Origin: Candidatus Melainabacteria bacterium 17Bon1m | GTDB lineage: Bacteria; Cyanobacteriota; Vampirovibrionia; Obscuribacterales; Obscuribacteraceae | NCBI GenBank assembly: GCA_032128875.1 | Contig: JAVLKG010000010.1 | Location: 160,996-224,995, forward strand | DNA: 64,000 nt | Direction of reading: 5' to 3' | Shown here: piece by piece, positions 1 through 64,000 of the stretch | How positions within the stretch are numbered: position 1 is the stretch's first letter | How the letters are laid out: each line of letters opens with the position of its first letter | Program-made: the position numbers and the translations under genes | The notes under the pieces: model-generated | What the model saw: the letters and a program-made list of their open reading frames with translations, nothing else | The model's database searches: none | Told to the model about the DNA's origin: nothing

Positions 1-2144
1 ATGGCTTGCTCTGCCTCGATAGCCGGAGGAGGAGGCGGCGGTGGTGGTGGAGGTGGTGGTGGAGGCGGCGGTGGAGCAGGTGTCGGTGCCGGAGCAGGGG
101 CAGGAGCTGGCGCCGGAGCCGCGGGCTCTGGTGCAGCTGCAATCGGTTGTGTTTCGGCTGCAGGTTGTCCGGCTTGCAAATCTAGTGGTTTTGCCGGCGT
201 CGTATTGAATAGATTGCCAGGCGAGGCCGGCTGCGCAGGAGCAACATCGAAGAAGCTGTTGGTGCGCGGTGCTGTGGCTTGCGCCTGAGCCTGTTGGGCT
301 TGAGCATGTGCTTCTTCCGCTTTCGCTTTGGTCTCGGTCATTTGCTTTTGGAAATCCGCGACCATCTCTTTAGTCGAATCGCGTAGTTCTTCCAACTGCG
401 CCTTCAATTGCGCGTTCTCGCTTTCTTTGCGAGACAATTCTTGTTCTTTGGCATCAAGCAATTGGTCGCGCTTGCTAAGGGTTTCGGAAAGCTCATCGTA
501 GCGAGTATTGAACTCCTCCCAGCGAGAACCCAGGAGTTGTTTTTGCTCTTCCAATTCCTGATCTTTCGCATTCAGGATTTGCTCCATCTCGCGTTCGCGC
601 TGCTCAAAACGACCAACGAGATCGTCTTGTGACTGGCGCATTTTTTCGAGTTCTGCAAGAACAGCCTCATCTTGAATACCACCACCACTGCCTGCGCTTT
701 CGGCGCCACGTGAGCGGGGCGGAGCTTCGGCGCCCTGCACGGCATCATAGGCTGCTCTGAAAAGGTCTCCGGAAAGACGCTGACTGCCGAGCAGATCAAC
801 CAGTCGGTGCAACAAGTCGGCAGGGTGATCGGCAGGATAAACAGCCATGTAAGCGGCTTTGAAAGTCCAGGGATCAATTAGCCCGGCAGACAGCTGATCG
901 GCTAGGCTCATTACGAGCTGTTCGGGACTCATCTTTTCATTGTCAGCCCCGCCTTCGCCCTTCGTCTCAAGGCTCTGCACGAGCTGATCGATGGCAGGAA
1001 CTAGTTCTCCAACAGCCTTCATAGGCTCGAGAGCTGCTGATAATGAATCCATAAGACTGTTTAGCGTCAAATTGATTTCAGCAAAAGTCTGATTCTGCAT
1101 GGTTTCTGACAAAGAACGCATCGTCTCAGTCTGCTCTCCTGCCAGCTTTTGAATCATTGAAAGATTCATCGCACAGGCTGTCAGACCCTGATCGATGTTG
1201 GTAAGAATTTCATTGGCCAGGTCGGAAACCGGTGCCAGAGACGCGGAAGGTATGGAGCCAATTGAGGAAAGAGAAGGGAAATTCTGCATGGGCGACTGGT
1301 CAGGAATGCTCGCAGGTGCAGGCGAAGACTTCTCTTCTGATTTGGCTTCTTTCTTTGTAGATGCCGATTCCTTGACAGGTTGTTGCTCAGAAGGCGGCTC
1401 CGGCAGTTTGAGCTCAGGGGCCGGTTCTTCCTTTTTGGCTTCTGGTTTCGCTTCAGGCTCTGGCTTGGGCTCTAGCTTAGCCTCAAGCTTGCTCTCTGCA
1501 ACCGGAGCGGGCTCAGGCAACGTCGCTATAGACTCTGCTTGCGGCTCGACCGCTGGAGCCGGTGCTGTGATGGCAGCCGCCAGAGAAGCCGCAGGGCTGG
1601 TATTTACGGGTTCGGCAGTCGGTAGGATGTCTTGAGGCATGCTTACTGGTATCAAATCGGAGGTGGCTGTGGTGGACGGAACAGTGGGCAAATCTTCCAA
1701 CCCGAAGGAATAATTCGGCGTCGAGTCTTTCGCGCCGACGGAGGCAGACGCACCACCTGAAGATTTAGCGCCTTTCCCGGCTTTAGGCACAAGCGAATCA
1801 AGGGTAGAGAGCGGTGAAGACGGCGGAGGTGCTACAGGAGCAGGGGCCGGGGCGCCAGAAGCTGGAACACCGTTAGTATCATCGTTGCCGGCAGAATGCC
1901 CGTCGCCATTTGTGCTTACGGGAGCTTGACCATTGGGTTCGGTAGGCATTTGAGCAGAAGACGTTGTGGATGGAGCCGGGTCTAGAGCGGTGACGGAATA
2001 GGGGTCGGGCGGCGATGCCGATTTTGACAGCGACCCTCTCAAGCGTGCGCGACGTGCCGAAAGGGACGAACCTTCTTCGTTCGCCTTGCCGGTCGCCGCA
2101 TTGTCATACGGGCCTACTGCGCTTCCCTTGTCCTCAGGACTCAT
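1..2144 (-). CDS. Pro/Ala/Ser-rich, coiled-coil hypothetical protein; partial, 3' end beyond the left edge (about 714 aa in window)
   Basis: Absent from the ORF track, presumably because it has no stop inside the window. ATG at 2144 is preceded by an AAAGGA SD. Manual translation gives MSPEDKGSAVGPYDNAATGKANEEGSSLSARRARLRGSL..., an internal globular-looking stretch (DQLSAGLIDPWTFKAAYMAVYPADHPADLLHRLVDLLG) and a 17-Pro run at 24-74. The frame was spot-checked, not read codon by codon. Confidence 0.85.
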   Translation of the reverse strand, partial: MSPEDKGSAVGPYDNAATGKANEEGSSLSARRARLRGSLSKSASPPDPYSVTALDPAPSTTSSAQMPTEPNGQAPVSTNGDGHSAGNDDTNGVPASGAPAPAPVAPPPSSPLSTLDSLVPKAGKGAKSSGGASASVGAKDSTPNYSFGLEDLPTVPSTTATSDLIPVSMPQDILPTAEPVNTSPAASLAAAITAPAPAVEPQAESIATLPEPAPVAESKLEAKLEPKPEPEAKPEAKKEEPAPELKLPEPPSEQQPVKESASTKKEAKSEEKSSPAPASIPDQSPMQNFPSLSSIGSIPSASLAPVSDLANEILTNIDQGLTACAMNLSMIQKLAGEQTETMRSLSETMQNQTFAEINLTLNSLMDSLSAALEPMKAVGELVPAIDQLVQSLETKGEGGADNEKMSPEQLVMSLADQLSAGLIDPWTFKAAYMAVYPADHPADLLHRLVDLLGSQRLSGDLFRAAYDAVQGAEAPPRSRGAESAGSGGGIQDEAVLAELEKMRQSQDDLVGRFEQREREMEQILNAKDQELEEQKQLLGSRWEEFNTRYDELSETLSKRDQLLDAKEQELSRKESENAQLKAQLEELRDSTKEMVADFQKQMTETKAKAEEAHAQAQQAQAQATAPRTNSFFDVAPAQPASPGNLFNTTPAKPLDLQAGQPAAETQPIAAAPEPAAPAPAPAPAPAPTPAPPPPPPPPPPPPPPPPPAIEAEQA

Positions 2145-2649
2145 CTAGTTTCCTTTCTCGAGAAAAGTGGCTTAGTCGCGACCACTTCTCTAGCCTTTCC
2201 ATGCACTCTGGGCGTCGATGGCAGGTTTCACGCACCCTACCGAGCCTTGACTAAGTTGCCGAAATACTTAGCTTACTAAGTAATGTACCCTCACCTTACA
2301 AACAATACTCCAGCGCTACCCCGGAACGCTAAATTAAGCTCCGGACGCGGGTTTGCCTTAAGCGTCAGATAAAGAAATCCGACGATTTAATAATTGACGG
2401 TTACTGGCCGGCTCCCCTGGAAATTCGATCACCTACCACTTCCAGTATATATCCCAAATTGCTCAACTGGCCAAGAAATTTGGCGCTTGACAAGGAAGGG
2501 TTATAGACATAAGATCACGACGAAATCAGGTTTTTAAGCTGCCACTTACTATTGCAAACAGCCAAACAAGCGGCGAACGCCAATATCTGTCTTAATTAGC
2601 GCTATCATCGAGATAGGCGCGGGGTATCTGCCAAAAGGAGCAGTGCCAG

Positions 2650-5600
2650 TTGGAAATCCTTATCTGTCAAACTTGCGGGCTGTTGTTGCGCGGCGAGATT
2701 AAAAGCTGCCAGTCGTGCGGAACTCCTGCGTCAAAATACTCTGCCACTGCATTGCCTATTATGTCTAACACGTCAGCTCCATTGGCAGTGGCAGTGGATC
2801 CAGACCCGCTTGTTTTGGAAAGAGTCGTCACAGCCCGCCGCCTTGGTACTTATAAACTGAAAGAAGCCAATGGTTACGGCAATGGACATAATGGCGAAAA
2901 CGGGCACGGCAACGGAAATGGCAATGGTAACGGCAACGGCGATCACACGGGCAATGGACACAACGGAGAAAACGGCGGCTCCGTAGCTCCCGCTTCAATG
3001 AATCCTTCCAGCTCTCAGACAGGACTTGCAGCTCTCAGCCTGGGCTTTATGAGTGGCAGAAAGACTCAACCTACAGGTCCGTTATTTGCTGACAATCCAT
3101 GGGGTGAAGCAGAAACAGCTGCCCCGCCAACCACACCCGACCCGGCTAGCGCTGGTGTTCCTCCTGCGATCAGTTCTGGTCAGTTCGATCCGATTAGCCA
3201 AGCTAATCAAAGTGCGCCGGTGCAAGATCCAACAGGTTCCGCACCAGCAGCGCTTCCTAGCGATCCAGCGCAAGGAACATCGCCTTGGCTTACCCCAGCA
3301 TCGCAAACTCCATTTTCGCCGAATTTAGATCCATTTTCGTCCGGTGCGCAAGCAGCACAAAACATGTTCCTTGGCACTCCCGATGCCGGTCAAGATACAA
3401 CACAATTTGGCGGCCTCGCACCGGCACCAACACCACTAGGTTTCGATCCAATGTCTCCCATGGGAGGTTTTGATCCAACTTCGCCTGTGGGAGGTGTCGC
3501 GCCAACCTCTGCTAATGGAGGCTTCGATCCAATGTCTCCCATGGGAGGTTTTGATCCGGCCGCCCCCGTGACCTCGATACCTGAAGCGGCACCGCAGATG
3601 ATGCCTGCACCACTGTCAGACAAACCGGTTGATCCATTCGCATTTGACAGCCAGAGCTCGTCTTCCCCTGCAGGAAATGGTTTCTTCGATCCGCCGCAGT
3701 CAGCAATGAACCCGGATTTGGTAGAAGGTCCTGCCGGGCTCAACAGCGACGTATCGTCAGCATATGCCGTTGCTCCGGTGGCGCACGATCCAGGCTTTGA
3801 CATAGTGACACCTATTCAGGCAGTACCTGTTGGCACCACGTCCGGTGACAACACCACTGCTATTGGAACAGCCTTGCAGCCAGTCGCAGAAGCTGCTCCA
3901 GGGAATGCAGAGTCAGGAGGCGATCCGGTAGCAGGCGCGCCTCAAGCCGACAGCCAAGGCGGTTTTGGAGCTGGACAAACAGCAGCAATCGCAGCCGCCG
4001 CAGCTATTGCCGGAGCTGCTGCAGGTGCCGCCGTCACCAACGCAATCCACAACCGAGCAGCTAATACGGTCGGAGGCGATTTCTTCGACACAGGCGCACC
4101 AGCCACTCGCAACGATGACAATGCATCGGTGGGTTCAACTTCGACAACATCTGCAGATCCAATAGGTAGTTCGAGTTCCATGGATCCGGCAGATTCAGTT
4201 GGCGAAGAAGCAGCATTCGACCCGTTTGCACCTGCTGCATCAAAACCGGCGACCGGTTTTCCAACCGGTCCTGCTGACGATTTTTTCAGCGCTGCTCCCA
4301 TTGGTAGACCAAAACGCGACGACGGCAGCGTAGACGATAACAATGATTCAGCTGATGCTTTCAACTTCGATTCCGGAAGAAAAACGCGAAATGACGACAA
4401 TGGTTTTCCGGACGAAAGTAAAAATCGCGGCAGAAGAGATGAGTCATCTAAGATAGGCGACTCTGATGATGGTCGTCCAAAAATCGCTCGTCCACGCGGT
4501 TTTGCACCAAACAAAGACAACAAAGATGCCAGCAAATCACAAGAGAAAGAAGATAAAACTGAGAAGGCCGACAAGGCCGAAAACCAAGATGATGATTTCT
4601 TCGCCGGAAGAAAGAACAAGAAAAATTCCGATGATGACCTAGATGATGAAGATTCTAAAAAGGAAACACCACCACCCAGAAAATCTTTTTCGGGCGGCTC
4701 TTCAACTATAAAAAGACCTGGCGCGAAGAAAAGAGAAGTCGTCAAAGAGAAATCGAAAAAGGGCAAAAACAAGGACGAAGACAACGACGATCTCGATGAC
4801 GATGAGAATCTGCCGTTCTTGGAGCGCGAAATTAGCCTCGGCGGCATGACTGTCAGCAACAAGTCGGCAATAATCCTTGGCACCATATGCGCCTTCATGA
4901 CAGTGGTCGTGTTCAACACTTTCTGCACATTCTGCACATACCTTGCCGGCTCAATGCCCAAGAATGGCGCCGCTCAGGGTGGATTGCTGGGCGGTCTGGG
5001 TGGACAAAAAGCCGTAGACATCTCCGGCATTTACAACGTCTACTACAAGACGCCGATGGAGAAGAACGGCAACTCCTTTAAAATGCAGCTCGGTCAACAA
5101 GGAACTCAAATCTACGGACGCGGTGAAGATGTCGGTGGCCCCTGGATTTTGCAGGGCAACCTAGTGGCGCCGAATGGCATCGTCTTTAGAAAGTTCTATT
5201 TGAGAGACGGCAAACCTTTCGGCAAAGGGATCGAATATAAAGGTATGGTTGGCGTCACTGAAATAGGCCGCCCATACATGCAAGGTCAGCTTGCCTACGA
5301 AACCAAAATGGGTAAATTCTGGCGAGCGACAATTGCGCAAGTCACAGGCAATTGGAGAGCTGTTCAAACAGTGTCAGGCGCGGTCTTGGCAAATAGCGGA
5401 CAGGCACCACCGCCAATGCCAACCGTTGCTAGCTCACCAATGAGTCCGATGGGCGGAATGGGTGGCGGAAACAATCCGCTTGCCCTGTTGCAACCGAACG
5501 ACACGCACAATCGCGGCGACATGTCGGCATTCTTCCTCAAGGTTGCATTCGGGTTAATCGGTATTGGTGTGTTGCTTGCGATGGGCGCGTTGTTCATCTT

Positions 5601-7122
5601 CGGACCATCAGGCAAATTGAATATCATGGCGAAGCAAGAATACATTCCTTCGCAGTACAAAGCTCAGCACAATAAGATGATGCGCGAATGGTCCAAGCCC
5701 TATAAGAAAGGCGCCATGCCGCTCGGCACGCGTGTTGAGTGGAGATTCTGGAAGCCCTGGGTGCCCAGAGTTATGGCGATGCCGCCTGAGTCGCGAACCA
5801 ACAACCCACACATGATCGTGATGGGCGGCTCAGACAAAGGTAAGTCGCGTTTGCTGGCAAACATGATTTGCCACGATATCGAATCAAATGATCGCGCCGT
5901 CGTTGTAATAGACTCCGACGGAGAGCTCATCGATCTGGTCACAAACTGGACGGCTGCGCATGTAAAAGGCAAAGAATTAGCCAAGAGAATTGTCATTGTA
6001 GACCCGACCTATCGCGGCGGCTCAATGTCCTACAACCCGCTCGAACCGCTGGAAGACGTCAATTTCATCGACGCTGCTTCTGCCATTGTCCACGGTTTCA
6101 AAGCCATTTACACCGAACCACCAGGCTCTCAAAGTCAGTGGAACCAACAAACTGCAAACATTTTGAGAAACGCAGCCATCTTGCTGATGGCTAACAATAA
6201 GACCCTTATCGACTTGCCAACACTTCTGCAAGACAACGATTTTAGAGACATCCTTTTAGAAGGCATTGAGAAGAAGAAGAAAGAACGCACCGAGTATTCG
6301 ACTCTCATCGAAACATGGGGTCAATACAAACGATTGGCAAGAACAGATCAGTGGATCAACTGGGTAGAACCGATTCTCAACAGAGTCACGCCAATGCTCA
6401 GCGATCCGCGCATCAGACCAATTCTCACCAAGCCGGTCGGCGACCTGCGACTGAAAGATTTGATCACAAGCAAGCAAGTGTTACTGGTCAGAATTCCTCA
6501 AGGACAACTCGACCAGAACGCCAATCTTTTGGGCTCGCTACTTGTCACTGGTCTCAAGCAAGCGGCTTTAGGCTTGTCAGTTCACGACGAAAGCAAGCAA
6601 CAACCATGCGCTCTCTACCTCGATGAAATGAACAACTTCATTGAAAAAGAAACCATCGAAGCGCTGACGCAAGAAACCGACAAGTTCAAGATTGGCTTTG
6701 TCGGCTGCTGCAAGACGCTACAGCATTTACCGGAGGACTTCAGGAACCAAATCATCATCAACGTCGGCACGGTCTGCGCATTCGCCCTGGCGAAGAAGGA
6801 CGGAGACTTGCTTGGTCCGCAGATGTTCCGCGTTGACGGCAGAAAGGTAAAACACAGAACAATTCAAAACTTCTTCAACCAGGTCAACACCTCGCCTCAG
6901 TTCGAGCTAATTTCCGACGAAGAAAAGCTCAATATCGACAGAGTCGTAGGTCAAGAGACACGAGACTTCTTCTGCTACAGGGTAGGGACGGTCGCCGGCA
7001 CATTCAGCCTGAAGACCCACGAGTTTGCAGACCCACCCAAGGCGAAAATAAAATCGAAGCTCATCGAGATGATGCATACCGGCTCTGGATCCAGCACCAA
7101 CAAGAAACCGGACGTCGCCTAA
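2650..7122 (+). CDS. Membrane-anchored VirD4/TraD (T4CP)-like P-loop ATPase with N-terminal Zn ribbon and long disordered region
   Basis: TTG start with AAAGGAG SD. N-terminal CxxC...CxxC, ~700 aa of low complexity, then two hydrophobic TM segments flanking a ~190-aa loop. ATPase motifs: Walker A GGSDKGKS, VVVIDSDGE, YNPLE, Walker B LYLDE. Confidence 0.8.
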   Translation: MEILICQTCGLLLRGEIKSCQSCGTPASKYSATALPIMSNTSAPLAVAVDPDPLVLERVVTARRLGTYKLKEANGYGNGHNGENGHGNGNGNGNGNGDHTGNGHNGENGGSVAPASMNPSSSQTGLAALSLGFMSGRKTQPTGPLFADNPWGEAETAAPPTTPDPASAGVPPAISSGQFDPISQANQSAPVQDPTGSAPAALPSDPAQGTSPWLTPASQTPFSPNLDPFSSGAQAAQNMFLGTPDAGQDTTQFGGLAPAPTPLGFDPMSPMGGFDPTSPVGGVAPTSANGGFDPMSPMGGFDPAAPVTSIPEAAPQMMPAPLSDKPVDPFAFDSQSSSSPAGNGFFDPPQSAMNPDLVEGPAGLNSDVSSAYAVAPVAHDPGFDIVTPIQAVPVGTTSGDNTTAIGTALQPVAEAAPGNAESGGDPVAGAPQADSQGGFGAGQTAAIAAAAAIAGAAAGAAVTNAIHNRAANTVGGDFFDTGAPATRNDDNASVGSTSTTSADPIGSSSSMDPADSVGEEAAFDPFAPAASKPATGFPTGPADDFFSAAPIGRPKRDDGSVDDNNDSADAFNFDSGRKTRNDDNGFPDESKNRGRRDESSKIGDSDDGRPKIARPRGFAPNKDNKDASKSQEKEDKTEKADKAENQDDDFFAGRKNKKNSDDDLDDEDSKKETPPPRKSFSGGSSTIKRPGAKKREVVKEKSKKGKNKDEDNDDLDDDENLPFLEREISLGGMTVSNKSAIILGTICAFMTVVVFNTFCTFCTYLAGSMPKNGAAQGGLLGGLGGQKAVDISGIYNVYYKTPMEKNGNSFKMQLGQQGTQIYGRGEDVGGPWILQGNLVAPNGIVFRKFYLRDGKPFGKGIEYKGMVGVTEIGRPYMQGQLAYETKMGKFWRATIAQVTGNWRAVQTVSGAVLANSGQAPPPMPTVASSPMSPMGGMGGGNNPLALLQPNDTHNRGDMSAFFLKVAFGLIGIGVLLAMGALFIFGPSGKLNIMAKQEYIPSQYKAQHNKMMREWSKPYKKGAMPLGTRVEWRFWKPWVPRVMAMPPESRTNNPHMIVMGGSDKGKSRLLANMICHDIESNDRAVVVIDSDGELIDLVTNWTAAHVKGKELAKRIVIVDPTYRGGSMSYNPLEPLEDVNFIDAASAIVHGFKAIYTEPPGSQSQWNQQTANILRNAAILLMANNKTLIDLPTLLQDNDFRDILLEGIEKKKKERTEYSTLIETWGQYKRLARTDQWINWVEPILNRVTPMLSDPRIRPILTKPVGDLRLKDLITSKQVLLVRIPQGQLDQNANLLGSLLVTGLKQAALGLSVHDESKQQPCALYLDEMNNFIEKETIEALTQETDKFKIGFVGCCKTLQHLPEDFRNQIIINVGTVCAFALAKKDGDLLGPQMFRVDGRKVKHRTIQNFFNQVNTSPQFELISDEEKLNIDRVVGQETRDFFCYRVGTVAGTFSLKTHEFADPPKAKIKSKLIEMMHTGSGSSTNKKPDVA

Positions 7123-7332
7123 TAAGCTTTCGTGTCGAGCGCCTGGAGCATCTTGAAAGCGCCAGTACTTCCTATAAGTACTAAATTTCGACCTTTCAGG
7201 GCATGAATCAAATAAGCGGAAATCTGTCTTCGCGGCTCTTTCAGCCGTAGAAAGGCTACTTAAATGAGTATAATCAGGGTCAGCAGCTTTGCCGCTCTGA
7301 CTGATAAGTAAGGGAAACCCAGGACAAGCATC

Positions 7333-10300
7333 ATGGATGAAGGTCCACGCAATATATGGGAAGAGAAAATCGCCGACCTCAGGCGATATGACCTCGACGC
7401 GCTTGAATTAGACCCAGTATCGGGTGCCGACGTAGTCAGCTGGCCGGTTCCGGGGCTGACCTTCGTCCGCGTAGACGGTATCTTGCGCTCTTGGGATATC
7501 GAGGGGGAAAAGCAGCAGGCAAAACAGCAGCCGCAGCAAAACCAAGACCCCAACCAGGGTCCAAAGCGCATGTATTTGATGGAAGACGCGCTAACCGGTA
7601 TGCACAGTCAAAAAGCATATCTGGCTTTTTTGGTGCTCGGTGACAAAACCGGCGTTCAATATTACATGGGAGCATCCATCGCCAATCCCGGTGATCCTGG
7701 CGACGGCGGTGACAGCAGCACCATTTCCTTCAATACGCTGAAATCAATTTTGCACAGTGTCTATAACGGAGTCGACACCTACAAAGATCCATTTACGCTC
7801 GATCAGATGAAAGCGATGGTGGCACCGCTCGCCACGCATACTGGCATTATCACAGGCATCCCGGCGTTGAAGTCCACCGCCGGCGATACCATGGAGTCCG
7901 AACAAATCGAACGTCTAGCCAGCGGTTTGCAAGGCAAAGACTTCGGCATGATGGTGCTGGCAGCACCGATTCCAAAAGCATATGTAACCAAAGAAGAGTT
8001 TCACGTCGTCGATCAAATTCAGCGTGCGCAAGAAAACGAAGACCCTGAAAAGAAACGACGCATCAAGTATTATCTCGAACTTCAAGATGCCTATCTAAAA
8101 CACATTCAGTTAGGTACGGCAATTGGAAGCTGGCAAGTCGGCACCTATTTCTTCGCGCCGGATCGCTCAGTTTTTGCTCGACTGCAATCTTTGATTCAAG
8201 CCACTTACGTAGATGAAACGAGCAGACCAACACCTCTGCGCACGCATGAAATCAAAGGTTTGCGTGAGCACGTAGCTCAATTCGGTTTGGTGAAAAACCA
8301 GAGATCTGGCGAATCGTTCCAAACGTTGCTTGGATATCGTTTTCTCACTCCTCTCAATTCGCGTCTTCTTTCGGCTTACATCCATTTGCCAAAACGTGAG
8401 ATGCCCGGCTTCCGCATCAAGCGCTCTGCGGAGTTTTCTCTTGCCAATATTCCACCCAAAGATCCGGTGCGCATCATAGCCATCGGCAACATCCTAGACC
8501 GCGGTGTAGATACGGGCAACCTTTATTACATCGACGTAGACGCGATGCAAAAGCACACCATCGTCTGCGGGGTAACCGGCGGCGGTAAAACCAACACTTG
8601 CTTCTATCTGCTTGGGCAGTTGTGGAAGTTCAAGATTCCATTTATGGTTTGCGAACCGGCGAAATCAGAATATCGGCACATGATGCTGATGTCGGAAACA
8701 TTCAAAGGCGTCGGTCAAGCATTCTCGTTGGGCGACGAAACAGTGTCGCCATTCCGACTAAATCCGTTTGAAATCATGAAAGGCGTGAAAGTACAGACAC
8801 ACCTTGACGCACTAAAGTCAGTATTTAACGCCAGTTTTGAAATGTACTCACCAATGCCTCAGGTATTGGAAAAAGCGCTCAACTCGATTTACTCTGTTCG
8901 GGGTTGGGACTTGGTGCAAAACAAATGCAGAAGATTGCCTCCGGGAGTCAATCTCGGCGATCCTGATTGTCCGCCGGAAATCTATCCTACCATGAAGGAT
9001 CTCTACGAAATTATCGAACCTATTACAGAATCGTTCGGATATTCGGAAAGAATCGGACCCGACGTACAAGCTGCGCTAAAAGCCAGAATCGGATCTTTGC
9101 TGATCGGCGGCAAGGGGCAAATGCTCAACACTCGCCGTTCTATCCCCATGTCCACGCTCTTCGGAAAACCAACCGTAATTGAGTTGAAGATGGTTTCTGA
9201 AGATAGCGAAAAATCATTCTTGATGGGAATGATCATGGTTTTCCTTTATGAATACCGCGAAGCATTAGGACCGCACGACAACTTGCAACACGTCATGCTC
9301 ATTGAAGAGGCTCACCGTCTCTTGAAGAACGTGCCAACAGCGCAGTCCGGCGAATCAGCCAACCCTGCCGGTAAAGCGGTTGAATTCTTCACCAACATGC
9401 TGGCAGAAATTCGTTCTTACGGTCAGGGATTCATCATCGCGGACCAAATTCCGAACAAGTTGGCTCCGGAAGCATTGAAGAACACGAACTTGAAGATCAT
9501 GCACCGTATTGTGGCGGTCGACGACCGAGACTCCATGGGCGGCGCGATGAACCTCGATGACATTCAAAAGAGGCACGTAACAGCGCTCGGACAGGGGCGT
9601 GCCATTGTGTATGCCGAAAAGATGGAACAGCCTTATCACCTGGCCATCATGTTCGACAAAACAAAAGAAGTGCCACCACCCGAGACACCAGAAGAGTCCG
9701 ATCAAATCGTGCGCGATGCGATGAAAGGTCTGGATATCGTAGCTACTTTCGACAGGCATTTAGGTTGTAAATTCTGCTTGCACAGATGCGACTCGAATAT
9801 TCTTGATACAGCTCAAATGGTGGCAGATGACACGCTTTTCAGGCAAGTGTACAATCGCTATTTGCTTTCCACCCTCAAAGACTTGACGCAGTTAGTTCAC
9901 TTCCGCGCACAAATCATCCACGAAATCCAACGGGTTATCGGGGGAAGAGCGCGTTCTGGCAACATAACCGGCATCACGTGGTGTGCACTCACCCAGGCAA
10001 CCGAGCGTTATTTCGAAAGAAAAGGAGAGGAGAACTACTGGTTCTACGATCAGGTAAAAGAACAACATCTGCGTTGGCTCAACCTTCTAAGACCGGCATT
10101 CCAGCCCACCGAAGTGAACAGAAGATTGGACATCGCGGTCCTTCGACAGTGGCGTGACGACTTCCTTGAATTGCACAAACGCGACCAGGGTCCGCTCCCC
10201 ACTTGCGGTCCCTGCACATCGAAGTGCTTGTATCGCTTCGAAGTTTCCGAAGTTGTCAGAGATCCGAAAATCAAGTTCGACTTCAACTCATCAATCAACA

Positions 10301-10524
10301 GAAAAGACACTCCGGCATCTGACTCTGCAGCTTGGTTCTGCCGGTTGCTGACAGAACGTCTGATTGGTCAAGGTGATGTTGACCTCGCCTACTGTCTTGC
10401 TGTTCACCTGATCAAAGACCAGCAGCTTTCCACAGACGCTCAGTTGGTACTGCTACACAAAGTTCGCACCGCCCTCGAAAACTTCCAGAACGAGGCCGAG
10501 GCGGAGCAGCAGCAAAATGCCTGA
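7333..10524 (+). CDS. HerA/VirB4/FtsK-superfamily ATPase (DUF87-like) with Cys-rich C-terminal region
   Basis: Walker A CGVTGGGKT, RLNPF, Walker B LIEEAHRL and EIRSYG...IADQIP (Arg finger and Gln motif). Two CxxCxxxC motifs near the C-terminus. Confidence 0.85.
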   Translation: MDEGPRNIWEEKIADLRRYDLDALELDPVSGADVVSWPVPGLTFVRVDGILRSWDIEGEKQQAKQQPQQNQDPNQGPKRMYLMEDALTGMHSQKAYLAFLVLGDKTGVQYYMGASIANPGDPGDGGDSSTISFNTLKSILHSVYNGVDTYKDPFTLDQMKAMVAPLATHTGIITGIPALKSTAGDTMESEQIERLASGLQGKDFGMMVLAAPIPKAYVTKEEFHVVDQIQRAQENEDPEKKRRIKYYLELQDAYLKHIQLGTAIGSWQVGTYFFAPDRSVFARLQSLIQATYVDETSRPTPLRTHEIKGLREHVAQFGLVKNQRSGESFQTLLGYRFLTPLNSRLLSAYIHLPKREMPGFRIKRSAEFSLANIPPKDPVRIIAIGNILDRGVDTGNLYYIDVDAMQKHTIVCGVTGGGKTNTCFYLLGQLWKFKIPFMVCEPAKSEYRHMMLMSETFKGVGQAFSLGDETVSPFRLNPFEIMKGVKVQTHLDALKSVFNASFEMYSPMPQVLEKALNSIYSVRGWDLVQNKCRRLPPGVNLGDPDCPPEIYPTMKDLYEIIEPITESFGYSERIGPDVQAALKARIGSLLIGGKGQMLNTRRSIPMSTLFGKPTVIELKMVSEDSEKSFLMGMIMVFLYEYREALGPHDNLQHVMLIEEAHRLLKNVPTAQSGESANPAGKAVEFFTNMLAEIRSYGQGFIIADQIPNKLAPEALKNTNLKIMHRIVAVDDRDSMGGAMNLDDIQKRHVTALGQGRAIVYAEKMEQPYHLAIMFDKTKEVPPPETPEESDQIVRDAMKGLDIVATFDRHLGCKFCLHRCDSNILDTAQMVADDTLFRQVYNRYLLSTLKDLTQLVHFRAQIIHEIQRVIGGRARSGNITGITWCALTQATERYFERKGEENYWFYDQVKEQHLRWLNLLRPAFQPTEVNRRLDIAVLRQWRDDFLELHKRDQGPLPTCGPCTSKCLYRFEVSEVVRDPKIKFDFNSSINRKDTPASDSAAWFCRLLTERLIGQGDVDLAYCLAVHLIKDQQLSTDAQLVLLHKVRTALENFQNEAEAEQQQNA

Positions 10525-11080
10525 CGAAAAGAATCAAAGAGACTTCACGCCACCGCCATCGTCGGGAACACCCCCGGCGCAACAAGACCCTCAAGGTGTT
10601 CAGGCCAATCAGGCACTTCCTCCCGATCAACTTCCATTAGTCGATGAACTAGGCATCGTGGATGTTGATGATCCGCTTGCCGGCGGGCGTGGCCGACTCT
10701 TTTCTGCTGCCGGTCGTTTTTCACCACTCATTGAATTCACTGACAAGCATGTAATTATGCATCCTCCGCAGTTACCGTTTTCAGAAGATGGTCCGGCAGA
10801 AGAAATTGTCATGAAAGTCGATGAACGCGGCGTTTTGCTCGACGAGCTAGGTGTCGCAAAACACGTTGCCGGCGCGAGATTCAATGGTGAAGTACTTTGG
10901 TATCTCGGTGAACAATTGCCTGGCACAACGAAGTACTTGGTGTGCTGGTTCGACAAACAAGGCAAAGCGCACAAACTCTATGTCAATGAAGAACCGCTTA
11001 CCGTCGACGTTGTATTCAGACTGAGAAACAAGACTCACGACGGCGAGCTTTCATTTTTCGCAGATGTGACGACGGACTAA
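10517..11080 (+). CDS. Hypothetical protein, probably translationally coupled to the upstream ATPase
   Basis: 187-aa ORF whose start overlaps the ATPase stop by 8 bp (ATGCCTGA). Confidence 0.75.
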   Translation: MPDEKNQRDFTPPPSSGTPPAQQDPQGVQANQALPPDQLPLVDELGIVDVDDPLAGGRGRLFSAAGRFSPLIEFTDKHVIMHPPQLPFSEDGPAEEIVMKVDERGVLLDELGVAKHVAGARFNGEVLWYLGEQLPGTTKYLVCWFDKQGKAHKLYVNEEPLTVDVVFRLRNKTHDGELSFFADVTTD

Positions 11081-11087
11081 AGCGTCG

Positions 11088-11106
11088 GGGTGCGTTGCAC
11101 GCGCCC
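11088..11106. repeat. REP-like palindrome GGGTGCGTTGCACGCGCCC
   Basis: GC-rich imperfect palindrome between convergent genes; same family as the element at 32793-32855. Confidence 0.5.
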
Positions 11107-11183
11107 ATTTTGCAGGGTTGACTCCACGCGCCGACCGTTTCTACTTATGCAGTCGACTCATGGCGTCGACCCTAACATTAATC

Positions 11184-14100
11184 CTAAGCAGTTAAGCGCT
11201 TACCAGCGAGGAACTTACGGCAGTACTCTTGCCAGTTGGATTGCAAGTCGTTGTGAATAAGCTCTTGTGCAGCCGATGCAGGCAGATCGATTGGCATTGT
11301 TCTTTGCTTGCCGTCGGATGCAAACTCGTGGCGAACTGAAGTGTTTTCGTTGATCTCGTACGAGAGAATCGGAATCCAAACTTCTCCAGTCAGTACTTCA
11401 AGTTGAGTACGGATGCTGTTGCCGTCCGGCGATGTCGATTCGACAACGCGGCAATTCTCGCCGAGTTTTTCAATCAAGCTATTGAGGATTGTCTCTTCAA
11501 CCCACTTACGTTCAACAGGATCAAGATTTTCAGAAAGTACGTTGAACGAGTTGGCTTTGCCGCCCGTGACGACAGTATTATCGTCATCACCACCGTCCAG
11601 TGAAATGGTGGACGCTTCACTGACATCTTCCTGAACAATACGAGGAACAGGCACAGCAGATGTAATGGTTGCCGTCTTCGTTGAGGCAGCAATGAGTGGT
11701 TGGTTCACAACTTCAACATCAACTTCTTTACCGATTCCATTGAACGAATATGTGCAACCGGGGCAACTGCTTGCTTCGGTTGTGGTCAGGCGATGGCATT
11801 GCGGGCACTGACGGCTGGCGGTTTCGAACTTGGAAGAACTCCAGCTTGTGATGCTTTCGCCTCTCATGCGATCGCGGTATTGGGCAATTTCTTCAGTCGT
11901 CGGCAGGACGATTTGTGTACCGCGTCGCAATGCAGCGGTCGGAACGCCCTTATGGTCCGTCGTCGTCGGCAAGCCGTTCTTCTCTGCCAGCAATTTCCAG
12001 AGAGTGACATCACCCAATTGCGGGTGCTTCATGGCGACGGAGCGCAGCGTATCACCCAGTCTGACGTTGTACTTCTGACTTGCGGTGTCGACAGCGTTGC
12101 CGATCTTGCCCAGCAATTTCTCAACATTGGCTCTGCGCTGATCGGCAGCAGCCTTGGCGTCGATAGAAACAACATTCTCGCCGGACGAATCTTGCGCAGT
12201 GAAGAGTTCCAATCGTTGTTGTTGACGGAATTCCCTGATTTGTCGGGGGCTCGGCAGAGTAAGGACGATGCCTTCTTTGACGACGTAAACTTTCTTGCCG
12301 TTGACCATCTTGATCTCGATCTTGTCCTTGTTGATTTGATAAATCAAATCGGCAAGTTTTGGATCGCGCAGACGCTTGGCTGCAATCGACTCGATGGTAT
12401 CGTTCGGGCGCACCAGGTATTTGGTTTGCTTGTTGTCCTGACGAACCTGTTCTTCTTTCTTCTGTTGTTCGGCCCAGAACGCATCCTGACGCGCCTTGGT
12501 GATAGCGTCGTTTTCGCGACGGTTTGCAAGCGCAGTAAGCATCGTGTCTGTGAGCTTTTTCGAATTCTCTTCGTCTTTCTCTTTCTTCTCGCGCTCGGCT
12601 TCATCGCGTTGCTTGTAGCCCTCCATCTCTTTCTCTTTGAGATCGGCAATGAGCTCGGCGTGGCGCCTGTAAGTATCGTCTTCGCGTTCTTTCGATTCGC
12701 GAATGTCTTCCGCGATATCGGCATACTTGCGATCTTCGGCTTGAACAGCTTCTTTGTAGTCGGTTTGACGTTCATCAGAGAGATGCTGGATGAGCGCATT
12801 AATAGCCGACTGCGTTTCCTGAGCCATTGCGATCGCTTCGGCATGGGAAACTTGGCTATTTTGATCGTTCTCGAAGCCTCGACCTTTCAGCCCCTCTGCA
12901 CCGTCGTAATGAACGACATCTTGGTGCTCTCTGACGCGATTTTCGTAATCGCTAAGCAGGCTGCCTGAACTGTCCTTCGGATCTTCCTTCTCGTCAATGA
13001 TGATCGGCTTGGGCTCAGCCTTCGGTTCAGCGTGTTCGGGGCGCATCGGCTCGAAATTGACATCGAGTTTGTTGGCGATGTCTTCCGGCTCTTCTTGCTT
13101 TTGCGCAGCAATCGGATTTTGCTGCGGCTGTTGTTGATGTGTTTGTTGAACAGGATTGAGCGGATCGCTTCCTGCCGCAGGAGCCGGTGCGGAAGGCGTG
13201 CTCGAAGTCGGCGCAACTGGCTCGAACGGCAAAGGAGGTGTCGGCTGCGGAGTGAAGTTGCCCGGAGCGTTCGGGTTCGGAACACTCGGGACATATGGAT
13301 CGTTAATCGGAGTGTTCGGATATCCGCCCGGGTTCAGTGGATCGCCATAGTTCACAGGAGGCTGCGTAGGCGTTCCATAATTAGGCACCGTGCCGACATA
13401 AGGGTCGGTCATAGGTGGCGTGATTGGCGGCGTTATAGGCACCTGTGTTCCACTATAGATCTGTCCACTATCGACAGGCGGAACGAAAGCCGGCGTGCTG
13501 CTATTGCCACCATATACGAGGCGAGAACCGTCGTCATTGTAAATGACGTTGGTACCGTCGGGAGTGACAGTCCTTACAATCTGGCCAATCGGGTCATACC
13601 AATGCTCTGCACCATAGGGGTCGACATAAGAACCGCTGTTAGTCGGGACAATGCCAGTGTTTGTCTGCTGTGGTGGCTGGTATTCAGGCGTGTAAGGATT
13701 CGGCTGAACCACCGGCACAGAGGTGGTGGGGGTTCCGCCACCAAAATCAATTCGTACAGGACCAAGACCAACGTGTACAGTCGGATCGCCGGTGTAAGGG
13801 TTGATGCCGATGCCTACATTAACGTCGCCGTTGCCGATATTGATCGGGTATTGCGGTTGTTGCGTTTGTTGTGAACCATCGTAATTGGTCGGATACTGCA
13901 CTCCAGTGGCGGGTACAGTTGTGAATGGGTCCGTCGTTGATGGTGCTTGCCCAGACTGCGTCTGAGTGGGCTGCTGTTGGGTACCTCCATTGGTCCCTGC
14001 GGCTGGTTGAACCTCCACAGTGCCAGTGCTTTGTGCCGGTGGCAGCAGATGTCCGTCGAGATCGGTCCACAGAACACTACCATTACCAGATGGCACGTTG

Positions 14101-17100
14101 GTAGCTGGTGTGCCGTCCGGATTGACGTAAGTGATTCTCGTGTTGCCACTAGAAGCTTGAGCTGCGGTCTCTGGATCAGCCATTATGACTGTAGTTCCGC
14201 CTTGCGGTGGCGTGTAGCCGGCAGGCACAACAAACTGGATTTCAAAGTCGCCGGCCGGAGTTTTGACACCAGCACCAAGACGAATTACAAGAGTTGAATC
14301 GGATGTTCCTTGCGGTGCACTACCAAGTTCAATTCTGAACGTGCCACCAGCTTGCGAACCGCTGCCAGAGCCGACGTTGAGTACAGGCGAGTCGCCAGGA
14401 TTAAATGTATAAGTTGGCTTTCCTGTCGTATCCGCAGCTACGGACCAAGTGCTTCCGCCGGATTTGGTGCCCGAATCAACAGGCAACGCGATAGGCGGTT
14501 TTACCTGAGAAGGATCGTAGACGAAACCATCGTTGGTTTGAGTGTATGTCTTGCCCGCTTCACCAGGAGCATATGTCGTGACGGAGATGACCTTGCCGGT
14601 CTGCGGATCATTGACAGTGCTGACCAACATACCAGTCTTCGTGTTGAACGCGATTGTTGTGACAACCCCGCCATTATTGTCTGTGGCAGTGGCGACAATT
14701 GTGCCGCTCTTGTCTGTCGTGACGGAATAGGTCGGTTGAGATGCGGAACTACTCGAACCCGCTGATACAGGTGCAGTCGTAACAACTTTGATGTTCGGAT
14801 CGTTTGTTGGCGTTTGAACCTTCGACGGCTCTGATGTTGTTGGTTTTGTATTAGTAGGATCAGCCGTGCCAGTGCTTGCCTGTTTGGGAGCATTCGGATC
14901 AGCGCTAGCTGCCGCAGGCAATTGCTTAACTCCGGTCGGATCTGCAGTGGTGCTTGTGTTTTGTTTTTGCTCTTGAGTGCCACTAGAAGTGGTGCCGGCA
15001 GCAGGCTTACCTGACGGATCGCTGGTGACGGCTCCCGTGCCTGCAACAACCTTGCTTGGGTCGATAGAGACCGAAACACCCGTCTTCGGATCGGTGATAG
15101 TAACGGCGCCAGTCTTCGGATCCGCGGTGACAACAGGACCGGTCTTCGGATCTGTGGCAACGGGCGTACCAGTCTTCGGATCGGTCGCAACTGGAGAGCC
15201 AGTCTTCGGATCTTGAACTACGCTTCCAGTGTTGGAAGTTCCGCTTGCGGTGGTCGACTTGGCGGGATCTGTAGCTGTTGGTGTTGTCGAAGTCGTCGTT
15301 GTCGGCGACTTGGGATCGATGGAAGTGGTAGTCGTCGACGTTGTAGTAGTTGTCTTCGACGGGTCTTGAGAAACTGGCGAGCTTGTTTTCGGATCGGTTG
15401 CGATCGGTGCACCGGTCTTCGGATCCGTTGCGACTGGGGAGCCAGTCTTCGGATCTGTAGCGACTGGAGAACCAGTTTTCGGATCAGTAGATATGGAACC
15501 AGTTGTGGTGCTCTTCGCGGGGTCTGCGGAAACTGGAGTGCCAGTCTTCGGATCGGTTGCGATTGGTGCACCGGTTTTAGGATCCGTTGCGACTGGAGAG
15601 CCAGTTTTCGGATCGGTGGAAACATTGCCAGGTGTAGTGCTCTTCGCAGGATCAGCGGAAACTGGAGTGCCAGTCTTCGGATCGGTTGCAATCGGTGCAC
15701 CGGTCTTTGGATCTGTCGCGACTGGAGTTCCAGTCTTCGGATCGTTCGCAACTGGTTGACCCGTCTTCGGATCTGTCGCAACAGGAGTTGTGCTCTTCGC
15801 TGGGTCAGCGGTGGTGGGCGTTCCCGTCTTCGGATCGGTCGCGACTGGTGTTCCAGTTTTTGGATCTGTAGCAACTGGTTGTCCAGTCTTCGGATCAGTA
15901 GCGACTGGTGTAGCGTTCTTCGCCGGATCTGTTGCAACCGGCTGACCCGTCTTCGGATCGGTCGCGACTGGTGTTCCAGTTTTTGGATCTGTAGCAACTG
16001 GTTGTCCAGTCTTCGGATCGGTCGCGACTGGAGTAGCGCTCTTCGCTGGATCTGTTGCAACCGGCTGACCAGTCTTCGGATCGGTCGCAACTGGAGTTCC
16101 AGTTTTTGGATCTGTAGCAACTGGTTGTCCAGTCTTCGGATCGGTCGCAACTGGAGTTCCAGTTTTCGGATCTGTTGCAACCGGCTGACCCGTCTTCGGA
16201 TCGGTAGCCACAACTGCACCAGTCTTCGGATCCGTAGCAACAGGAGCGCCAGTCTTAGGATCTGTTGCCGCTGGAACAGAGCTCTTCGCAGGATCGGCAT
16301 TGGTTGTTGTACCGGTCTTCGGATCTGTGGTCACCGGAGCGCCAGTCTTCGGATCTGTCGCGACAACTGCACCAGTCTTCGGATCTGTAGTTACGGCCGT
16401 CCCAGTCTTAGGATCGGTCGCGGTGGCAGTACCAGCCTTCGGATCAGTCGTTACCGCCGCCCCAGTCTTAGGATCTGCTGTGGTGGCAGTACCAGCCTTC
16501 GGGTCTGTTGAAACGACGGCCCCAGTTTTAGGATCAACATGCGTCGTAGCGCTCTTAGGATCAACAGTAGTTGTTGTTCCAGCAGGTGCAGTGCCCTTAG
16601 CCAAGTCAACATTAGAGGTGGTGCCAGCCTTCGGATCGACATTGGTACCGGCGGTAGCAGTACCGCCCTTCGGATCGACATTGGTGCCGGCAGAGGCAGT
16701 AGCCTTAGGATCAGCACTCGTTCCAGTATTTGTGCCGGCCTTCGGATCAACGTTGGTTCCGGCATTTGGGCCAGCCTTCGGATCAACGGTGGTTCCAGCA
16801 TTTGCTCCAGCCTTCGGATCAACGGCTGTTCCGGCATTTGCACCGGACTTCGGATCAGCGGCAGTACCTGTATTAGTGCCGTTACCAGTAGTGCCACCAG
16901 TGAGTATCTTCGAAGGATCGATTGCGACAACACTGCCTGTTCCAGTGCCTGTTTTCAAAGGATCTTGAGTATTACCTGTGGTAGGCGGAACAACGATTTG
17001 CCCACCCTGTTTAATGACTTCAGTATTAACCGGCACTGACGGATCAGTACGCAGTCCAAGCTGTGCAGCTTTGTCTGGAGGGAGCATCAACGCAAGCTCA

Positions 17101-20100
17101 CCGACCCGATCTTTCGGCATATTAGCGATAATGCCGCGGAGTTGATCAACAGACATGTTCGACAGTTCGTTGTTAGAAAGCGCTTTGCCATCAACAACCG
17201 TGATCTTGCCGTCAGCCGTTGTATAGTTACGCAGTTCGGCCGCCATAATCGGCTTACCTTGGGAATCTACAAGAACTTTACCGTCAGCTGTTGTTGCTTG
17301 ACCTTGCGAATTGACACCAGTAATGGTGGCAGTAGTAACCTGGCCCGATGGGTTAAGAGGCATCGCCTTGATGTCTGTCGCACCCTTGATGTCTGTGGCA
17401 CCCTTCACATCCGCACCAGTCACCACGTCACGCTGGTGCTCAGTATTGCCCGAGACTACAGGCTGTTTGACTACAACTGGCTCGCGGCGATCGGCTTCAA
17501 CGACCGGCGCGCTAGCGGCAACTCTGATGTGTTCGATTTCAGCACGGATGGCTTGTGCTTCTTGCTCGTAGCGACCCGCGGCAGCGTTAACCTGCGTCTT
17601 GATGGTTTCAATTGGAGTCTGCTCTCTCAAAGCGGTATTGGCTTGTTCGAGGCGTTTTTCCGCAGCTACAACTGCTGCTTGCGCGGTTTCCACTTTCTGA
17701 GTTGCAGCAGTTACTGCATCTGACATTGTCTTGAGCTTGGCTTGCTCTGTCTCGAGGCGCGCGGTTGCGGCTTGCAATTTCTCTTCTGCCGCTTTCTTGT
17801 CAGCTAGTTGCTGAGCTGTTGGCTGAGTAGTTTGCTGTTGCTGTTGTTGCTTTTGCTGATCTAACGCGGCTTGGGCATCGGCTTTTGCTTTTTGAGCATC
17901 TGCAACTTGTTTTGTTTGCTCGGCAAGTTGCTTGTTCGCTTGATCCAGTTTTTGAGCTTCACTGGTCGCCTGGGCCTTGGCAGTTTCAACAGCCCTTTGC
18001 TCGACCTGACGTTGCGCTTGCAGTGCGTTGTTGTTTGCTTCAGCAACAGCCACTTTGGCTCGCTCGGCGAGCGCCGCATTCTCTTTAGACTCTGCCTGAA
18101 CTTGCAGAATCGCTTGTCGGTACGATTCGGCTTGTGCGATTGCTTTCTGTTGCTCGACGGGGTTGGCCAGCTGATCTGCAACTCTTCTTTGTGTTTCTGC
18201 CACGACACGCAATTCTTCAGCTTTCGCAATTTGCGTGTTGCTTTGAACTTGCAAGGCTTCTTGCCGTGAGCGTTCTGCGTCAGCAATTTTGCGCGTGATT
18301 TCAGCTTGACGCTGCACATCAGCGGTGCTGAGATCGCTTCTGCCTGCCAAAGCGGCAGCGTCGCGTCTCAATGTTTCCAATTGCTGATTGGCTAAAAACT
18401 GTTGACTGCGAGCAAGGTCGAGACTTACTTGCGACGCTTCTACCTTTTGCTGTTGTTGTTGCAAAACAGTCGCTGCGGCATCTAGCTTAGCAAGATCAGT
18501 GTTAGCAGTCGTGAGTTTCTTAGCAGCTTCAACAGCAGCAGCATCAGCCGCGGCTTTTGCTTGATTACGAGCTTGCTCGAATGTAGGCACATCAGCCTGG
18601 GGACCACCCGCGCGAACAGGAGTGACCGGTTGCTGATCCGCTGGAACACGTGCCAGTGCTTCTTGTCTGGCTTTAATTGATGCATCGACACCAGCCGGAA
18701 CTGTCGCGGCACCATCCTTCTTGACCTCAACGGGCACGATTCCGCTGTTCGGCAGAGGAGTTGCTCCGCGATTGACGACAACTGGCTCGTTGCTCTTTGT
18801 GGTACCAGCAATAGTGCCATCAGGATTTCTGACGACTGGTCCTTCATTTGTTTTACCGGTGCCAGGATTGAGCACGCCACCACCAAGCGGACCGCCTGCA
18901 TTCAGATTGACTTTCTCTGGCGCGACGACTGTTGGTGGCTTATCAGTGATGGAACCATTCATGTTCAGCTGTCTAGTCGCGCCGCCGGCGCCAGTGGTCG
19001 TGATTTCAGCTTGACCGACTGAGGTGGTGGTGTTGACTGTGATTTTGCCGTTCTGAACAATCGGGTTGGCGATGGATTCTGGGGTTTCAATGCCATTTTT
19101 GTAAGTGCGCGTCGTGAACTTATCGCTGTTCACGTCCTGATGCATAACAGTGGTTTGACCGGTTTTTGCATCATAGACTCTGACGTCAGTACCAGTTGGT
19201 CCAACGGTTACGTCGCGTTTAACACCATTCACTTCTGCTTGAGAGTAAGTAGTTGTCTTGCCGTCAGCACTGATATGAATGCTCGAATTGTCGGTGTTGA
19301 AAATGGTCTTCTCGTTGTTGGCGTGGTCTATCTTGACCGGCTTGCCATCAGCTCCGACCCAGGTGCGATCGCCATTGGCCGCATTAACCTGCAGGGAGAT
19401 TTTTTGATTTTCAGCTCCAGCAACAGCAACCCACTCGCCATTATTGTTGAGCTGAACCTTGCTCCATGTGCCGTCCTTATTCATCTGCATACCTTCGAAT
19501 CCATTGGAAACGAAGGTCGGACCTGTTACGCCTTGTGGACGATCAGCAGCTGGTCTGGGATCGTCAAACTTGGTTGGAGTGGCTAAGAGACCAGCTTGAG
19601 TGCTGATGATCTCGCCCTTTTCATTGCGATTGATAATTCGATCGGGGAAGATGTCCGCGATTGAACCTGTGGGAGCTGAAGTTCTGAACGATTCAGTCGA
19701 AGCGCCTGTGGCTTGTCTGACAGTCCAACTGCCATCTTTAAAGATGCTGACTGCACCTGTTTTCTCATCGACGAGAATAGAATTAGCTTTCTCATCCGTC
19801 GCTGTCCACTTCATGACTGGCAATTGGTTTTCACCAAGCTTCGGCTTGCCGGCCTCATCCAGCTCCATCGTGCCTGTCATTCTTTGCCAGCCGGTTACTT
19901 TGCCATTCTCGACAGTGGCTTGCCAGCGCTCATTGCCTTTTGTCATGCCAATGATTTGGCCGGAAGAATCACGCTCGATCTGCGTGTAATTGTTGAGCAT
20001 GTCACCAGTATTGGTTCCAACAATTCCGCTCAGCTTACCTTGCTTATCCTTCATCAAGATCGAGCCGTCTAACTGCAATTCTGCAGTTCTTCCATCAACG

Positions 20101-23100
20101 AGCGTCATGCGCGGACGTCCGTTGTCACCGACGTTGAACTCGCCGACCTTCGTCTTCGGATCAAAATTTGCGTCTTTGTAAGCGACGTTGAGTCCATCTT
20201 CTTGACGGACAAACAACTCCATCGGCTTTCCATTGACTAAGATCGGATTGCCTTGAGCATCTTTGACTGTGACATGCGACATTTCCGGCTTGGTCAGATT
20301 ATTGTCTGGACCAGGCATGGTGTATTCGTATGAAATTTTCTTGCCGGATTGATCGATGGAGTCACGCAACACCTGCTGCATGCCGCCATCTTTATCTTTG
20401 TATGAGTCATAGTTGAGTACCATGCCATCGGGCTTGGTTACTCGCATCTTACCGTCACCCAGTTTTTCGATGGTGTCACCACCAATCATCTTTTGGGAGA
20501 ATGAATCTTTAGTTACCGTCAGTGTAAATGACGATTCAACTGGCTTGCCGTCTTTCTTGACAGGCTTGTCGGAGTACTCATCGACCAGGCTCCACTTTTG
20601 TCCATCTGTTGTTTTCCAAATGCCGCGCTCGTCAGAAAAACGAGAGATGCCGCCAGGTATTTTGTCGTCGTACTCAAAGGTGTTGTAATTGCCAGAACCA
20701 TCTTGCAGGCGTTCTACACGACCATAGCGATCAGTACTGATACTTCTGCTTGTGGTGTCATTGTGCGACTCGAGACGAGTAGCTCCGTCGGCCAGATATG
20801 TCTCGTAATGTCCATTTCCTGATATAGCCAGATAGCCGTCGTTAGCGGCAATGACGGACATTCCTGAACGCACAGTTTGTGGCTTAGTTCCTTTGTCCGT
20901 ACCGGTCCAATTCTCGCCGTCAGTGGTCGTGTACTGAGAACCGTTTTGGAGCTTGAGCGTGGTTTGCTCGCCGATGACGTTGCCTTCGTCATCAGTGATT
21001 GGAGTGCGTGTGAAGGTATGGATATCACCATTGCCTTGTTTGATTTGCTCGAGCTGACCTTTGCTGTTCGAGATCGTTTCGGATCCATCACCGTTGTAGC
21101 GATAGACTTGACCAGTAGACGCATCGGTATACTTGAGATTTCCGAGAGCCCAGCTCTTAGTCTGCTCGACATTTACATCTTTTACGACAGCCTTGCCATC
21201 GGTATATGTGCCGTCGTCTTGTCGTTTGAACTCACGACCGTCCGGCATCTTGAATGCAGTCAGATTGCCATCTTTGTCATGCGTGTACTCAAAGCGTTCG
21301 GCCGGTGAATCTTTCTTTTCACCGGGAGCATTAACAGCTTTCAAGTAACCATCGGTACCGACTTCAAGGGTGGTTCCGTCGTTGCGCTCAACAAATCGGC
21401 TTCCGTCGAGATGGGAAATGTCGCGCTTTCCGTTGAAATCGGTGAATATGACATCGCCGGTATGTTGGTCAACAGTTACGTTGCCACTGCGTGAATCGTC
21501 GGTTTTGTTGTTGGTCCAAATTCCGTCTTTGTTTGTCCAGGTCTTGCCTTGATAGTCCTTGAACTGAGTCGGGTTGCCATCTTTATCCCACGAGGTGAAT
21601 TCAGTAGTCTCGCCTCTGGCATTTGTGACGCGAACGATTTGTCCATTGTCATTGCGTTCGATTGCGCCGGACAAAGTCGGATCTTCAATGCGCTGGGTGC
21701 CGTCGGTAAGCTCAGATACAGTGCCCCATTGTCCATTTTCAAGCTTCGTACTGTAGCTGTATTCGCCTCTGTCATTGACAGAAATCTTGCCGTCCCAGGT
21801 AATCGGCTGCCCTTTGTCATTGAGGACTGGCTTGCCGTCTTTCGTTCTAGTGTATGTACGACCATTGTCGCCTTCCGGCTTGCTCAAGTCGGTAGTCCAC
21901 GTTCCTTCGCGGTTCGTGACGCTTTGAACTTCTAGTTTGCCGTCTGTCGTTCTGCCGTAAGTGAAGTCGAAATTCTTGCCGTCGGCCGTTGTGACGTGTG
22001 TGACTTTATCGACCTGGACCTGCTGTCCATTGACCATGTCAATCATTTGCTGGGAAGTGACGACAGAGCCATCAGTATTGCGGCGCTCGGTGACACCGTC
22101 TGCGACCTTCACGGAATAACTACCGTCGTAGTTAATCTGCGCTTTGCCGTCGGCGCCCAACATCACATTGTCTTCAGGTCGCACCCACTTGCCGTCTACG
22201 TTGCGGTACTCACCAACTTGCTTCGCATCTTTGGCTTGGTGAACGAATATCGAAGAAGCTTCACCGGTCGCTGCATCATAGGTATATGTCGCAAGCGGCT
22301 TGTTGTTGGAGTCGAAGGTTTGAGTCGGACGACCCATCGCGTCGAGTTCTACTCTCGACTTATCGACGTTGACGACTTCACGGCTTCCGTCCTGGCGGAC
22401 AGTAACTTCTCTGCCGCCGGCGCTCGTGTAGGAGACATTACCTGTCGCAGCATCAAAGGTGAGCCTGCTGCCTGAATACTCGATGCCATTTTGGTCGGTG
22501 ACTTTGTTGACGACGCCATCTGCGCGAGTGTCGACAGAGTAGCGAACATCGGTTCCTGGCACAGCAGGATATTCCGAGTGAGTCGTTCCGTCTGGTCTGT
22601 GAGTGACACGAGCACCAGCAACTGCATTGGCGCCGTCACCTTCGAACTTGGTGAAAGTGACCTGACCGGGCTCTGGCTTGTCTGTTTCAATGCGACCGCG
22701 CCAGGTCTGCCCGTTGGCCAACGTGTACTCGTTGTAGGTTTCTCCGTTTTTGCCCACCAAACCTTGCTGGGAGAGCTTCATCGCAGCTTGGTCGCTGGTA
22801 CCGGTCTTGAAGGCAGTTATTTCGCCGTCGGCGCCGCGCTCGAATGTGGTCGTGCGACCTTGGGCGTCGACAACTTTGGTCAGCTGCTGAGCATCGTTGC
22901 GTTCGACCGAGCTTCCAGCAGTCGTACCGGCCGGGGAGGTTTTGTCTGGAGTGAATTTAGCGGGAAACTTCTGATCCGCGGCGGAATCAAACATTTCAGG
23001 TGTCGCACCGAACTGGGTGGGCACCTCAGTTTTGGTTTCCGGCGGCTTTTCCTTCAGGTACTGCAGGGGATCCAGCTGCGTGTCTTTCTCCGGAGCCGGC

Positions 23101-23147
23101 TTTTTAGGCTGCTCATCAACTTCTTTCTGTTTGATTGGCTCAGTCAT
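11184..23147 (-). CDS. Giant 3987-aa protein: YD/RHS-like repeat N-terminus, coiled coil, TDPKTG repeats, Pro-rich region, C-terminal LysM-LysM-Zn ribbon-conserved terminal domain
   Basis: YD-like units (e.g. TYTYDAATG, FEYTHDKDGNLT). LysM motifs YLVRPNDTIESIA and YNVRLGDTLRSVA, followed by CPQC...CPGC. No N-terminal signal peptide. Confidence 0.9.
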   Translation of the reverse strand: MTEPIKQKEVDEQPKKPAPEKDTQLDPLQYLKEKPPETKTEVPTQFGATPEMFDSAADQKFPAKFTPDKTSPAGTTAGSSVERNDAQQLTKVVDAQGRTTTFERGADGEITAFKTGTSDQAAMKLSQQGLVGKNGETYNEYTLANGQTWRGRIETDKPEPGQVTFTKFEGDGANAVAGARVTHRPDGTTHSEYPAVPGTDVRYSVDTRADGVVNKVTDQNGIEYSGSRLTFDAATGNVSYTSAGGREVTVRQDGSREVVNVDKSRVELDAMGRPTQTFDSNNKPLATYTYDAATGEASSIFVHQAKDAKQVGEYRNVDGKWVRPEDNVMLGADGKAQINYDGSYSVKVADGVTERRNTDGSVVTSQQMIDMVNGQQVQVDKVTHVTTADGKNFDFTYGRTTDGKLEVQSVTNREGTWTTDLSKPEGDNGRTYTRTKDGKPVLNDKGQPITWDGKISVNDRGEYSYSTKLENGQWGTVSELTDGTQRIEDPTLSGAIERNDNGQIVRVTNARGETTEFTSWDKDGNPTQFKDYQGKTWTNKDGIWTNNKTDDSRSGNVTVDQHTGDVIFTDFNGKRDISHLDGSRFVERNDGTTLEVGTDGYLKAVNAPGEKKDSPAERFEYTHDKDGNLTAFKMPDGREFKRQDDGTYTDGKAVVKDVNVEQTKSWALGNLKYTDASTGQVYRYNGDGSETISNSKGQLEQIKQGNGDIHTFTRTPITDDEGNVIGEQTTLKLQNGSQYTTTDGENWTGTDKGTKPQTVRSGMSVIAANDGYLAISGNGHYETYLADGATRLESHNDTTSRSISTDRYGRVERLQDGSGNYNTFEYDDKIPGGISRFSDERGIWKTTDGQKWSLVDEYSDKPVKKDGKPVESSFTLTVTKDSFSQKMIGGDTIEKLGDGKMRVTKPDGMVLNYDSYKDKDGGMQQVLRDSIDQSGKKISYEYTMPGPDNNLTKPEMSHVTVKDAQGNPILVNGKPMELFVRQEDGLNVAYKDANFDPKTKVGEFNVGDNGRPRMTLVDGRTAELQLDGSILMKDKQGKLSGIVGTNTGDMLNNYTQIERDSSGQIIGMTKGNERWQATVENGKVTGWQRMTGTMELDEAGKPKLGENQLPVMKWTATDEKANSILVDEKTGAVSIFKDGSWTVRQATGASTESFRTSAPTGSIADIFPDRIINRNEKGEIISTQAGLLATPTKFDDPRPAADRPQGVTGPTFVSNGFEGMQMNKDGTWSKVQLNNNGEWVAVAGAENQKISLQVNAANGDRTWVGADGKPVKIDHANNEKTIFNTDNSSIHISADGKTTTYSQAEVNGVKRDVTVGPTGTDVRVYDAKTGQTTVMHQDVNSDKFTTRTYKNGIETPESIANPIVQNGKITVNTTTSVGQAEITTTGAGGATRQLNMNGSITDKPPTVVAPEKVNLNAGGPLGGGVLNPGTGKTNEGPVVRNPDGTIAGTTKSNEPVVVNRGATPLPNSGIVPVEVKKDGAATVPAGVDASIKARQEALARVPADQQPVTPVRAGGPQADVPTFEQARNQAKAAADAAAVEAAKKLTTANTDLAKLDAAATVLQQQQQKVEASQVSLDLARSQQFLANQQLETLRRDAAALAGRSDLSTADVQRQAEITRKIADAERSRQEALQVQSNTQIAKAEELRVVAETQRRVADQLANPVEQQKAIAQAESYRQAILQVQAESKENAALAERAKVAVAEANNNALQAQRQVEQRAVETAKAQATSEAQKLDQANKQLAEQTKQVADAQKAKADAQAALDQQKQQQQQQTTQPTAQQLADKKAAEEKLQAATARLETEQAKLKTMSDAVTAATQKVETAQAAVVAAEKRLEQANTALREQTPIETIKTQVNAAAGRYEQEAQAIRAEIEHIRVAASAPVVEADRREPVVVKQPVVSGNTEHQRDVVTGADVKGATDIKGATDIKAMPLNPSGQVTTATITGVNSQGQATTADGKVLVDSQGKPIMAAELRNYTTADGKITVVDGKALSNNELSNMSVDQLRGIIANMPKDRVGELALMLPPDKAAQLGLRTDPSVPVNTEVIKQGGQIVVPPTTGNTQDPLKTGTGTGSVVAIDPSKILTGGTTGNGTNTGTAADPKSGANAGTAVDPKAGANAGTTVDPKAGPNAGTNVDPKAGTNTGTSADPKATASAGTNVDPKGGTATAGTNVDPKAGTTSNVDLAKGTAPAGTTTTVDPKSATTHVDPKTGAVVSTDPKAGTATTADPKTGAAVTTDPKAGTATATDPKTGTAVTTDPKTGAVVATDPKTGAPVTTDPKTGTTTNADPAKSSVPAATDPKTGAPVATDPKTGAVVATDPKTGQPVATDPKTGTPVATDPKTGQPVATDPKTGTPVATDPKTGQPVATDPAKSATPVATDPKTGQPVATDPKTGTPVATDPKTGQPVATDPAKNATPVATDPKTGQPVATDPKTGTPVATDPKTGTPTTADPAKSTTPVATDPKTGQPVANDPKTGTPVATDPKTGAPIATDPKTGTPVSADPAKSTTPGNVSTDPKTGSPVATDPKTGAPIATDPKTGTPVSADPAKSTTTGSISTDPKTGSPVATDPKTGSPVATDPKTGAPIATDPKTSSPVSQDPSKTTTTTSTTTTSIDPKSPTTTTSTTPTATDPAKSTTASGTSNTGSVVQDPKTGSPVATDPKTGTPVATDPKTGPVVTADPKTGAVTITDPKTGVSVSIDPSKVVAGTGAVTSDPSGKPAAGTTSSGTQEQKQNTSTTADPTGVKQLPAAASADPNAPKQASTGTADPTNTKPTTSEPSKVQTPTNDPNIKVVTTAPVSAGSSSSASQPTYSVTTDKSGTIVATATDNNGGVVTTIAFNTKTGMLVSTVNDPQTGKVISVTTYAPGEAGKTYTQTNDGFVYDPSQVKPPIALPVDSGTKSGGSTWSVAADTTGKPTYTFNPGDSPVLNVGSGSGSQAGGTFRIELGSAPQGTSDSTLVIRLGAGVKTPAGDFEIQFVVPAGYTPPQGGTTVIMADPETAAQASSGNTRITYVNPDGTPATNVPSGNGSVLWTDLDGHLLPPAQSTGTVEVQPAAGTNGGTQQQPTQTQSGQAPSTTDPFTTVPATGVQYPTNYDGSQQTQQPQYPINIGNGDVNVGIGINPYTGDPTVHVGLGPVRIDFGGGTPTTSVPVVQPNPYTPEYQPPQQTNTGIVPTNSGSYVDPYGAEHWYDPIGQIVRTVTPDGTNVIYNDDGSRLVYGGNSSTPAFVPPVDSGQIYSGTQVPITPPITPPMTDPYVGTVPNYGTPTQPPVNYGDPLNPGGYPNTPINDPYVPSVPNPNAPGNFTPQPTPPLPFEPVAPTSSTPSAPAPAAGSDPLNPVQQTHQQQPQQNPIAAQKQEEPEDIANKLDVNFEPMRPEHAEPKAEPKPIIIDEKEDPKDSSGSLLSDYENRVREHQDVVHYDGAEGLKGRGFENDQNSQVSHAEAIAMAQETQSAINALIQHLSDERQTDYKEAVQAEDRKYADIAEDIRESKEREDDTYRRHAELIADLKEKEMEGYKQRDEAEREKKEKDEENSKKLTDTMLTALANRRENDAITKARQDAFWAEQQKKEEQVRQDNKQTKYLVRPNDTIESIAAKRLRDPKLADLIYQINKDKIEIKMVNGKKVYVVKEGIVLTLPSPRQIREFRQQQRLELFTAQDSSGENVVSIDAKAAADQRRANVEKLLGKIGNAVDTASQKYNVRLGDTLRSVAMKHPQLGDVTLWKLLAEKNGLPTTTDHKGVPTAALRRGTQIVLPTTEEIAQYRDRMRGESITSWSSSKFETASRQCPQCHRLTTTEASSCPGCTYSFNGIGKEVDVEVVNQPLIAASTKTATITSAVPVPRIVQEDVSEASTISLDGGDDDNTVVTGGKANSFNVLSENLDPVERKWVEETILNSLIEKLGENCRVVESTSPDGNSIRTQLEVLTGEVWIPILSYEINENTSVRHEFASDGKQRTMPIDLPASAAQELIHNDLQSNWQEYCRKFLAGKRLTA
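15080..16860 (-). repeat. Coding tandem repeat, ~10-aa unit (PVA)TDPKTG, roughly 50 imperfect copies
   Basis: GTCTTCGGATC-like motif recurs with ~30-bp periodicity on the + strand. Copy number estimated by eye. Confidence 0.9.
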
Positions 23148-23183
23148 TCGCCAGTGAACGTCCGGTGAAGTGGAGAATCTGGA

Positions 23184-23282
23184 TTACTTGGTAAGGGACT
23201 CGTGATAGCCTGGAAGTGGCTCAATGCTGACTTCTGCAACCGCCGCCGGGCTGATGAGGTCCTTTTGGCTGCGCGTTGTCAA
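23184..23282 (-). CDS. Possible 32-aa upstream ORF, in frame with the giant gene
   Basis: AGGAG SD at 23292-23288, then TTG at 23282. Encodes MTTRSQKDLISPAAVAEVSIEPLPGYHESLTK*; the stop lies 36 nt before ATG 23147. Confidence 0.3.
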   Translation of the reverse strand: MTTRSQKDLISPAAVAEVSIEPLPGYHESLTK

Positions 23283-23409
23283 TGGTACTCCTATGCAGTA
23301 ATTATTACTGTCGTCTAATTTACATTTGCACCAAAAACACCGTCTTCCAACGCCAAATCAGGCATCGAAAGTGCTTAAATTTTGCTAATATGAAAAATGA
23401 TTAAACCGA

Positions 23410-26400
23410 TTAATCGATTGGTTTACCTAGAAATCGACTGCAATAACCCTTCCAATTGGAATTCAGGTCATTGACGGCAAGTTCACGCGCCGCTTGAGGC
23501 GGCAAATCGATTCGTACCGAGCGTTTGCGCCCATCCTGAGTGAACTCATTGCGCATGGATACATCATCATAAATTTCATACGAAACAACCGGCTCCCAGC
23601 CGTTTCCTCGGGATACTTCCAGTTGGCAAACGACACCCTGCCCATCGCACTTAACAATGCGGCATTCGTCATTTAGCTGGTCCATGGTGTGATTGCCTGT
23701 CGTGAATCGAGTCGGCGCATCCTCGTCGGCAACAGGTGGCTGTACGAAGACTGTTTTCGCATCTTCGAGCGAGGTGCTTACACCGCCTGATTGCGCGTGA
23801 TGAGCTTGAACGGGTTGCGCTTGAACCGGTTGCGCTTGAACCGGCTGTGCTTGCTGCAACCGCACGGTATCTTGGTACGAACGATCTTGAGCCACTTCAC
23901 GCGCAGCGGGTCGCACATTAGTGTCACCGCCTTCGCCGCCATCCCCACCGCAAACAGGTGCAAAAGCCGCCCCACAAGCGGGACAAATTGTTGCGCTGTT
24001 AACGGTCATACGACCACAGCCTTCGCATAGCTTGGTAGCAACTTCAGTTACTACCCCAGCAGTTCTGACACCACCAGTAGTGAGCACCGCATTTGGTGCA
24101 CCAGCCAACTGAGCACGGTAGCCTTCCACATCAACATTGCTAGGTATCATGAGAATCGCACCGCGAGTCAAGGTTGCAACTGGAGCCCCCTTGCTATCGG
24201 TCTCTGTGGATATTCCGTTTACCTCTGCAAGCAGCTTCCAGAGATTGACGTCTTGCAATGCCGGGTGCTTCATCGCGACAGATTTGAGGCTGTCGCCCAG
24301 TCTAGCTATATACTTGATCCTGCCGTCAGCAGGCTTTGCCCGGCCTATCGGCCCCAGCAAGCTTTCGATATTGGCTCTCTTCTTCTGCGCGGCTTCCATA
24401 GCTGATGCCGCCAGGGCCGCAGTCACTTCCGCCGATGTCGCTGGTTGAGAGCCAGGAACGGTTGCAGGTCCACCAGTTAGTCCGGGTACGACTGTCGCAG
24501 CTCCGCCGGTTGCAGGTGCACCGGTCGCGGGTCCGCCTGATCCTGTCTTGTTGCCTGACCAACCTGCGCCAAAGCGGGCAATAAGCTCTTCGTCGGCAGT
24601 CATTTTCTTGTCCGGCGTACCAGATGCTCTGGCGCCCGCCACACCGCCTTTCCTGAACTCTTCAATTTCAGTGGTCGACGGCAACCAGATAATCATCTTC
24701 GGCTTGAGATCCGGCACTTGTTTGCCGTTCTCGACACGCAGCAGGATGACTTCTTTGTTGATCTCGTAAATGAGCGGAGAAAGTTTGACATCGCGCAACT
24801 GAGTTGTGGCAATGCTTTGCAGAGTATCCTTTTCGCGCACGATGTAGCGACGGCGTTTTTCCCTGTCGCGCTGTTTGTCCTTCTCGTCTGACTTTTCCTT
24901 TTCCTTCTGCTCCTGCTCCAATTGCTTGCGTTTCTTCTCCGCCAGCGCAGCGAGCATAAGAGCATCGAGACGAGCCTTTTCTTCGCGCTTATGTTGGTCT
25001 TCCTTCTCGCGCTTCTCTTTCTCTTCTTCTTCCTTTTTCTCGCGCTTGGCTTTCTCGTCGAGGAATTTCTCGTCTTTTCTATCTAAGGGATTGAGAGCAT
25101 CCGGGCGATCAGATTTTGCCTCAACTGTCTTGGAGCCAGGCAATGCGATGTCCTGTTGTCTCTGCGCTTGGATGGCATCAGGCTTGGCGATATTTGCTTC
25201 GGGCTTGCCTTCAGCTTTGACCAGGTCCGGTTTGACTTCAGGGCGATTAGAAATATCCATGCGTGCAGCGTTTTGCGCGGCCGCTTGAGCGGCATCCATG
25301 CGCGCCTGCGGTCCTTCAAAACGAGCGCCAGGACCAATTTCACGCCCAGCTTGCTGACCCTCCTGACCAGTTGGTCTGGTCGCCTGCTGAACGGGATCTT
25401 TTCCGGCTCTGAGATCGAGCATCTGACGAATCGCCATCTCTTGTGCCGGGGTGATTCTTGCCACCAGCGCCATTGCGTCTGCTCTCTCGTTCATCTGACG
25501 ATTGATGCCGTTTTGCTCCATTGCTGCAAGGCGTTCGCCTGGACGAGTAGGGTCGAGCTTTCTACCAAGAATGTCTTCGATCCTGAGTGCATTCTTGGAG
25601 CCGTCTACACCAAGCTGTTTATTGACGTCGCCCAGCATTTTGGTCAGGTCACTGAGCAAGCGCTGAGTATCTTTCGCGCTCAAAGTTTGATTGTTGATCG
25701 CATCCTTACTTCCCTTCATGAAGTCGTACAGGCGCTCCGTCGGGTTTTTCATACCATCGGACAAGCCCATCAGCTCTTTGACTCGAGCAGGATTGAACTT
25801 GCCGTCAGTCGAGCCCTCCGTCAAGAATTTGGTCAGGCGATCTGCTTTAGAAGGATCAAGGCCTTTAAAGATATCTTCTACTCTTTGGCCTTTAGTCATC
25901 TCGAGGCGCTTCATCGCGTCGGAAAGAAACTCGCGTGTCGCCTTGTCATTCATGTCAAAACCAGGAATTCCTTTCTGGTTCTGTCCACCTTTTATTGCAT
26001 CGAGAGCGCGACTGGCTTGGTCGCCACCATCCTGACGCCCACGCATAGTGAGGTCACCGCCTCTGCCATCTTTATCGCGCGCCTCGGCCCATTTCTGTTG
26101 AAATTGAGCCAGCATTTCGGGATTGTTTTTGAATTTGTTTTCCCAGTTAGGTGGAAACGGCTGATCTTTGGGTTGACCCTTGAGCTCTTGAAGTTTTGCC
26201 CATTCAGCCTGGCGTTGGCCAATATCGAATCCGGGACGCGCTTCACCAGACTTGAGCCCAGGGGGATTGAATTGTTCGCTGCGCTCAACCATTCCTTTTA
26301 TAAAGTCTGGGTTGTTGCGCGGATTGCGATCTCCACCTTCAATTGGATTGTGACGCGGATTGCGATCGCCACCATCTATTGGATTGCCGCCCGGCAATTT

Positions 26401-27570
26401 GACGTCCGCTACTTTGACGTCGGCTGGTTTGAAATCGGGGCCTTTGATATCGCGCACCTGCTCCGGCTTTGGAGTAAAGCGCGCTTGCAATTGCTCAGGA
26501 TTGAAAGTCCCGTTATTTTCTCGCAATGCCAGCTTGGTCGAATTTGCGACCAGGCTTGCGCCTTCCGGGAACGCGCTTTGCAGTCCCCGTGCGGCTTCCT
26601 GGCGAACCTTCGGGTCAACGCCTTTTGCCAACGAATCAGCGTATGTTTGAGCTGCTTGTCTCTGGTTTTCAGTCCACTGAGCTACAGGCGGAACAACAGC
26701 TTCATTGCGGCGGCCGGGAACTGTATCGCGATCCTTACCTGTTCTTGGATCCGTAAGTGCGGCTGGTTGATCAGTCACGGCAGCAACCTTGCGCTCTGGA
26801 ACTGCCGCAACAACAGGTCGTTCTCCGCCAGAAGTCGTTTGAACCGGTGCTTCGAGTCCGTTTGCTTTTCGCTGTTCTCTCCAGAAACTGTCTCTCTGAT
26901 TTGCCGGCAACGCAGCAGCCTGTTCTGCGAGTTGTCTATATTGCTGCTGACCGACTTTCTCTCGCAGCTCATTCCTCTCAGAACCAGTGACACGCTTATC
27001 CGGCTGAATCGTTGGTTCGCCTTCAGTACGCTGACGCTTATTGCCTGGTTGAGGATCTGCAGAGCCGTCCGTGACAGTGCGTCGATTGGTAACACCTGCA
27101 GGTTGATCGACCACGGGATCTGCCGTTCTGCGCCCATTTGTCGAAGTCGGATTATCGACGGTAGCACCGCGTGGCGTAGCCAAATTTACTTCCGGAGGCC
27201 GCACACCATCTTTCGGTATACCAACCAGTCGAGGCGCCTCACCCTCACGACGCGGAGGGTCGATTCGATACTGTTGACCGTCTGTGGTAAAACCGAAAAC
27301 CTGGTTACCCTTTACTACAGTATTGAGCTTGAGCTGCGTTCCGTCAGCCTGAGTGAAAGTCTTTTCAGTCACCTGTCCGGGCGCACGGTCGTTAAGTTGA
27401 ATAGTCTTCGGTCGCTCGTCGAGTTGAGCACGAAACTGATCATGAGCCTCAAGAGGCTGCCCACCAGGAGCATCACCACCGGGATTTTGCTCGATTGGAG
27501 TTGTAGGCTTGACCAGCGTATCGACTTTTTCTTCGGCAGGTTGAGTCGTCTGGCGTGGCAACTGATTCAT
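23410..27570 (-). CDS. 1386-aa protein: low-complexity N-terminus, charged coiled coil, LysM-LysM-Zn ribbon-conserved terminal domain
   Basis: LysM motifs YIVREKDTLQSIA and YIARLGDSLKSVA, followed by CEGC...CPAC. C-terminus is homologous to those of both neighbours. AAGGGG SD. Confidence 0.9.
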   Translation of the reverse strand: MNQLPRQTTQPAEEKVDTLVKPTTPIEQNPGGDAPGGQPLEAHDQFRAQLDERPKTIQLNDRAPGQVTEKTFTQADGTQLKLNTVVKGNQVFGFTTDGQQYRIDPPRREGEAPRLVGIPKDGVRPPEVNLATPRGATVDNPTSTNGRRTADPVVDQPAGVTNRRTVTDGSADPQPGNKRQRTEGEPTIQPDKRVTGSERNELREKVGQQQYRQLAEQAAALPANQRDSFWREQRKANGLEAPVQTTSGGERPVVAAVPERKVAAVTDQPAALTDPRTGKDRDTVPGRRNEAVVPPVAQWTENQRQAAQTYADSLAKGVDPKVRQEAARGLQSAFPEGASLVANSTKLALRENNGTFNPEQLQARFTPKPEQVRDIKGPDFKPADVKVADVKLPGGNPIDGGDRNPRHNPIEGGDRNPRNNPDFIKGMVERSEQFNPPGLKSGEARPGFDIGQRQAEWAKLQELKGQPKDQPFPPNWENKFKNNPEMLAQFQQKWAEARDKDGRGGDLTMRGRQDGGDQASRALDAIKGGQNQKGIPGFDMNDKATREFLSDAMKRLEMTKGQRVEDIFKGLDPSKADRLTKFLTEGSTDGKFNPARVKELMGLSDGMKNPTERLYDFMKGSKDAINNQTLSAKDTQRLLSDLTKMLGDVNKQLGVDGSKNALRIEDILGRKLDPTRPGERLAAMEQNGINRQMNERADAMALVARITPAQEMAIRQMLDLRAGKDPVQQATRPTGQEGQQAGREIGPGARFEGPQARMDAAQAAAQNAARMDISNRPEVKPDLVKAEGKPEANIAKPDAIQAQRQQDIALPGSKTVEAKSDRPDALNPLDRKDEKFLDEKAKREKKEEEEKEKREKEDQHKREEKARLDALMLAALAEKKRKQLEQEQKEKEKSDEKDKQRDREKRRRYIVREKDTLQSIATTQLRDVKLSPLIYEINKEVILLRVENGKQVPDLKPKMIIWLPSTTEIEEFRKGGVAGARASGTPDKKMTADEELIARFGAGWSGNKTGSGGPATGAPATGGAATVVPGLTGGPATVPGSQPATSAEVTAALAASAMEAAQKKRANIESLLGPIGRAKPADGRIKYIARLGDSLKSVAMKHPALQDVNLWKLLAEVNGISTETDSKGAPVATLTRGAILMIPSNVDVEGYRAQLAGAPNAVLTTGGVRTAGVVTEVATKLCEGCGRMTVNSATICPACGAAFAPVCGGDGGEGGDTNVRPAAREVAQDRSYQDTVRLQQAQPVQAQPVQAQPVQAHHAQSGGVSTSLEDAKTVFVQPPVADEDAPTRFTTGNHTMDQLNDECRIVKCDGQGVVCQLEVSRGNGWEPVVSYEIYDDVSMRNEFTQDGRKRSVRIDLPPQAARELAVNDLNSNWKGYCSRFLGKPID

Positions 27571-27930
27571 TCAGCTTCCCCTTGGCGGAAATGATAAGGA
27601 GGTCTTGGACTCCATCCCTTTGGCTTATATGACTAGCTTAGTAAGTTGGCCTGCGGACGCGTCCGGCAAAAGGCCGGGCGCCTTAATAATAAGTCTGCCT
27701 ATTTGGGTTGTCAACAATTCGACACACCCGCCACATTTAATCTTTGCCGGTGTCTAGGGTCGATGCTGTCAAGGATAGATATCAACAAGGCTGGTTCGAT
27801 TTTCTAGGCAAGCAATGCACCCAATGAATTTTATGCTCATTGTTGTCGGCTTTTCATCCGACGTTATTGCTCGTTTTCATAACTAGAACCAAAAGACGTT
27901 ACTCCAACACCCAGGAAAACGGCAATTAGT

Positions 27931-30900
27931 ATGGATTCTGTCCTTTCAAGCAACACAAATGAGCAAGTAGTCGGCAAAAACGGCCAAGGCTCTCCTGAAA
28001 ATCCAGATAAAGAACACGATGGTGACTTCGACGAAAGTCATCAGCGTTTGCTCTTTGGAGGAACGAGCGCGCCCGCTGGCGATGCGCAAAATGAAAGTAC
28101 AATTGCCGCAGCACCCAAACCAGGGCAACCAGTATCGCGCGCACGCGAAAGCACAGACGATCTCAATCTTGTTGCAATTTCCGGAATTACAGCAAACGGA
28201 AAAGCAGACGTCAAACCTATTACGCCTACATACGAAGTCAGCCCTTCCAATCCCTTACCGGCCCTGGCAAAGACTGGTGTTGCCACCACTGTCAGTTTGC
28301 AAACACCAACCACTGATAATGCTGTTCCATCCGGACGCCGCTCGGGCGCCACAGACAAAATTGCCGTTCAACTTACTGAAGATGCGACTCCAAAACCAAT
28401 TATTTCTCAGGAAATCAGACTGGACCAATTGGATAAGGATACAAAACACAGAGTTGTCGCCGCCAGCGTCAACAGCTTGTTCGAGCGGCTTGGACAGCCG
28501 GTTCCGACGGGACAAGGCGACGACAATGCAAGACCGATCGTATCTCCTGCCACCGCTTCCAGAAAGGCAAATGGTAGCGGCGACGCTCAAGTGTTCAGCT
28601 CAAATTCTCCAGCAACAATTGCGTCCGGACAAGCAGAAGCAAGGCTGCCAATCAATCAACCAGTCAGTTCAACCAAAGCCGCTCTGGATAGTTTAATACC
28701 AGCAAAACCAGCCGTAGAAGTGAAAGAAATAAACGCACCGGCGAGTCGTATCACTACTGATGTACGCGCGACCGGCAATGTAATTCAATCACCATTGTCA
28801 GAACCGATTAGCACCACCGCCGGTGCGCGAGTAAAATCCATCGCAGAACCAACAGGTGACAATTGTCCCGTACTGCCAAGGGTAATTGGTAGGCAAATTG
28901 TCGAAAACACAGGTACTCAGCTCCCTCCAGGAACTATTGCCGGAGACCTGGTTGGCGTGAACAGAGCGGCCACCAGCAATCGTGCCTTGATTCCTGACCA
29001 GCCGTTAACTGCTCCTAAATATCCCACACCGGTCGAAACTTCCATCGCACGCGCCAAATCAATCGACACATATGCTGGCGTTCCAACTCCCGCCGTGCCG
29101 GATTTGACAGGACAACGTCCGGCAGGAACAACAACGCCTGAAAAACTGATTGGAGACAACAGACTTCCAGTGGTCAAACCAACAGGCGTGATTAATGAAA
29201 CTGGCGTTCTTCCCACAGTGATCAGCGGAAAAGATGGCGCTGTAATAGTACCTAGCCCAGCAGGCGAAAGAGATGTTCGTCGCAATGTGCTAAACATCTT
29301 GCCTGCCGTAACAGAACAAGTTGCCGTACAACTGGCTCCGCAAGTCAAAGCGGGTCTAAGAACCAATGCAGATGGAACACCAGTAAAAGTTGAAGGACCG
29401 TTGCCAATGCCCGTACCGGGTCCTTCCAACAAAATCGAAGCTCCGCAGACGGCACAGCCGGCCGCAAGAGTGGACATTCCGCTGCCCGGAGTAGAAATCA
29501 AAGTTGTCGGCTCGACAGTGACGATTACTGGTCCAAAATCGGAAGTCCAGCCTATTTTGCAAAATCCAGCGACTGCAAAACCTGAAGTCACAGGAAGAGT
29601 TCAGGACGGGATCAAACCAGCGTCTCCCCTCGAAACCGTCAACCAAACCGTTGGAACTACGGCTGCTCGCGTAATTTTGCAAAATGCCGAACAGCTCTTG
29701 CAACCAAACAACAGCTTGCCGCGCACAGAAATACCGGCCAATGTAGTGCGCAACGGAGACCAGATCAACCCGCCAAGCACGCCTGGTGCTCGCCATGGCG
29801 AACTGCCAACTGGAGTAAAGACACCAGACGGCACAGTGGTCGACAGAACAGGCAAACCAATTGAGCCCGGAGCAACTACCGACAGAACCGGCGCAAAAAT
29901 CTCCGACAATCCTAACGCTACGCCTGGCACTACCAATGGTGCAATACAAGGAACTATCCCTGGAGCCGACAGAGGCTTGCCGACTGACAAATCATTGCCA
30001 CGAGCTACTGATCCAACTATTGCAACTGACAAAGGAATTCCGAAAGCAGTTGACGGACGTCCTGGAGATGTCGCTCGCAGTGGAGAGCAAACTGTCCCTG
30101 GTGTTCGCAGTGGTGAGCAGGCTGTACCTGGTGCCCGCAATGGAGAACAAGCTGTTCCCGGTGCTCGCAACGGAGAGCAAACCGCCCCCGGTGCTCGCAA
30201 TGGAGAACAAACCGCTCCTGGCGCTCGCAACGGAGAACAAACCACACCTGGCGCTCGCAGCAGCGAATCCACTCGCACCGCTGACGGTACCGTCAAAACT
30301 TCCAGCGAAGCGATGGCTCGCAAAGATGATAGCGCTTTCAAGACAGCCGATGCTATGCCCAAGCCAGTCGAAAGCGGCATGAAGTCCGGCGAATCAAACA
30401 CCCGTGTTGTTGAATCGACATCTAAGGTTTCAGAGTCTGGCTCAAAAGTAGTAGCCGATGTACAAGTCAAAGCAAACGGAGAAGCTGTTGCCACTAACAA
30501 GCCTATCGAACTGGCAGGTAAAGTAGCCAGCGAAATCGCATCCGCTCAAAAAGTTCAGGATGGTCAAGTAAAGTCGGCAGACGTTGTATTGAAAGGCACC
30601 GATGTTGCAGGTCGCAGCATTGAAGCAAACATCAAAGCGCAAGACCTCAGTGCAAACAACGGGCAGCCGATTTTAAACGACAAAAATGTCAGACTTTCAG
30701 ATGTAATCGTCAGAGCGGCTGAGCAAGCGATTATCAAAGGCGCAGAAATCAACCAAACTGCAAAACTTGACTCTAATGTAAGAGTTTCCGAACAAAACGT
30801 TCAAAACTCGCATCTCGCACAAAACCTGCAAAATCTCCAAAACATTCAGAATGTTCAAAACGTAAATCCAGTAATTGCGAATCAACAGCAAAACAAGAAC

Positions 30901-32778
30901 GACGTTGTCCGCAACGATGCAAATGCTCCTAAAGCCACAGACCAGAATCAAATTGTTCAAAATCAACTCGGTCTTCAAAACCAGATCGCGCAAAACAACA
31001 TCGGACAAATTGGCAAATCAAACGAACAGGTCGTTGGTCATAACGTCAAAGCAACGCCTGATTGCCCAGTTCCTGGACAAAGAAATATCGATGCTAAGGT
31101 CGATCAAGTTGTCGCAGACATCCTCAATCATGTTCGCAACAACAGCAATGTGAGAAGCGATCAGCATGCCGGAGCAAAAGCGCTCAACTCGTTGGATCAG
31201 CCTAACAACGCCGGCAATCAGCAGATCGATCCTAGAGTTCTACTCGATGCGGCTGCCGTGCGTCGAATTTTGGATGGACAGGGTATTACACTCAGTCCAA
31301 CAGCACTCAATACAATCATGGAGGGAATCCAGCCGACAGGTGATCATGCAGCTGACTATGCGCTGCCGAGCATCGGGTCGCTCAACCTCAGCCAAATTAT
31401 CAGCTTGGGTGAGCGTTTACAGGAAGCAGTAGCGGGCGCAGGAAGTGAAACTTCAGAACCGCAACCGAAACCCCAGCTTCAACAACACAGAACAAAATAC
31501 CTCGTCAAAGAAGGAGACACACTCGAATCAATCGCGCAAGAAAAACTCGGCGATGCGCGACTTGTCCAACTGCTTATTACCATCAACCGCGCTCTAGTCA
31601 ACTACAGACTGGAAGATGAGAAGAAAGTTGCATACGTTGTGCCGAATCAGTATATGTGGTTGCCGACGGACCACGAACTGGATGTTCACAAAAAGAACTT
31701 CTTCGGCAAGCACGGAAAAGATGGCTCGATTGCAATTGCTATCAATTCCAAGCAAAACACACCTATCATTCCGCCAGTCAGCTTCGACCACACTAAAGAA
31801 GTTTCAGCCGAAGTCTCTGCCAGCATGCAAGATTTCCGTCCAGCTTCCAGCCCTTCCAATCCGCTTTCAGGCAATCGCATGTCTGCGGGCTACGAAGTGA
31901 AGAAGGTTGTGCCGAAGGCGGGCTCGGAAGGCGGTTCTAGTAGTGGTTCTATTAGTGGTTCCAACCGTGGCTTCAACAGTGTTTCCACTAATGGTTCCAA
32001 TAGTGGTCCAATCAGCCAATCCGGCGGCGCAAAGATGGCAGGCAATCTTGACAGACTGCGCCATGCGGGGGACAGAAAGAGCATAAATCTCGACGAAATC
32101 GAATATGTATCGACTCAAGTGAGCCACCGCCAATGCTACCAAGTACGTGAAGGCGAATCATTGATGTCGATTGCCGCTTCTCTCGAGTCGATGGGACACA
32201 TCAGCATGTGGAAGCTGCTGGCAAAAATCAACGGTTTCCAATTCGAAGAAGGTGGTCTCGGCAAGGCGATCGACTTGCATGTTGGTCAATTCATTGTTCT
32301 GCCGACTACGGAAGAACTCAATGAATATAAGCTTTTGGAAAAGTTGACTTCAACCTCGAAGTCGGCAGCCTCGAATGCAGGTGCAATAGAAAATGCATTC
32401 ATCTGCGTTCAGCAGCAAAAGCAAGTCCCAACACCACCGCCTCCTGCCCTCGTAGCTCTGGCACAAGGTGTCGGCGGTTTGACCACAGTGCAAAAACTTT
32501 CGAACTACACTCGTCTCGTTTTCAACGACCTTCCTCAACTGGAAAACTGCTTCAGCATCACGGTTGAAGCACGCTGGAACGGTCAGTGGAAGCCAATGGC
32601 TGCTTACGAATGCCGTCACGGGCAAACCACACGCCACCTGTACAACAAGAATGGCGAGGTCAAATCTATGGACCTCGACTTGCCACCGTACGTGGTGAAA
32701 GAGATGGCGAGAGAAGATTTTGCACGCAACTGGAATGCTTACGTGAACATCTTCATGGGAAATGTAGCAAGCGTGTAA
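27931..32778 (+). CDS. 1615-aa protein: low-complexity N-terminus, LysM-LysM-conserved terminal domain (no Zn ribbon)
   Basis: LysM motifs YLVKEGDTLESIA and YQVREGESLMSIA. Terminal ...DLPPYVVKEMAREDFARNWNAYVNIF matches the paralogs. Confidence 0.9.
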   Translation: MDSVLSSNTNEQVVGKNGQGSPENPDKEHDGDFDESHQRLLFGGTSAPAGDAQNESTIAAAPKPGQPVSRARESTDDLNLVAISGITANGKADVKPITPTYEVSPSNPLPALAKTGVATTVSLQTPTTDNAVPSGRRSGATDKIAVQLTEDATPKPIISQEIRLDQLDKDTKHRVVAASVNSLFERLGQPVPTGQGDDNARPIVSPATASRKANGSGDAQVFSSNSPATIASGQAEARLPINQPVSSTKAALDSLIPAKPAVEVKEINAPASRITTDVRATGNVIQSPLSEPISTTAGARVKSIAEPTGDNCPVLPRVIGRQIVENTGTQLPPGTIAGDLVGVNRAATSNRALIPDQPLTAPKYPTPVETSIARAKSIDTYAGVPTPAVPDLTGQRPAGTTTPEKLIGDNRLPVVKPTGVINETGVLPTVISGKDGAVIVPSPAGERDVRRNVLNILPAVTEQVAVQLAPQVKAGLRTNADGTPVKVEGPLPMPVPGPSNKIEAPQTAQPAARVDIPLPGVEIKVVGSTVTITGPKSEVQPILQNPATAKPEVTGRVQDGIKPASPLETVNQTVGTTAARVILQNAEQLLQPNNSLPRTEIPANVVRNGDQINPPSTPGARHGELPTGVKTPDGTVVDRTGKPIEPGATTDRTGAKISDNPNATPGTTNGAIQGTIPGADRGLPTDKSLPRATDPTIATDKGIPKAVDGRPGDVARSGEQTVPGVRSGEQAVPGARNGEQAVPGARNGEQTAPGARNGEQTAPGARNGEQTTPGARSSESTRTADGTVKTSSEAMARKDDSAFKTADAMPKPVESGMKSGESNTRVVESTSKVSESGSKVVADVQVKANGEAVATNKPIELAGKVASEIASAQKVQDGQVKSADVVLKGTDVAGRSIEANIKAQDLSANNGQPILNDKNVRLSDVIVRAAEQAIIKGAEINQTAKLDSNVRVSEQNVQNSHLAQNLQNLQNIQNVQNVNPVIANQQQNKNDVVRNDANAPKATDQNQIVQNQLGLQNQIAQNNIGQIGKSNEQVVGHNVKATPDCPVPGQRNIDAKVDQVVADILNHVRNNSNVRSDQHAGAKALNSLDQPNNAGNQQIDPRVLLDAAAVRRILDGQGITLSPTALNTIMEGIQPTGDHAADYALPSIGSLNLSQIISLGERLQEAVAGAGSETSEPQPKPQLQQHRTKYLVKEGDTLESIAQEKLGDARLVQLLITINRALVNYRLEDEKKVAYVVPNQYMWLPTDHELDVHKKNFFGKHGKDGSIAIAINSKQNTPIIPPVSFDHTKEVSAEVSASMQDFRPASSPSNPLSGNRMSAGYEVKKVVPKAGSEGGSSSGSISGSNRGFNSVSTNGSNSGPISQSGGAKMAGNLDRLRHAGDRKSINLDEIEYVSTQVSHRQCYQVREGESLMSIAASLESMGHISMWKLLAKINGFQFEEGGLGKAIDLHVGQFIVLPTTEELNEYKLLEKLTSTSKSAASNAGAIENAFICVQQQKQVPTPPPPALVALAQGVGGLTTVQKLSNYTRLVFNDLPQLENCFSITVEARWNGQWKPMAAYECRHGQTTRHLYNKNGEVKSMDLDLPPYVVKEMAREDFARNWNAYVNIFMGNVASV
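30073..30252 (+). repeat. Coding 30-bp tandem repeat x6 (ARNGEQTAPG-like)
   Basis: Six near-identical units, e.g. GCTCGCAATGGAGAACAAACCGCTCCTGGC. Confidence 0.9.
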
Positions 32779-32792
32779 ATCGGCGGCGTGAA

Positions 32793-32855
32793 GGCGCGTT
32801 GCGCGGTGGCGCGTTGCGCGGTGGCGCGTTGCGTGGGGGCGCATTGCATGCGCCC
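32793..32855. repeat. Intergenic 15-bp tandem repeat (GGCGCGTTGCGCGGT x3) ending in REP-like palindrome GGGCGCATTGCATGCGCCC
   Basis: Read directly from the sequence; lies between convergent stop codons. The third unit is imperfect. Confidence 0.75.
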
Positions 32856-32880
32856 GAATCCAGAGATCCGGCACACCGAA

Positions 32881-33900
32881 TTAGTCTCGAATCACGTTAT
32901 CGCTCTCAATCCCTAATGCCAGATCAATCTTCTCGATCACTTCGGGAAGCATAATTCGATGCATGCATTCACCGGGACCATCGGGTCGAGCGACCTGACA
33001 GAACTTAGCGCCGTGACAGCGGCATGCCTTGCTCTGGTCAATGGTCATGACTGAGTACCCGTATGGTCCGCTGCGCTCTGGATATGTAGCACCGTACAAA
33101 CCAATTACCGGGGTGCCAACTGCGACAGCCAAGTGAGCAGGACCGGTATCGCCGGAGATGGCAAAAATGCAACGCCTCAACACTGCGGCTGTTTCCGAAA
33201 GAGACAGCTGTCCTGCTACGTTGACGCAAACGTTGCCAGTTTCTTCGTTGATGCTCCGGCAAAGGTCGGCATCGTCTTCACCACCGACAAGCAGCAATCT
33301 ATATTGTTTTCTCTCAGTGAGGTTTCTTATCAGATATATCCAACCGTCGCGGAGCCAGGCTCTATGGGGACGATACTTTCCGACTCCCGGCACCAAGGCG
33401 ATAAGAGGTTGAGCGGAATAATTTCCGTCCGCATTCAGCTTATCCAAAACATCAGAGGCGAGCGCCTCCGGAAATATCGATGGAAAAAGAGGGTCAGGCA
33501 TTTCCGGGCAAAGGTGCCTGATGGTAGCCAAAAAGTTATCTACAGCATGCATCATCTGGTGTCCGTCCGTCTTTTGCTTCTCGTAGCGAACAATAGGGAC
33601 GCGAGTAAACCATGGCAAAAATTTCAATCTGCCCGAATTCGAAAGATCGACAAAAAGATCGGGCTTCATCGCCTCGATTTGTTTGACCATTTGGAAAAAA
33701 CCCACGTCTTTCGAGAAATCTATAAATTCATCGACGTGCGGGTTCAAACCAAGCAAAAGCTGGCGCAGTACCGGATGAGACCAATATGTGATCTTGGCTC
33801 CGGGATAATTTAGCTTCAACGCAGCTGCCACAGGAGTTGCTAACATAGCATCACCGATAGCGGCTGGGTGCAGGATGACTATATTTCCGAAACTGAGCAT
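32881..33900 (-). CDS. Glycosyltransferase family 9 (heptosyltransferase-like)
   Basis: AAIGDAMLATP and ISGDTGPAHLAVAVGTPVIGLYG motifs. Confidence 0.9.
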   Translation of the reverse strand: MLSFGNIVILHPAAIGDAMLATPVAAALKLNYPGAKITYWSHPVLRQLLLGLNPHVDEFIDFSKDVGFFQMVKQIEAMKPDLFVDLSNSGRLKFLPWFTRVPIVRYEKQKTDGHQMMHAVDNFLATIRHLCPEMPDPLFPSIFPEALASDVLDKLNADGNYSAQPLIALVPGVGKYRPHRAWLRDGWIYLIRNLTERKQYRLLLVGGEDDADLCRSINEETGNVCVNVAGQLSLSETAAVLRRCIFAISGDTGPAHLAVAVGTPVIGLYGATYPERSGPYGYSVMTIDQSKACRCHGAKFCQVARPDGPGECMHRIMLPEVIEKIDLALGIESDNVIRD

Positions 33901-33953
33901 TATTGGCTAGGCTTCACTGGACTTTATTGCAACATGAATTATCATAGATAACT

Positions 33954-34262
33954 ATGAACAACGATGGATACTTTGTACTGGGGTGGCCCCAACCGAGCGG
34001 AAAGATTGCAATTCTTTGTCGTTCGAAGGGAGCCAACGGCGGACCAGCGCTATGTTATACGAAACGAGAAGCAATGCAGTTGCGTACTCGGTTGGCAAAC
34101 GACCCACGTGGGGAAGATAATCCTACCGCCCGACGAATCATACAAAAGCTTTTCGTCTACAGATATATACTTCGCAAGCCGTTGAGCTGGCGCCCCGGCG
34201 ACTTGTGGGTTTATTTAGATCCCACTTATCTTGAGCCGGCTGAAGCAGTCTTTAGCTTGTAA
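33954..34262 (+). CDS. Hypothetical protein (102 aa)
   Basis: ATG-started ORF filling the gap divergent from the GT9 gene; no family recognised. Confidence 0.65.
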   Translation: MNNDGYFVLGWPQPSGKIAILCRSKGANGGPALCYTKREAMQLRTRLANDPRGEDNPTARRIIQKLFVYRYILRKPLSWRPGDLWVYLDPTYLEPAEAVFSL

Positions 34263-34385
34263 GTCTTTTACATTCCGAATTACTTAGCCCGTCCTTAACC
34301 TCAGGACTGCTATTTATTTGCTTGTGATAAGCAACTTCCGAGATTTCCGAACTGGGTCTAGCCAGTCGGTAGAGGCAAACCTGAG

Positions 34386-35423
34386 ATGACTCTGGACGTC
34401 GATACAGCAATCGCAATTCTGGCGATTGCACTTGCGCTCGGGTTCGACTTCGTCAACGGTTTCCATGACACAGCCAACGCGGTAGCTACGGTTATATATA
34501 CAAAGGCGCTCAAGCCAGGCGTAGCCATCGTTATGAGTGGCATTCTGAACTTCCTGGGCGCGCTCATTGTCGGAACCGCTGTCGCGCAAGTCATCACAAA
34601 GATCATTCCGCAGGACGCCGTGACCCTGTCAATAGTTGTTGCCGTGCTCGTCGCAGCGGTGATGTGGAACGTAATCACCTGGTGGTTCGGTATTCCCGTA
34701 AGTTCTTCCCACTGCCTGATCGGCAGTTTGTTCGGCGCCGGTGTCACCGCCGCTGGTGTGAAAGGGGTGGACACCCATGAGCTGTACAAAGTCTTGATGG
34801 CCCTACTAATTTCGCCGCTGACCGGCTTTGTCGCCGGTATGGTCTTCACCTGGCTCGCTTTGCAACTTTCGAAAGACAAAGAAGATCCAGGAAGCAGCGC
34901 GCAGCATCACCCAAAACTGATGCGCTGGTTGCATATTCTTTCGAGCGCCTCAGTGAGTTTTAGCCACGGCAGCAATGACGGGCAAAAAACAATGGGCATT
35001 ATCACGCTCATTCTCGCGACTCACTTTGCTAAATACGGATACACCATTGGAGATGTTCCGCTCTGGGTGAAAGCTTCGGCAGCGACCGCTATCGCGCTTG
35101 GAACGGTGATCGGCGGTTGGCGCGTTATCCGCACGGTCGGTACAAAGATAAGCCGTGAAAGGTTGAGCCATGCGCAAGGCTTCGGAGCCTCCATGAGCAC
35201 CGCAATGATTATCATGATCGCGTCGGCAATCGGTGCACCAATCAGCACAACTCACACCTTGAGTTCTGCCGTCGCCGGCGGTACGATTCCAATGCACGGA
35301 GCTGAAAAGCTCAACCCGAAGACCCTCAAATTAATCGTCTTGGCTTGGGTTCTTACCCTGCCCGTTGCCGCGACACTGGCAGCAGTGAGTTATCTTTTGA
35401 TCAGGGCAGTTTGGAAGGGGTAG
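34386..35423 (+). CDS. pit: PiT-family inorganic phosphate transporter
   Basis: Signatures NGFHDTANAVAT, HGSNDGQKTMG and PISTTH; multiple TM segments. Confidence 0.95.
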   Translation: MTLDVDTAIAILAIALALGFDFVNGFHDTANAVATVIYTKALKPGVAIVMSGILNFLGALIVGTAVAQVITKIIPQDAVTLSIVVAVLVAAVMWNVITWWFGIPVSSSHCLIGSLFGAGVTAAGVKGVDTHELYKVLMALLISPLTGFVAGMVFTWLALQLSKDKEDPGSSAQHHPKLMRWLHILSSASVSFSHGSNDGQKTMGIITLILATHFAKYGYTIGDVPLWVKASAATAIALGTVIGGWRVIRTVGTKISRERLSHAQGFGASMSTAMIIMIASAIGAPISTTHTLSSAVAGGTIPMHGAEKLNPKTLKLIVLAWVLTLPVAATLAAVSYLLIRAVWKG

Positions 35424-35447
35424 AGCGATGACACAGGGAGAGAGAAA

Positions 35448-35906
35448 TTGCGATTCCTAGTCGCTTTTAGCAGTCCCAAACGAAGTGCTCGCACCGTCGA
35501 AGCTGCGGCACGTCACGCCAAAGCGCTCGGCGCCGAAGTCGTGCTCGTCCGCATGGTGCCCGATCCTGAAAAGGTCGGGGTTGTGGCGCAGCTCATTTCC
35601 TCTGACCGTCCGGAGAGCAAAGCAAAGTCGCAAGTAGACACGGTCGTAGCAAGCTTAAAAGAGCAGGGCATCAATGCCACAGGCGAAGTGCGCGTAGGCG
35701 AAGTCGCGATGGGCATCGTGAAGGCTGCAGTAGAGCTGAAAGCCGATTTGCTTTTTGTTGGAACAACAACAATTGGCGCGCAATCACCCACCTTCTTCTT
35801 CATGAAGAAGGACCCGATTGTGCACTACTTGGTGGACCATTCACCTATCTCGCTGGTGTTGATTCGCCACGACGTGATTCCGGATTCTGAGCTAGAAAGC
35901 GAATAG
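35448..35906 (+). CDS. Universal stress protein (UspA family)
   Basis: RFLVAF..., GEVAMGIVKAA...ADLLFVG and PISLVLI pattern; TTG start with GGAG SD. Confidence 0.8.
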   Translation: MRFLVAFSSPKRSARTVEAAARHAKALGAEVVLVRMVPDPEKVGVVAQLISSDRPESKAKSQVDTVVASLKEQGINATGEVRVGEVAMGIVKAAVELKADLLFVGTTTIGAQSPTFFFMKKDPIVHYLVDHSPISLVLIRHDVIPDSELESE

Positions 35907-35918
35907 CTGGCAGATTTT

Positions 35919-38048
35919 TCAGCTCTTTGCGGAAGCTTTGCCCGATTTTTTGCGCGAGTCTCTTTTAGCTTTGGTGGTCTTAGTGGCTTTCATTGCTTTA
36001 ATAGCTTCGAGTGCTTCGGCGACTTTGTCTACTTCGCTAACGGTATCGACTCCGGTGACTACTTCGCTAATCTCGTGTGCGGAGTTGGCTTGATTGCCCT
36101 TATTTGCTCTGGCAGCGTCCTGGCGCTCACGTTCGGCAATGTGAGGTCCAAAAACTTCTTCTAGATTGTTCATGCCATTTAGCGAACGGACTATTCTCAT
36201 GCCCGGTAGACATTCCAAAATCCGCCTGCCATAACCCTTTCCGGTCATCCGCGAATCAAGAATGGAAACAATGCCCACATCTTTCTTGGTGCGAATCAAT
36301 CTGCCGACGCCTTGCTTCAAGCGCATGGTCGCGTGTGGCAGCGCCAATTCGTTAAACCAGCTCCATTCTGCTTCCTGCTTCATCGCTTCGCACTTTGCTT
36401 CGTAAACAGGATCATCAGGCGACTGGAAGGGGATTCGGTCGATGATGACGCAGCTCAGTTGCTCGCCTTCTACCGAGACGCCTTCCCAGAATGTTGAGGT
36501 GCCGAACAACACCGCTTTTGGTGTCTCGCGAAACCAATCCACAAGTTTTTTCCTGGGCATCTCTCCCTGTCGTTTTGCTGGAAAAGGCAGTTGAGGAGCC
36601 AGGTATTCAAAGCTTTGAATGAGTGAAGAACGGCTTGTGAAAAGGACAAACGCGCGACCGTCCGAAAGTTCCAAAATCCTTTCAATCTCATCGCAGGCTT
36701 TCATCAAAAATTCTTTTGTATTCGGCTCAGGCAAATTTCTCGGAAGATATAGCATGGCCTGTTTTTCGAAATCGAACGGGCTGGAAATCTTAGACTGAAT
36801 GACGTGCCCCTGAATGCCGCATGAGCGCTTGAAAAACGAAAATGGATCTTCGCCACCGGTAGCCAGTGTCGCTGACATCCACACTGATGATGAAAGACCG
36901 GCCTTATCGATCACGTGGTCGTGAATATAGCCGGATACATCTAAAGGTGCTGCAACCACTTCTACCTTTGAGAAGTTGTTGTCGCCCTTCTCAATCCACA
37001 ATACCCAGTTTGGATCAGGCTTTGCCATTAGTTCCAAACAATTGATATATCCAGCGAGCGTAGAGATGATAGCCTTTGCTTTTAGTCGAGCACGTTCTCG
37101 TTCTTGCCCAACATCAAGAACCCCCTCGAATGTTTCGTCTTCCAACCAATTCTTCAATTGCTTCAGAGTTAGGGCAAACTCGTGAGCCCCGTCAATTGGC
37201 TCACGGATACGGGTTTTCAATGCGGGAAACGCAAACGCAAGGCGGTGGAAAAACTCAGTCGACTCCAACTCGAGTTCTCGAATCAATCCGAGCGGTGCCT
37301 GAACTCTTTTTAGAGCTTTCGACGCAGCCATTCTGACACCACGATTGCTGATGCCATTGCTAAAAACATCAGTCGCCACATTCGGCAAGTGATGAGCTTC
37401 GTCGACAATCAGCAAATCGTATTGAGGAAGGATGCTTCCATGCGATGCTGCATCGGTAAGCAATAATGCGTGGTTGACTACGAGAATATCGGCTTTCTCT
37501 GCGCGGCGACGCGCCTCGAAGTAAAAGCACTCGCCGAATTTGGGACAGCGATTGCGAAAACAATCGTCAGAATCCGAGTTTACCTCTGTCCAGACATCGT
37601 ATGGTGGCACGAAGTCCAACTCGGACATATCACCAGTTTCGGTATCATGAACCCAATCGACAAATTCTTCATCGATGGCTTGTTCCAAAAGATGATCTTC
37701 GAAGCGTCGCAATCCAAGGTAGTTTCCACGCCCCTTCATGAGGGCTGCTTCAAAGTGGAAAGGCAATATCGCCTTGAGAGCCGGAATATCTTTGTTGATA
37801 TATTGCTCTTGCAGGGCAATTGTAGCGGTCGAAACCACAACTTTTTTACCGGACAAAATCGCCGGTATCAGAGCCGCAAAACTTTTCCCAATGCCGGTGC
37901 CGGCCTCAAAAAGCCCCGTCTGTTGCGTTTGAAAGGTGCGTTCTATCGCATGCGCAAGCTCAATCTGCTGCGGCCTATGCTCGTACGAGGATAGCCTCTC
38001 ATTGAGAAGGGCGAGTACGTCCTCTGTCGTGAGCGTTGAGCGTGACAA
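35919..38048 (-). CDS. DinG/YoaA-family ATP-dependent DNA helicase
   Basis: EAGTGIGKS, STATIALQEQ, KGRGNY, VNHALL, DEAHH, SATL, FWEGV and QGVGRLIR motifs. Confidence 0.95.
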   Translation of the reverse strand: MSRSTLTTEDVLALLNERLSSYEHRPQQIELAHAIERTFQTQQTGLFEAGTGIGKSFAALIPAILSGKKVVVSTATIALQEQYINKDIPALKAILPFHFEAALMKGRGNYLGLRRFEDHLLEQAIDEEFVDWVHDTETGDMSELDFVPPYDVWTEVNSDSDDCFRNRCPKFGECFYFEARRRAEKADILVVNHALLLTDAASHGSILPQYDLLIVDEAHHLPNVATDVFSNGISNRGVRMAASKALKRVQAPLGLIRELELESTEFFHRLAFAFPALKTRIREPIDGAHEFALTLKQLKNWLEDETFEGVLDVGQERERARLKAKAIISTLAGYINCLELMAKPDPNWVLWIEKGDNNFSKVEVVAAPLDVSGYIHDHVIDKAGLSSSVWMSATLATGGEDPFSFFKRSCGIQGHVIQSKISSPFDFEKQAMLYLPRNLPEPNTKEFLMKACDEIERILELSDGRAFVLFTSRSSLIQSFEYLAPQLPFPAKRQGEMPRKKLVDWFRETPKAVLFGTSTFWEGVSVEGEQLSCVIIDRIPFQSPDDPVYEAKCEAMKQEAEWSWFNELALPHATMRLKQGVGRLIRTKKDVGIVSILDSRMTGKGYGRRILECLPGMRIVRSLNGMNNLEEVFGPHIAERERQDAARANKGNQANSAHEISEVVTGVDTVSEVDKVAEALEAIKAMKATKTTKAKRDSRKKSGKASAKS

Positions 38049-38075
38049 TTCCTCTTCAATCCTACGGTAAGCGAA

Positions 38076-38813
38076 CTATTGAATAGGATTGCTTGTTGTC
38101 GCTGCTACTTGGCTGTTTACGCGGTGATATTCCGGAAGGGTGATTTTTTGTCCGAGGCTGAGCACGTTTGCGTTACGCATGCCATTAGCGCGGCAGATTT
38201 CATCCAACAAGCGCGGGCTGGCGTGCTTGTAATTGCGCAGTGCAATCACAGCAAGGGTGTCGCCACTTTGAACTTCATATGTTGACGCCAAAGGAACAAT
38301 GACGTCAGCACCAGCAGCAGCTGGCGCAGCAGTTTGAGGGGCACCGGCTTGTTGACCAGCTTGCTGCCCTTGAGCCATGACGATCTTATTCTGTGAGCCG
38401 CTGCCGGCGTTTGCCACTACAGACGACACTGTGGAAAATCCCCACACGCCTAACATGGACATGATTGCTCCGCCCATGAAGCCGATCGTCAAGTAAAAGC
38501 TCGGTCCTCTCTTCGACGTGCTGGCAGTGCGCTCAAAATCATGATGCACTCCCGGCCAAAGAGCTTCTAAAACATCTGAATGCTGTTCTTCAGTTTCCAC
38601 GATTGGTGAACGCTCCCATCTTTCGAAACTTCCTGAGGAAGTGATATTTGCCGAAGGATTAAGCGACGGCATTGCATTGGAGACGTCCTTCTTGAAGCCA
38701 GGTTCCTCGCGTGTGTACTCGGGAAGCGGCTCGATTTCAATTGTGTCTCTTTCGCGACTGGCTACTGTAGTCATCACATTTGCACCAAGGTTTTGCCTAA
38801 AAATGTCTGACAC
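38076..38813 (-). CDS. Single-TM protein with C-terminal LysM domain
   Basis: TM FYLTIGFMGGAIMSMLGVWGF; LysM YEVQSGDTLAVIA...LSLGQKITLP. Confidence 0.85.
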   Translation of the reverse strand: MSDIFRQNLGANVMTTVASRERDTIEIEPLPEYTREEPGFKKDVSNAMPSLNPSANITSSGSFERWERSPIVETEEQHSDVLEALWPGVHHDFERTASTSKRGPSFYLTIGFMGGAIMSMLGVWGFSTVSSVVANAGSGSQNKIVMAQGQQAGQQAGAPQTAAPAAAGADVIVPLASTYEVQSGDTLAVIALRNYKHASPRLLDEICRANGMRNANVLSLGQKITLPEYHRVNSQVAATTSNPIQ

Positions 38814-39254
38814 TGGGAATTCCTAAATGACTGACAATGCATCTTATCGGAATTTGACGCAAGAAGTCAAACATCTTCACTAAGTCTCAAGATTCCCGCC
38901 AGGGTTGATGTTGCGGAATTTTACAACCTCCCAAATTGCGTGCCCAGACAAGGAAAAGCGCCTTGGTTGGCTAGACACATTAATTAAATGACAACCTTCT
39001 GCAAAAGTAGATTAAACGGAGGTCGTTCAGCAGTCTATGATTTCACAATTGCGTAACCACAGATGGTGGCAGCGAAATTGCTCCGCTGGTCAGCGATTGA
39101 GCGCTCTTGAAAACCCGGATCGCACATATTGGAGTGCGAAACGCTGCATATCGGTTTCATATTAACGACTGTTCAGATTCTGCGCGGCGGTTTCTTGACT
39201 TCGCAAAAATTTTCATACTTCTTCCAAGTTCGCTTGGCAACCACCCCTGAATTT

Positions 39255-42200
39255 TTATTGGGGTGAAACGGCTTCCGGCTGATCGCCCGCTCGTGCTTCA
39301 GCGGCGCCAGCGCGCACTTTCGAGTCGGTGTCGGTTTTTGGCTGTACCTGCTTGATAGCTTGTTTATCTCCAGCCACAACCAACGTAGATTGATCCGGAC
39401 GAAAGACATTCCTTATAAACCGGTTAATAGATTCGCTGTCAGCATTAGCGATCTTCAAAAGCAGCTCACCGACGAAGTCCCCCTCGGCACGTTCCAAAGC
39501 GGCGTCCAGCACGCTCTTTGCCGCAGTAGAAAGATTCGGCATATAGCGCACACATATTACGCCGGAAAGATATCGTTTCACTTCCTGAATCTCAACCGGC
39601 GTCATTCCCTTTGCGACAAACGCTTTCAATTCAGTATTAATAGTATTCACTTCGCGAGCGACCGCCTCGGGCTCAGTGGGGACAATCAGCGACCACGACG
39701 TCAAACCGCCTATAGACTGGAATCTCGAGTTGATGTCTTCGGTCGATAGACTGGTCGCCAAAACGGCTTCATCTGTATCGCGCTGTACCAATCGAGAGAA
39801 AATGGGATGGTTTGTTAGCGCACAATCTGCGATTGCCAAATTGCAGAAATCTCTGTCGCTTGGTGAAGTCTTCACCAACTTACCTATGCAAACCATAGTC
39901 TGCGAGCGGTCTTTCGTCGGCACAGAAACCTTCAATGAGCGGCGTGGAGAGGGCACCAAAGTTGGTTCGGCAGCAAGGCGCGTATTCGATTGCCAATTTT
40001 CAAATATCGATTCTGCAGACTTTATAGCCTGGTCGCCATCGAAGTCTCCGGCGATGACAATCATGGTGCTGGACGGGCTGACGGTACTCGTGTAGTAGTC
40101 TTTGATGTCTGCCTGTTTGAGCGACTCGATCACTTTCGCTTTCTGTGACGGATCTGAAGGGAAGTGCGGCGAATTCGTAGCCAAAAGACTGCGCATAAGA
40201 GCGCGATTGACCCTGGCAGCGACTGTCTCATCAGAGCGGCGCAGACCTGCAATGGCATCTTGCTTAGCCTTTTCCATATCAGCATCAGCGAGTGCCGGAG
40301 ATGCTAGAGACTCAGCCACAATGCCTAGCTGTTGCACCATGTCCTTTGCCAAACACCTGGTCTGGAAAGTAATCTGCTCGACACCCGGCTCGAATTTGAG
40401 CATCGCCTGCGGTGGCAAGCCGAGATCTTCTTGAACCGATTGCAATTGAGAACGAGTGGCGTGTTGCGTTCCATAATTAAGCGCGTTTGCTAGAACCATT
40501 GCCAGTCCGGGCTTGGCAGTGGGCTCATAAGCTTCGCCAGCGCGAATTGCACCGGTGATTTGAACGATCGGGCACAAACGGCTTTCAAAAGCAATTACGG
40601 TTAAGCCGTTGCGCAGAACTTTTCGCGTGTAATGCCCCGTGTGCAAACTGCTGCCGACTGGTGGACGTGGAACGCCCGTCTTAGCTTGAGTTGGAGGTGC
40701 GCTGCGTGCAGGCATATTCGTGGCCGCAGACGGCGTTGACGGCTTCGAGCCTGGAGTCGCGGCAGTGGCTTTAGCAGGTTCTGTTTTCTTCGTCTCGCTT
40801 GCCTTAGCTGCGTCGAGTTTCTTCGCTTCTGCAGCCTTCGCGGCATCAGTCTTCTTAGGATCGGCGGCCTTTGCAGTATCGGTTTTCTTAGAGTCGGCAG
40901 GCTTGCCCGCCTCTGGCTTTTTCGCTTCGCTCGTTTTCGAAACGGTTGTTTTCGAATCAGCTTTCTTCGCATCGGCTTTCTTGGTATCAGCTTTTTTCGC
41001 GTCCTTCGGGTCAGAGGATTTCGCTGATTCAGACTTTTTGGCGTCCGAGGATTTCGCCGAATCCGCCTTTTTGCCTGGCGCCGGTGCCTTTGTACCAGCA
41101 GGCTTTTGCGCTAACAGAATGGCTTCAGGAGACGTCGCAGAGTCGTCCTTTTTATAGCCAACCAATGTCTGCTTTGAGGTTTCAAAACTTATCGGTGTGT
41201 GACCGTGATTTTTATCGATGTGTGTGTCAGCTTGTGGAGTCTTTGGCGCTGCCTGCTTTGACGGTGGCGTGGAAGGCTGTTGGGGAGCTGGTTTTGGCGC
41301 AGTGGAAGACGAGAGGAAACCTACCACACGATTCTCGGGGACAAGATGCAGGCGCGCTACACGAAGGATATCGGCACTACTGACGGTGCGCAATCTCTCC
41401 GGCCAAGCATAAGCGTTTTTCCATGAGCTGATGCTGTCAAAATATCCGATGTAAAAGCCTGTTCTATACGGACCATCGCGCTCGGAGAAGCATGCATACT
41501 CAGCCTGATTCTTCGCACGCCGCAGTTCGGCATCGCTTATGGGTTGGCTTCGAAGTTGTGCAACCAATCCGTCAATCGCATCCAAAGCTTTCTGCAAAGT
41601 CTGACCAGCAGCCGGTGTTGCAGTAATAGTGATCAGCCCTGGGTCGTGCTTCAACTCAAACTGCGAGTTAGCACCAGAACAAATTTTCGGCTCCATCAAC
41701 TTCGTCTTCAGGCGTCCAGAGATGCTTGCGTTGAGCAGCTTTTCTAAAACAGCCATAGGCGCACTGTCCTGCTCAGCAATTGAAGGAGCGTGATATGAGA
41801 CCTGAAGCAATTCTGTCTTGCCCGGATATTTCATCATGACCCGGCGCTCTGCGCGCTGTTCTGGCTCTTTGGCTCGAATTGTCGGAACTGGAGTTGCAGA
41901 ACGCGGCAACGCAGCAAAGTATTTCTTGACCGATGCCAATGCATTCGCGGAATTGAAATCACCGACCAACACTAGAGTTGCATTGTTGGGCACATAAAAG
42001 CGATCGTAAAAACCTTTCGCATCTTCTGCCGTCAGACCTTCCACATCCGGCAGCCAGCCACGTGTTGGACTGCCATAGGGGTGATGGAGGAAAGATACGC
42101 ACCGAACTTCAGACGCCAGCATCGCGGCCGGATCGTTCTTCTCCTCTTCAAATTCGCGCTTGAGATTAGCCACCTCAGCTTGGACCGCAGCCTTTGTAAA

Positions 42201-42932
42201 ACGCACCGAGCGCATACGCATCGCTTCTATCTTCAGCGCCAAATCAAGTTTTGCAGGATGAACGGTTTCGAAAAACGCAGTGAAGTCGTCACTGGTAAAA
42301 CCGTTGAATTGCCCGCCGTTGCGAACGATAGTCGCACCGAGTTCGCCTTTGCGAAACGTCCCGACTTCGTCGAAAGCCATGTGCTCGACCATGTGCGAAA
42401 GTCCTGTGCCGCCAGGCCTTTCATTGCGCGCGCCCACTTTGTACCAGACCAGGCACGACACAACCGGCAGTGAATGCTCTTCTACGAGGATGATACGCAG
42501 ACCGTTAGGCAGTGAATACTCTTTCGGCGTCGGCGGTCCCTTCACTTTCACCTGCGCGGCGGCTGGCATCAGTGCGGTGCCGGCAGTCGGATTTGCGGTT
42601 GTAGAACTTGCCGAAGGTGCCAAACTTGATGCAGGGGTCAAGGCTGATGCAGGAGTTGAGCTGCCCGAGGGTGCAGAAGACGTTGAGGTCGGTGCACTTG
42701 TCGCCGCCGAGGCAGAGGGTCTGGCCGTAGTTGCAGACGGAGCTGTCGTCACAGCGGACGACGCTGACGAAGTGCTACTGGGCTTCGGCGCGGTGGTCGA
42801 AGTCGGCTGATCCAATGGCAGCTTGCCGTCCAGCGGCTCCTGCCCTAGCGCTGCGAAAGGCAGAAGCAAGCTACAGGCGGCAAAAAGCGCGAGCACAATA
42901 GGTCTGAAGTTGGGAGATGAGCAAAAGATCAT
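39255..42932 (-). CDS. Secreted M16 (pitrilysin/insulinase) zinc peptidase with two halves joined by a Lys/Ala-rich linker
   Basis: Signal peptide; LPNGL and HMVEH (HxxEH) in the first half. The second half (LRNGL) lacks HxxEH. Confidence 0.9.
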   Translation of the reverse strand: MIFCSSPNFRPIVLALFAACSLLLPFAALGQEPLDGKLPLDQPTSTTAPKPSSTSSASSAVTTAPSATTARPSASAATSAPTSTSSAPSGSSTPASALTPASSLAPSASSTTANPTAGTALMPAAAQVKVKGPPTPKEYSLPNGLRIILVEEHSLPVVSCLVWYKVGARNERPGGTGLSHMVEHMAFDEVGTFRKGELGATIVRNGGQFNGFTSDDFTAFFETVHPAKLDLALKIEAMRMRSVRFTKAAVQAEVANLKREFEEEKNDPAAMLASEVRCVSFLHHPYGSPTRGWLPDVEGLTAEDAKGFYDRFYVPNNATLVLVGDFNSANALASVKKYFAALPRSATPVPTIRAKEPEQRAERRVMMKYPGKTELLQVSYHAPSIAEQDSAPMAVLEKLLNASISGRLKTKLMEPKICSGANSQFELKHDPGLITITATPAAGQTLQKALDAIDGLVAQLRSQPISDAELRRAKNQAEYACFSERDGPYRTGFYIGYFDSISSWKNAYAWPERLRTVSSADILRVARLHLVPENRVVGFLSSSTAPKPAPQQPSTPPSKQAAPKTPQADTHIDKNHGHTPISFETSKQTLVGYKKDDSATSPEAILLAQKPAGTKAPAPGKKADSAKSSDAKKSESAKSSDPKDAKKADTKKADAKKADSKTTVSKTSEAKKPEAGKPADSKKTDTAKAADPKKTDAAKAAEAKKLDAAKASETKKTEPAKATAATPGSKPSTPSAATNMPARSAPPTQAKTGVPRPPVGSSLHTGHYTRKVLRNGLTVIAFESRLCPIVQITGAIRAGEAYEPTAKPGLAMVLANALNYGTQHATRSQLQSVQEDLGLPPQAMLKFEPGVEQITFQTRCLAKDMVQQLGIVAESLASPALADADMEKAKQDAIAGLRRSDETVAARVNRALMRSLLATNSPHFPSDPSQKAKVIESLKQADIKDYYTSTVSPSSTMIVIAGDFDGDQAIKSAESIFENWQSNTRLAAEPTLVPSPRRSLKVSVPTKDRSQTMVCIGKLVKTSPSDRDFCNLAIADCALTNHPIFSRLVQRDTDEAVLATSLSTEDINSRFQSIGGLTSWSLIVPTEPEAVAREVNTINTELKAFVAKGMTPVEIQEVKRYLSGVICVRYMPNLSTAAKSVLDAALERAEGDFVGELLLKIANADSESINRFIRNVFRPDQSTLVVAGDKQAIKQVQPKTDTDSKVRAGAAEARAGDQPEAVSPQ

Positions 42933-43133
42933 CTTGCCGGTTCAGCCTCCTGCTCTGCCGAAAACACTGGCGCTGGTGCCTATTCCGAAGCACCGAAGTC
43001 GCAACGTGCTTGACTTTAGCACGATGGTCCCTCGTTACGCGCGGAACCAAAACCATAGTTATCTTTTCTTTCAATAAAGTTGTAGTGCGATTACGCAACT
43101 GATAAACTTTGACTCATCAAAGCTGGAGAAGCA

Positions 43134-45239
43134 ATGGCGACTGGAACTAACAGCGTCTTGGAATCGAAGTCGCGCGGGTTGGAGCCCGCCGTTCGCTCAC
43201 AGCTGAAGGTTGTGCTGGCGGGAAATCCAAACGTCGGCAAATCAGTGATTTTCAATGCGCTGACAGGTCTAAGCGCTGATGTGTCCAACTACCCAGGCAC
43301 GACCATCGACATTGCTCGTGGTGCTTACGGTGAGCATGAGCTTGTTGATACACCTGGAGTTTATGGTGTTTCGAGTTTTAATGATGAAGAGAAGGCTGCC
43401 CGCAGGCTGATTGTCGATGCGGAGTTGGTGATAAACGTTGTTTCGGCTTTGAGCTTGGAACGCGACCTTTTCCTGACGCTGCAATTGATTGATATGGGCA
43501 AACCAATGGTTGTCGTTATCAACCAGTGGGATGAAGCAAAACACAGAGGGCTGCTCATTGACACGGCGAAGCTGAGTGAAACACTCGATGTGCCCGTCAT
43601 CACTTGCGTAGCTGTTCGCAAAGAAGGAATTGAAAACATTGGTGCACACCTTTCCCTAGCAAAGAAAGGAAAGTGCGATGCGTCACTCTCTGAATTGTTG
43701 ACGCCATACATCGAGCAAAAGGTTTCGCACGCTCATGCACTGCTGATTCTCGAAGGCGATGCACAATCGATTGAAGCGCACGCGCACGCTATTACCGCCA
43801 TCAGAGCCGAGCGTAGTTTTACTGAAACAACTGCGCTTCAGCCTGCAGAGCAAGGAAGCAATCATCGCCAAGATATTTACAGACGCAGACGTCAGCGAGT
43901 TAACGAAATCTCTGAGATATGCGTTCGCTCAACATCCAAGAAAAAGACTTTCTCTACAAAACTAGGCAGACTGCTGCTGCATCCGGTTGCGGGAACGGTC
44001 GCCGCCGCCTTTGTTTGCTACATGATCTTCTATCAATTACTTGGTGTTTTTGTAGCCGGTACAGTGGTTGAAATCACTGAAAAGAAAGGCATGAAGGTCT
44101 ACTATGAACCGCTAGTACGGCGAGTTGCTGCAACAACATTCCCATGCACAATCACCATTGGAAACAAGACTTTTGATTTCCCGCAAGGAACATTCGCGAA
44201 TCCTTTGGTGAGTGCAAACCTAGACACCACACTCAAGTCTGTTCCAGCTAACGAAGTGAATTACCAGTTCTGGAGCCATCCTTCCGCCAAGGCGGTTTTA
44301 GGAAATATCCTTGTCGGCGAGTACGGAATGCTCACGCTCACAGTCACTTACCTGCTCGGACTGCTATTTCCACTGGTCCTAGGATTCTATTTTGGTCTTT
44401 CGATGCTGGAAGATTCCGGATATCTTCCTCGCCTGGCAGTGCTCGTAGACCGAGTTTTGAATAAAGTCGGACTAAACGGCCGTGCAATTATTCCTCTTAT
44501 TCTCGGACTCGGTTGCGTGACGATGGCGACCATCACTACACGCCTGCTAAGTACTCGCCGCGAAAAGATAATCGCGACAGCTTTGCTCGGAGTCGCAATT
44601 CCATGCTCCGCACAGCTCGGAGTTGTCTCCGGGACATTGGCTCAAATAGGCGGTCTATACGCTTGGGCGATCTACGGAGCGATCGTCACGTCCATTCTTG
44701 CAACAACGGGTGTCGCACTGAATATGGTGCTGCCAGGCAAGTCCGACGCACTGATCATGGATCTTCCTCCTATGCGCTTCCCTCGCATGGACAATGTATT
44801 GAAGAAAACCTGGTCTAAATCTTACGCTTTCCTCAAAGAAGCAACCAAGCCATTCTTCATTGCCGGCTTTGCAGTTAGCATTGCACATATGACCGGATTG
44901 CTTACACTATTTGTCAATGCACTGCAACCAATTACGGTGGCATGGCTTCATCTGCCATCAGATCCACGCATCGCAACAACGTTTGTTTTGGGAATTGTCC
45001 GCCGCGACTTCGCATCATTCGGTCTGACGGAAGTTCCTATGACTGCCGCACAAGCCCTCACAGCAATGATCGTCATCACCTTGTTCGTTCCATGCATCGC
45101 AACAGTTGGTGTGATGACAAAAGAACGCGGTCCCAAAATCGCATTTACTATTTGGATCGGCTCATGGATTGCCGCTTTTATAATCGGCGGATTACTCAGC
45201 ATTGCCCTTCCACCAGTATTCAAACTGTTAGGAATTTAA
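43134..45239 (+). CDS. feoB: Ferrous iron transporter B
   Basis: GNPNVGKS, NYPGTT, DTPG, NQWD G-domain; EDSGYLPR, LGCVT, IPCSAQ and LFVPCIA motifs. Confidence 0.95.
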   Translation: MATGTNSVLESKSRGLEPAVRSQLKVVLAGNPNVGKSVIFNALTGLSADVSNYPGTTIDIARGAYGEHELVDTPGVYGVSSFNDEEKAARRLIVDAELVINVVSALSLERDLFLTLQLIDMGKPMVVVINQWDEAKHRGLLIDTAKLSETLDVPVITCVAVRKEGIENIGAHLSLAKKGKCDASLSELLTPYIEQKVSHAHALLILEGDAQSIEAHAHAITAIRAERSFTETTALQPAEQGSNHRQDIYRRRRQRVNEISEICVRSTSKKKTFSTKLGRLLLHPVAGTVAAAFVCYMIFYQLLGVFVAGTVVEITEKKGMKVYYEPLVRRVAATTFPCTITIGNKTFDFPQGTFANPLVSANLDTTLKSVPANEVNYQFWSHPSAKAVLGNILVGEYGMLTLTVTYLLGLLFPLVLGFYFGLSMLEDSGYLPRLAVLVDRVLNKVGLNGRAIIPLILGLGCVTMATITTRLLSTRREKIIATALLGVAIPCSAQLGVVSGTLAQIGGLYAWAIYGAIVTSILATTGVALNMVLPGKSDALIMDLPPMRFPRMDNVLKKTWSKSYAFLKEATKPFFIAGFAVSIAHMTGLLTLFVNALQPITVAWLHLPSDPRIATTFVLGIVRRDFASFGLTEVPMTAAQALTAMIVITLFVPCIATVGVMTKERGPKIAFTIWIGSWIAAFIIGGLLSIALPPVFKLLGI

Positions 45240-45241
45240 TT

Positions 45242-45829
45242 CTAGACCTTCTGCAAAATCTTACTTGCTTCAGCATCAATCGGTTGCGCTTCGTCACGTC
45301 TGTTCAACGCCTTCAAAGCATTGGCAACACGCTGCAATGTCCAAGCGTATTCGCGTGTTTCCTGTAGTCGCAAACCCGATAAAATCAATCGCGCTTCTTT
45401 GTAGTTTCCCAATGAATCATTGTACTTTTGCATCAACATCTGATGGTCGCCGTAAAAACACAGTGTCTCAGCATATGCATGCGACTTTAGCTGGTCCTTA
45501 TCCTTGTAAATTTCCATCGCCGAAACATACAGCGGCTCAGCCTCATCAAATCGCTTGAGCGCATCGTAGACTCGGGCGAGATTCTTCTTTGTATTCGCCA
45601 CCTCAAGATTGTCGTGCCCGAGTACTGTTTCTTGAACCCACAATGCTCGCTTCGTCGGTTCCAGCGCCTTCTCTGGATGCCCGGAGTAATACATAGAACA
45701 TCCAACGCTATCGAAATATACGAACAGGCATAGCCCGCCGAAAATAAAAAATGTCAGTGCAATTGCTTTTGCCAGAATCGTCTTTCCAAACGATTTCGCT
45801 ATTTTGGGTTGCTCTTCAATCACAGACAT
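45242..45829 (-). CDS. Membrane-anchored tetratricopeptide repeat protein
   Basis: N-terminal TM; TPR-like NLARVYDALKRFDEAEPLY. Confidence 0.8.
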   Translation of the reverse strand: MSVIEEQPKIAKSFGKTILAKAIALTFFIFGGLCLFVYFDSVGCSMYYSGHPEKALEPTKRALWVQETVLGHDNLEVANTKKNLARVYDALKRFDEAEPLYVSAMEIYKDKDQLKSHAYAETLCFYGDHQMLMQKYNDSLGNYKEARLILSGLRLQETREYAWTLQRVANALKALNRRDEAQPIDAEASKILQKV

Positions 45830-46046
45830 AGGAAAACGTCACCTGACGAGAGATGGGCAGAAATTATGGTGCACGGGTTCCCTGCCCTTGATTATCTCAT
45901 CGTCTGCCCCGGGTGCCTATGCCCCGAGAAGGCGAGTTTTTCGGCTGCGAAACCCTTTGTGAAGCTCTGAAAGCCCCAACGACTAACCTTCCCGGGCGCC
46001 GTGATAATATATGAATTCTCCGGACACCGTTGTCCGGCTACGCCAT

Positions 46047-46123
46047 GGCAGGCGTCGCCAAGAGGTTAAGGCACTGGATTGTGGTTCCAGTATTCGGGGG
46101 TTCGATTCCCCTCGTCTGCCCCA
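46047..46123 (+). tRNA. trnH: tRNA-His(GTG), with G-1 and encoded CCA
   Basis: Cloverleaf: acceptor GGCAGGCG/CGTCTGCC-CCA, anticodon arm CTGGA-TTGTGGT-TCCAG, T-loop GTTCGAT. Confidence 0.97.
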
Positions 46124-46274
46124 TTTACTAATTGATTGCTCCAGAATCCCAGCCAGTTGGCTGTCTTGCCGTGCTCATGCGGTAGCAGAATCCGGCGAGG
46201 ATACTTTTGGTGATACTAAGTGGATTTCCTCCACGCTTTAATTTCAAAGGTATCAGCACTCCGACTAAGCAACA

Positions 46275-47387
46275 ATGAGTGATTCTGACAAGTTCGAAAT
46301 ATGGACATTACCTTGGGCAGAGCTGGATCGACCTCTATCCTTTGGAGCTATAAGATTTGAGAATGCTGTCCAATTCAGCAGGTCTGGAGGATGCCCGGAA
46401 TCGCTAAGAGCAAAGCTTCCAGAATACTTTTGTTCATTTCGGGACGCTAAAGGCAATGCCGCTGACTACGTGTCAGTTTGCTTTATGCAAGCACAACCGC
46501 TTAAACCACTCACAGAAGAAGAAATCTGCACGATTCAAACCGCTGTTCACTGCATTGGTTTCGCCGACATTGCGAACAGAACCGTCGAGGCAGTCATAGC
46601 AAATAGTCAATTTCAAGGGCCACCAAGCAGCGACAAATACCAACTTCACAGGCACTTCCTCGATTCGAATGACTTTGTAATTTTCCATCTAGGCGGAATG
46701 AGTAAGGTGTACCAACTAGGTAAGCTTAAAATTCACAGACCACCACATCTAATTGACGGGCTGACTGGCAGCTCCTTTGGGTTAGTAGAGCAATTTGAAA
46801 AGATGCGCACACTACACCCGACAGATCAGACGAGAAGACTTTTCCAAGCTGTGCAATGGTTCTTTTTGTCTCATACAAATGCTCCAGAGGTTTCGGAATT
46901 GTCGAAGCTCGTAATGAAAGCGACGTCTTTGGAATCATTACTCTCGCGGGGAAACTCCGGAAAATTGGAAATGGCTATCAGGCTTGATCGAAAGCTATCC
47001 ACCTCTGGCATGGAGATCAAGTCAGTTGATATTCCCGCGGGTCGCCATTCGCCAGCTCGGACAATCAACATGTCGAAGCTCGCACATTGGTTCTTTGAAT
47101 TTTATGATCTCAGAAGTCGAATCGTGCACGGCTTGACGCTGCCGCACGGCTTGGGAGCAATTGAGAGTAAAGTAAGTTGGGTTGATCATTCTATAGCCGC
47201 AGACATTGCAATTTGGTCGCTCGTAACCCATCGCCTTCTGGAACTCAATCAACTCATCCTGCGGACTCTAAGTGAAGAGGAGAAACAGGTGCTTAAAGTT
47301 AGGAATGCGGAATTCCAAAAGCAGTTTGAAAGAGTGTTTAGTGCTTTAGGATGGTTACAAGCGCAGAATGCTGCGCCCTCATCATAA
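46275..47387 (+). CDS. HEPN-domain (ApeA-like) putative RNase
   Basis: ATSLESLL followed by FYDLRSRIVHG (Rx4H HEPN motif). Confidence 0.75.
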   Translation: MSDSDKFEIWTLPWAELDRPLSFGAIRFENAVQFSRSGGCPESLRAKLPEYFCSFRDAKGNAADYVSVCFMQAQPLKPLTEEEICTIQTAVHCIGFADIANRTVEAVIANSQFQGPPSSDKYQLHRHFLDSNDFVIFHLGGMSKVYQLGKLKIHRPPHLIDGLTGSSFGLVEQFEKMRTLHPTDQTRRLFQAVQWFFLSHTNAPEVSELSKLVMKATSLESLLSRGNSGKLEMAIRLDRKLSTSGMEIKSVDIPAGRHSPARTINMSKLAHWFFEFYDLRSRIVHGLTLPHGLGAIESKVSWVDHSIAADIAIWSLVTHRLLELNQLILRTLSEEEKQVLKVRNAEFQKQFERVFSALGWLQAQNAAPSS

Positions 47388-50300
47388 ATCAAACGAGTTT
47401 CTGATGACGATGAATAGAGACGACTTCACTAAAAGGACAAAAGAAATCCTAGCCAAAAGGGTTGGATATCTTTGTTCTAACCCAATGTGCAGACGACTTA
47501 CAACCGGCCCGCACTCTGATCCAGAAAAGTCAGTAAGCATTGGTACCGCTGCACATGTAACTGCGGCTTCCAAGGGAGGTCCCCGCTACAATCCGAATTT
47601 GTCAACCATCCAGAGAAAGAGTGTGTCGAACGGGATCTGGTGTTGCCAAACTTGCGGAAGGTTCGTTGATGCGGATGACAGCAAACATACAGTAGAGACA
47701 CTTCTTGGATGGAAAGCAGACGCTGAATCAGAAGCCGACTTAAGTAATTCAGGATTGCATATTGGCAAGCGATTTCTTTCGAACCTGGAATTACTGAGAT
47801 TATTTCACCGTTCCTTGGAGTCTCTCCGTACATTTTCTAATCCAAATACGTGGATCGCACGAAGGCTTGACACACAAATTCTAGACCTCGCAAAAAATGG
47901 AACAAATTTCCTGGTGGCGGGTTCTGGAAGTGGAAAATCCGTTGCATGCTCAAAGTGGCTGAGCGATCACCTAAAAAATCATCTAAGTGCCCTCGTTATC
48001 ACCCATGAAATTGCAGCTGTCTCAACATCCATCGAACAAGCGGTCAGGTCAGCCTTTTCTGAAATGGGACAGGAAATCAGTATCGATGCGGCCGAGCGTT
48101 TACTTTATTCTGCCGAAAATCCAATTAGACTGGTAGTCGAAGACATCAACCGAGCGATAAATCCGCAAGCAATCATTGAGAAGATCCTGCGCTGGAATAG
48201 TGAAGGTAATGAAACATGGTCGCTGCTGTGTCCTGTTTGGCCTGAAAATCTTTCCTTACTTGAAAAGGATGTGAAATCAAGAATCGAAAACTTCCTACTT
48301 TTAGGAGAGCGCTTTTCTTCTGAAGAAGGCAGTGCCGCATTGTGCCTAAAAGCTCAACTTGCCCAGAAGGATTTGACGACGGTTGAAGCTGAAGATATTT
48401 CGAGTTTACTCAATCATGACCCCCTGCTAATAGCGCTTTATGATTTCAAAGACAACCCTGTTCCAAGCCAAGTAATCGGCTCTTTTATCAGCGAAACTCT
48501 CTTGCGCTTGCAGTTAAGCTCCTCAGACGCACTGAAGTTTTTTCTTCCACAATCACTTGATAAACTTGCCGAATCAATGTTAATGAACTCACGGCTGGAA
48601 ATTAGTGTTGATGATGTCTCTAACTGGTTCAAAAGTGAACTGAACACTCTCAACGCTATCAGCAAGATTGCAGAGGATGGTCAGCTCCTAAATCTGGTCT
48701 TCTCTGGTAACAGGTCTAAAATCCTCTTTCGGCATGATCGCGTTAGAGACTGGTTGCTTACAAAGGCCATTTTACGCATGCTCCAGAAGGAGATACTTCC
48801 AGATGCACTACTCGGTGACCCTTACTTTGCTGAAGTCTTCGGAATGGCTCTGTGTGAGCCAGAAGCTACTCAAGATTTTGCGGAGTTGCTGTTCAAAAGG
48901 AATCCATTGGCTCTATTCTACGCACTTAGGATCTTTCGAAAATCAACAACCGAAGTACACTTCAAAATATGCTTTCTAATTTCGCAATGGATCACTGAAT
49001 GTGCACAAATACAATCCAATAGGCATGCGCGATGGGCCGCACTTTCTATACTTGCAGATACTGATTCATCCTATATCCTAGAGATTGCCCCGATGCTCGA
49101 TACGGAAAGTTATGCAGGAATGCTAGCTCTCCTCAGGAACGGAAACATTCTTGGCGGATTGAACCTATGCCAAGCACTCGAACCGGCTGTCACGGCTCCT
49201 TGGCGAGACCGAATAATCTCACATGCCATACAGCTTTACTACGACAAGTTTTCAGAAGAACTAAAGCAGCATTTGCAAGATTCAAATCTAGACTCAAGAA
49301 AATTGATTGCTTGCTTGCGTTTTGCGGGATACTTGAAAAACCCTGAACTTGCACCGGTGATAGAGAGGTTCTGGGCAAAAGACGAAAAACGAATTGAGCA
49401 CCTCCAAGATTACTTGTGGGCTCTTTCACAGTGTTGCGGCGAGCACGCTGAGCGTTATCTAGCTCCGGTTTGCAATGAATGGGGAATGTTATCCGACGAA
49501 AGAAATTCAACAGGTTCAACAGCCAGAGCAGACGTGCTACATGATTGCTTTTCCAATGCTTTCGCAAAGGAAGTCCCAGTGAATGCCCTGTCCTACTTCT
49601 TCACAAGAGCACAGCAAGAAGATTTAGATTGGTACATTACAAATATGCTTCATGCGATAGATCATCCCACTGTCATGGAGTTTCTCGTCAACCAGTTTGC
49701 AAAATGGGTGAAGGAAAAACGGCATATGAGTGCAATCTTCCTGAGAGACCGGTGGAAATTGGCATTGAACGGAAAAAGGATCATGTCAGCTGAATGCCGT
49801 CGTTTCCTCAAAGAGACTTGGCAAGGAAATCAAAACAAGCCCGAAATACGAAAACAGGCTTTTCGCTTGTGGGCTGGACAAATTGACGTTAGGGAACTTC
49901 CAGTGTTACAAAGTACATTTGACCGCGCGCTAGCGGATTCAGTACTTAGCCATCGACTTATTCTGGGTGACAACACGGCAATTCCCAGTTTAATTCGAAA
50001 GATGAAATTGAAATCGTGGTGGGCTCAGTATTGTTGGTATGTCACTTCTCCTCAATTGACTACGGAACTAGACAAGCTGCTCGATAAACGAGCGCAAGGT
50101 CTAAAGGAAGATTGGCATAGCGTCCAGGATATTGACTGCTTCATTTCGTCGGCAATGAAACACATGCCCATTTCAGAAGCAGAAACACTTTTGATAAAGC
50201 ACTGGAGGCATCTGCGTTTCTGTTACCGATACTTAGAAGCAGCCCTCTTTCTGGCCACCCCTAAACTAATCGAGCAAGCCAAAAGAGTATTAACAGAAGA

Positions 50301-50847
50301 TCCGGATCTGATTCCCCTGTTCCAGAAAGTGGATTTTCATTCTCGACACCTGTATAACGGACGCAAATACCCTCGCTCAGAGGAGCAGATAAAGGCGCTC
50401 GAACCCTTCTACCCGTTTTTAGACGCTAATGAGATTGCAGACTTTGGTGACGAATGCAATGAACAAGGGTGGCTGTCGACGAGGGAAAAGTATCTTGATC
50501 AGTGGCTTGCAAAAATAGAGCCAACTCTTGGCAGACGCAAGTGCACTAATCAGCTAGAAGCATCCTTCTTTGAAAACCTCAATAAGTATGATCACCGTGT
50601 TGAATTTTGGATTCTTGATTTGTACAAAGCTGGCATTGCCTGGAATCAGCTTAAAAGCAAGCTCGCTGTATGGCATCAAGAGAAGCAAAGCATTCATTCG
50701 CTCACACTACTGGCAAACGCAATCATTCACTCAGGAAATAGGAATGACCTTCAGCTTTTAAAGGCATACGAAACTACACCACATATCGAAGCCACAAACA
50801 TCATCGAAGACACACGTTTTGCGGTGATGCGCAAATCTTTAGTCTAA
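47368..50847 (+). CDS. HNH endonuclease fused to STAND/NACHT-like ATPase and helical-repeat C-terminus (true start probably 47404 or 47410)
   Basis: CSNPMC...AAHVTAASKGGPRY...NGIWCCQTC (Cap5-type HNH). Walker A AGSGSGKS, Walker B LVVED, and FRHDRVRDWL (STAND winged-helix-like motif). Confidence 0.75.
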   Translation: MLRPHHKSNEFLMTMNRDDFTKRTKEILAKRVGYLCSNPMCRRLTTGPHSDPEKSVSIGTAAHVTAASKGGPRYNPNLSTIQRKSVSNGIWCCQTCGRFVDADDSKHTVETLLGWKADAESEADLSNSGLHIGKRFLSNLELLRLFHRSLESLRTFSNPNTWIARRLDTQILDLAKNGTNFLVAGSGSGKSVACSKWLSDHLKNHLSALVITHEIAAVSTSIEQAVRSAFSEMGQEISIDAAERLLYSAENPIRLVVEDINRAINPQAIIEKILRWNSEGNETWSLLCPVWPENLSLLEKDVKSRIENFLLLGERFSSEEGSAALCLKAQLAQKDLTTVEAEDISSLLNHDPLLIALYDFKDNPVPSQVIGSFISETLLRLQLSSSDALKFFLPQSLDKLAESMLMNSRLEISVDDVSNWFKSELNTLNAISKIAEDGQLLNLVFSGNRSKILFRHDRVRDWLLTKAILRMLQKEILPDALLGDPYFAEVFGMALCEPEATQDFAELLFKRNPLALFYALRIFRKSTTEVHFKICFLISQWITECAQIQSNRHARWAALSILADTDSSYILEIAPMLDTESYAGMLALLRNGNILGGLNLCQALEPAVTAPWRDRIISHAIQLYYDKFSEELKQHLQDSNLDSRKLIACLRFAGYLKNPELAPVIERFWAKDEKRIEHLQDYLWALSQCCGEHAERYLAPVCNEWGMLSDERNSTGSTARADVLHDCFSNAFAKEVPVNALSYFFTRAQQEDLDWYITNMLHAIDHPTVMEFLVNQFAKWVKEKRHMSAIFLRDRWKLALNGKRIMSAECRRFLKETWQGNQNKPEIRKQAFRLWAGQIDVRELPVLQSTFDRALADSVLSHRLILGDNTAIPSLIRKMKLKSWWAQYCWYVTSPQLTTELDKLLDKRAQGLKEDWHSVQDIDCFISSAMKHMPISEAETLLIKHWRHLRFCYRYLEAALFLATPKLIEQAKRVLTEDPDLIPLFQKVDFHSRHLYNGRKYPRSEEQIKALEPFYPFLDANEIADFGDECNEQGWLSTREKYLDQWLAKIEPTLGRRKCTNQLEASFFENLNKYDHRVEFWILDLYKAGIAWNQLKSKLAVWHQEKQSIHSLTLLANAIIHSGNRNDLQLLKAYETTPHIEATNIIEDTRFAVMRKSLV

Positions 50848-50884
50848 CTTCGGTATACAGCGAGTTATCCACTCCTGCCCAACT

Positions 50885-53062
50885 CTATCGTTCTTCACTT
50901 GCCTGGCTTTTCTTTAACTCATGCAATCTGTGACACTCGCGTGCGTATTCGATATTTTCAGCGTATTCTTCCGGCATTTGAGCCTTGCTTTTCGCAACAT
51001 TGTCAATGTTTGCGATCAAGTTTTCAATGCCAAAGGTTGCATCGAGTACATCAGCATCATTACTAAACACATGAGTTGTTCTCAAATTTTGCAGGAACGA
51101 CATCGCGTCAGGCGTCGATTTCATCAACTTTTCACCAAATAAACGAAGTCCTTTTGCGTCCCACAATTTCCAAAGCCGAATTACAAATCTCATCTCTGGA
51201 CAAGCGATTAATGCCGAGAACTGAAGTTCCTGAATTCGCTTCACTGCTAATGTTCTCAATTCACTCTTTTGTTCTGCTGTGAAATCGATAGGCTTACCTG
51301 GCATCCGCTCTGGATTCTTTAAATGCTCATCAATAGTTAGTATAAACCAGCAAATGGTTCCCAGGGACTCACCTTCAATCAATGCTCTCTTTACCAGCTC
51401 ATACTGAGTAGCTTCCGGCAGATCCCTAACCAGCAAGTACAAAATCCTTTGTATTCTCTGCCCATTTCCAATTGGCATGGACAATACTCCCTTTCCATAA
51501 TCCTGCTTACTAAGAAATTCGTCTCCAAAACTTAGCAAAACCCAAACCACATTACGTTTTGCTGTGTCGCTAAATTCATAGAGAAATCTGTCTCTTTCAA
51601 GAAATGAAACAAGGCGAGAACCACCAAACAATGTTTTGCTTCCAGCCAATTCACGAAGCTTGGTCAATATGCCTTGCTCATCGGCATTTTGAATCAAATT
51701 GAGTTCGTTGTTAGAAACGTGCCAATTCGAAACAGAGTAAGTAAAATAAATGCCGTATTGTTCGTCGATTCGCGCAAGTAGTTGACTTGACTTCGGTCCG
51801 TATAAGGCTAATGGTCGATCATCACGAAGTCCGCGCTCTACTTTTGGAAACAACGAAACCAAAATATTTTGCACTGGAACTCGCTTATATGCAGGAAGAC
51901 GGCGAAGCCAGGACTTATGAAAGTCCCGAACTTCGTTCAGTTTTGGAGAATCGTATTTCTCAAAAGTCCCACTGCCCGTGAAATAGATTGGATTCTCTCG
52001 CATTACTGAATAAGCTTCATGGCAGTAAAGCCGGATTGCTTCGATAGAAATGAAGTCCACAATGTGAACCTCTCCTTTGACAGCTGCAAATGTGATTTCC
52101 AAGGAGTTACGAAACCTGGCAATCTTTCGGGGTGTATCAAGCAATAGCTCTAGTCCTTCTGAATACACACCTCTGAAATAGTCTCTATCGGTTTTCATAA
52201 AATCAGTACCGCAAACCTCATCTATGGCCTCTTCAAAGAGGATAGATAAAGAGTATTCATCAGGAATTGGAAGTACAAAGGGTGCTTGCACAATTTTGTC
52301 AAGAAAATCTGCACCAAATTCATTGTCTGAGCGCATTGTCAAATTTCCGCTGTAAGAAAGCTGTTTGTCATTGAGTGCAAAATCTCCGCTGGACTTACTA
52401 GCTCCGTGTGAGCTGTCTAGCGCATGGACCACAACATCTCGGTCCATAGCGACTACACAAACTACATTTGGCAGGTCCGTAAAAAGCTTCGTCAATTTGA
52501 ACGTTGTAAGAATTTCTTCGGGCAGAAGCCGATCTACATCATCGACTATCAGCAATATCCTCTTTGTTTGCGATACAAGAGCATCTGAAGCCTTTAGCCT
52601 CAATTCGGATAGAGTGTCATCCTTAAAGGAAGACGAAGTAGCAGCGGCAGCCTTCGCAATCCAGCCGTACTCCGGCACATTTCCTAAAACGTCGGATATC
52701 GCTTTGATGCTTGATACTGCGGTGTGTTTAAATCCAGAAACTTTAAGTTCGCGCAATAACGTATCAAAGAATTTTCGAGCAATTGAGTCCTGCCCTGAGA
52801 ACCACCAAGGATTAAAGTGAACTACAACTGGCTGATCGGCTGGCGGCAACTTCTTTAGATGCTCAAGCACAAAATTAATAAGAGTTGTTTTTCCGCTGCC
52901 CCACTCGCCATAAATTGCCAATGTTGCGCCCTTTGATGCAGGAATAGTGATTATGCCTTTGGCAATTTTTCCAGCAAATTCAGAATAGCCGAGTCTATCC
53001 TGGTCCAGCCGAATCTTCGGTGCATCGGAAAAGGAGCTTTGATCATCAGTACTTTGAGCCAT
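50885..53062 (-). CDS. KAP-family P-loop NTPase
   Basis: DRLG, GEWGSGKT, FNPW, VDDVDRL, FLDKIVQAPFVLP and TPRKI motifs. Confidence 0.92.
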   Translation of the reverse strand: MAQSTDDQSSFSDAPKIRLDQDRLGYSEFAGKIAKGIITIPASKGATLAIYGEWGSGKTTLINFVLEHLKKLPPADQPVVVHFNPWWFSGQDSIARKFFDTLLRELKVSGFKHTAVSSIKAISDVLGNVPEYGWIAKAAAATSSSFKDDTLSELRLKASDALVSQTKRILLIVDDVDRLLPEEILTTFKLTKLFTDLPNVVCVVAMDRDVVVHALDSSHGASKSSGDFALNDKQLSYSGNLTMRSDNEFGADFLDKIVQAPFVLPIPDEYSLSILFEEAIDEVCGTDFMKTDRDYFRGVYSEGLELLLDTPRKIARFRNSLEITFAAVKGEVHIVDFISIEAIRLYCHEAYSVMRENPIYFTGSGTFEKYDSPKLNEVRDFHKSWLRRLPAYKRVPVQNILVSLFPKVERGLRDDRPLALYGPKSSQLLARIDEQYGIYFTYSVSNWHVSNNELNLIQNADEQGILTKLRELAGSKTLFGGSRLVSFLERDRFLYEFSDTAKRNVVWVLLSFGDEFLSKQDYGKGVLSMPIGNGQRIQRILYLLVRDLPEATQYELVKRALIEGESLGTICWFILTIDEHLKNPERMPGKPIDFTAEQKSELRTLAVKRIQELQFSALIACPEMRFVIRLWKLWDAKGLRLFGEKLMKSTPDAMSFLQNLRTTHVFSNDADVLDATFGIENLIANIDNVAKSKAQMPEEYAENIEYARECHRLHELKKSQASEER

Positions 53063-53081
53063 ACTTCTCCCAAATTACAAG

Positions 53082-53582
53082 CTAAGTTGATGGCTGTTGT
53101 GGTCCCGCCGGGGTTTGTACACCAATCTGAGGTTGTCCTGTGGCGCCCCCCTTTGTGTTATCAATCGAATTTTCGATAAATATTCTTACTAACTGCTCTC
53201 GTTCTTTCTTCTCCAAATGCGGCAAAAGACGTTCCAATGCTTTTATCAGTTGTTCGTCCTTCATTGTTTTCTCAGCCGAATTGCTCCACAAATGAAATCG
53301 AAAGAGCAAATAACCTGAAATCGCAGAGACAACTACTAGAACGCCCCAAAACACTTGCATTTTGAAGCCAAAGCGCTGTTTTATTTCAAATCGTTTGAGT
53401 TCTATTTCCGCCGAAGAAATTCCAGGTAGGGTTTGTGGATTTGGTCTTGATTGTTTTTCGATTTGAGAGTCCGCCGGTTTATTAGGAGCGGACGCTCCTT
53501 CTGGCTCCGAAGCATTGCAAGAATGGGAGCAAGCGATTGCAATGAGCAAGCACATAGGTAGCTTTATTAGTATTTTCATCAT
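53082..53582 (-). CDS. Small exported/membrane hypothetical protein
   Basis: Start moved from the track's 53618 to ATG 53582 (MMKILIKLPMCLLIAIACS, signal-like). One further TM (VFWGVLVVVSAISGYLLF). Confidence 0.65.
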   Translation of the reverse strand: MMKILIKLPMCLLIAIACSHSCNASEPEGASAPNKPADSQIEKQSRPNPQTLPGISSAEIELKRFEIKQRFGFKMQVFWGVLVVVSAISGYLLFRFHLWSNSAEKTMKDEQLIKALERLLPHLEKKEREQLVRIFIENSIDNTKGGATGQPQIGVQTPAGPQQPST

Positions 53583-53624
53583 GCGAAATGACCATCCTTT
53601 ACACTCGCAGCGTACCAACCGCTA

Positions 53625-55130
53625 TCAATTATTCTTGGATTTCCTATCATAGAGAGCAGTTCCAGTGCCGGACTGAAAGTCTGCGTGATACTTTGTTGCG
53701 TCAAAGATTCCCTTAGTTGCAAACAGCTCTGACCAAAAGTCACTTAGCGCAAGCATTCCCAATCTATGTAGCATCAGGACCAAATACAAGTCTTCGCACT
53801 TAAGAAGAGCCAAGTCATTCAATTCTGCGCTCTTCTTCAGACTATCGCTTAGACCAACGCTGCGGTTCGCTGGCTGTTCATTAATCGAGTTGCTTCCAAT
53901 CAAAATTCCTTTATAGCTCTTTAGCCGCGGAGGAAGAGTGCCTCGTGTTTTCCACTCATTCAACTGCCTAATTCCACTCTCACCAAAACTGTCCCTCTCA
54001 GTACTTTTTATCTCTAGTACTGCTTCCAGTGTCTTTTCGCCTCCTAAATTAACGCGAATCCAACCATCTTCTTTGTTTGGTTCAATTGGCAATTCGACAT
54101 CCGCACCAAGCTCTCTAAATGAATCGTGGACTATCGCCTCAAGACTAGTACCGTTATCAAAGAGAAGTCGTACACACTCTCGCAATTGCAGGCGCCGAAG
54201 TTCGCATTGCTCTCTTCGGTCTTGCAATCCCTTAATTTCTTCATCCAGACTTTCGATTTTACTGTCAATTTCAACTTGATTCACAGGGACAATTGCTGCT
54301 GCCCAATCAGGAACCACTACGGTCAATTTGATGTCAAAAAGCTCAGCGAGCAAATCAACGATAGTTTTTCCCCCGATTACCGGCAGAAAAATTAGCGGAC
54401 CAATAAGTACCTCTTTTACGGCTTCAGAGGACCTATCAACCGAGCTTTTGGGAAACACAGAAGGGGGTTGACGTTCAAGCAACTTTAGACAGACAACACT
54501 TGAAAGTGCCTGATTGTGTCTATTAACAGCAAGCTTAGAGGTCAAAATCTTACAATCGAACTGTTGTTGGAAATTACTTCCAAATTCGCTCCTGATTGTC
54601 GGCTCGTATACGTCCACATCCTTCATAGCAAGCTCATAGGATCGTAAACTTCCAAGAAAGGTACGGTAATTGGATTCTTCCGCCAGAATTTCCACGGTAT
54701 CGCCAATCTCGTGTGACCAACGAAATTGCAGACCAGTCCACGAGAGAAACGGAACTGACCAATCCATACTGTGCGGCGAGCCTTTAATCTTGAGGCTGAA
54801 GTCGGGATCTCCAAGGATCAAAACTTGCCCACCGTGTGCCGTAACGTCAAGAAAAGTCCGAAAATTCAATTTATTCCCAAACTGCGCCGAATCCATTTCC
54901 TTGCCGCTGGGTCTGGTCGACATATCGAAAAGTAAGATATCGTAGTCAGCTAAATTTGGAAGCTTATTTAGATTCTGCCAGCTGATCGCGCGGACTATCC
55001 AGTCTTTTGAGCTGTAATCTACTTTCATATTGGTGATTGCGGCAATCTTCGTAGCTCTATTCAATTCTTTCGGGGTCTCACTAAGGTCCGCCCCCTTGAC
55101 GTCAACAGTCTGTTTAGGTTTCTTTTGCAT
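53625..55130 (-). CDS. Hypothetical protein with coiled coil and C-terminal PD-(D/E)xK restriction-endonuclease-like domain
   Basis: LEAIVHDSFRELG...EDGWI...VLEIKS...IRQL pattern following a heptad segment. Confidence 0.6.
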   Translation of the reverse strand: MQKKPKQTVDVKGADLSETPKELNRATKIAAITNMKVDYSSKDWIVRAISWQNLNKLPNLADYDILLFDMSTRPSGKEMDSAQFGNKLNFRTFLDVTAHGGQVLILGDPDFSLKIKGSPHSMDWSVPFLSWTGLQFRWSHEIGDTVEILAEESNYRTFLGSLRSYELAMKDVDVYEPTIRSEFGSNFQQQFDCKILTSKLAVNRHNQALSSVVCLKLLERQPPSVFPKSSVDRSSEAVKEVLIGPLIFLPVIGGKTIVDLLAELFDIKLTVVVPDWAAAIVPVNQVEIDSKIESLDEEIKGLQDRREQCELRRLQLRECVRLLFDNGTSLEAIVHDSFRELGADVELPIEPNKEDGWIRVNLGGEKTLEAVLEIKSTERDSFGESGIRQLNEWKTRGTLPPRLKSYKGILIGSNSINEQPANRSVGLSDSLKKSAELNDLALLKCEDLYLVLMLHRLGMLALSDFWSELFATKGIFDATKYHADFQSGTGTALYDRKSKNN

Positions 55131-55372
55131 TTGCTAGCCGGGTCCTGTAATTAATGAATTCGCTTCCCAAGGGCTGGTAAACAGCTAGGCTTTCCCAAAT
55201 TCGCCCAATGCAAGCGAAATGGAAACTCATTATTACCGATGATACTTTTGGAGATACTTTTGTTGACCAAATGTGTCCAGTTGAGACCACTTTGGTCCAG
55301 CGGTCATAGCTCAGAACTGAGATGTAGATTCAATAGAACGATGATGTCAACATCCTGAATGGTGATACGTCA

Positions 55373-55394
55373 GATTCCCCTCGTCTGCCCCATT
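55373..55394 (+). repeat. att copy of the tRNA-His 3' end
   Basis: Identical to 46104-46125. Confidence 0.95.
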
Positions 55395-55400
55395 AATAAT

Positions 55401-55426
55401 AAAAGCCTCGCGCTGCGGGGCTTTTT
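55401..55426 (+). terminator. Rho-independent terminator (probably the displaced original tRNA-His terminator)
   Basis: AAAAGCCTCGC-GCT-GCGGGGCTTTTT hairpin with T tract, immediately after the att copy. Confidence 0.8.
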
Positions 55427-55502
55427 GCTTTTTCTCATAGGGTTCTGCCATTTCTCTATATAGTGAAATGAAGATCGGATGTAATGGCTGTGACTTTCAA
55501 GA

Positions 55503-55922
55503 ATGAGCGAACTGCACCTAATCTTATTCACCCTCGGAACCACTTCTTTGATTGTGGTTCTTTCCTCCTTCATTGGTCTCAGGTGGCTCTTCAGGCGCGG
55601 TTGGAAAAACAAAGGTGCTACACCAACTCCGATCGGAATTGGCATTCTCGCGTGTGGCGCAGCAGTTGTTAGTTGTTTCCTCTATTCATTGCTTGTCGAA
55701 CCATACTGGCTCGACATATCGCATATAAAACTTCAATCAACCAAAATCCCAATTGGCACAAAAGGGTTTCGCGTCGCGCACATATCTGACATCCACTCGG
55801 ATCCAGCAGCACGACTAGAAGAAAAATTGCCGTCGATCATTGCAGCGGAGAAACCGGATCTCATAGTTCTCACGGGAGACTGCATCGTCGTTTTTAGCGA
55901 TGAATCTCATCAACGAGCCTAA
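55503..55922 (+). pseudogene. Truncated membrane-anchored metallophosphoesterase (YkuE/YaeI-like)
   Basis: Two TMs, VEPYWL, AHISDIH and DLIVLTGD, then a stop about 12 aa later. GNH(D/E) and later motifs are absent. Confidence 0.75.
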
Positions 55923-55972
55923 AATCATTGGGCACGGTAGAATGGAAAAACTGGTCGAATTGGAGAGACGCC

Positions 55973-56248
55973 ATGAACCTAAAACGCCTGGAAGTCCTAG
56001 CAATGTCTGCACTCTTCTTGGCCGTACTGGCGGTGTTTCCCCCTGGTAATTCTCTGGCGGTTTCTCTCAGAGGCTTCCCGCGACTGCTGCTTGGCGTTTT
56101 GATTTTTGCGTTCCTAATGTCGCTTCTTATGAAATGCTGCGAAGCGAAAAAGAAGTGCGAACAAAAAGAGATGTATTCCTGCGCCTCATGCTCCACACCT
56201 TATGAGCTGGGCAATAAATTCTGCCATTCATGCGGTGCCGAGCTATAG
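55973..56248 (+). CDS. Small 2-TM protein with C-terminal Zn ribbon (paralog of 63326-63667)
   Basis: ATG 55973 with GGAG SD; CASCSTPYELGNKFCHSCGAEL. Confidence 0.75.
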   Translation: MNLKRLEVLAMSALFLAVLAVFPPGNSLAVSLRGFPRLLLGVLIFAFLMSLLMKCCEAKKKCEQKEMYSCASCSTPYELGNKFCHSCGAEL

Positions 56249-56283
56249 AACACGTTTCCGTTGTTCTGTATTTTGATCTTGCG

Positions 56284-57465
56284 TTAAAACCCAGAGTCAG
56301 GTCCTTTTCTGTATTGCTGCGGCTGCTGCGGACGCGGTTGTTGCTGCGGTTGGAATTGCGTCTGCTGGCGCGGTGGTTGGAATTGCGTCTGTTGTCGCGA
56401 CTGTTGCATCTGTTGAAGCTGTTGCTCAAGTTGCTGAAATTTCTGCTGCAACTGCTGGGTCTGGGATTGTGGGCGCTGCGAAGGTCTCAATCCGGTCCGC
56501 TGTTGCTGCTCCTCATCCGCATCCGCATCCTGCGGCTGTTCGCCACGCTCTGCACTACGCTCACCACCAGTTCTCTTAAAGACCTGCATCCTATTATTCT
56601 TGGTCTCGCTGCTTAAAATTCGCTCTTGCGTTTCAGTTAAAACCGACTTCGGTCGCTCTGGCGGAATCAGCTCAGGATGCCCACTTGCCTCCAGGAATTT
56701 GACAAAGCTATCGCGATAATCAATGCCGTTGTATTCATCAATCGGATTGAATTCCTCTATTCTCTGTTCCAGAACCTCAATCGTGTCTTCGAATTTCACA
56801 CGCCCATCTTGATTGAAGACACGGCACTCTACGACAGCTTTCACAACGCCATCAGACTGAGGAGTTGAAACGCTCAAATCTTCTTGTTGAAACGAGCTCA
56901 TAATTTGATTAGTGTCTTTATCAATGCGAACACGCGTAGATAGCGAAAACGAAGTGTATTTGTTCTTCTCCATTGAATAGATTGTTGGTCGCTGCGGCAT
57001 CATGTATTCGATGTAGTCGTCGGTTTCTACTTTTCCGACGTTGACGAAGACGGGCTGCCAGATTCGTCCTTTCGCATCCATTTGGTAGCCGGTAATCATA
57101 TCCATTCGCGTTTGATATGACACAGGTTTGCCATTAACCATGCGAGTACTTTTTTCTTTATGCCAAGTCCCTGCAAACCAATTTGGAATTCGGCGCCACG
57201 CTGTAATGTTTCTCTTGCCGGTCTCAACGGCACCAAGATTCATTCGCTGACCTTCGCGCAAACCGGCCTTCAGCGGCTCAAGCGAGTCACTAAACTCGAT
57301 GCCTGCTTTGAGTGGTTCGGCACGTAGGCAGGGGGTGACGCAAAGACAACAACATACACTGCAGAGTAAAGCCAAAAGAAAGGTTGACACAGAGACGCCA
57401 GCAAAGAAATCTGCGAGTGTCTGAAAAAGCTTTTCTGGTCCGCCGTTAAACATTCTCAACCGCAA
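56284..57465 (-). CDS. Putative secreted hypothetical protein with Gln-rich tail
   Basis: Hydrophobic N-terminal segment, beta-rich core (WFAGTW) and Q/P-rich C-terminus. Start uncertain. Confidence 0.7.
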   Translation of the reverse strand: MRLRMFNGGPEKLFQTLADFFAGVSVSTFLLALLCSVCCCLCVTPCLRAEPLKAGIEFSDSLEPLKAGLREGQRMNLGAVETGKRNITAWRRIPNWFAGTWHKEKSTRMVNGKPVSYQTRMDMITGYQMDAKGRIWQPVFVNVGKVETDDYIEYMMPQRPTIYSMEKNKYTSFSLSTRVRIDKDTNQIMSSFQQEDLSVSTPQSDGVVKAVVECRVFNQDGRVKFEDTIEVLEQRIEEFNPIDEYNGIDYRDSFVKFLEASGHPELIPPERPKSVLTETQERILSSETKNNRMQVFKRTGGERSAERGEQPQDADADEEQQQRTGLRPSQRPQSQTQQLQQKFQQLEQQLQQMQQSRQQTQFQPPRQQTQFQPQQQPRPQQPQQYRKGPDSGF

Positions 57466-57790
57466 ATGTGAAACACCTTTCTCAAGTTTTCATCAAATCC
57501 AAGTTCGCAAGAATTGAATTATTTCCCGCGCTCAAGCAGTATGCAAGCCGTTTTAACTAACCTTCTGCCCGATAGAGTCCACTTTATCAGGACAAGAGCT
57601 TTTGTGTCGGATGTACCTGACAATGTCGATTTTGGCACGCTGTAAAATTCTGCTAACCTTTCACCACAAAATGGTGCAGGTCAGTGCGCCACAAGCATTA
57701 GACCGTCCTCTGGAAACACAGAGGATTGAGAGATATAAGAGCAACGAACCCGCTTGCCAACACTGGTAAACCAGGCAATTCTCAGTTCTA

Positions 57791-58474
57791 TCAGTTATTA
57801 CATGCTCTCCCGCTCAAGTATGGTCTCATTGCCCGTTGAACCTTGCTTCTGGCACGTGAAATTCTAGATTTGACGGTCCCGAGCTCCGATTTTGTAAGGA
57901 AGGCAATTTCTTCGTACGAAAGTCCGTCTTCATCGCGCAAAAGCATCGCAGTACTAAATTCGGATGGAATTGAAGAGATTGCTTTCTGAATTTCATCGAG
58001 CAATTCATAGCCTTCAACAACGGCATCCGGCTGCGGTTTGCGATCAAAGATACTCCGAGTGGCACTCGTGGTGAAGTCGTCACTGCCTGAATAAGGTTCG
58101 TCCATTGACACTAGAATGAAGTCTTTCGGAGACTTTCTGCAGTAATCGTAGAAGATGTTCGATACCAGCCTTTTAAGCCAGGCTCTAAAGCGTTGGGGTT
58201 GTCTTAATGTTGAAATTGAATGCCATACCTTAATTTCAGCAGACTGGCAAATGTCTGCAATTTCTCTACATTCCGGCGCCAGCCTATAGACAATGTTTCT
58301 AATAGCACTTTTGTAGCGCTGCAGAAGTTCGTCAATTGCGCCTGATTTGTGTTGCTGACAAGCCAAGACGAGGTCGAGCTCTGGCAAATGTTCGAATTGC
58401 TTAGTCTCAGAAGCGATTCTGAGTAAAGGGCAAGAATAAGATGGCTTCATTTTCAATTGATTTAACGTGTTCAT
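57791..58474 (-). CDS. ECF (sigma-70 group 4) sigma factor
   Basis: Region 2 FRAWLKRLVSNIFYD; region 4 GLSYEEIA...GTVKSRISRAR. Confidence 0.92.
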   Translation of the reverse strand: MNTLNQLKMKPSYSCPLLRIASETKQFEHLPELDLVLACQQHKSGAIDELLQRYKSAIRNIVYRLAPECREIADICQSAEIKVWHSISTLRQPQRFRAWLKRLVSNIFYDYCRKSPKDFILVSMDEPYSGSDDFTTSATRSIFDRKPQPDAVVEGYELLDEIQKAISSIPSEFSTAMLLRDEDGLSYEEIAFLTKSELGTVKSRISRARSKVQRAMRPYLSGRACNN

Positions 58475-58807
58475 ACATTCCTTTTCGGTAAGAAGCTCGG
58501 GAAATGCTGTTCACGTTGCTCGCCACCATACAATGTCAGCTGCCGGCGCAAGTCTCCACTCGAAGCTCGCCTTGACTGTCACATTCTCATCATAGGTGGC
58601 TCAATGTGAAACTGCGGTGAAAACCGCCTAAATCTGCAATTAACACACTCAAACCAAAACGGCAGTTTTAACCGGACTTTCACATTGTGAATGGTTTGAT
58701 CACTGTAATTGAATGTGTAGATTGGTCACCTTGCCGTGCAGCATAGCAATTCGGTCCTTTTACCCGTCGAAATACCGAGCTGTTCAAATGCAAGGAAGGA
58801 ACACTAC

Positions 58808-59821
58808 ATGAATAAACAATCACTACTGAAAAAGCAGGCCACATCCGCAATGCTTATGGCATTGCTTCTATCGTCAATGCCAATCGCTGCCGCCGCGCCC
58901 CAAGCGAGGTTTCAGAAATCTGCAAATAGTGTCACAACGACACGGAAAGATGCGGCAAAACTTCCGGCAGCCCCTCTTATCGCTGTTCCATTCCGCTCCT
59001 GGATACCCAAAAGAGAAAAGCCCAGACTCGTGTTGCTTTGCATACATGCTTTAGGGTTTAGCAGCAAAAGCTATGACAATTTCGGACGTCGCATGGCGGC
59101 AGCCGGCATCCCCACATTTGCGTTGGACGTAAGAGGTTTCGGCGAGTGGATGAATAAGAAGGGAGAAGGCGAAATGGACTTCGAAGCTTGCCTTACAGAC
59201 GTTGAACAAGCGATGAAAACTTTACATGTCGCGTATCCTAAAATTCCTGTCTTTCTGGTGGGAGAGTCGATGGGTGGCGCCATTGCCATACAAGCAGCAT
59301 CACGTTATCCAGACCAAGTGAATGGTCTGGTTTCAGCAGTCCCTTCCGCCACCAGTCGTGCCGGTGGCATGTTGAAATCCGGGACTGTTGTAGCCTTTCA
59401 CTCTGTTGCTCCGCTTGGGAAAATAGATATGGCGCCAGTTGTTGTTGATGGCTCAACCTCCAATGAAGCGCTCAGGCAAAAGATCGAAGATGATCCTGCA
59501 AATCGCATGGAACTGTCCAGAAAAGAAATTATCCAATTCGAGAGATTCATGAAGCAGACGCATGATGCTGCACCTCTCGTAGAGAGGACACCAGTTCTGG
59601 TACTGGTTGCTTACAAAGACAAACTTGTCACGCCAGGCGGGTCAGTCGATCTGTTTAGCGAAATGACGACTGCACAAAAATTGATGATCGGCGATGGAAA
59701 CAGCGGACATCTTATGCTGGAAGAAGGACAAATGACTCCGGAAATTGAAAGGATTCTCAAGAATTGGCTCAGTGAGAAGTCCGGCAAAGTGGCTCAATCA
59801 GCCAATGTCGCATCCAACTGA
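58808..59821 (+). CDS. Secreted alpha/beta hydrolase (lysophospholipase/monoglyceride-lipase-like)
   Basis: CIHALG, DVRGFG, GESMGG nucleophile elbow, KD and SGH. ATG 58808 with AAGGA SD is preferred over GTG 58736. Confidence 0.88.
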   Translation: MNKQSLLKKQATSAMLMALLLSSMPIAAAAPQARFQKSANSVTTTRKDAAKLPAAPLIAVPFRSWIPKREKPRLVLLCIHALGFSSKSYDNFGRRMAAAGIPTFALDVRGFGEWMNKKGEGEMDFEACLTDVEQAMKTLHVAYPKIPVFLVGESMGGAIAIQAASRYPDQVNGLVSAVPSATSRAGGMLKSGTVVAFHSVAPLGKIDMAPVVVDGSTSNEALRQKIEDDPANRMELSRKEIIQFERFMKQTHDAAPLVERTPVLVLVAYKDKLVTPGGSVDLFSEMTTAQKLMIGDGNSGHLMLEEGQMTPEIERILKNWLSEKSGKVAQSANVASN

Positions 59822-59838
59822 ATTGACCTGGAGGTCTT

Positions 59839-60174
59839 ATGAAATCACTTATTACATACTCAATGTTGGCTATGCTCTGCCTACTTCAGGTGCCACCTGG
59901 ACAAGCTGCCGACAAAAAAATGACGACATACGAGCGTCAGATTAATCTAATGAAGCGTATCAACGAGGGGCAGAAGACAAAGCAACTAACCGTAAAACAA
60001 GCAAAAGGGCTGCGCAAAGACCTGAGCAAAATTGCCACCAGTAAGCAAAAAAATCGGGATGACAAACTTGGGAAAAATCACAAGGAAAAGACAGAAAACG
60101 TTGAAGAACGGCTCACTGAGACTAGCGAGAAAATCGAAAAGCTCAAAAAGGATAATATCGAGGACAAGGACTAA
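59839..60174 (+). CDS. Small secreted Lys-rich helical protein
   Basis: GGAGG SD and signal peptide ending GQA-A. Confidence 0.7.
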   Translation: MKSLITYSMLAMLCLLQVPPGQAADKKMTTYERQINLMKRINEGQKTKQLTVKQAKGLRKDLSKIATSKQKNRDDKLGKNHKEKTENVEERLTETSEKIEKLKKDNIEDKD

Positions 60175-60177
60175 GCG

Positions 60178-60894
60178 ATGAACTTCTCAAAATTGCTAAA
60201 CCGCCTAATGCAGTCACCTTGGTCACAGTATGATAGGAAAGCCATGGACATTCTGGCTGCATTTATTCATGACGCCGAACACGAGATGAAGACAGTAATT
60301 ACGGCATTGCAAGCGCATATAGACTTGTGGCACCACGAACAATCCCTAAATTATGTATCCCAAGAACGTTATGGAGTACTCAATCGCGCGGTCGCTCGTC
60401 TGATTTCAGACACAAATATTCTCGCCGCCGTAACCGAATTGACGACAACTCCACAAGTAAATACAAGGATTAAATTGCAAGGACTTATCGAGGAGATTAC
60501 CGATGAAACCAGATCGAACTTCAGAGAACAAGACGTTTTTATCAACGCAAATATCACCTCTGAGTCTAGTTTAAATGGCAGCGCCATTGCTCTAAAACTG
60601 ATGCTGAAAGAGACTGTCCTTGCACTGCTTCAAGAGTGCAAAAAGAAGGAAACAATCTCGATAACTGGCCAAACTGAAAAGAAAGGCATGTCGCTGATTT
60701 TTGAAACCGGTGCGGATGAAAATCACGGCAAGTTCGAAGACTGGCAGCTAGGCAAGCTGAGACTCAATCCGAGCAACGGAGAAGGAATCAGTTTGGCTGC
60801 AGTAGATGCGATCGCAAGGATGCACAGAGGTCAGCTAGCAGTAAAAACCTCAAAAAATCAAAGGCATGAGTACAGGCTCCTCTTCAGCAATTAA
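60178..60894 (+). CDS. Degenerate histidine-kinase-like protein (no sensor domain)
   Basis: H-box-like AEHEMKTVIT and G2-like GEGISLAAVDAIARMHRGQL; N and G1 boxes not recognisable. Confidence 0.65.
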   Translation: MNFSKLLNRLMQSPWSQYDRKAMDILAAFIHDAEHEMKTVITALQAHIDLWHHEQSLNYVSQERYGVLNRAVARLISDTNILAAVTELTTTPQVNTRIKLQGLIEEITDETRSNFREQDVFINANITSESSLNGSAIALKLMLKETVLALLQECKKKETISITGQTEKKGMSLIFETGADENHGKFEDWQLGKLRLNPSNGEGISLAAVDAIARMHRGQLAVKTSKNQRHEYRLLFSN

Positions 60895-60908
60895 TCAGCG
60901 CGGGCAGT

Positions 60909-61580
60909 TCAATTCTCGGTCTTATAGCCAAGACCACGCACTGTGGTGATGATCGAGGCGCCATCCACCTCATCAATTTTTCGTCTCAAAGTTCGAACAT
61001 GAGTCCTAACAGTGTCTTCCATCAGTCCGAAATCCTTCTGCCAAACTCTCTCAAATAGCGCATGAGCGCTAAAGACTTGGTTTGGATGAGCCATCAGGAA
61101 TCTAAGCAACTTGAACTCCATCGGATGCAAATGTACCAAAATGTCGTTTCTTGTCACTGTCCCGGCCCCGGCATCTAATGATATAAGCCCGGATGTCAAC
61201 ACTCGCTCACTGCGAAGTGAGGGTCTGCGGAGCAGGGCCCTTACCTGGGCGGATAAATCTAAAAGTCGAAATGGCTTGCACAAATACACATCTGCGCCTG
61301 CATCAAGACCATTTTGAAGCTCTTCTGATGAATGACACGAAGACATCAACAGAATCGGTGCATTTCCGCCTGCAGCTCGATAACTCTTGATTATGCTAAT
61401 TGCATCCAGCCCTGGCAGAGCGACTTCCAGCGCAATGACGTCGAACTTGCCTTCACGCAAAGATTCCAATGCGCGTAAGCCATTGTTCTCAACCTGAACA
61501 GAGTATTTCTCCAAAACAAAAAAGTCTCTCAATGCTGATGCCAGATCAATTTGCGTTTCAGCTATCAGCATTTTAGACAT
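60909..61580 (-). CDS. OmpR/PhoB-family response regulator with atypical receiver domain
   Basis: GADVYLCKPF and wHTH (EFKLL...VW...VRTHVRTLRRKI...TVRGLGY). The phosphoacceptor position reads E (IALEVALP). Confidence 0.9.
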   Translation of the reverse strand: MSKMLIAETQIDLASALRDFFVLEKYSVQVENNGLRALESLREGKFDVIALEVALPGLDAISIIKSYRAAGGNAPILLMSSCHSSEELQNGLDAGADVYLCKPFRLLDLSAQVRALLRRPSLRSERVLTSGLISLDAGAGTVTRNDILVHLHPMEFKLLRFLMAHPNQVFSAHALFERVWQKDFGLMEDTVRTHVRTLRRKIDEVDGASIITTVRGLGYKTEN

Positions 61581-61745
61581 TGTTTAATTCCAGCGTTACT
61601 TGCAGCTGTAGCTGCTGATGAATTAAGTTCATCATTCCGCCATCATATAGCTTAAACCGCAAGAATTCTGCTATTTGAATGAAGCAAGGCAATAGCTGTT
61701 GCCACATACCTGTACCAGGTCCCAAACAGTGGATACGTAAATATT

Positions 61746-61774
61746 TACTGCCCTTGCAGGAAGCAAGGGCAGTA
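61746..61774 (-). terminator. Perfect 12-bp stem-loop downstream of 61807-63006
   Basis: TACTGCCCTTGC-AGGAA-GCAAGGGCAGTA; weak U tract. Confidence 0.55.
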
Positions 61775-61806
61775 TTGTGGTTAAAGCTCCAGGTTGAGTA
61801 TTTTGC

Positions 61807-63006
61807 CTAACGAATCAGAAAATCGCGAACGGTCATTAGAATCGACGGTTTCTTTCTATTGAGATAGTCAATGAAATTGGGGTCTGAATATTGAGACCAG
61901 CCAACTGAGCCATTCCAGTTGTTATTCTTATACTCCATGAACTCAGGCCTCAATTGATCCAGAAGGGCACTTTCTTGCGCCGAAGTTATACGACCTTCAA
62001 GTGCTAGTTGATGGATATTGGCGATGTTTTGCGTCAATTCGGAACGTTCATCACTCCAATTAGAAGAATACAAGTAATCTCCTCCATCTCCCATTCCGAG
62101 AAAACCGAGAATGCTCTGCAGCAGCGAGGGATTTTTGGTTTGTATGTAATCAATAAACTGAGGATCGGAGTATGCGTTCCAACTATAAGGTCCATTGTAT
62201 TGATTGTTGTGATACTGAAGATAAGCGGCTCTCATTTGCCTATCCAACTGCTCCTGTTGTTGTCGATTGAGATCGGCCAACTCGTTGAAACGGCTGAGAT
62301 TTGACCTCAAATACGACCTTTGCTCGTTCCAATTGTTGTGATACTTTTTGTATGTCTGATATCGTTCACGATTACTTAGTTTGTAGTCCCAACGTTTGTC
62401 AGGACGATAACTACGCCGATAATCGTTGCTATTGCGCGCTCGATTCCTAGTTTGCTGATTAGCCCGATTGAGCGCCTCAACTCGTTCATTCTCTCGCTTT
62501 ATAGAAGCCTGGCGCTCGCGCGCATCAGCCTGATTATTGACTCGCTCCCTCTGAAGCTCTCTGTCCTTGTAATCACGCCACGTTGATTCCCTTCCGTCAC
62601 GTTTTTGCTGCTTTAGCGCTTGATTAAAGTCATTGCTGCGTGCTTTAGCGTCATGCTTATTCGCTTGTTCAGCCTGCCTGCGACTTTTCTCTTGAGCTTG
62701 ATTCAATGCCGACTGATAGTTTGCCTCTCGCTCACGCTGTTTGTCTTGTGCGTGATTACGCCCAACACCCTGATTATTGCTGCGAAGCTGTTTATCCGCA
62801 TTTTGATTCTGCTTACGCTGCTGGTTTTCATTTCTTTGCTGTTCTTTCTGCTGCTGCTGTTGCTGCTTCTTTTCTTCATTTTTTGCATCAGCAGGCACTA
62901 CTGGCGCAGCTAAAGTAAAAATAGCGGTCGCTCCAACAAGTAATGTCTGAAAGCAATTTTTTCGGAAAACCGCCGCCGTGCGCGGTCTACACTCTGTTAT
63001 GTTCAT
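61807..63006 (-). CDS. Secreted protein with Q/R/N-rich coiled coil and duplicated C-terminal domain
   Basis: Signal peptide (ADA-K); two ~85-aa repeats containing W..YSDP.FIDY....PS.L. Confidence 0.8.
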   Translation of the reverse strand: MNITECRPRTAAVFRKNCFQTLLVGATAIFTLAAPVVPADAKNEEKKQQQQQQKEQQRNENQQRKQNQNADKQLRSNNQGVGRNHAQDKQREREANYQSALNQAQEKSRRQAEQANKHDAKARSNDFNQALKQQKRDGRESTWRDYKDRELQRERVNNQADARERQASIKRENERVEALNRANQQTRNRARNSNDYRRSYRPDKRWDYKLSNRERYQTYKKYHNNWNEQRSYLRSNLSRFNELADLNRQQQEQLDRQMRAAYLQYHNNQYNGPYSWNAYSDPQFIDYIQTKNPSLLQSILGFLGMGDGGDYLYSSNWSDERSELTQNIANIHQLALEGRITSAQESALLDQLRPEFMEYKNNNWNGSVGWSQYSDPNFIDYLNRKKPSILMTVRDFLIR

Positions 63007-63325
63007 TAAAAAATCCTCCGATTTTCAGTGCACGTGACCATCAAATTTTCGAAAGCGCTTTTGATGGAAAGGTTCATGACTGATGTGTGCCTTTAAATCT
63101 GAGTTCTTTTAAGAATTCTTCGCTTTGATGTCTGCCACCCAGAATTGGATGGCTGGCCTAACTTCAGTATGCTCAGTTTAGGTTAAAACTGGGTGAACAC
63201 AAAGGCGGTCTACAGTGGCAAAAGCTTATCTAGCCTCTACTTACTCCTGAATCGAGAGTTTAAAGAATTAAGCCGAAAATCACAGAGAAGGCTAGAATGT
63301 AAAGACTTACGCCGAGGTTAGAACG

Positions 63326-63667
63326 ATGAACATCAGGCGCCTGGAAGTCCTAGCCATTTCGGCACTCTACTTACTCGTACTGGCGTGGTCACCACTGTGG
63401 CAACTCATAGGGCACACGATAACTAATACTGGTTGTCGACTAACAAAAGTCCCCGGCGTAGTTGCCATCGATCACAACCTTGCTTTTCACGTCGGAAATT
63501 TACCCATGCTCATTTTCGGCGTATTGCTTGTCGCCATTGGGCTTTCTCTCCTTTTTGACTGTTGCAAGAGAAAGGGTTCGCCAAAAGAGATATATTCATG
63601 TGCCAGTTGCTCAACTCCGTATGAGCCCGGCAACAAATTCTGTCATTCCTGCGGCTCCGAGTTGTAA
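63326..63667 (+). CDS. Small 2-TM protein with C-terminal Zn ribbon (paralog of 55973-56248)
   Basis: MNIRRLEVLAISAL...CASCSTPYEPGNKFCHSCGSEL; GAGG SD. Confidence 0.75.
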   Translation: MNIRRLEVLAISALYLLVLAWSPLWQLIGHTITNTGCRLTKVPGVVAIDHNLAFHVGNLPMLIFGVLLVAIGLSLLFDCCKRKGSPKEIYSCASCSTPYEPGNKFCHSCGSEL

Positions 63668-64000
63668 CGCCACACAGCAACGTTCTTCTTGAACAGCGCG
63701 AAGGATAAATGCGATCATCAGCGCTTAGAGTTTGAAGATGGATACAATCCATTGAATTCAGAGGTTTAGGCAATTTCAGCCAAAGATTGCAGAAACAGCT
63801 TTTCTGCTTCGTAGAATTCTCTATCTTTAACATCGGTCGCGTCCGATGTTAGTCAAGCTTTTCGGACTCACCATACCCAAGGGTAATTAGCGCTCTTGGT
63901 TTTCCTATAGCTATCGATTTCGGTGATCAACGACAATTAAAATTGAACGTCAGTGACAATTAGAATTGAACCTTTTTGGGGTAGCCAGTGTAATTGTCCG

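Follow-up and report, generated by a model that had tools for sequence, protein, structure and literature searches.

In a 64,000-nucleotide stretch of DNA (hereafter the window), we identified a locus encoding a T4CP-family ATPase, a HerA-like ATPase, a 187-aa protein and three giant proteins, and we infer, with a probability of roughly 0.45, that it is an export machinery, namely an envelope translocation system specific to the order Obscuribacterales. This layout, with two TMs in the T4CP-like ATPase and an overlap between the HerA-like and 187-aa genes, had been proposed in the initial annotation, and both the coordinates (Table 1) and the domain scores bear it out.

Table 1. Genes and features of the locus, with positions in the window
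Feature	Position	Strand	Length or evidence
Divergent gene	1..2144, running on to window -210	-	784 aa; no Pfam family
T4CP-family ATPase gene	2650-7122	+	1490 aa
TM1, extracytoplasmic-type loop (residues 760-964, ~205 aa) and TM2	4870..5598	+	hydrophobicity
HerA/DUF87-like ATPase gene	7333-10524	+	1063 aa
Small gene	10517-11080	+	187 aa; no family
Giant 1	11184-23147	-	3987 aa
DUF7718-like terminal domain, giant 1	11190..11552	-	own profile, E 5.8e-40
Zn ribbon (CPQC..CPGC) between second LysM-like module and terminal domain, giant 1	11754..11807	-	
Two LysM-like modules, giant 1	11892..12419	-	LysM 22.4 bits, C-terminal 460 aa
30/60-nt tandem repeats coding TDPKTG-type array, giant 1	15138..16861	-	repeat analysis
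Giant 2	23410-27570	-	1386 aa
DUF7718-like terminal domain, giant 2	23422..23745	-	27.8 bits, over cut-off
Giant 3	27931-32778	+	1615 aa
DUF7718-like terminal domain, giant 3	32407..32760	+	30.3 bits, over cut-off

The start of the 187-aa gene overlaps the stop of the HerA-like gene by 8 nt, and giant 1 is convergent with the 187-aa gene, with 103 bp between them; a terminator and promoter scan of this gap detected one weak terminator-like site, which did not exceed those of shuffled sequences. The protein encoded by the divergent gene has a disordered N-terminus followed by a coiled coil and a conserved C-terminal region of ~70 aa. In each of the seven other genomes inspected, one of which represents the second family of the order, its gene adjoins the T4CP gene; the C-terminal ~57-75 aa of the protein are 80-84% identical in three genomes and 61% identical in the genome of the second family; no BLAST alignment of this C-terminus was obtained in G348, G361 and G343. 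As initially annotated, no relaxase, VirB, NurA or pilin family was recognized when we scanned the window's 18 main ORFs.

The first ATPase is a member of the T4CP family: its Pfam T4CP domain, TrwB_AAD_bind (PF10412), scored above the gathering cut-off (25.2 versus 20.5 bits), and TMs are located ahead of the P-loop domain, as is characteristic of this family. A Kyte-Doolittle scan placed the hydrophobic segments at residues 741-759 (TM1) and 965-983 (TM2). The N-terminal part comprises a CxxC..CxxC Zn ribbon and then a disordered region of ~700 aa before TM1, and the ATPase following TM2 contains the Walker A motif GGSDKGKS and the Walker B motif LYLDE. BLAST alignments of this protein between genera begin at or before the TM1-TM2 loop. 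The NCBIfam models for TraD and CD1115 VirD4-like proteins gave 31.8, 21.2 and 21.1 bits, below their respective cut-offs of 250, 647 and 366, and no match to the T4CP domain was found by a PDB sequence search. A paralogue on contig C4 scored 31 bits for PF10412 and 30.7 bits for PF02534 (cut-off 20.1), and the closest relatives outside the order carry PF10412, PF02534 and PF12696. The family membership and topology of this protein favour export, as do the Walker A and B motifs kept in both ATPases.

The second ATPase had been described as HerA/VirB4-like. The HerA part of this description holds, with a DUF87 match of 24.9 bits (Pfam cut-off 23.2), but the VirB4 part does not, as VirB4 (PF03135) had 0 matches in the genome, which is 93% complete. 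The HerA equivalog models gave 17-38 bits against cut-offs of 800-970 and the NCBIfam CedD model gave 57 bits; the HerA, CedD and anti-phage HerA models were all far under their cut-offs, and Pfam FtsK_SpoIIIE scored 16.5 bits (cut-off 24). A PDB sequence search returned weak HerA/DUF87 matches only. The protein consists of an N-domain, an ATPase core at residues ~380-790 (GVTGGGKT, LIEEAH) and a Cys-rich C-terminal domain at residues ~800-1063. Sequence identity is 79-100% among genomes of the same family and falls to 59-62% in the second family of the order, and the protein is the most conserved gene product of the neighbourhood (82-85% identity; PHO4 reaches 74-79% and the remaining flanking genes 42-71%), a further point in favour of export.

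The 187-aa protein matched no known family in Pfam or NCBIfam. Its AF2 model had a mean pLDDT of 81, and fold searches with this model returned nothing by Foldseek at E<=0.001 and a maximum Z of 3.8 by VIA. Complex prediction for the 187-aa protein and the terminal domain of the giants yielded a score of 0.00, which is informative neither way. Polo-box-like and lipoprotein-carrier-like fold matches appeared in the searches with the terminal domain and this protein, and were set aside as weak.

The giants had been reported to lack signal peptides, and a Kyte-Doolittle scan, as distinct from a dedicated signal-peptide predictor, accordingly revealed no TM-like or signal-like hydrophobic stretch in giants 1-3. 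Giant 1 is arranged as RHS/YD-like repeats, a coiled coil, 10-aa TDPKTG-type repeats, a Pro-rich region and a C-terminal module. The YD-like repeats noticed in the initial annotation were recovered in its N-terminal 1382 aa (RHS_repeat, 24.8 versus 22 bits; NCBIfam YD_repeat_2x, 28.2 versus 15.8 bits), and the giant 1 orthologues gave RHS_repeat scores of 257 (another genus), 41.9 and 23.1 bits. Giant 2 has a disordered and charged part, two LysM-like modules, a Zn ribbon and the terminal domain; giant 3 has a disordered part, 10-aa GEQ..PGARN repeats, two LysM-like modules and the terminal domain, and is devoid of the Zn ribbon. LysM and RHS repeats are usually extracytoplasmic, as is also indicated by passages of PMC3482391. 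The presence of LysM and RHS repeats in leaderless, TM-less giants favours export.

The C-terminal module common to the three giants thus consists of two LysM-like modules, usually a Zn ribbon, and a DUF7718-like domain. LysM domains had been claimed for the giants as a group; the claim holds for giants 3 and 1, which exceeded the cut-off of PF01476 (25.1 bits and, for the C-terminus of giant 1, 22.4 bits; cut-off 20.9), but not for giant 2, which remained under it (16.9 bits). Orthologues of the giants scored 27.3-30.4 bits, and five of ten aligned C-terminal modules had a LysM match at E<=0.01. The LysM modules are real but marginal in score. UPF0547, a Zn ribbon, was found in 4/10 aligned modules. 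Zn ribbons are commoner in cytoplasmic proteins, and both their presence in the cargo module and the marginal LysM scores count against export.

A terminal domain shared by the giants, as presumed in the initial annotation, is present in all three. In a six-frame genome search, giants 2 and 3 belonged to DUF7718 (PF24839, cut-off 25 bits); giant 1 remained under the cut-off in Pfam searches (16-21.6 bits), and scans of whole proteins of the window were borderline (16-25 bits). A fourth terminal domain occurs in a 325-aa frame elsewhere in the genome, and 64 of the 101 genomes of the order contained a DUF7718 match over the cut-off, the best being 39.9 bits. The invariant residues of the domain are R, W, Y, R, LP and W. 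The core of the AF2 model for giant 1 had a pLDDT of ~94; fold relatives were not found by Foldseek against the PDB at E<=0.001, and a wide VIA search gave a maximum Z of 6.0. The name DUF7718 was not found in the literature.

Genomes of the order encode three to five proteins with this terminal domain, whose N-terminal parts are otherwise unrelated. A constant extreme C-terminal domain on unrelated N-terminal parts is what a sorting domain would look like, and it favours export. Great size is not required of a substrate, as the same terminal domain also ends proteins of 300-400 aa. DUF7718 relatives elsewhere seem to stand alone, at ~100 aa, and are not known to be connected with export (ESM Atlas 0.78-0.81, taken as a lead only), an observation that weighs against the export reading.

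These small relatives, again as a lead, also fit a polymorphic-toxin-like conflict system, in which the terminal domain would be a toxin delivered by the RHS giants, with the 187-aa protein as immunity protein or chaperone. The RHS repeats, present in giant 1 as well as in its orthologues, agree with such a system, as does the position of the small gene at the 3' end of giant 1; moreover, in one genus, paralogues of the small gene lie apart from the ATPases and a terminal-domain protein adjoins in 3/7 loci, a finding that equally favours export. We nevertheless regard a toxin system as highly improbable. The terminal domain is conserved rather than variable over the three to five paralogues per genome and across the order, and no toxin fold was recognized for it. 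Furthermore, the small gene is on the strand opposite to giant 1 and is coupled to the HerA-like gene, and it is single-copy in this genome compared with four terminal domains.

Returning to the export reading, we surveyed the distribution of its proposed components. The order was represented by 101 genomes, of which 94 contained the HerA-like protein, 92 the T4CP, 81 the small gene and 99 the terminal domain; in 118 genomes from nine other families of the class, neither the T4CP nor the terminal domain was found. The locus is lineage-specific and chromosomal, as had been supposed, and its range within the class reflects a single gain. A terminal-domain ORF ends convergently within ~3.2 kb of the HerA-like gene in at least 63 of the 94 genomes with that gene, counted by hand from the coordinates of the matches listed. 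G000 and four of the seven other mapped genomes share the order T4CP, HerA-like and small genes, then giants 1 and 2 on the opposite strand, then a third DUF7718 protein. The order of the flanking housekeeping genes is conserved too, and synteny within one family is therefore weaker evidence than it appears.

Exceptions to the linkage were also observed. G308 keeps both ATPases, and the terminal domain was not found in it. The small gene was not detected in one genus (G343 and G309) or in the second family of the order, both of which have their sole terminal-domain protein encoded away from the ATPases; a joint loss of small gene and terminal domain, which we had considered, was dropped because the domain was found where the small gene was not. 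The ATPase loci of G301, G343 and G308 gave no match to the terminal-domain or small-protein profiles. Seven genomes have the terminal domain and no HerA match; in two of these seven, G331 and G353, the contig breaks off within giant 1. The co-occurrence and co-localization of the ATPases with the giant family, on which the initial annotation had staked its proposal, are nonetheless apparent from phyletic profiling and synteny, and a functional link between the ATPases and the terminal-domain proteins is well supported. The linkage, the common range and the non-membership in a canonical system argue for export; the syntenic flanks, the single gain and the linkage exceptions argue against it.

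A new finding is that the HerA-like protein is one member of a very large family of ~1000-aa proteins that has no name. This family comprised 2703 representative clusters at E<=1e-30, and members from Chloroflexota, Actinomycetota, Planctomycetota, Acidobacteriota, cyanobacteria and archaea were 30-40% identical over nearly the full length. We inspected 59 sister loci in other phyla: the upstream gene encoded an N-terminal Zn ribbon of the same kind in 21 and a TM in 31, and none of the 59 contained giants, a T4CP, the 187-aa gene or the terminal domain. The Zn-ribbon membrane partner in these loci has 220-330 aa and no ATPase, with an FHA domain in two loci, and BLAST of the T4CP-like protein against the neighbours of the family in other phyla gave no match. 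The usual partner elsewhere is a small Zn-ribbon membrane protein, whereas in this order the partner carries a T4CP ATPase. In a sample of 301 genomes of the phylum, the HerA-like protein was present in seven, namely G000 and six cyanobacteria (34-39% identity), and five cyanobacterial loci showed no match to the terminal-domain and small-protein profiles. Because the sister loci lack giants, T4CP and terminal domain, the HerA-like family does not need giant cargo, which counts against export.

The same loci lend some weight to a machine of the cytoplasm or membrane face. In such a machine, the giants would stay inside as disordered scaffolds tethered to the ATPases by the terminal domain, the ATPases would assemble, remodel or segregate something (envelope growth, division, chromosome or condensate), and the LysM-like modules would bind a ligand other than mature peptidoglycan. 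The HerA-like protein is very highly conserved, which points to a core role in the cell; a homologue lies after ftsZ in one cyanobacterium, and Zn ribbons with long disordered, charged or coiled-coil regions occur in cargo and motor alike. An outer-membrane or periplasm-spanning component was not identified, and this, which speaks against export, likewise fits an internal machine, as do widespread sister loci without giants. On the other hand, LysM and RHS repeats seldom occur in the cytoplasm, transport of substrates across the membrane is the known role of the T4CP family, and the upstream gene scanned in two other cyanobacterial loci encodes a periplasmic-type domain (SecDF P1 head; pilin G/H). 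We therefore consider an internal machine unlikely.

In known systems, T4CP and HerA/CedB-type ATPases pump DNA, and the locus could in principle be a device that moves DNA, as in conjugation, competence or the Ced system, with the giants as conserved neighbours or surface contact factors. The CedD score of 57 bits and the weak TraD/VirD4 scores are compatible with such a device, and relaxase genes were matched on two other contigs (C17 and C27 only). However, VirB4 is unmatched, TrbI gave matches under the cut-off only, on other contigs, and neither envelope-spanning parts nor a relaxase were found among the window ORFs scanned. Unlike mobile elements, the locus has a chromosomal core setting and is near-universal and highly conserved across the order, and the link to the terminal domain persists away from the ATPases. 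A DNA device is accordingly very unlikely. NurA is on contig C2 and a canonical 578-aa DUF87 protein is also on another contig; the HerA-like protein lacks both an equivalog-level score and an adjacent NurA, its downstream gene being without family. These findings agree with the earlier placement of the ATPases outside canonical conjugation and HerA-NurA systems.

Compared with known systems, the locus resembles a T4SS (VirD4/VirB4) in that its T4CP has two TMs before the nucleotide-binding domain and stands beside a second FtsK/HerA-superfamily ATPase, and in that substrates would be recognized via a C-terminal feature. It differs in that VirB4 is not the second ATPase, neither a relaxase nor VirB6/8/9/10-type genes were recognized among the window ORFs scanned, the T4CP bears a Zn ribbon and a disordered arm of ~700 aa, the locus is chromosomal, order-wide and not mobile, and the proposed signal is a folded domain of ~95 aa. 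The cytoplasmic N-terminal regulatory part, TM hairpin and C-terminal FtsK-superfamily ATPase recall EssC/EccC of the T7SS, as do the proposed substrates, which lack signal peptides and would be recognized at the C-terminus, and the FHA domain on the Zn-ribbon partner in two sister loci; in contrast, the locus has one T4CP-clade ATPase domain, compared with three FtsK/SpoIIIE domains. Large toxin-like cargo of the T7SS is described for some lineages in passages of PMC3482391. The ATPase core matches DUF87 and HerA models, as in HerA-NurA and anti-phage HerA systems, whereas the protein is of double length, with extra N- and C-terminal domains, and has no NurA, SIR2 or DUF4297 partner. Giant, repetitive, leaderless proteins with a conserved C-terminal end and a variable rest are generally known from T1SS RTX adhesins and T9SS CTD proteins; however, the motor beside the giants is neither an ABC transporter nor a T9SS, and the terminal domain has no clear fold relative. 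Polymorphic toxins differ in the two respects discussed above, the terminal domain being conserved across paralogues and the order and the small gene lying on the opposite strand.

Under the export reading, the TM hairpin would anchor the T4CP-family protein in the inner membrane, leaving the Zn ribbon, the disordered arm and the ATPase on the cytoplasmic side, and as a ring this protein might serve as both motor and conduit. The soluble HerA-like ATPase and the translationally coupled 187-aa protein would dock on it, perhaps at its N-terminal Zn ribbon, a site suggested by the pairing of the HerA-like family with small Zn-ribbon membrane proteins in other phyla. The cargo would be the proteins ending in the DUF7718-like domain, with this folded domain as the recognition handle, and its direction of transport would be outward. 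Past the membrane, the LysM-like pair may fix the cargo to peptidoglycan, and the long, repetitive, RHS-bearing N-terminal parts may mediate contact, adhesion or attack at the cell surface.

We tentatively propose, as a reading less likely than not, that these components form a new secretion class with an inner-membrane T4CP-type motor, a HerA-like ATPase and a small adaptor, and with leaderless cargo of up to ~6000 aa bearing a folded DUF7718-like handle and planted in the wall by LysM; this class would have arisen in Obscuribacterales when a T4CP ATPase became fused to the Zn-ribbon partner of the HerA-like module. The widespread HerA-like module may be a translocation device in many phyla. 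If true, a secretion route could be built from FtsK/HerA-superfamily motors without other type IV or VII parts, the arrival of very large proteins without signal peptides at the envelope would be explained, and the result would bear on an uncultured, non-photosynthetic cyanobacterial order common in wastewater, soil and water. Whether or not export takes place, the locus gives genomic access to a very large ATPase family that has no name and is recurrently partnered by a Zn-ribbon membrane protein. At the level of titles and abstracts, we found nothing published on this system in Obscuribacter or Melainabacteria or as a HerA-coupling protein pair, nor any description of the Zn-ribbon and HerA-like pair.

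Four RNA-labelled runs contain this stretch. Their contigs reach 137-156 kb at a flat depth of ~22, and one 41.5-kb contig crosses the stretch; with contigs of such length at flat depth, these runs do not demonstrate transcription. Public contigs break within the tandem repeats of giant 1, ending at 15432 and resuming at 16176.

The ORF map of the window confirmed the arrangement described in the initial annotation, in which a pair of ATPase genes and an overlapping 187-aa gene adjoin three huge proteins. The flanking genes are of housekeeping type (SelA, GT9, PHO4, Usp, a DinG-like helicase and an M16 peptidase), and the source genome (G000) has one copy each of the HerA-like and small genes.

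Genes of the locus according to the ORF map (window coordinates)
Feature	Position	Strand	Length (aa)	Remark
T4CP-like gene	2650-7122	+	1490	
HerA-like gene	7333-10524	+	1063	
Small gene	10517-11080	+	187	Start overlaps HerA-like stop
Giant 1	11184-23147	-	3987	Convergent with small gene; 103-bp gap between
Giant 2	23410-27570	-	1386	
Giant 3	27931-32778	+	1615	

The first ATPase had been described as T4CP-like with two transmembrane (TM) segments, and both features were recovered: the protein matched Pfam TrwB_AAD_bind (25.2 bits versus a cut-off of 20.5) and contains hydrophobic segments at residues 741-759 and 965-983 that enclose a loop of ~205 aa. Its N-terminus opens with a CxxC..CxxC Zn ribbon followed by a disordered region of ~700 aa, the ATPase with Walker A and B motifs lies C-terminal to the hydrophobic segments, and the VirD4/TraD models of NCBIfam matched it far under their cut-offs. 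An 871-aa paralogue with a Zn ribbon of the same kind is encoded on contig C4 of G000, and tandem pairs of T4CP genes occur in many genomes of the order. For the second ATPase, previously termed HerA/VirB4-like, the HerA side held (DUF87, 24.9 bits versus a cut-off of 23.2; weak matches to HerA, CedD and anti-phage HerA models), but a search of the genome gave no match to VirB4. The 187-aa protein matched no family in Pfam, NCBIfam and defence-model scans. Separately, a 932-aa protein at G000:C9:197641-198723 combines a Ser/Thr kinase domain with a P-loop domain sharing 24-29% identity with the T4CP ATPase; the gene for a 1164-aa protein that includes a LysM-like stretch is found 4 kb downstream.

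The locus ATPases are not part of a canonical conjugation or HerA-NurA system encoded elsewhere in G000, where TrbI matches were solely below cut-off, relaxase matches were confined to two other contigs, a canonical 578-aa DUF87 protein is on contig C3, and the NurA gene, on contig C2, has no recognisable HerA neighbour. This NurA gene (G000:C2:1080813-1081643) is overlapped by an upstream 441-aa ORF without a Pfam family. That the locus is a DNA pump we regard as very unlikely. T7SS ATPases and LysM in toxins are among the subjects treated in PMC3482391.

A hydropathy scan of the giants revealed neither TM segments nor a signal-like N-terminus, in agreement with their description as leaderless. 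Ten C-terminal modules aligned from five genomes displayed one architecture, consisting of a LysM-like domain, an RRxN(I/V)E motif, a second LysM-like domain, a Zn ribbon (missing from giant 3), a Pro/Ala-rich linker and a terminal domain of ~95 aa. When the modules were scanned singly (E<=0.01), DUF7718 was matched in nine of ten and a Zn-ribbon family in four; the LysM domains that had been assigned to the giants were matched in five, but with marginal scores. Residues R, W, Y, R, LP and W are invariant in the terminal domain, whose confidently predicted fold packs a long C-terminal helix on a six-stranded sheet (core pLDDT ~94); for this fold, searches found no clear relative among solved structures. 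Because a fourth copy in G000 ends a 325-aa frame and proteins of 340-400 aa in other genera are made of LysM plus the terminal domain, size is not the defining trait. Outside the C-terminal end the giants diverge fast in the genomes mapped in detail. Giant 1 has a long array of 10-aa repeats in addition to the YD-like repeats noticed earlier, which scored 24.8 bits as RHS repeats in the window copy and 257 bits in an orthologous protein. A toxin-immunity system is, in our judgement, highly improbable. A 245-aa LysM protein at 38076-38813 (30.9 bits), with no signal-like start and no terminal DUF7718-like domain, stays syntenic with the locus in another five genomes.

The source names of close homologues assign the window to Candidatus Obscuribacterales / Melainabacteria, and we profiled 101 genomes of the order Obscuribacterales including G000, 39 of them high-quality. 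The HerA-like protein was found in 94 (38 of the high-quality genomes), the T4CP ATPase domain in 92 (38), the 187-aa protein in 81 (34), and the terminal domain in 88 (34) with the Pfam model and in 99 (38) with a profile of 13 copies. Phylogenetic profiling bore out the proposed lineage-specificity: among 151 genomes sampled at class level, G000 included, the terminal domain (32 genomes) and the T4CP domain (31) were all within the order, with 0/118 in nine other families of the class. Among 301 genomes sampled across the phylum, only G000 and six cyanobacteria (34-39% identity) gave a match to the HerA-like protein. Seven genomes of the order carry the terminal domain without a HerA match; in two of these (G331 and G353) the contig ends within giant 1, and the missing HerA is an assembly gap caused by the repeats at which public contigs also break (15.4-16.2 kb of the window). 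Three public records titled Drouetiella sp., Actinobacteria bacterium and Planktothrix sp. have the Obscuribacterales-type locus in full, with T4CP, HerA-like and small genes and a terminal-domain giant; their labels or bins are probably wrong. In four runs filed as RNA-Seq, assembled contigs reached 137-156 kb and a 41.5-kb contig crosses positions 12800-32790, all at flat depth; these runs behave like DNA libraries.

The synteny check further indicated that the ATPases and the giant-protein family co-localise. The T4CP gene is immediately upstream of the HerA-like gene wherever one contig of an order genome holds both, and a convergent terminal-domain ORF ends within ~3.2 kb of the HerA-like gene in at least 63 of 94 genomes (hand count of coordinates). 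Seven further genomes were mapped in detail, and four of them share with G000 the order of a divergent 784-aa coiled-coil gene, the T4CP, HerA and small genes, convergent giants 1 and 2, and a divergent third DUF7718 protein. Exceptions are G343, with one 1484-aa LysM giant lacking the terminal domain and no small gene; G308, with neither a domain-bearing giant nor the small gene beside the ATPases and the terminal domain found nowhere in the genome; and the second family of the order, in which three tandem HerA paralogues lie beside a 6341-aa giant of another kind and the sole terminal-domain protein is on another contig. Giants of 6341 and 4784 aa in G301 (L025/L026) and G308 (L023/L024) gave no Pfam match and have in common a C-terminal end unlike the DUF7718-like one; that of 6341 aa (G301) is flanked by the three HerA-like paralogues. 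Since the housekeeping flanks are syntenic too, gene order within one family is partly inherited. Two comparisons go beyond inherited order: a small-gene paralogue located elsewhere in one genus is adjoined by a terminal-domain protein in 3/7 loci, two of which repeat the convergent arrangement, and HerA-like identity (82-85%) exceeds that of every flanking housekeeping gene (42-79%).

The proteins of the locus quite probably make up a single functional system with the DUF7718-bearing proteins, whatever its role. The favoured reading, with a probability of roughly 0.45, is an inner-membrane translocon, in which the T4CP ring would be the conduit, the HerA-like ring and small protein would dock on the cytoplasmic side, cargo would be recruited through the terminal domain as a handle, and the LysM pair would anchor it in the wall. 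A conserved, strictly C-terminal domain occurs on otherwise unrelated signal-less proteins with wall-binding and RHS modules, which is the pattern of export systems with C-terminal sorting domains. However, no outer-membrane part was found, Zn ribbons are present in the proposed cargo, LysM scores are marginal, and HerA-like sister loci need no such cargo. An intracellular machine that remodels a scaffold is an unlikely alternative to the translocon. Both motors belong to known superfamilies, and a literature search of titles and abstract openings found no description of the locus, DUF7718 or the Zn-ribbon and HerA-like pair; if export were shown, the locus would qualify as a new secretion system.

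Representative relatives of the HerA-like protein numbered 5399 at E<=0.001 and 2703 at E<=1e-30, most of them 1000-1080 aa long with 30-40% identity over a near full-length alignment, and no NCBIfam model names any of ten scanned. We fetched 80 loci with an alignment of 31 HerA-like proteins, 21 of Obscuribacterales type and 59 from Chloroflexota, Actinomycetota (many Streptomyces), Planctomycetota, Acidobacteriota, Nitrospirota, Deltaproteobacteria, cyanobacteria and archaea. Matches to the T4CP-domain, small-protein and terminal-domain profiles were limited to the Obscuribacterales-type loci. In the 59 other loci the largest ORF mostly encodes 1000-1700 aa, and the co-directional upstream gene often encodes a 220-330-aa protein, with an N-terminal Zn ribbon in 21 (CxxC..CxxC pattern, first 120 residues) and TM segments in 31. 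Among 30 upstream genes scanned with Pfam, 12 matched Zn_Ribbon_1, DZR or DUF7577 and two contained FHA, one of them also with a Zn ribbon. The T4CP-like N-terminal ribbon is of this same kind, and no similarity to the neighbours of HerA-like genes in other phyla was detectable beyond it; on the simplest reading, the T4CP-like protein would be that Zn-ribbon membrane partner, extended by a T4CP ATPase after the TM hairpin. Cyanobacterial homologues (L027-L035) follow a SecDF P1-head protein, a pilin G/H-like protein, or ftsZ and an FKBP protein, with a T4CP in none of these loci.

Beyond ~46 kb of the window, G+C is lower (0.43-0.47), and the stretch at 46275-53062 is likely a defence islet. 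It contains a 370-aa ORF without a family, a 1159-aa ORF whose N-terminus matches PADLOC PDC-M68A and HNH-type effector models (E 6.8e-23), and a KAP NTPase that matches PifA (E 4.5e-68).
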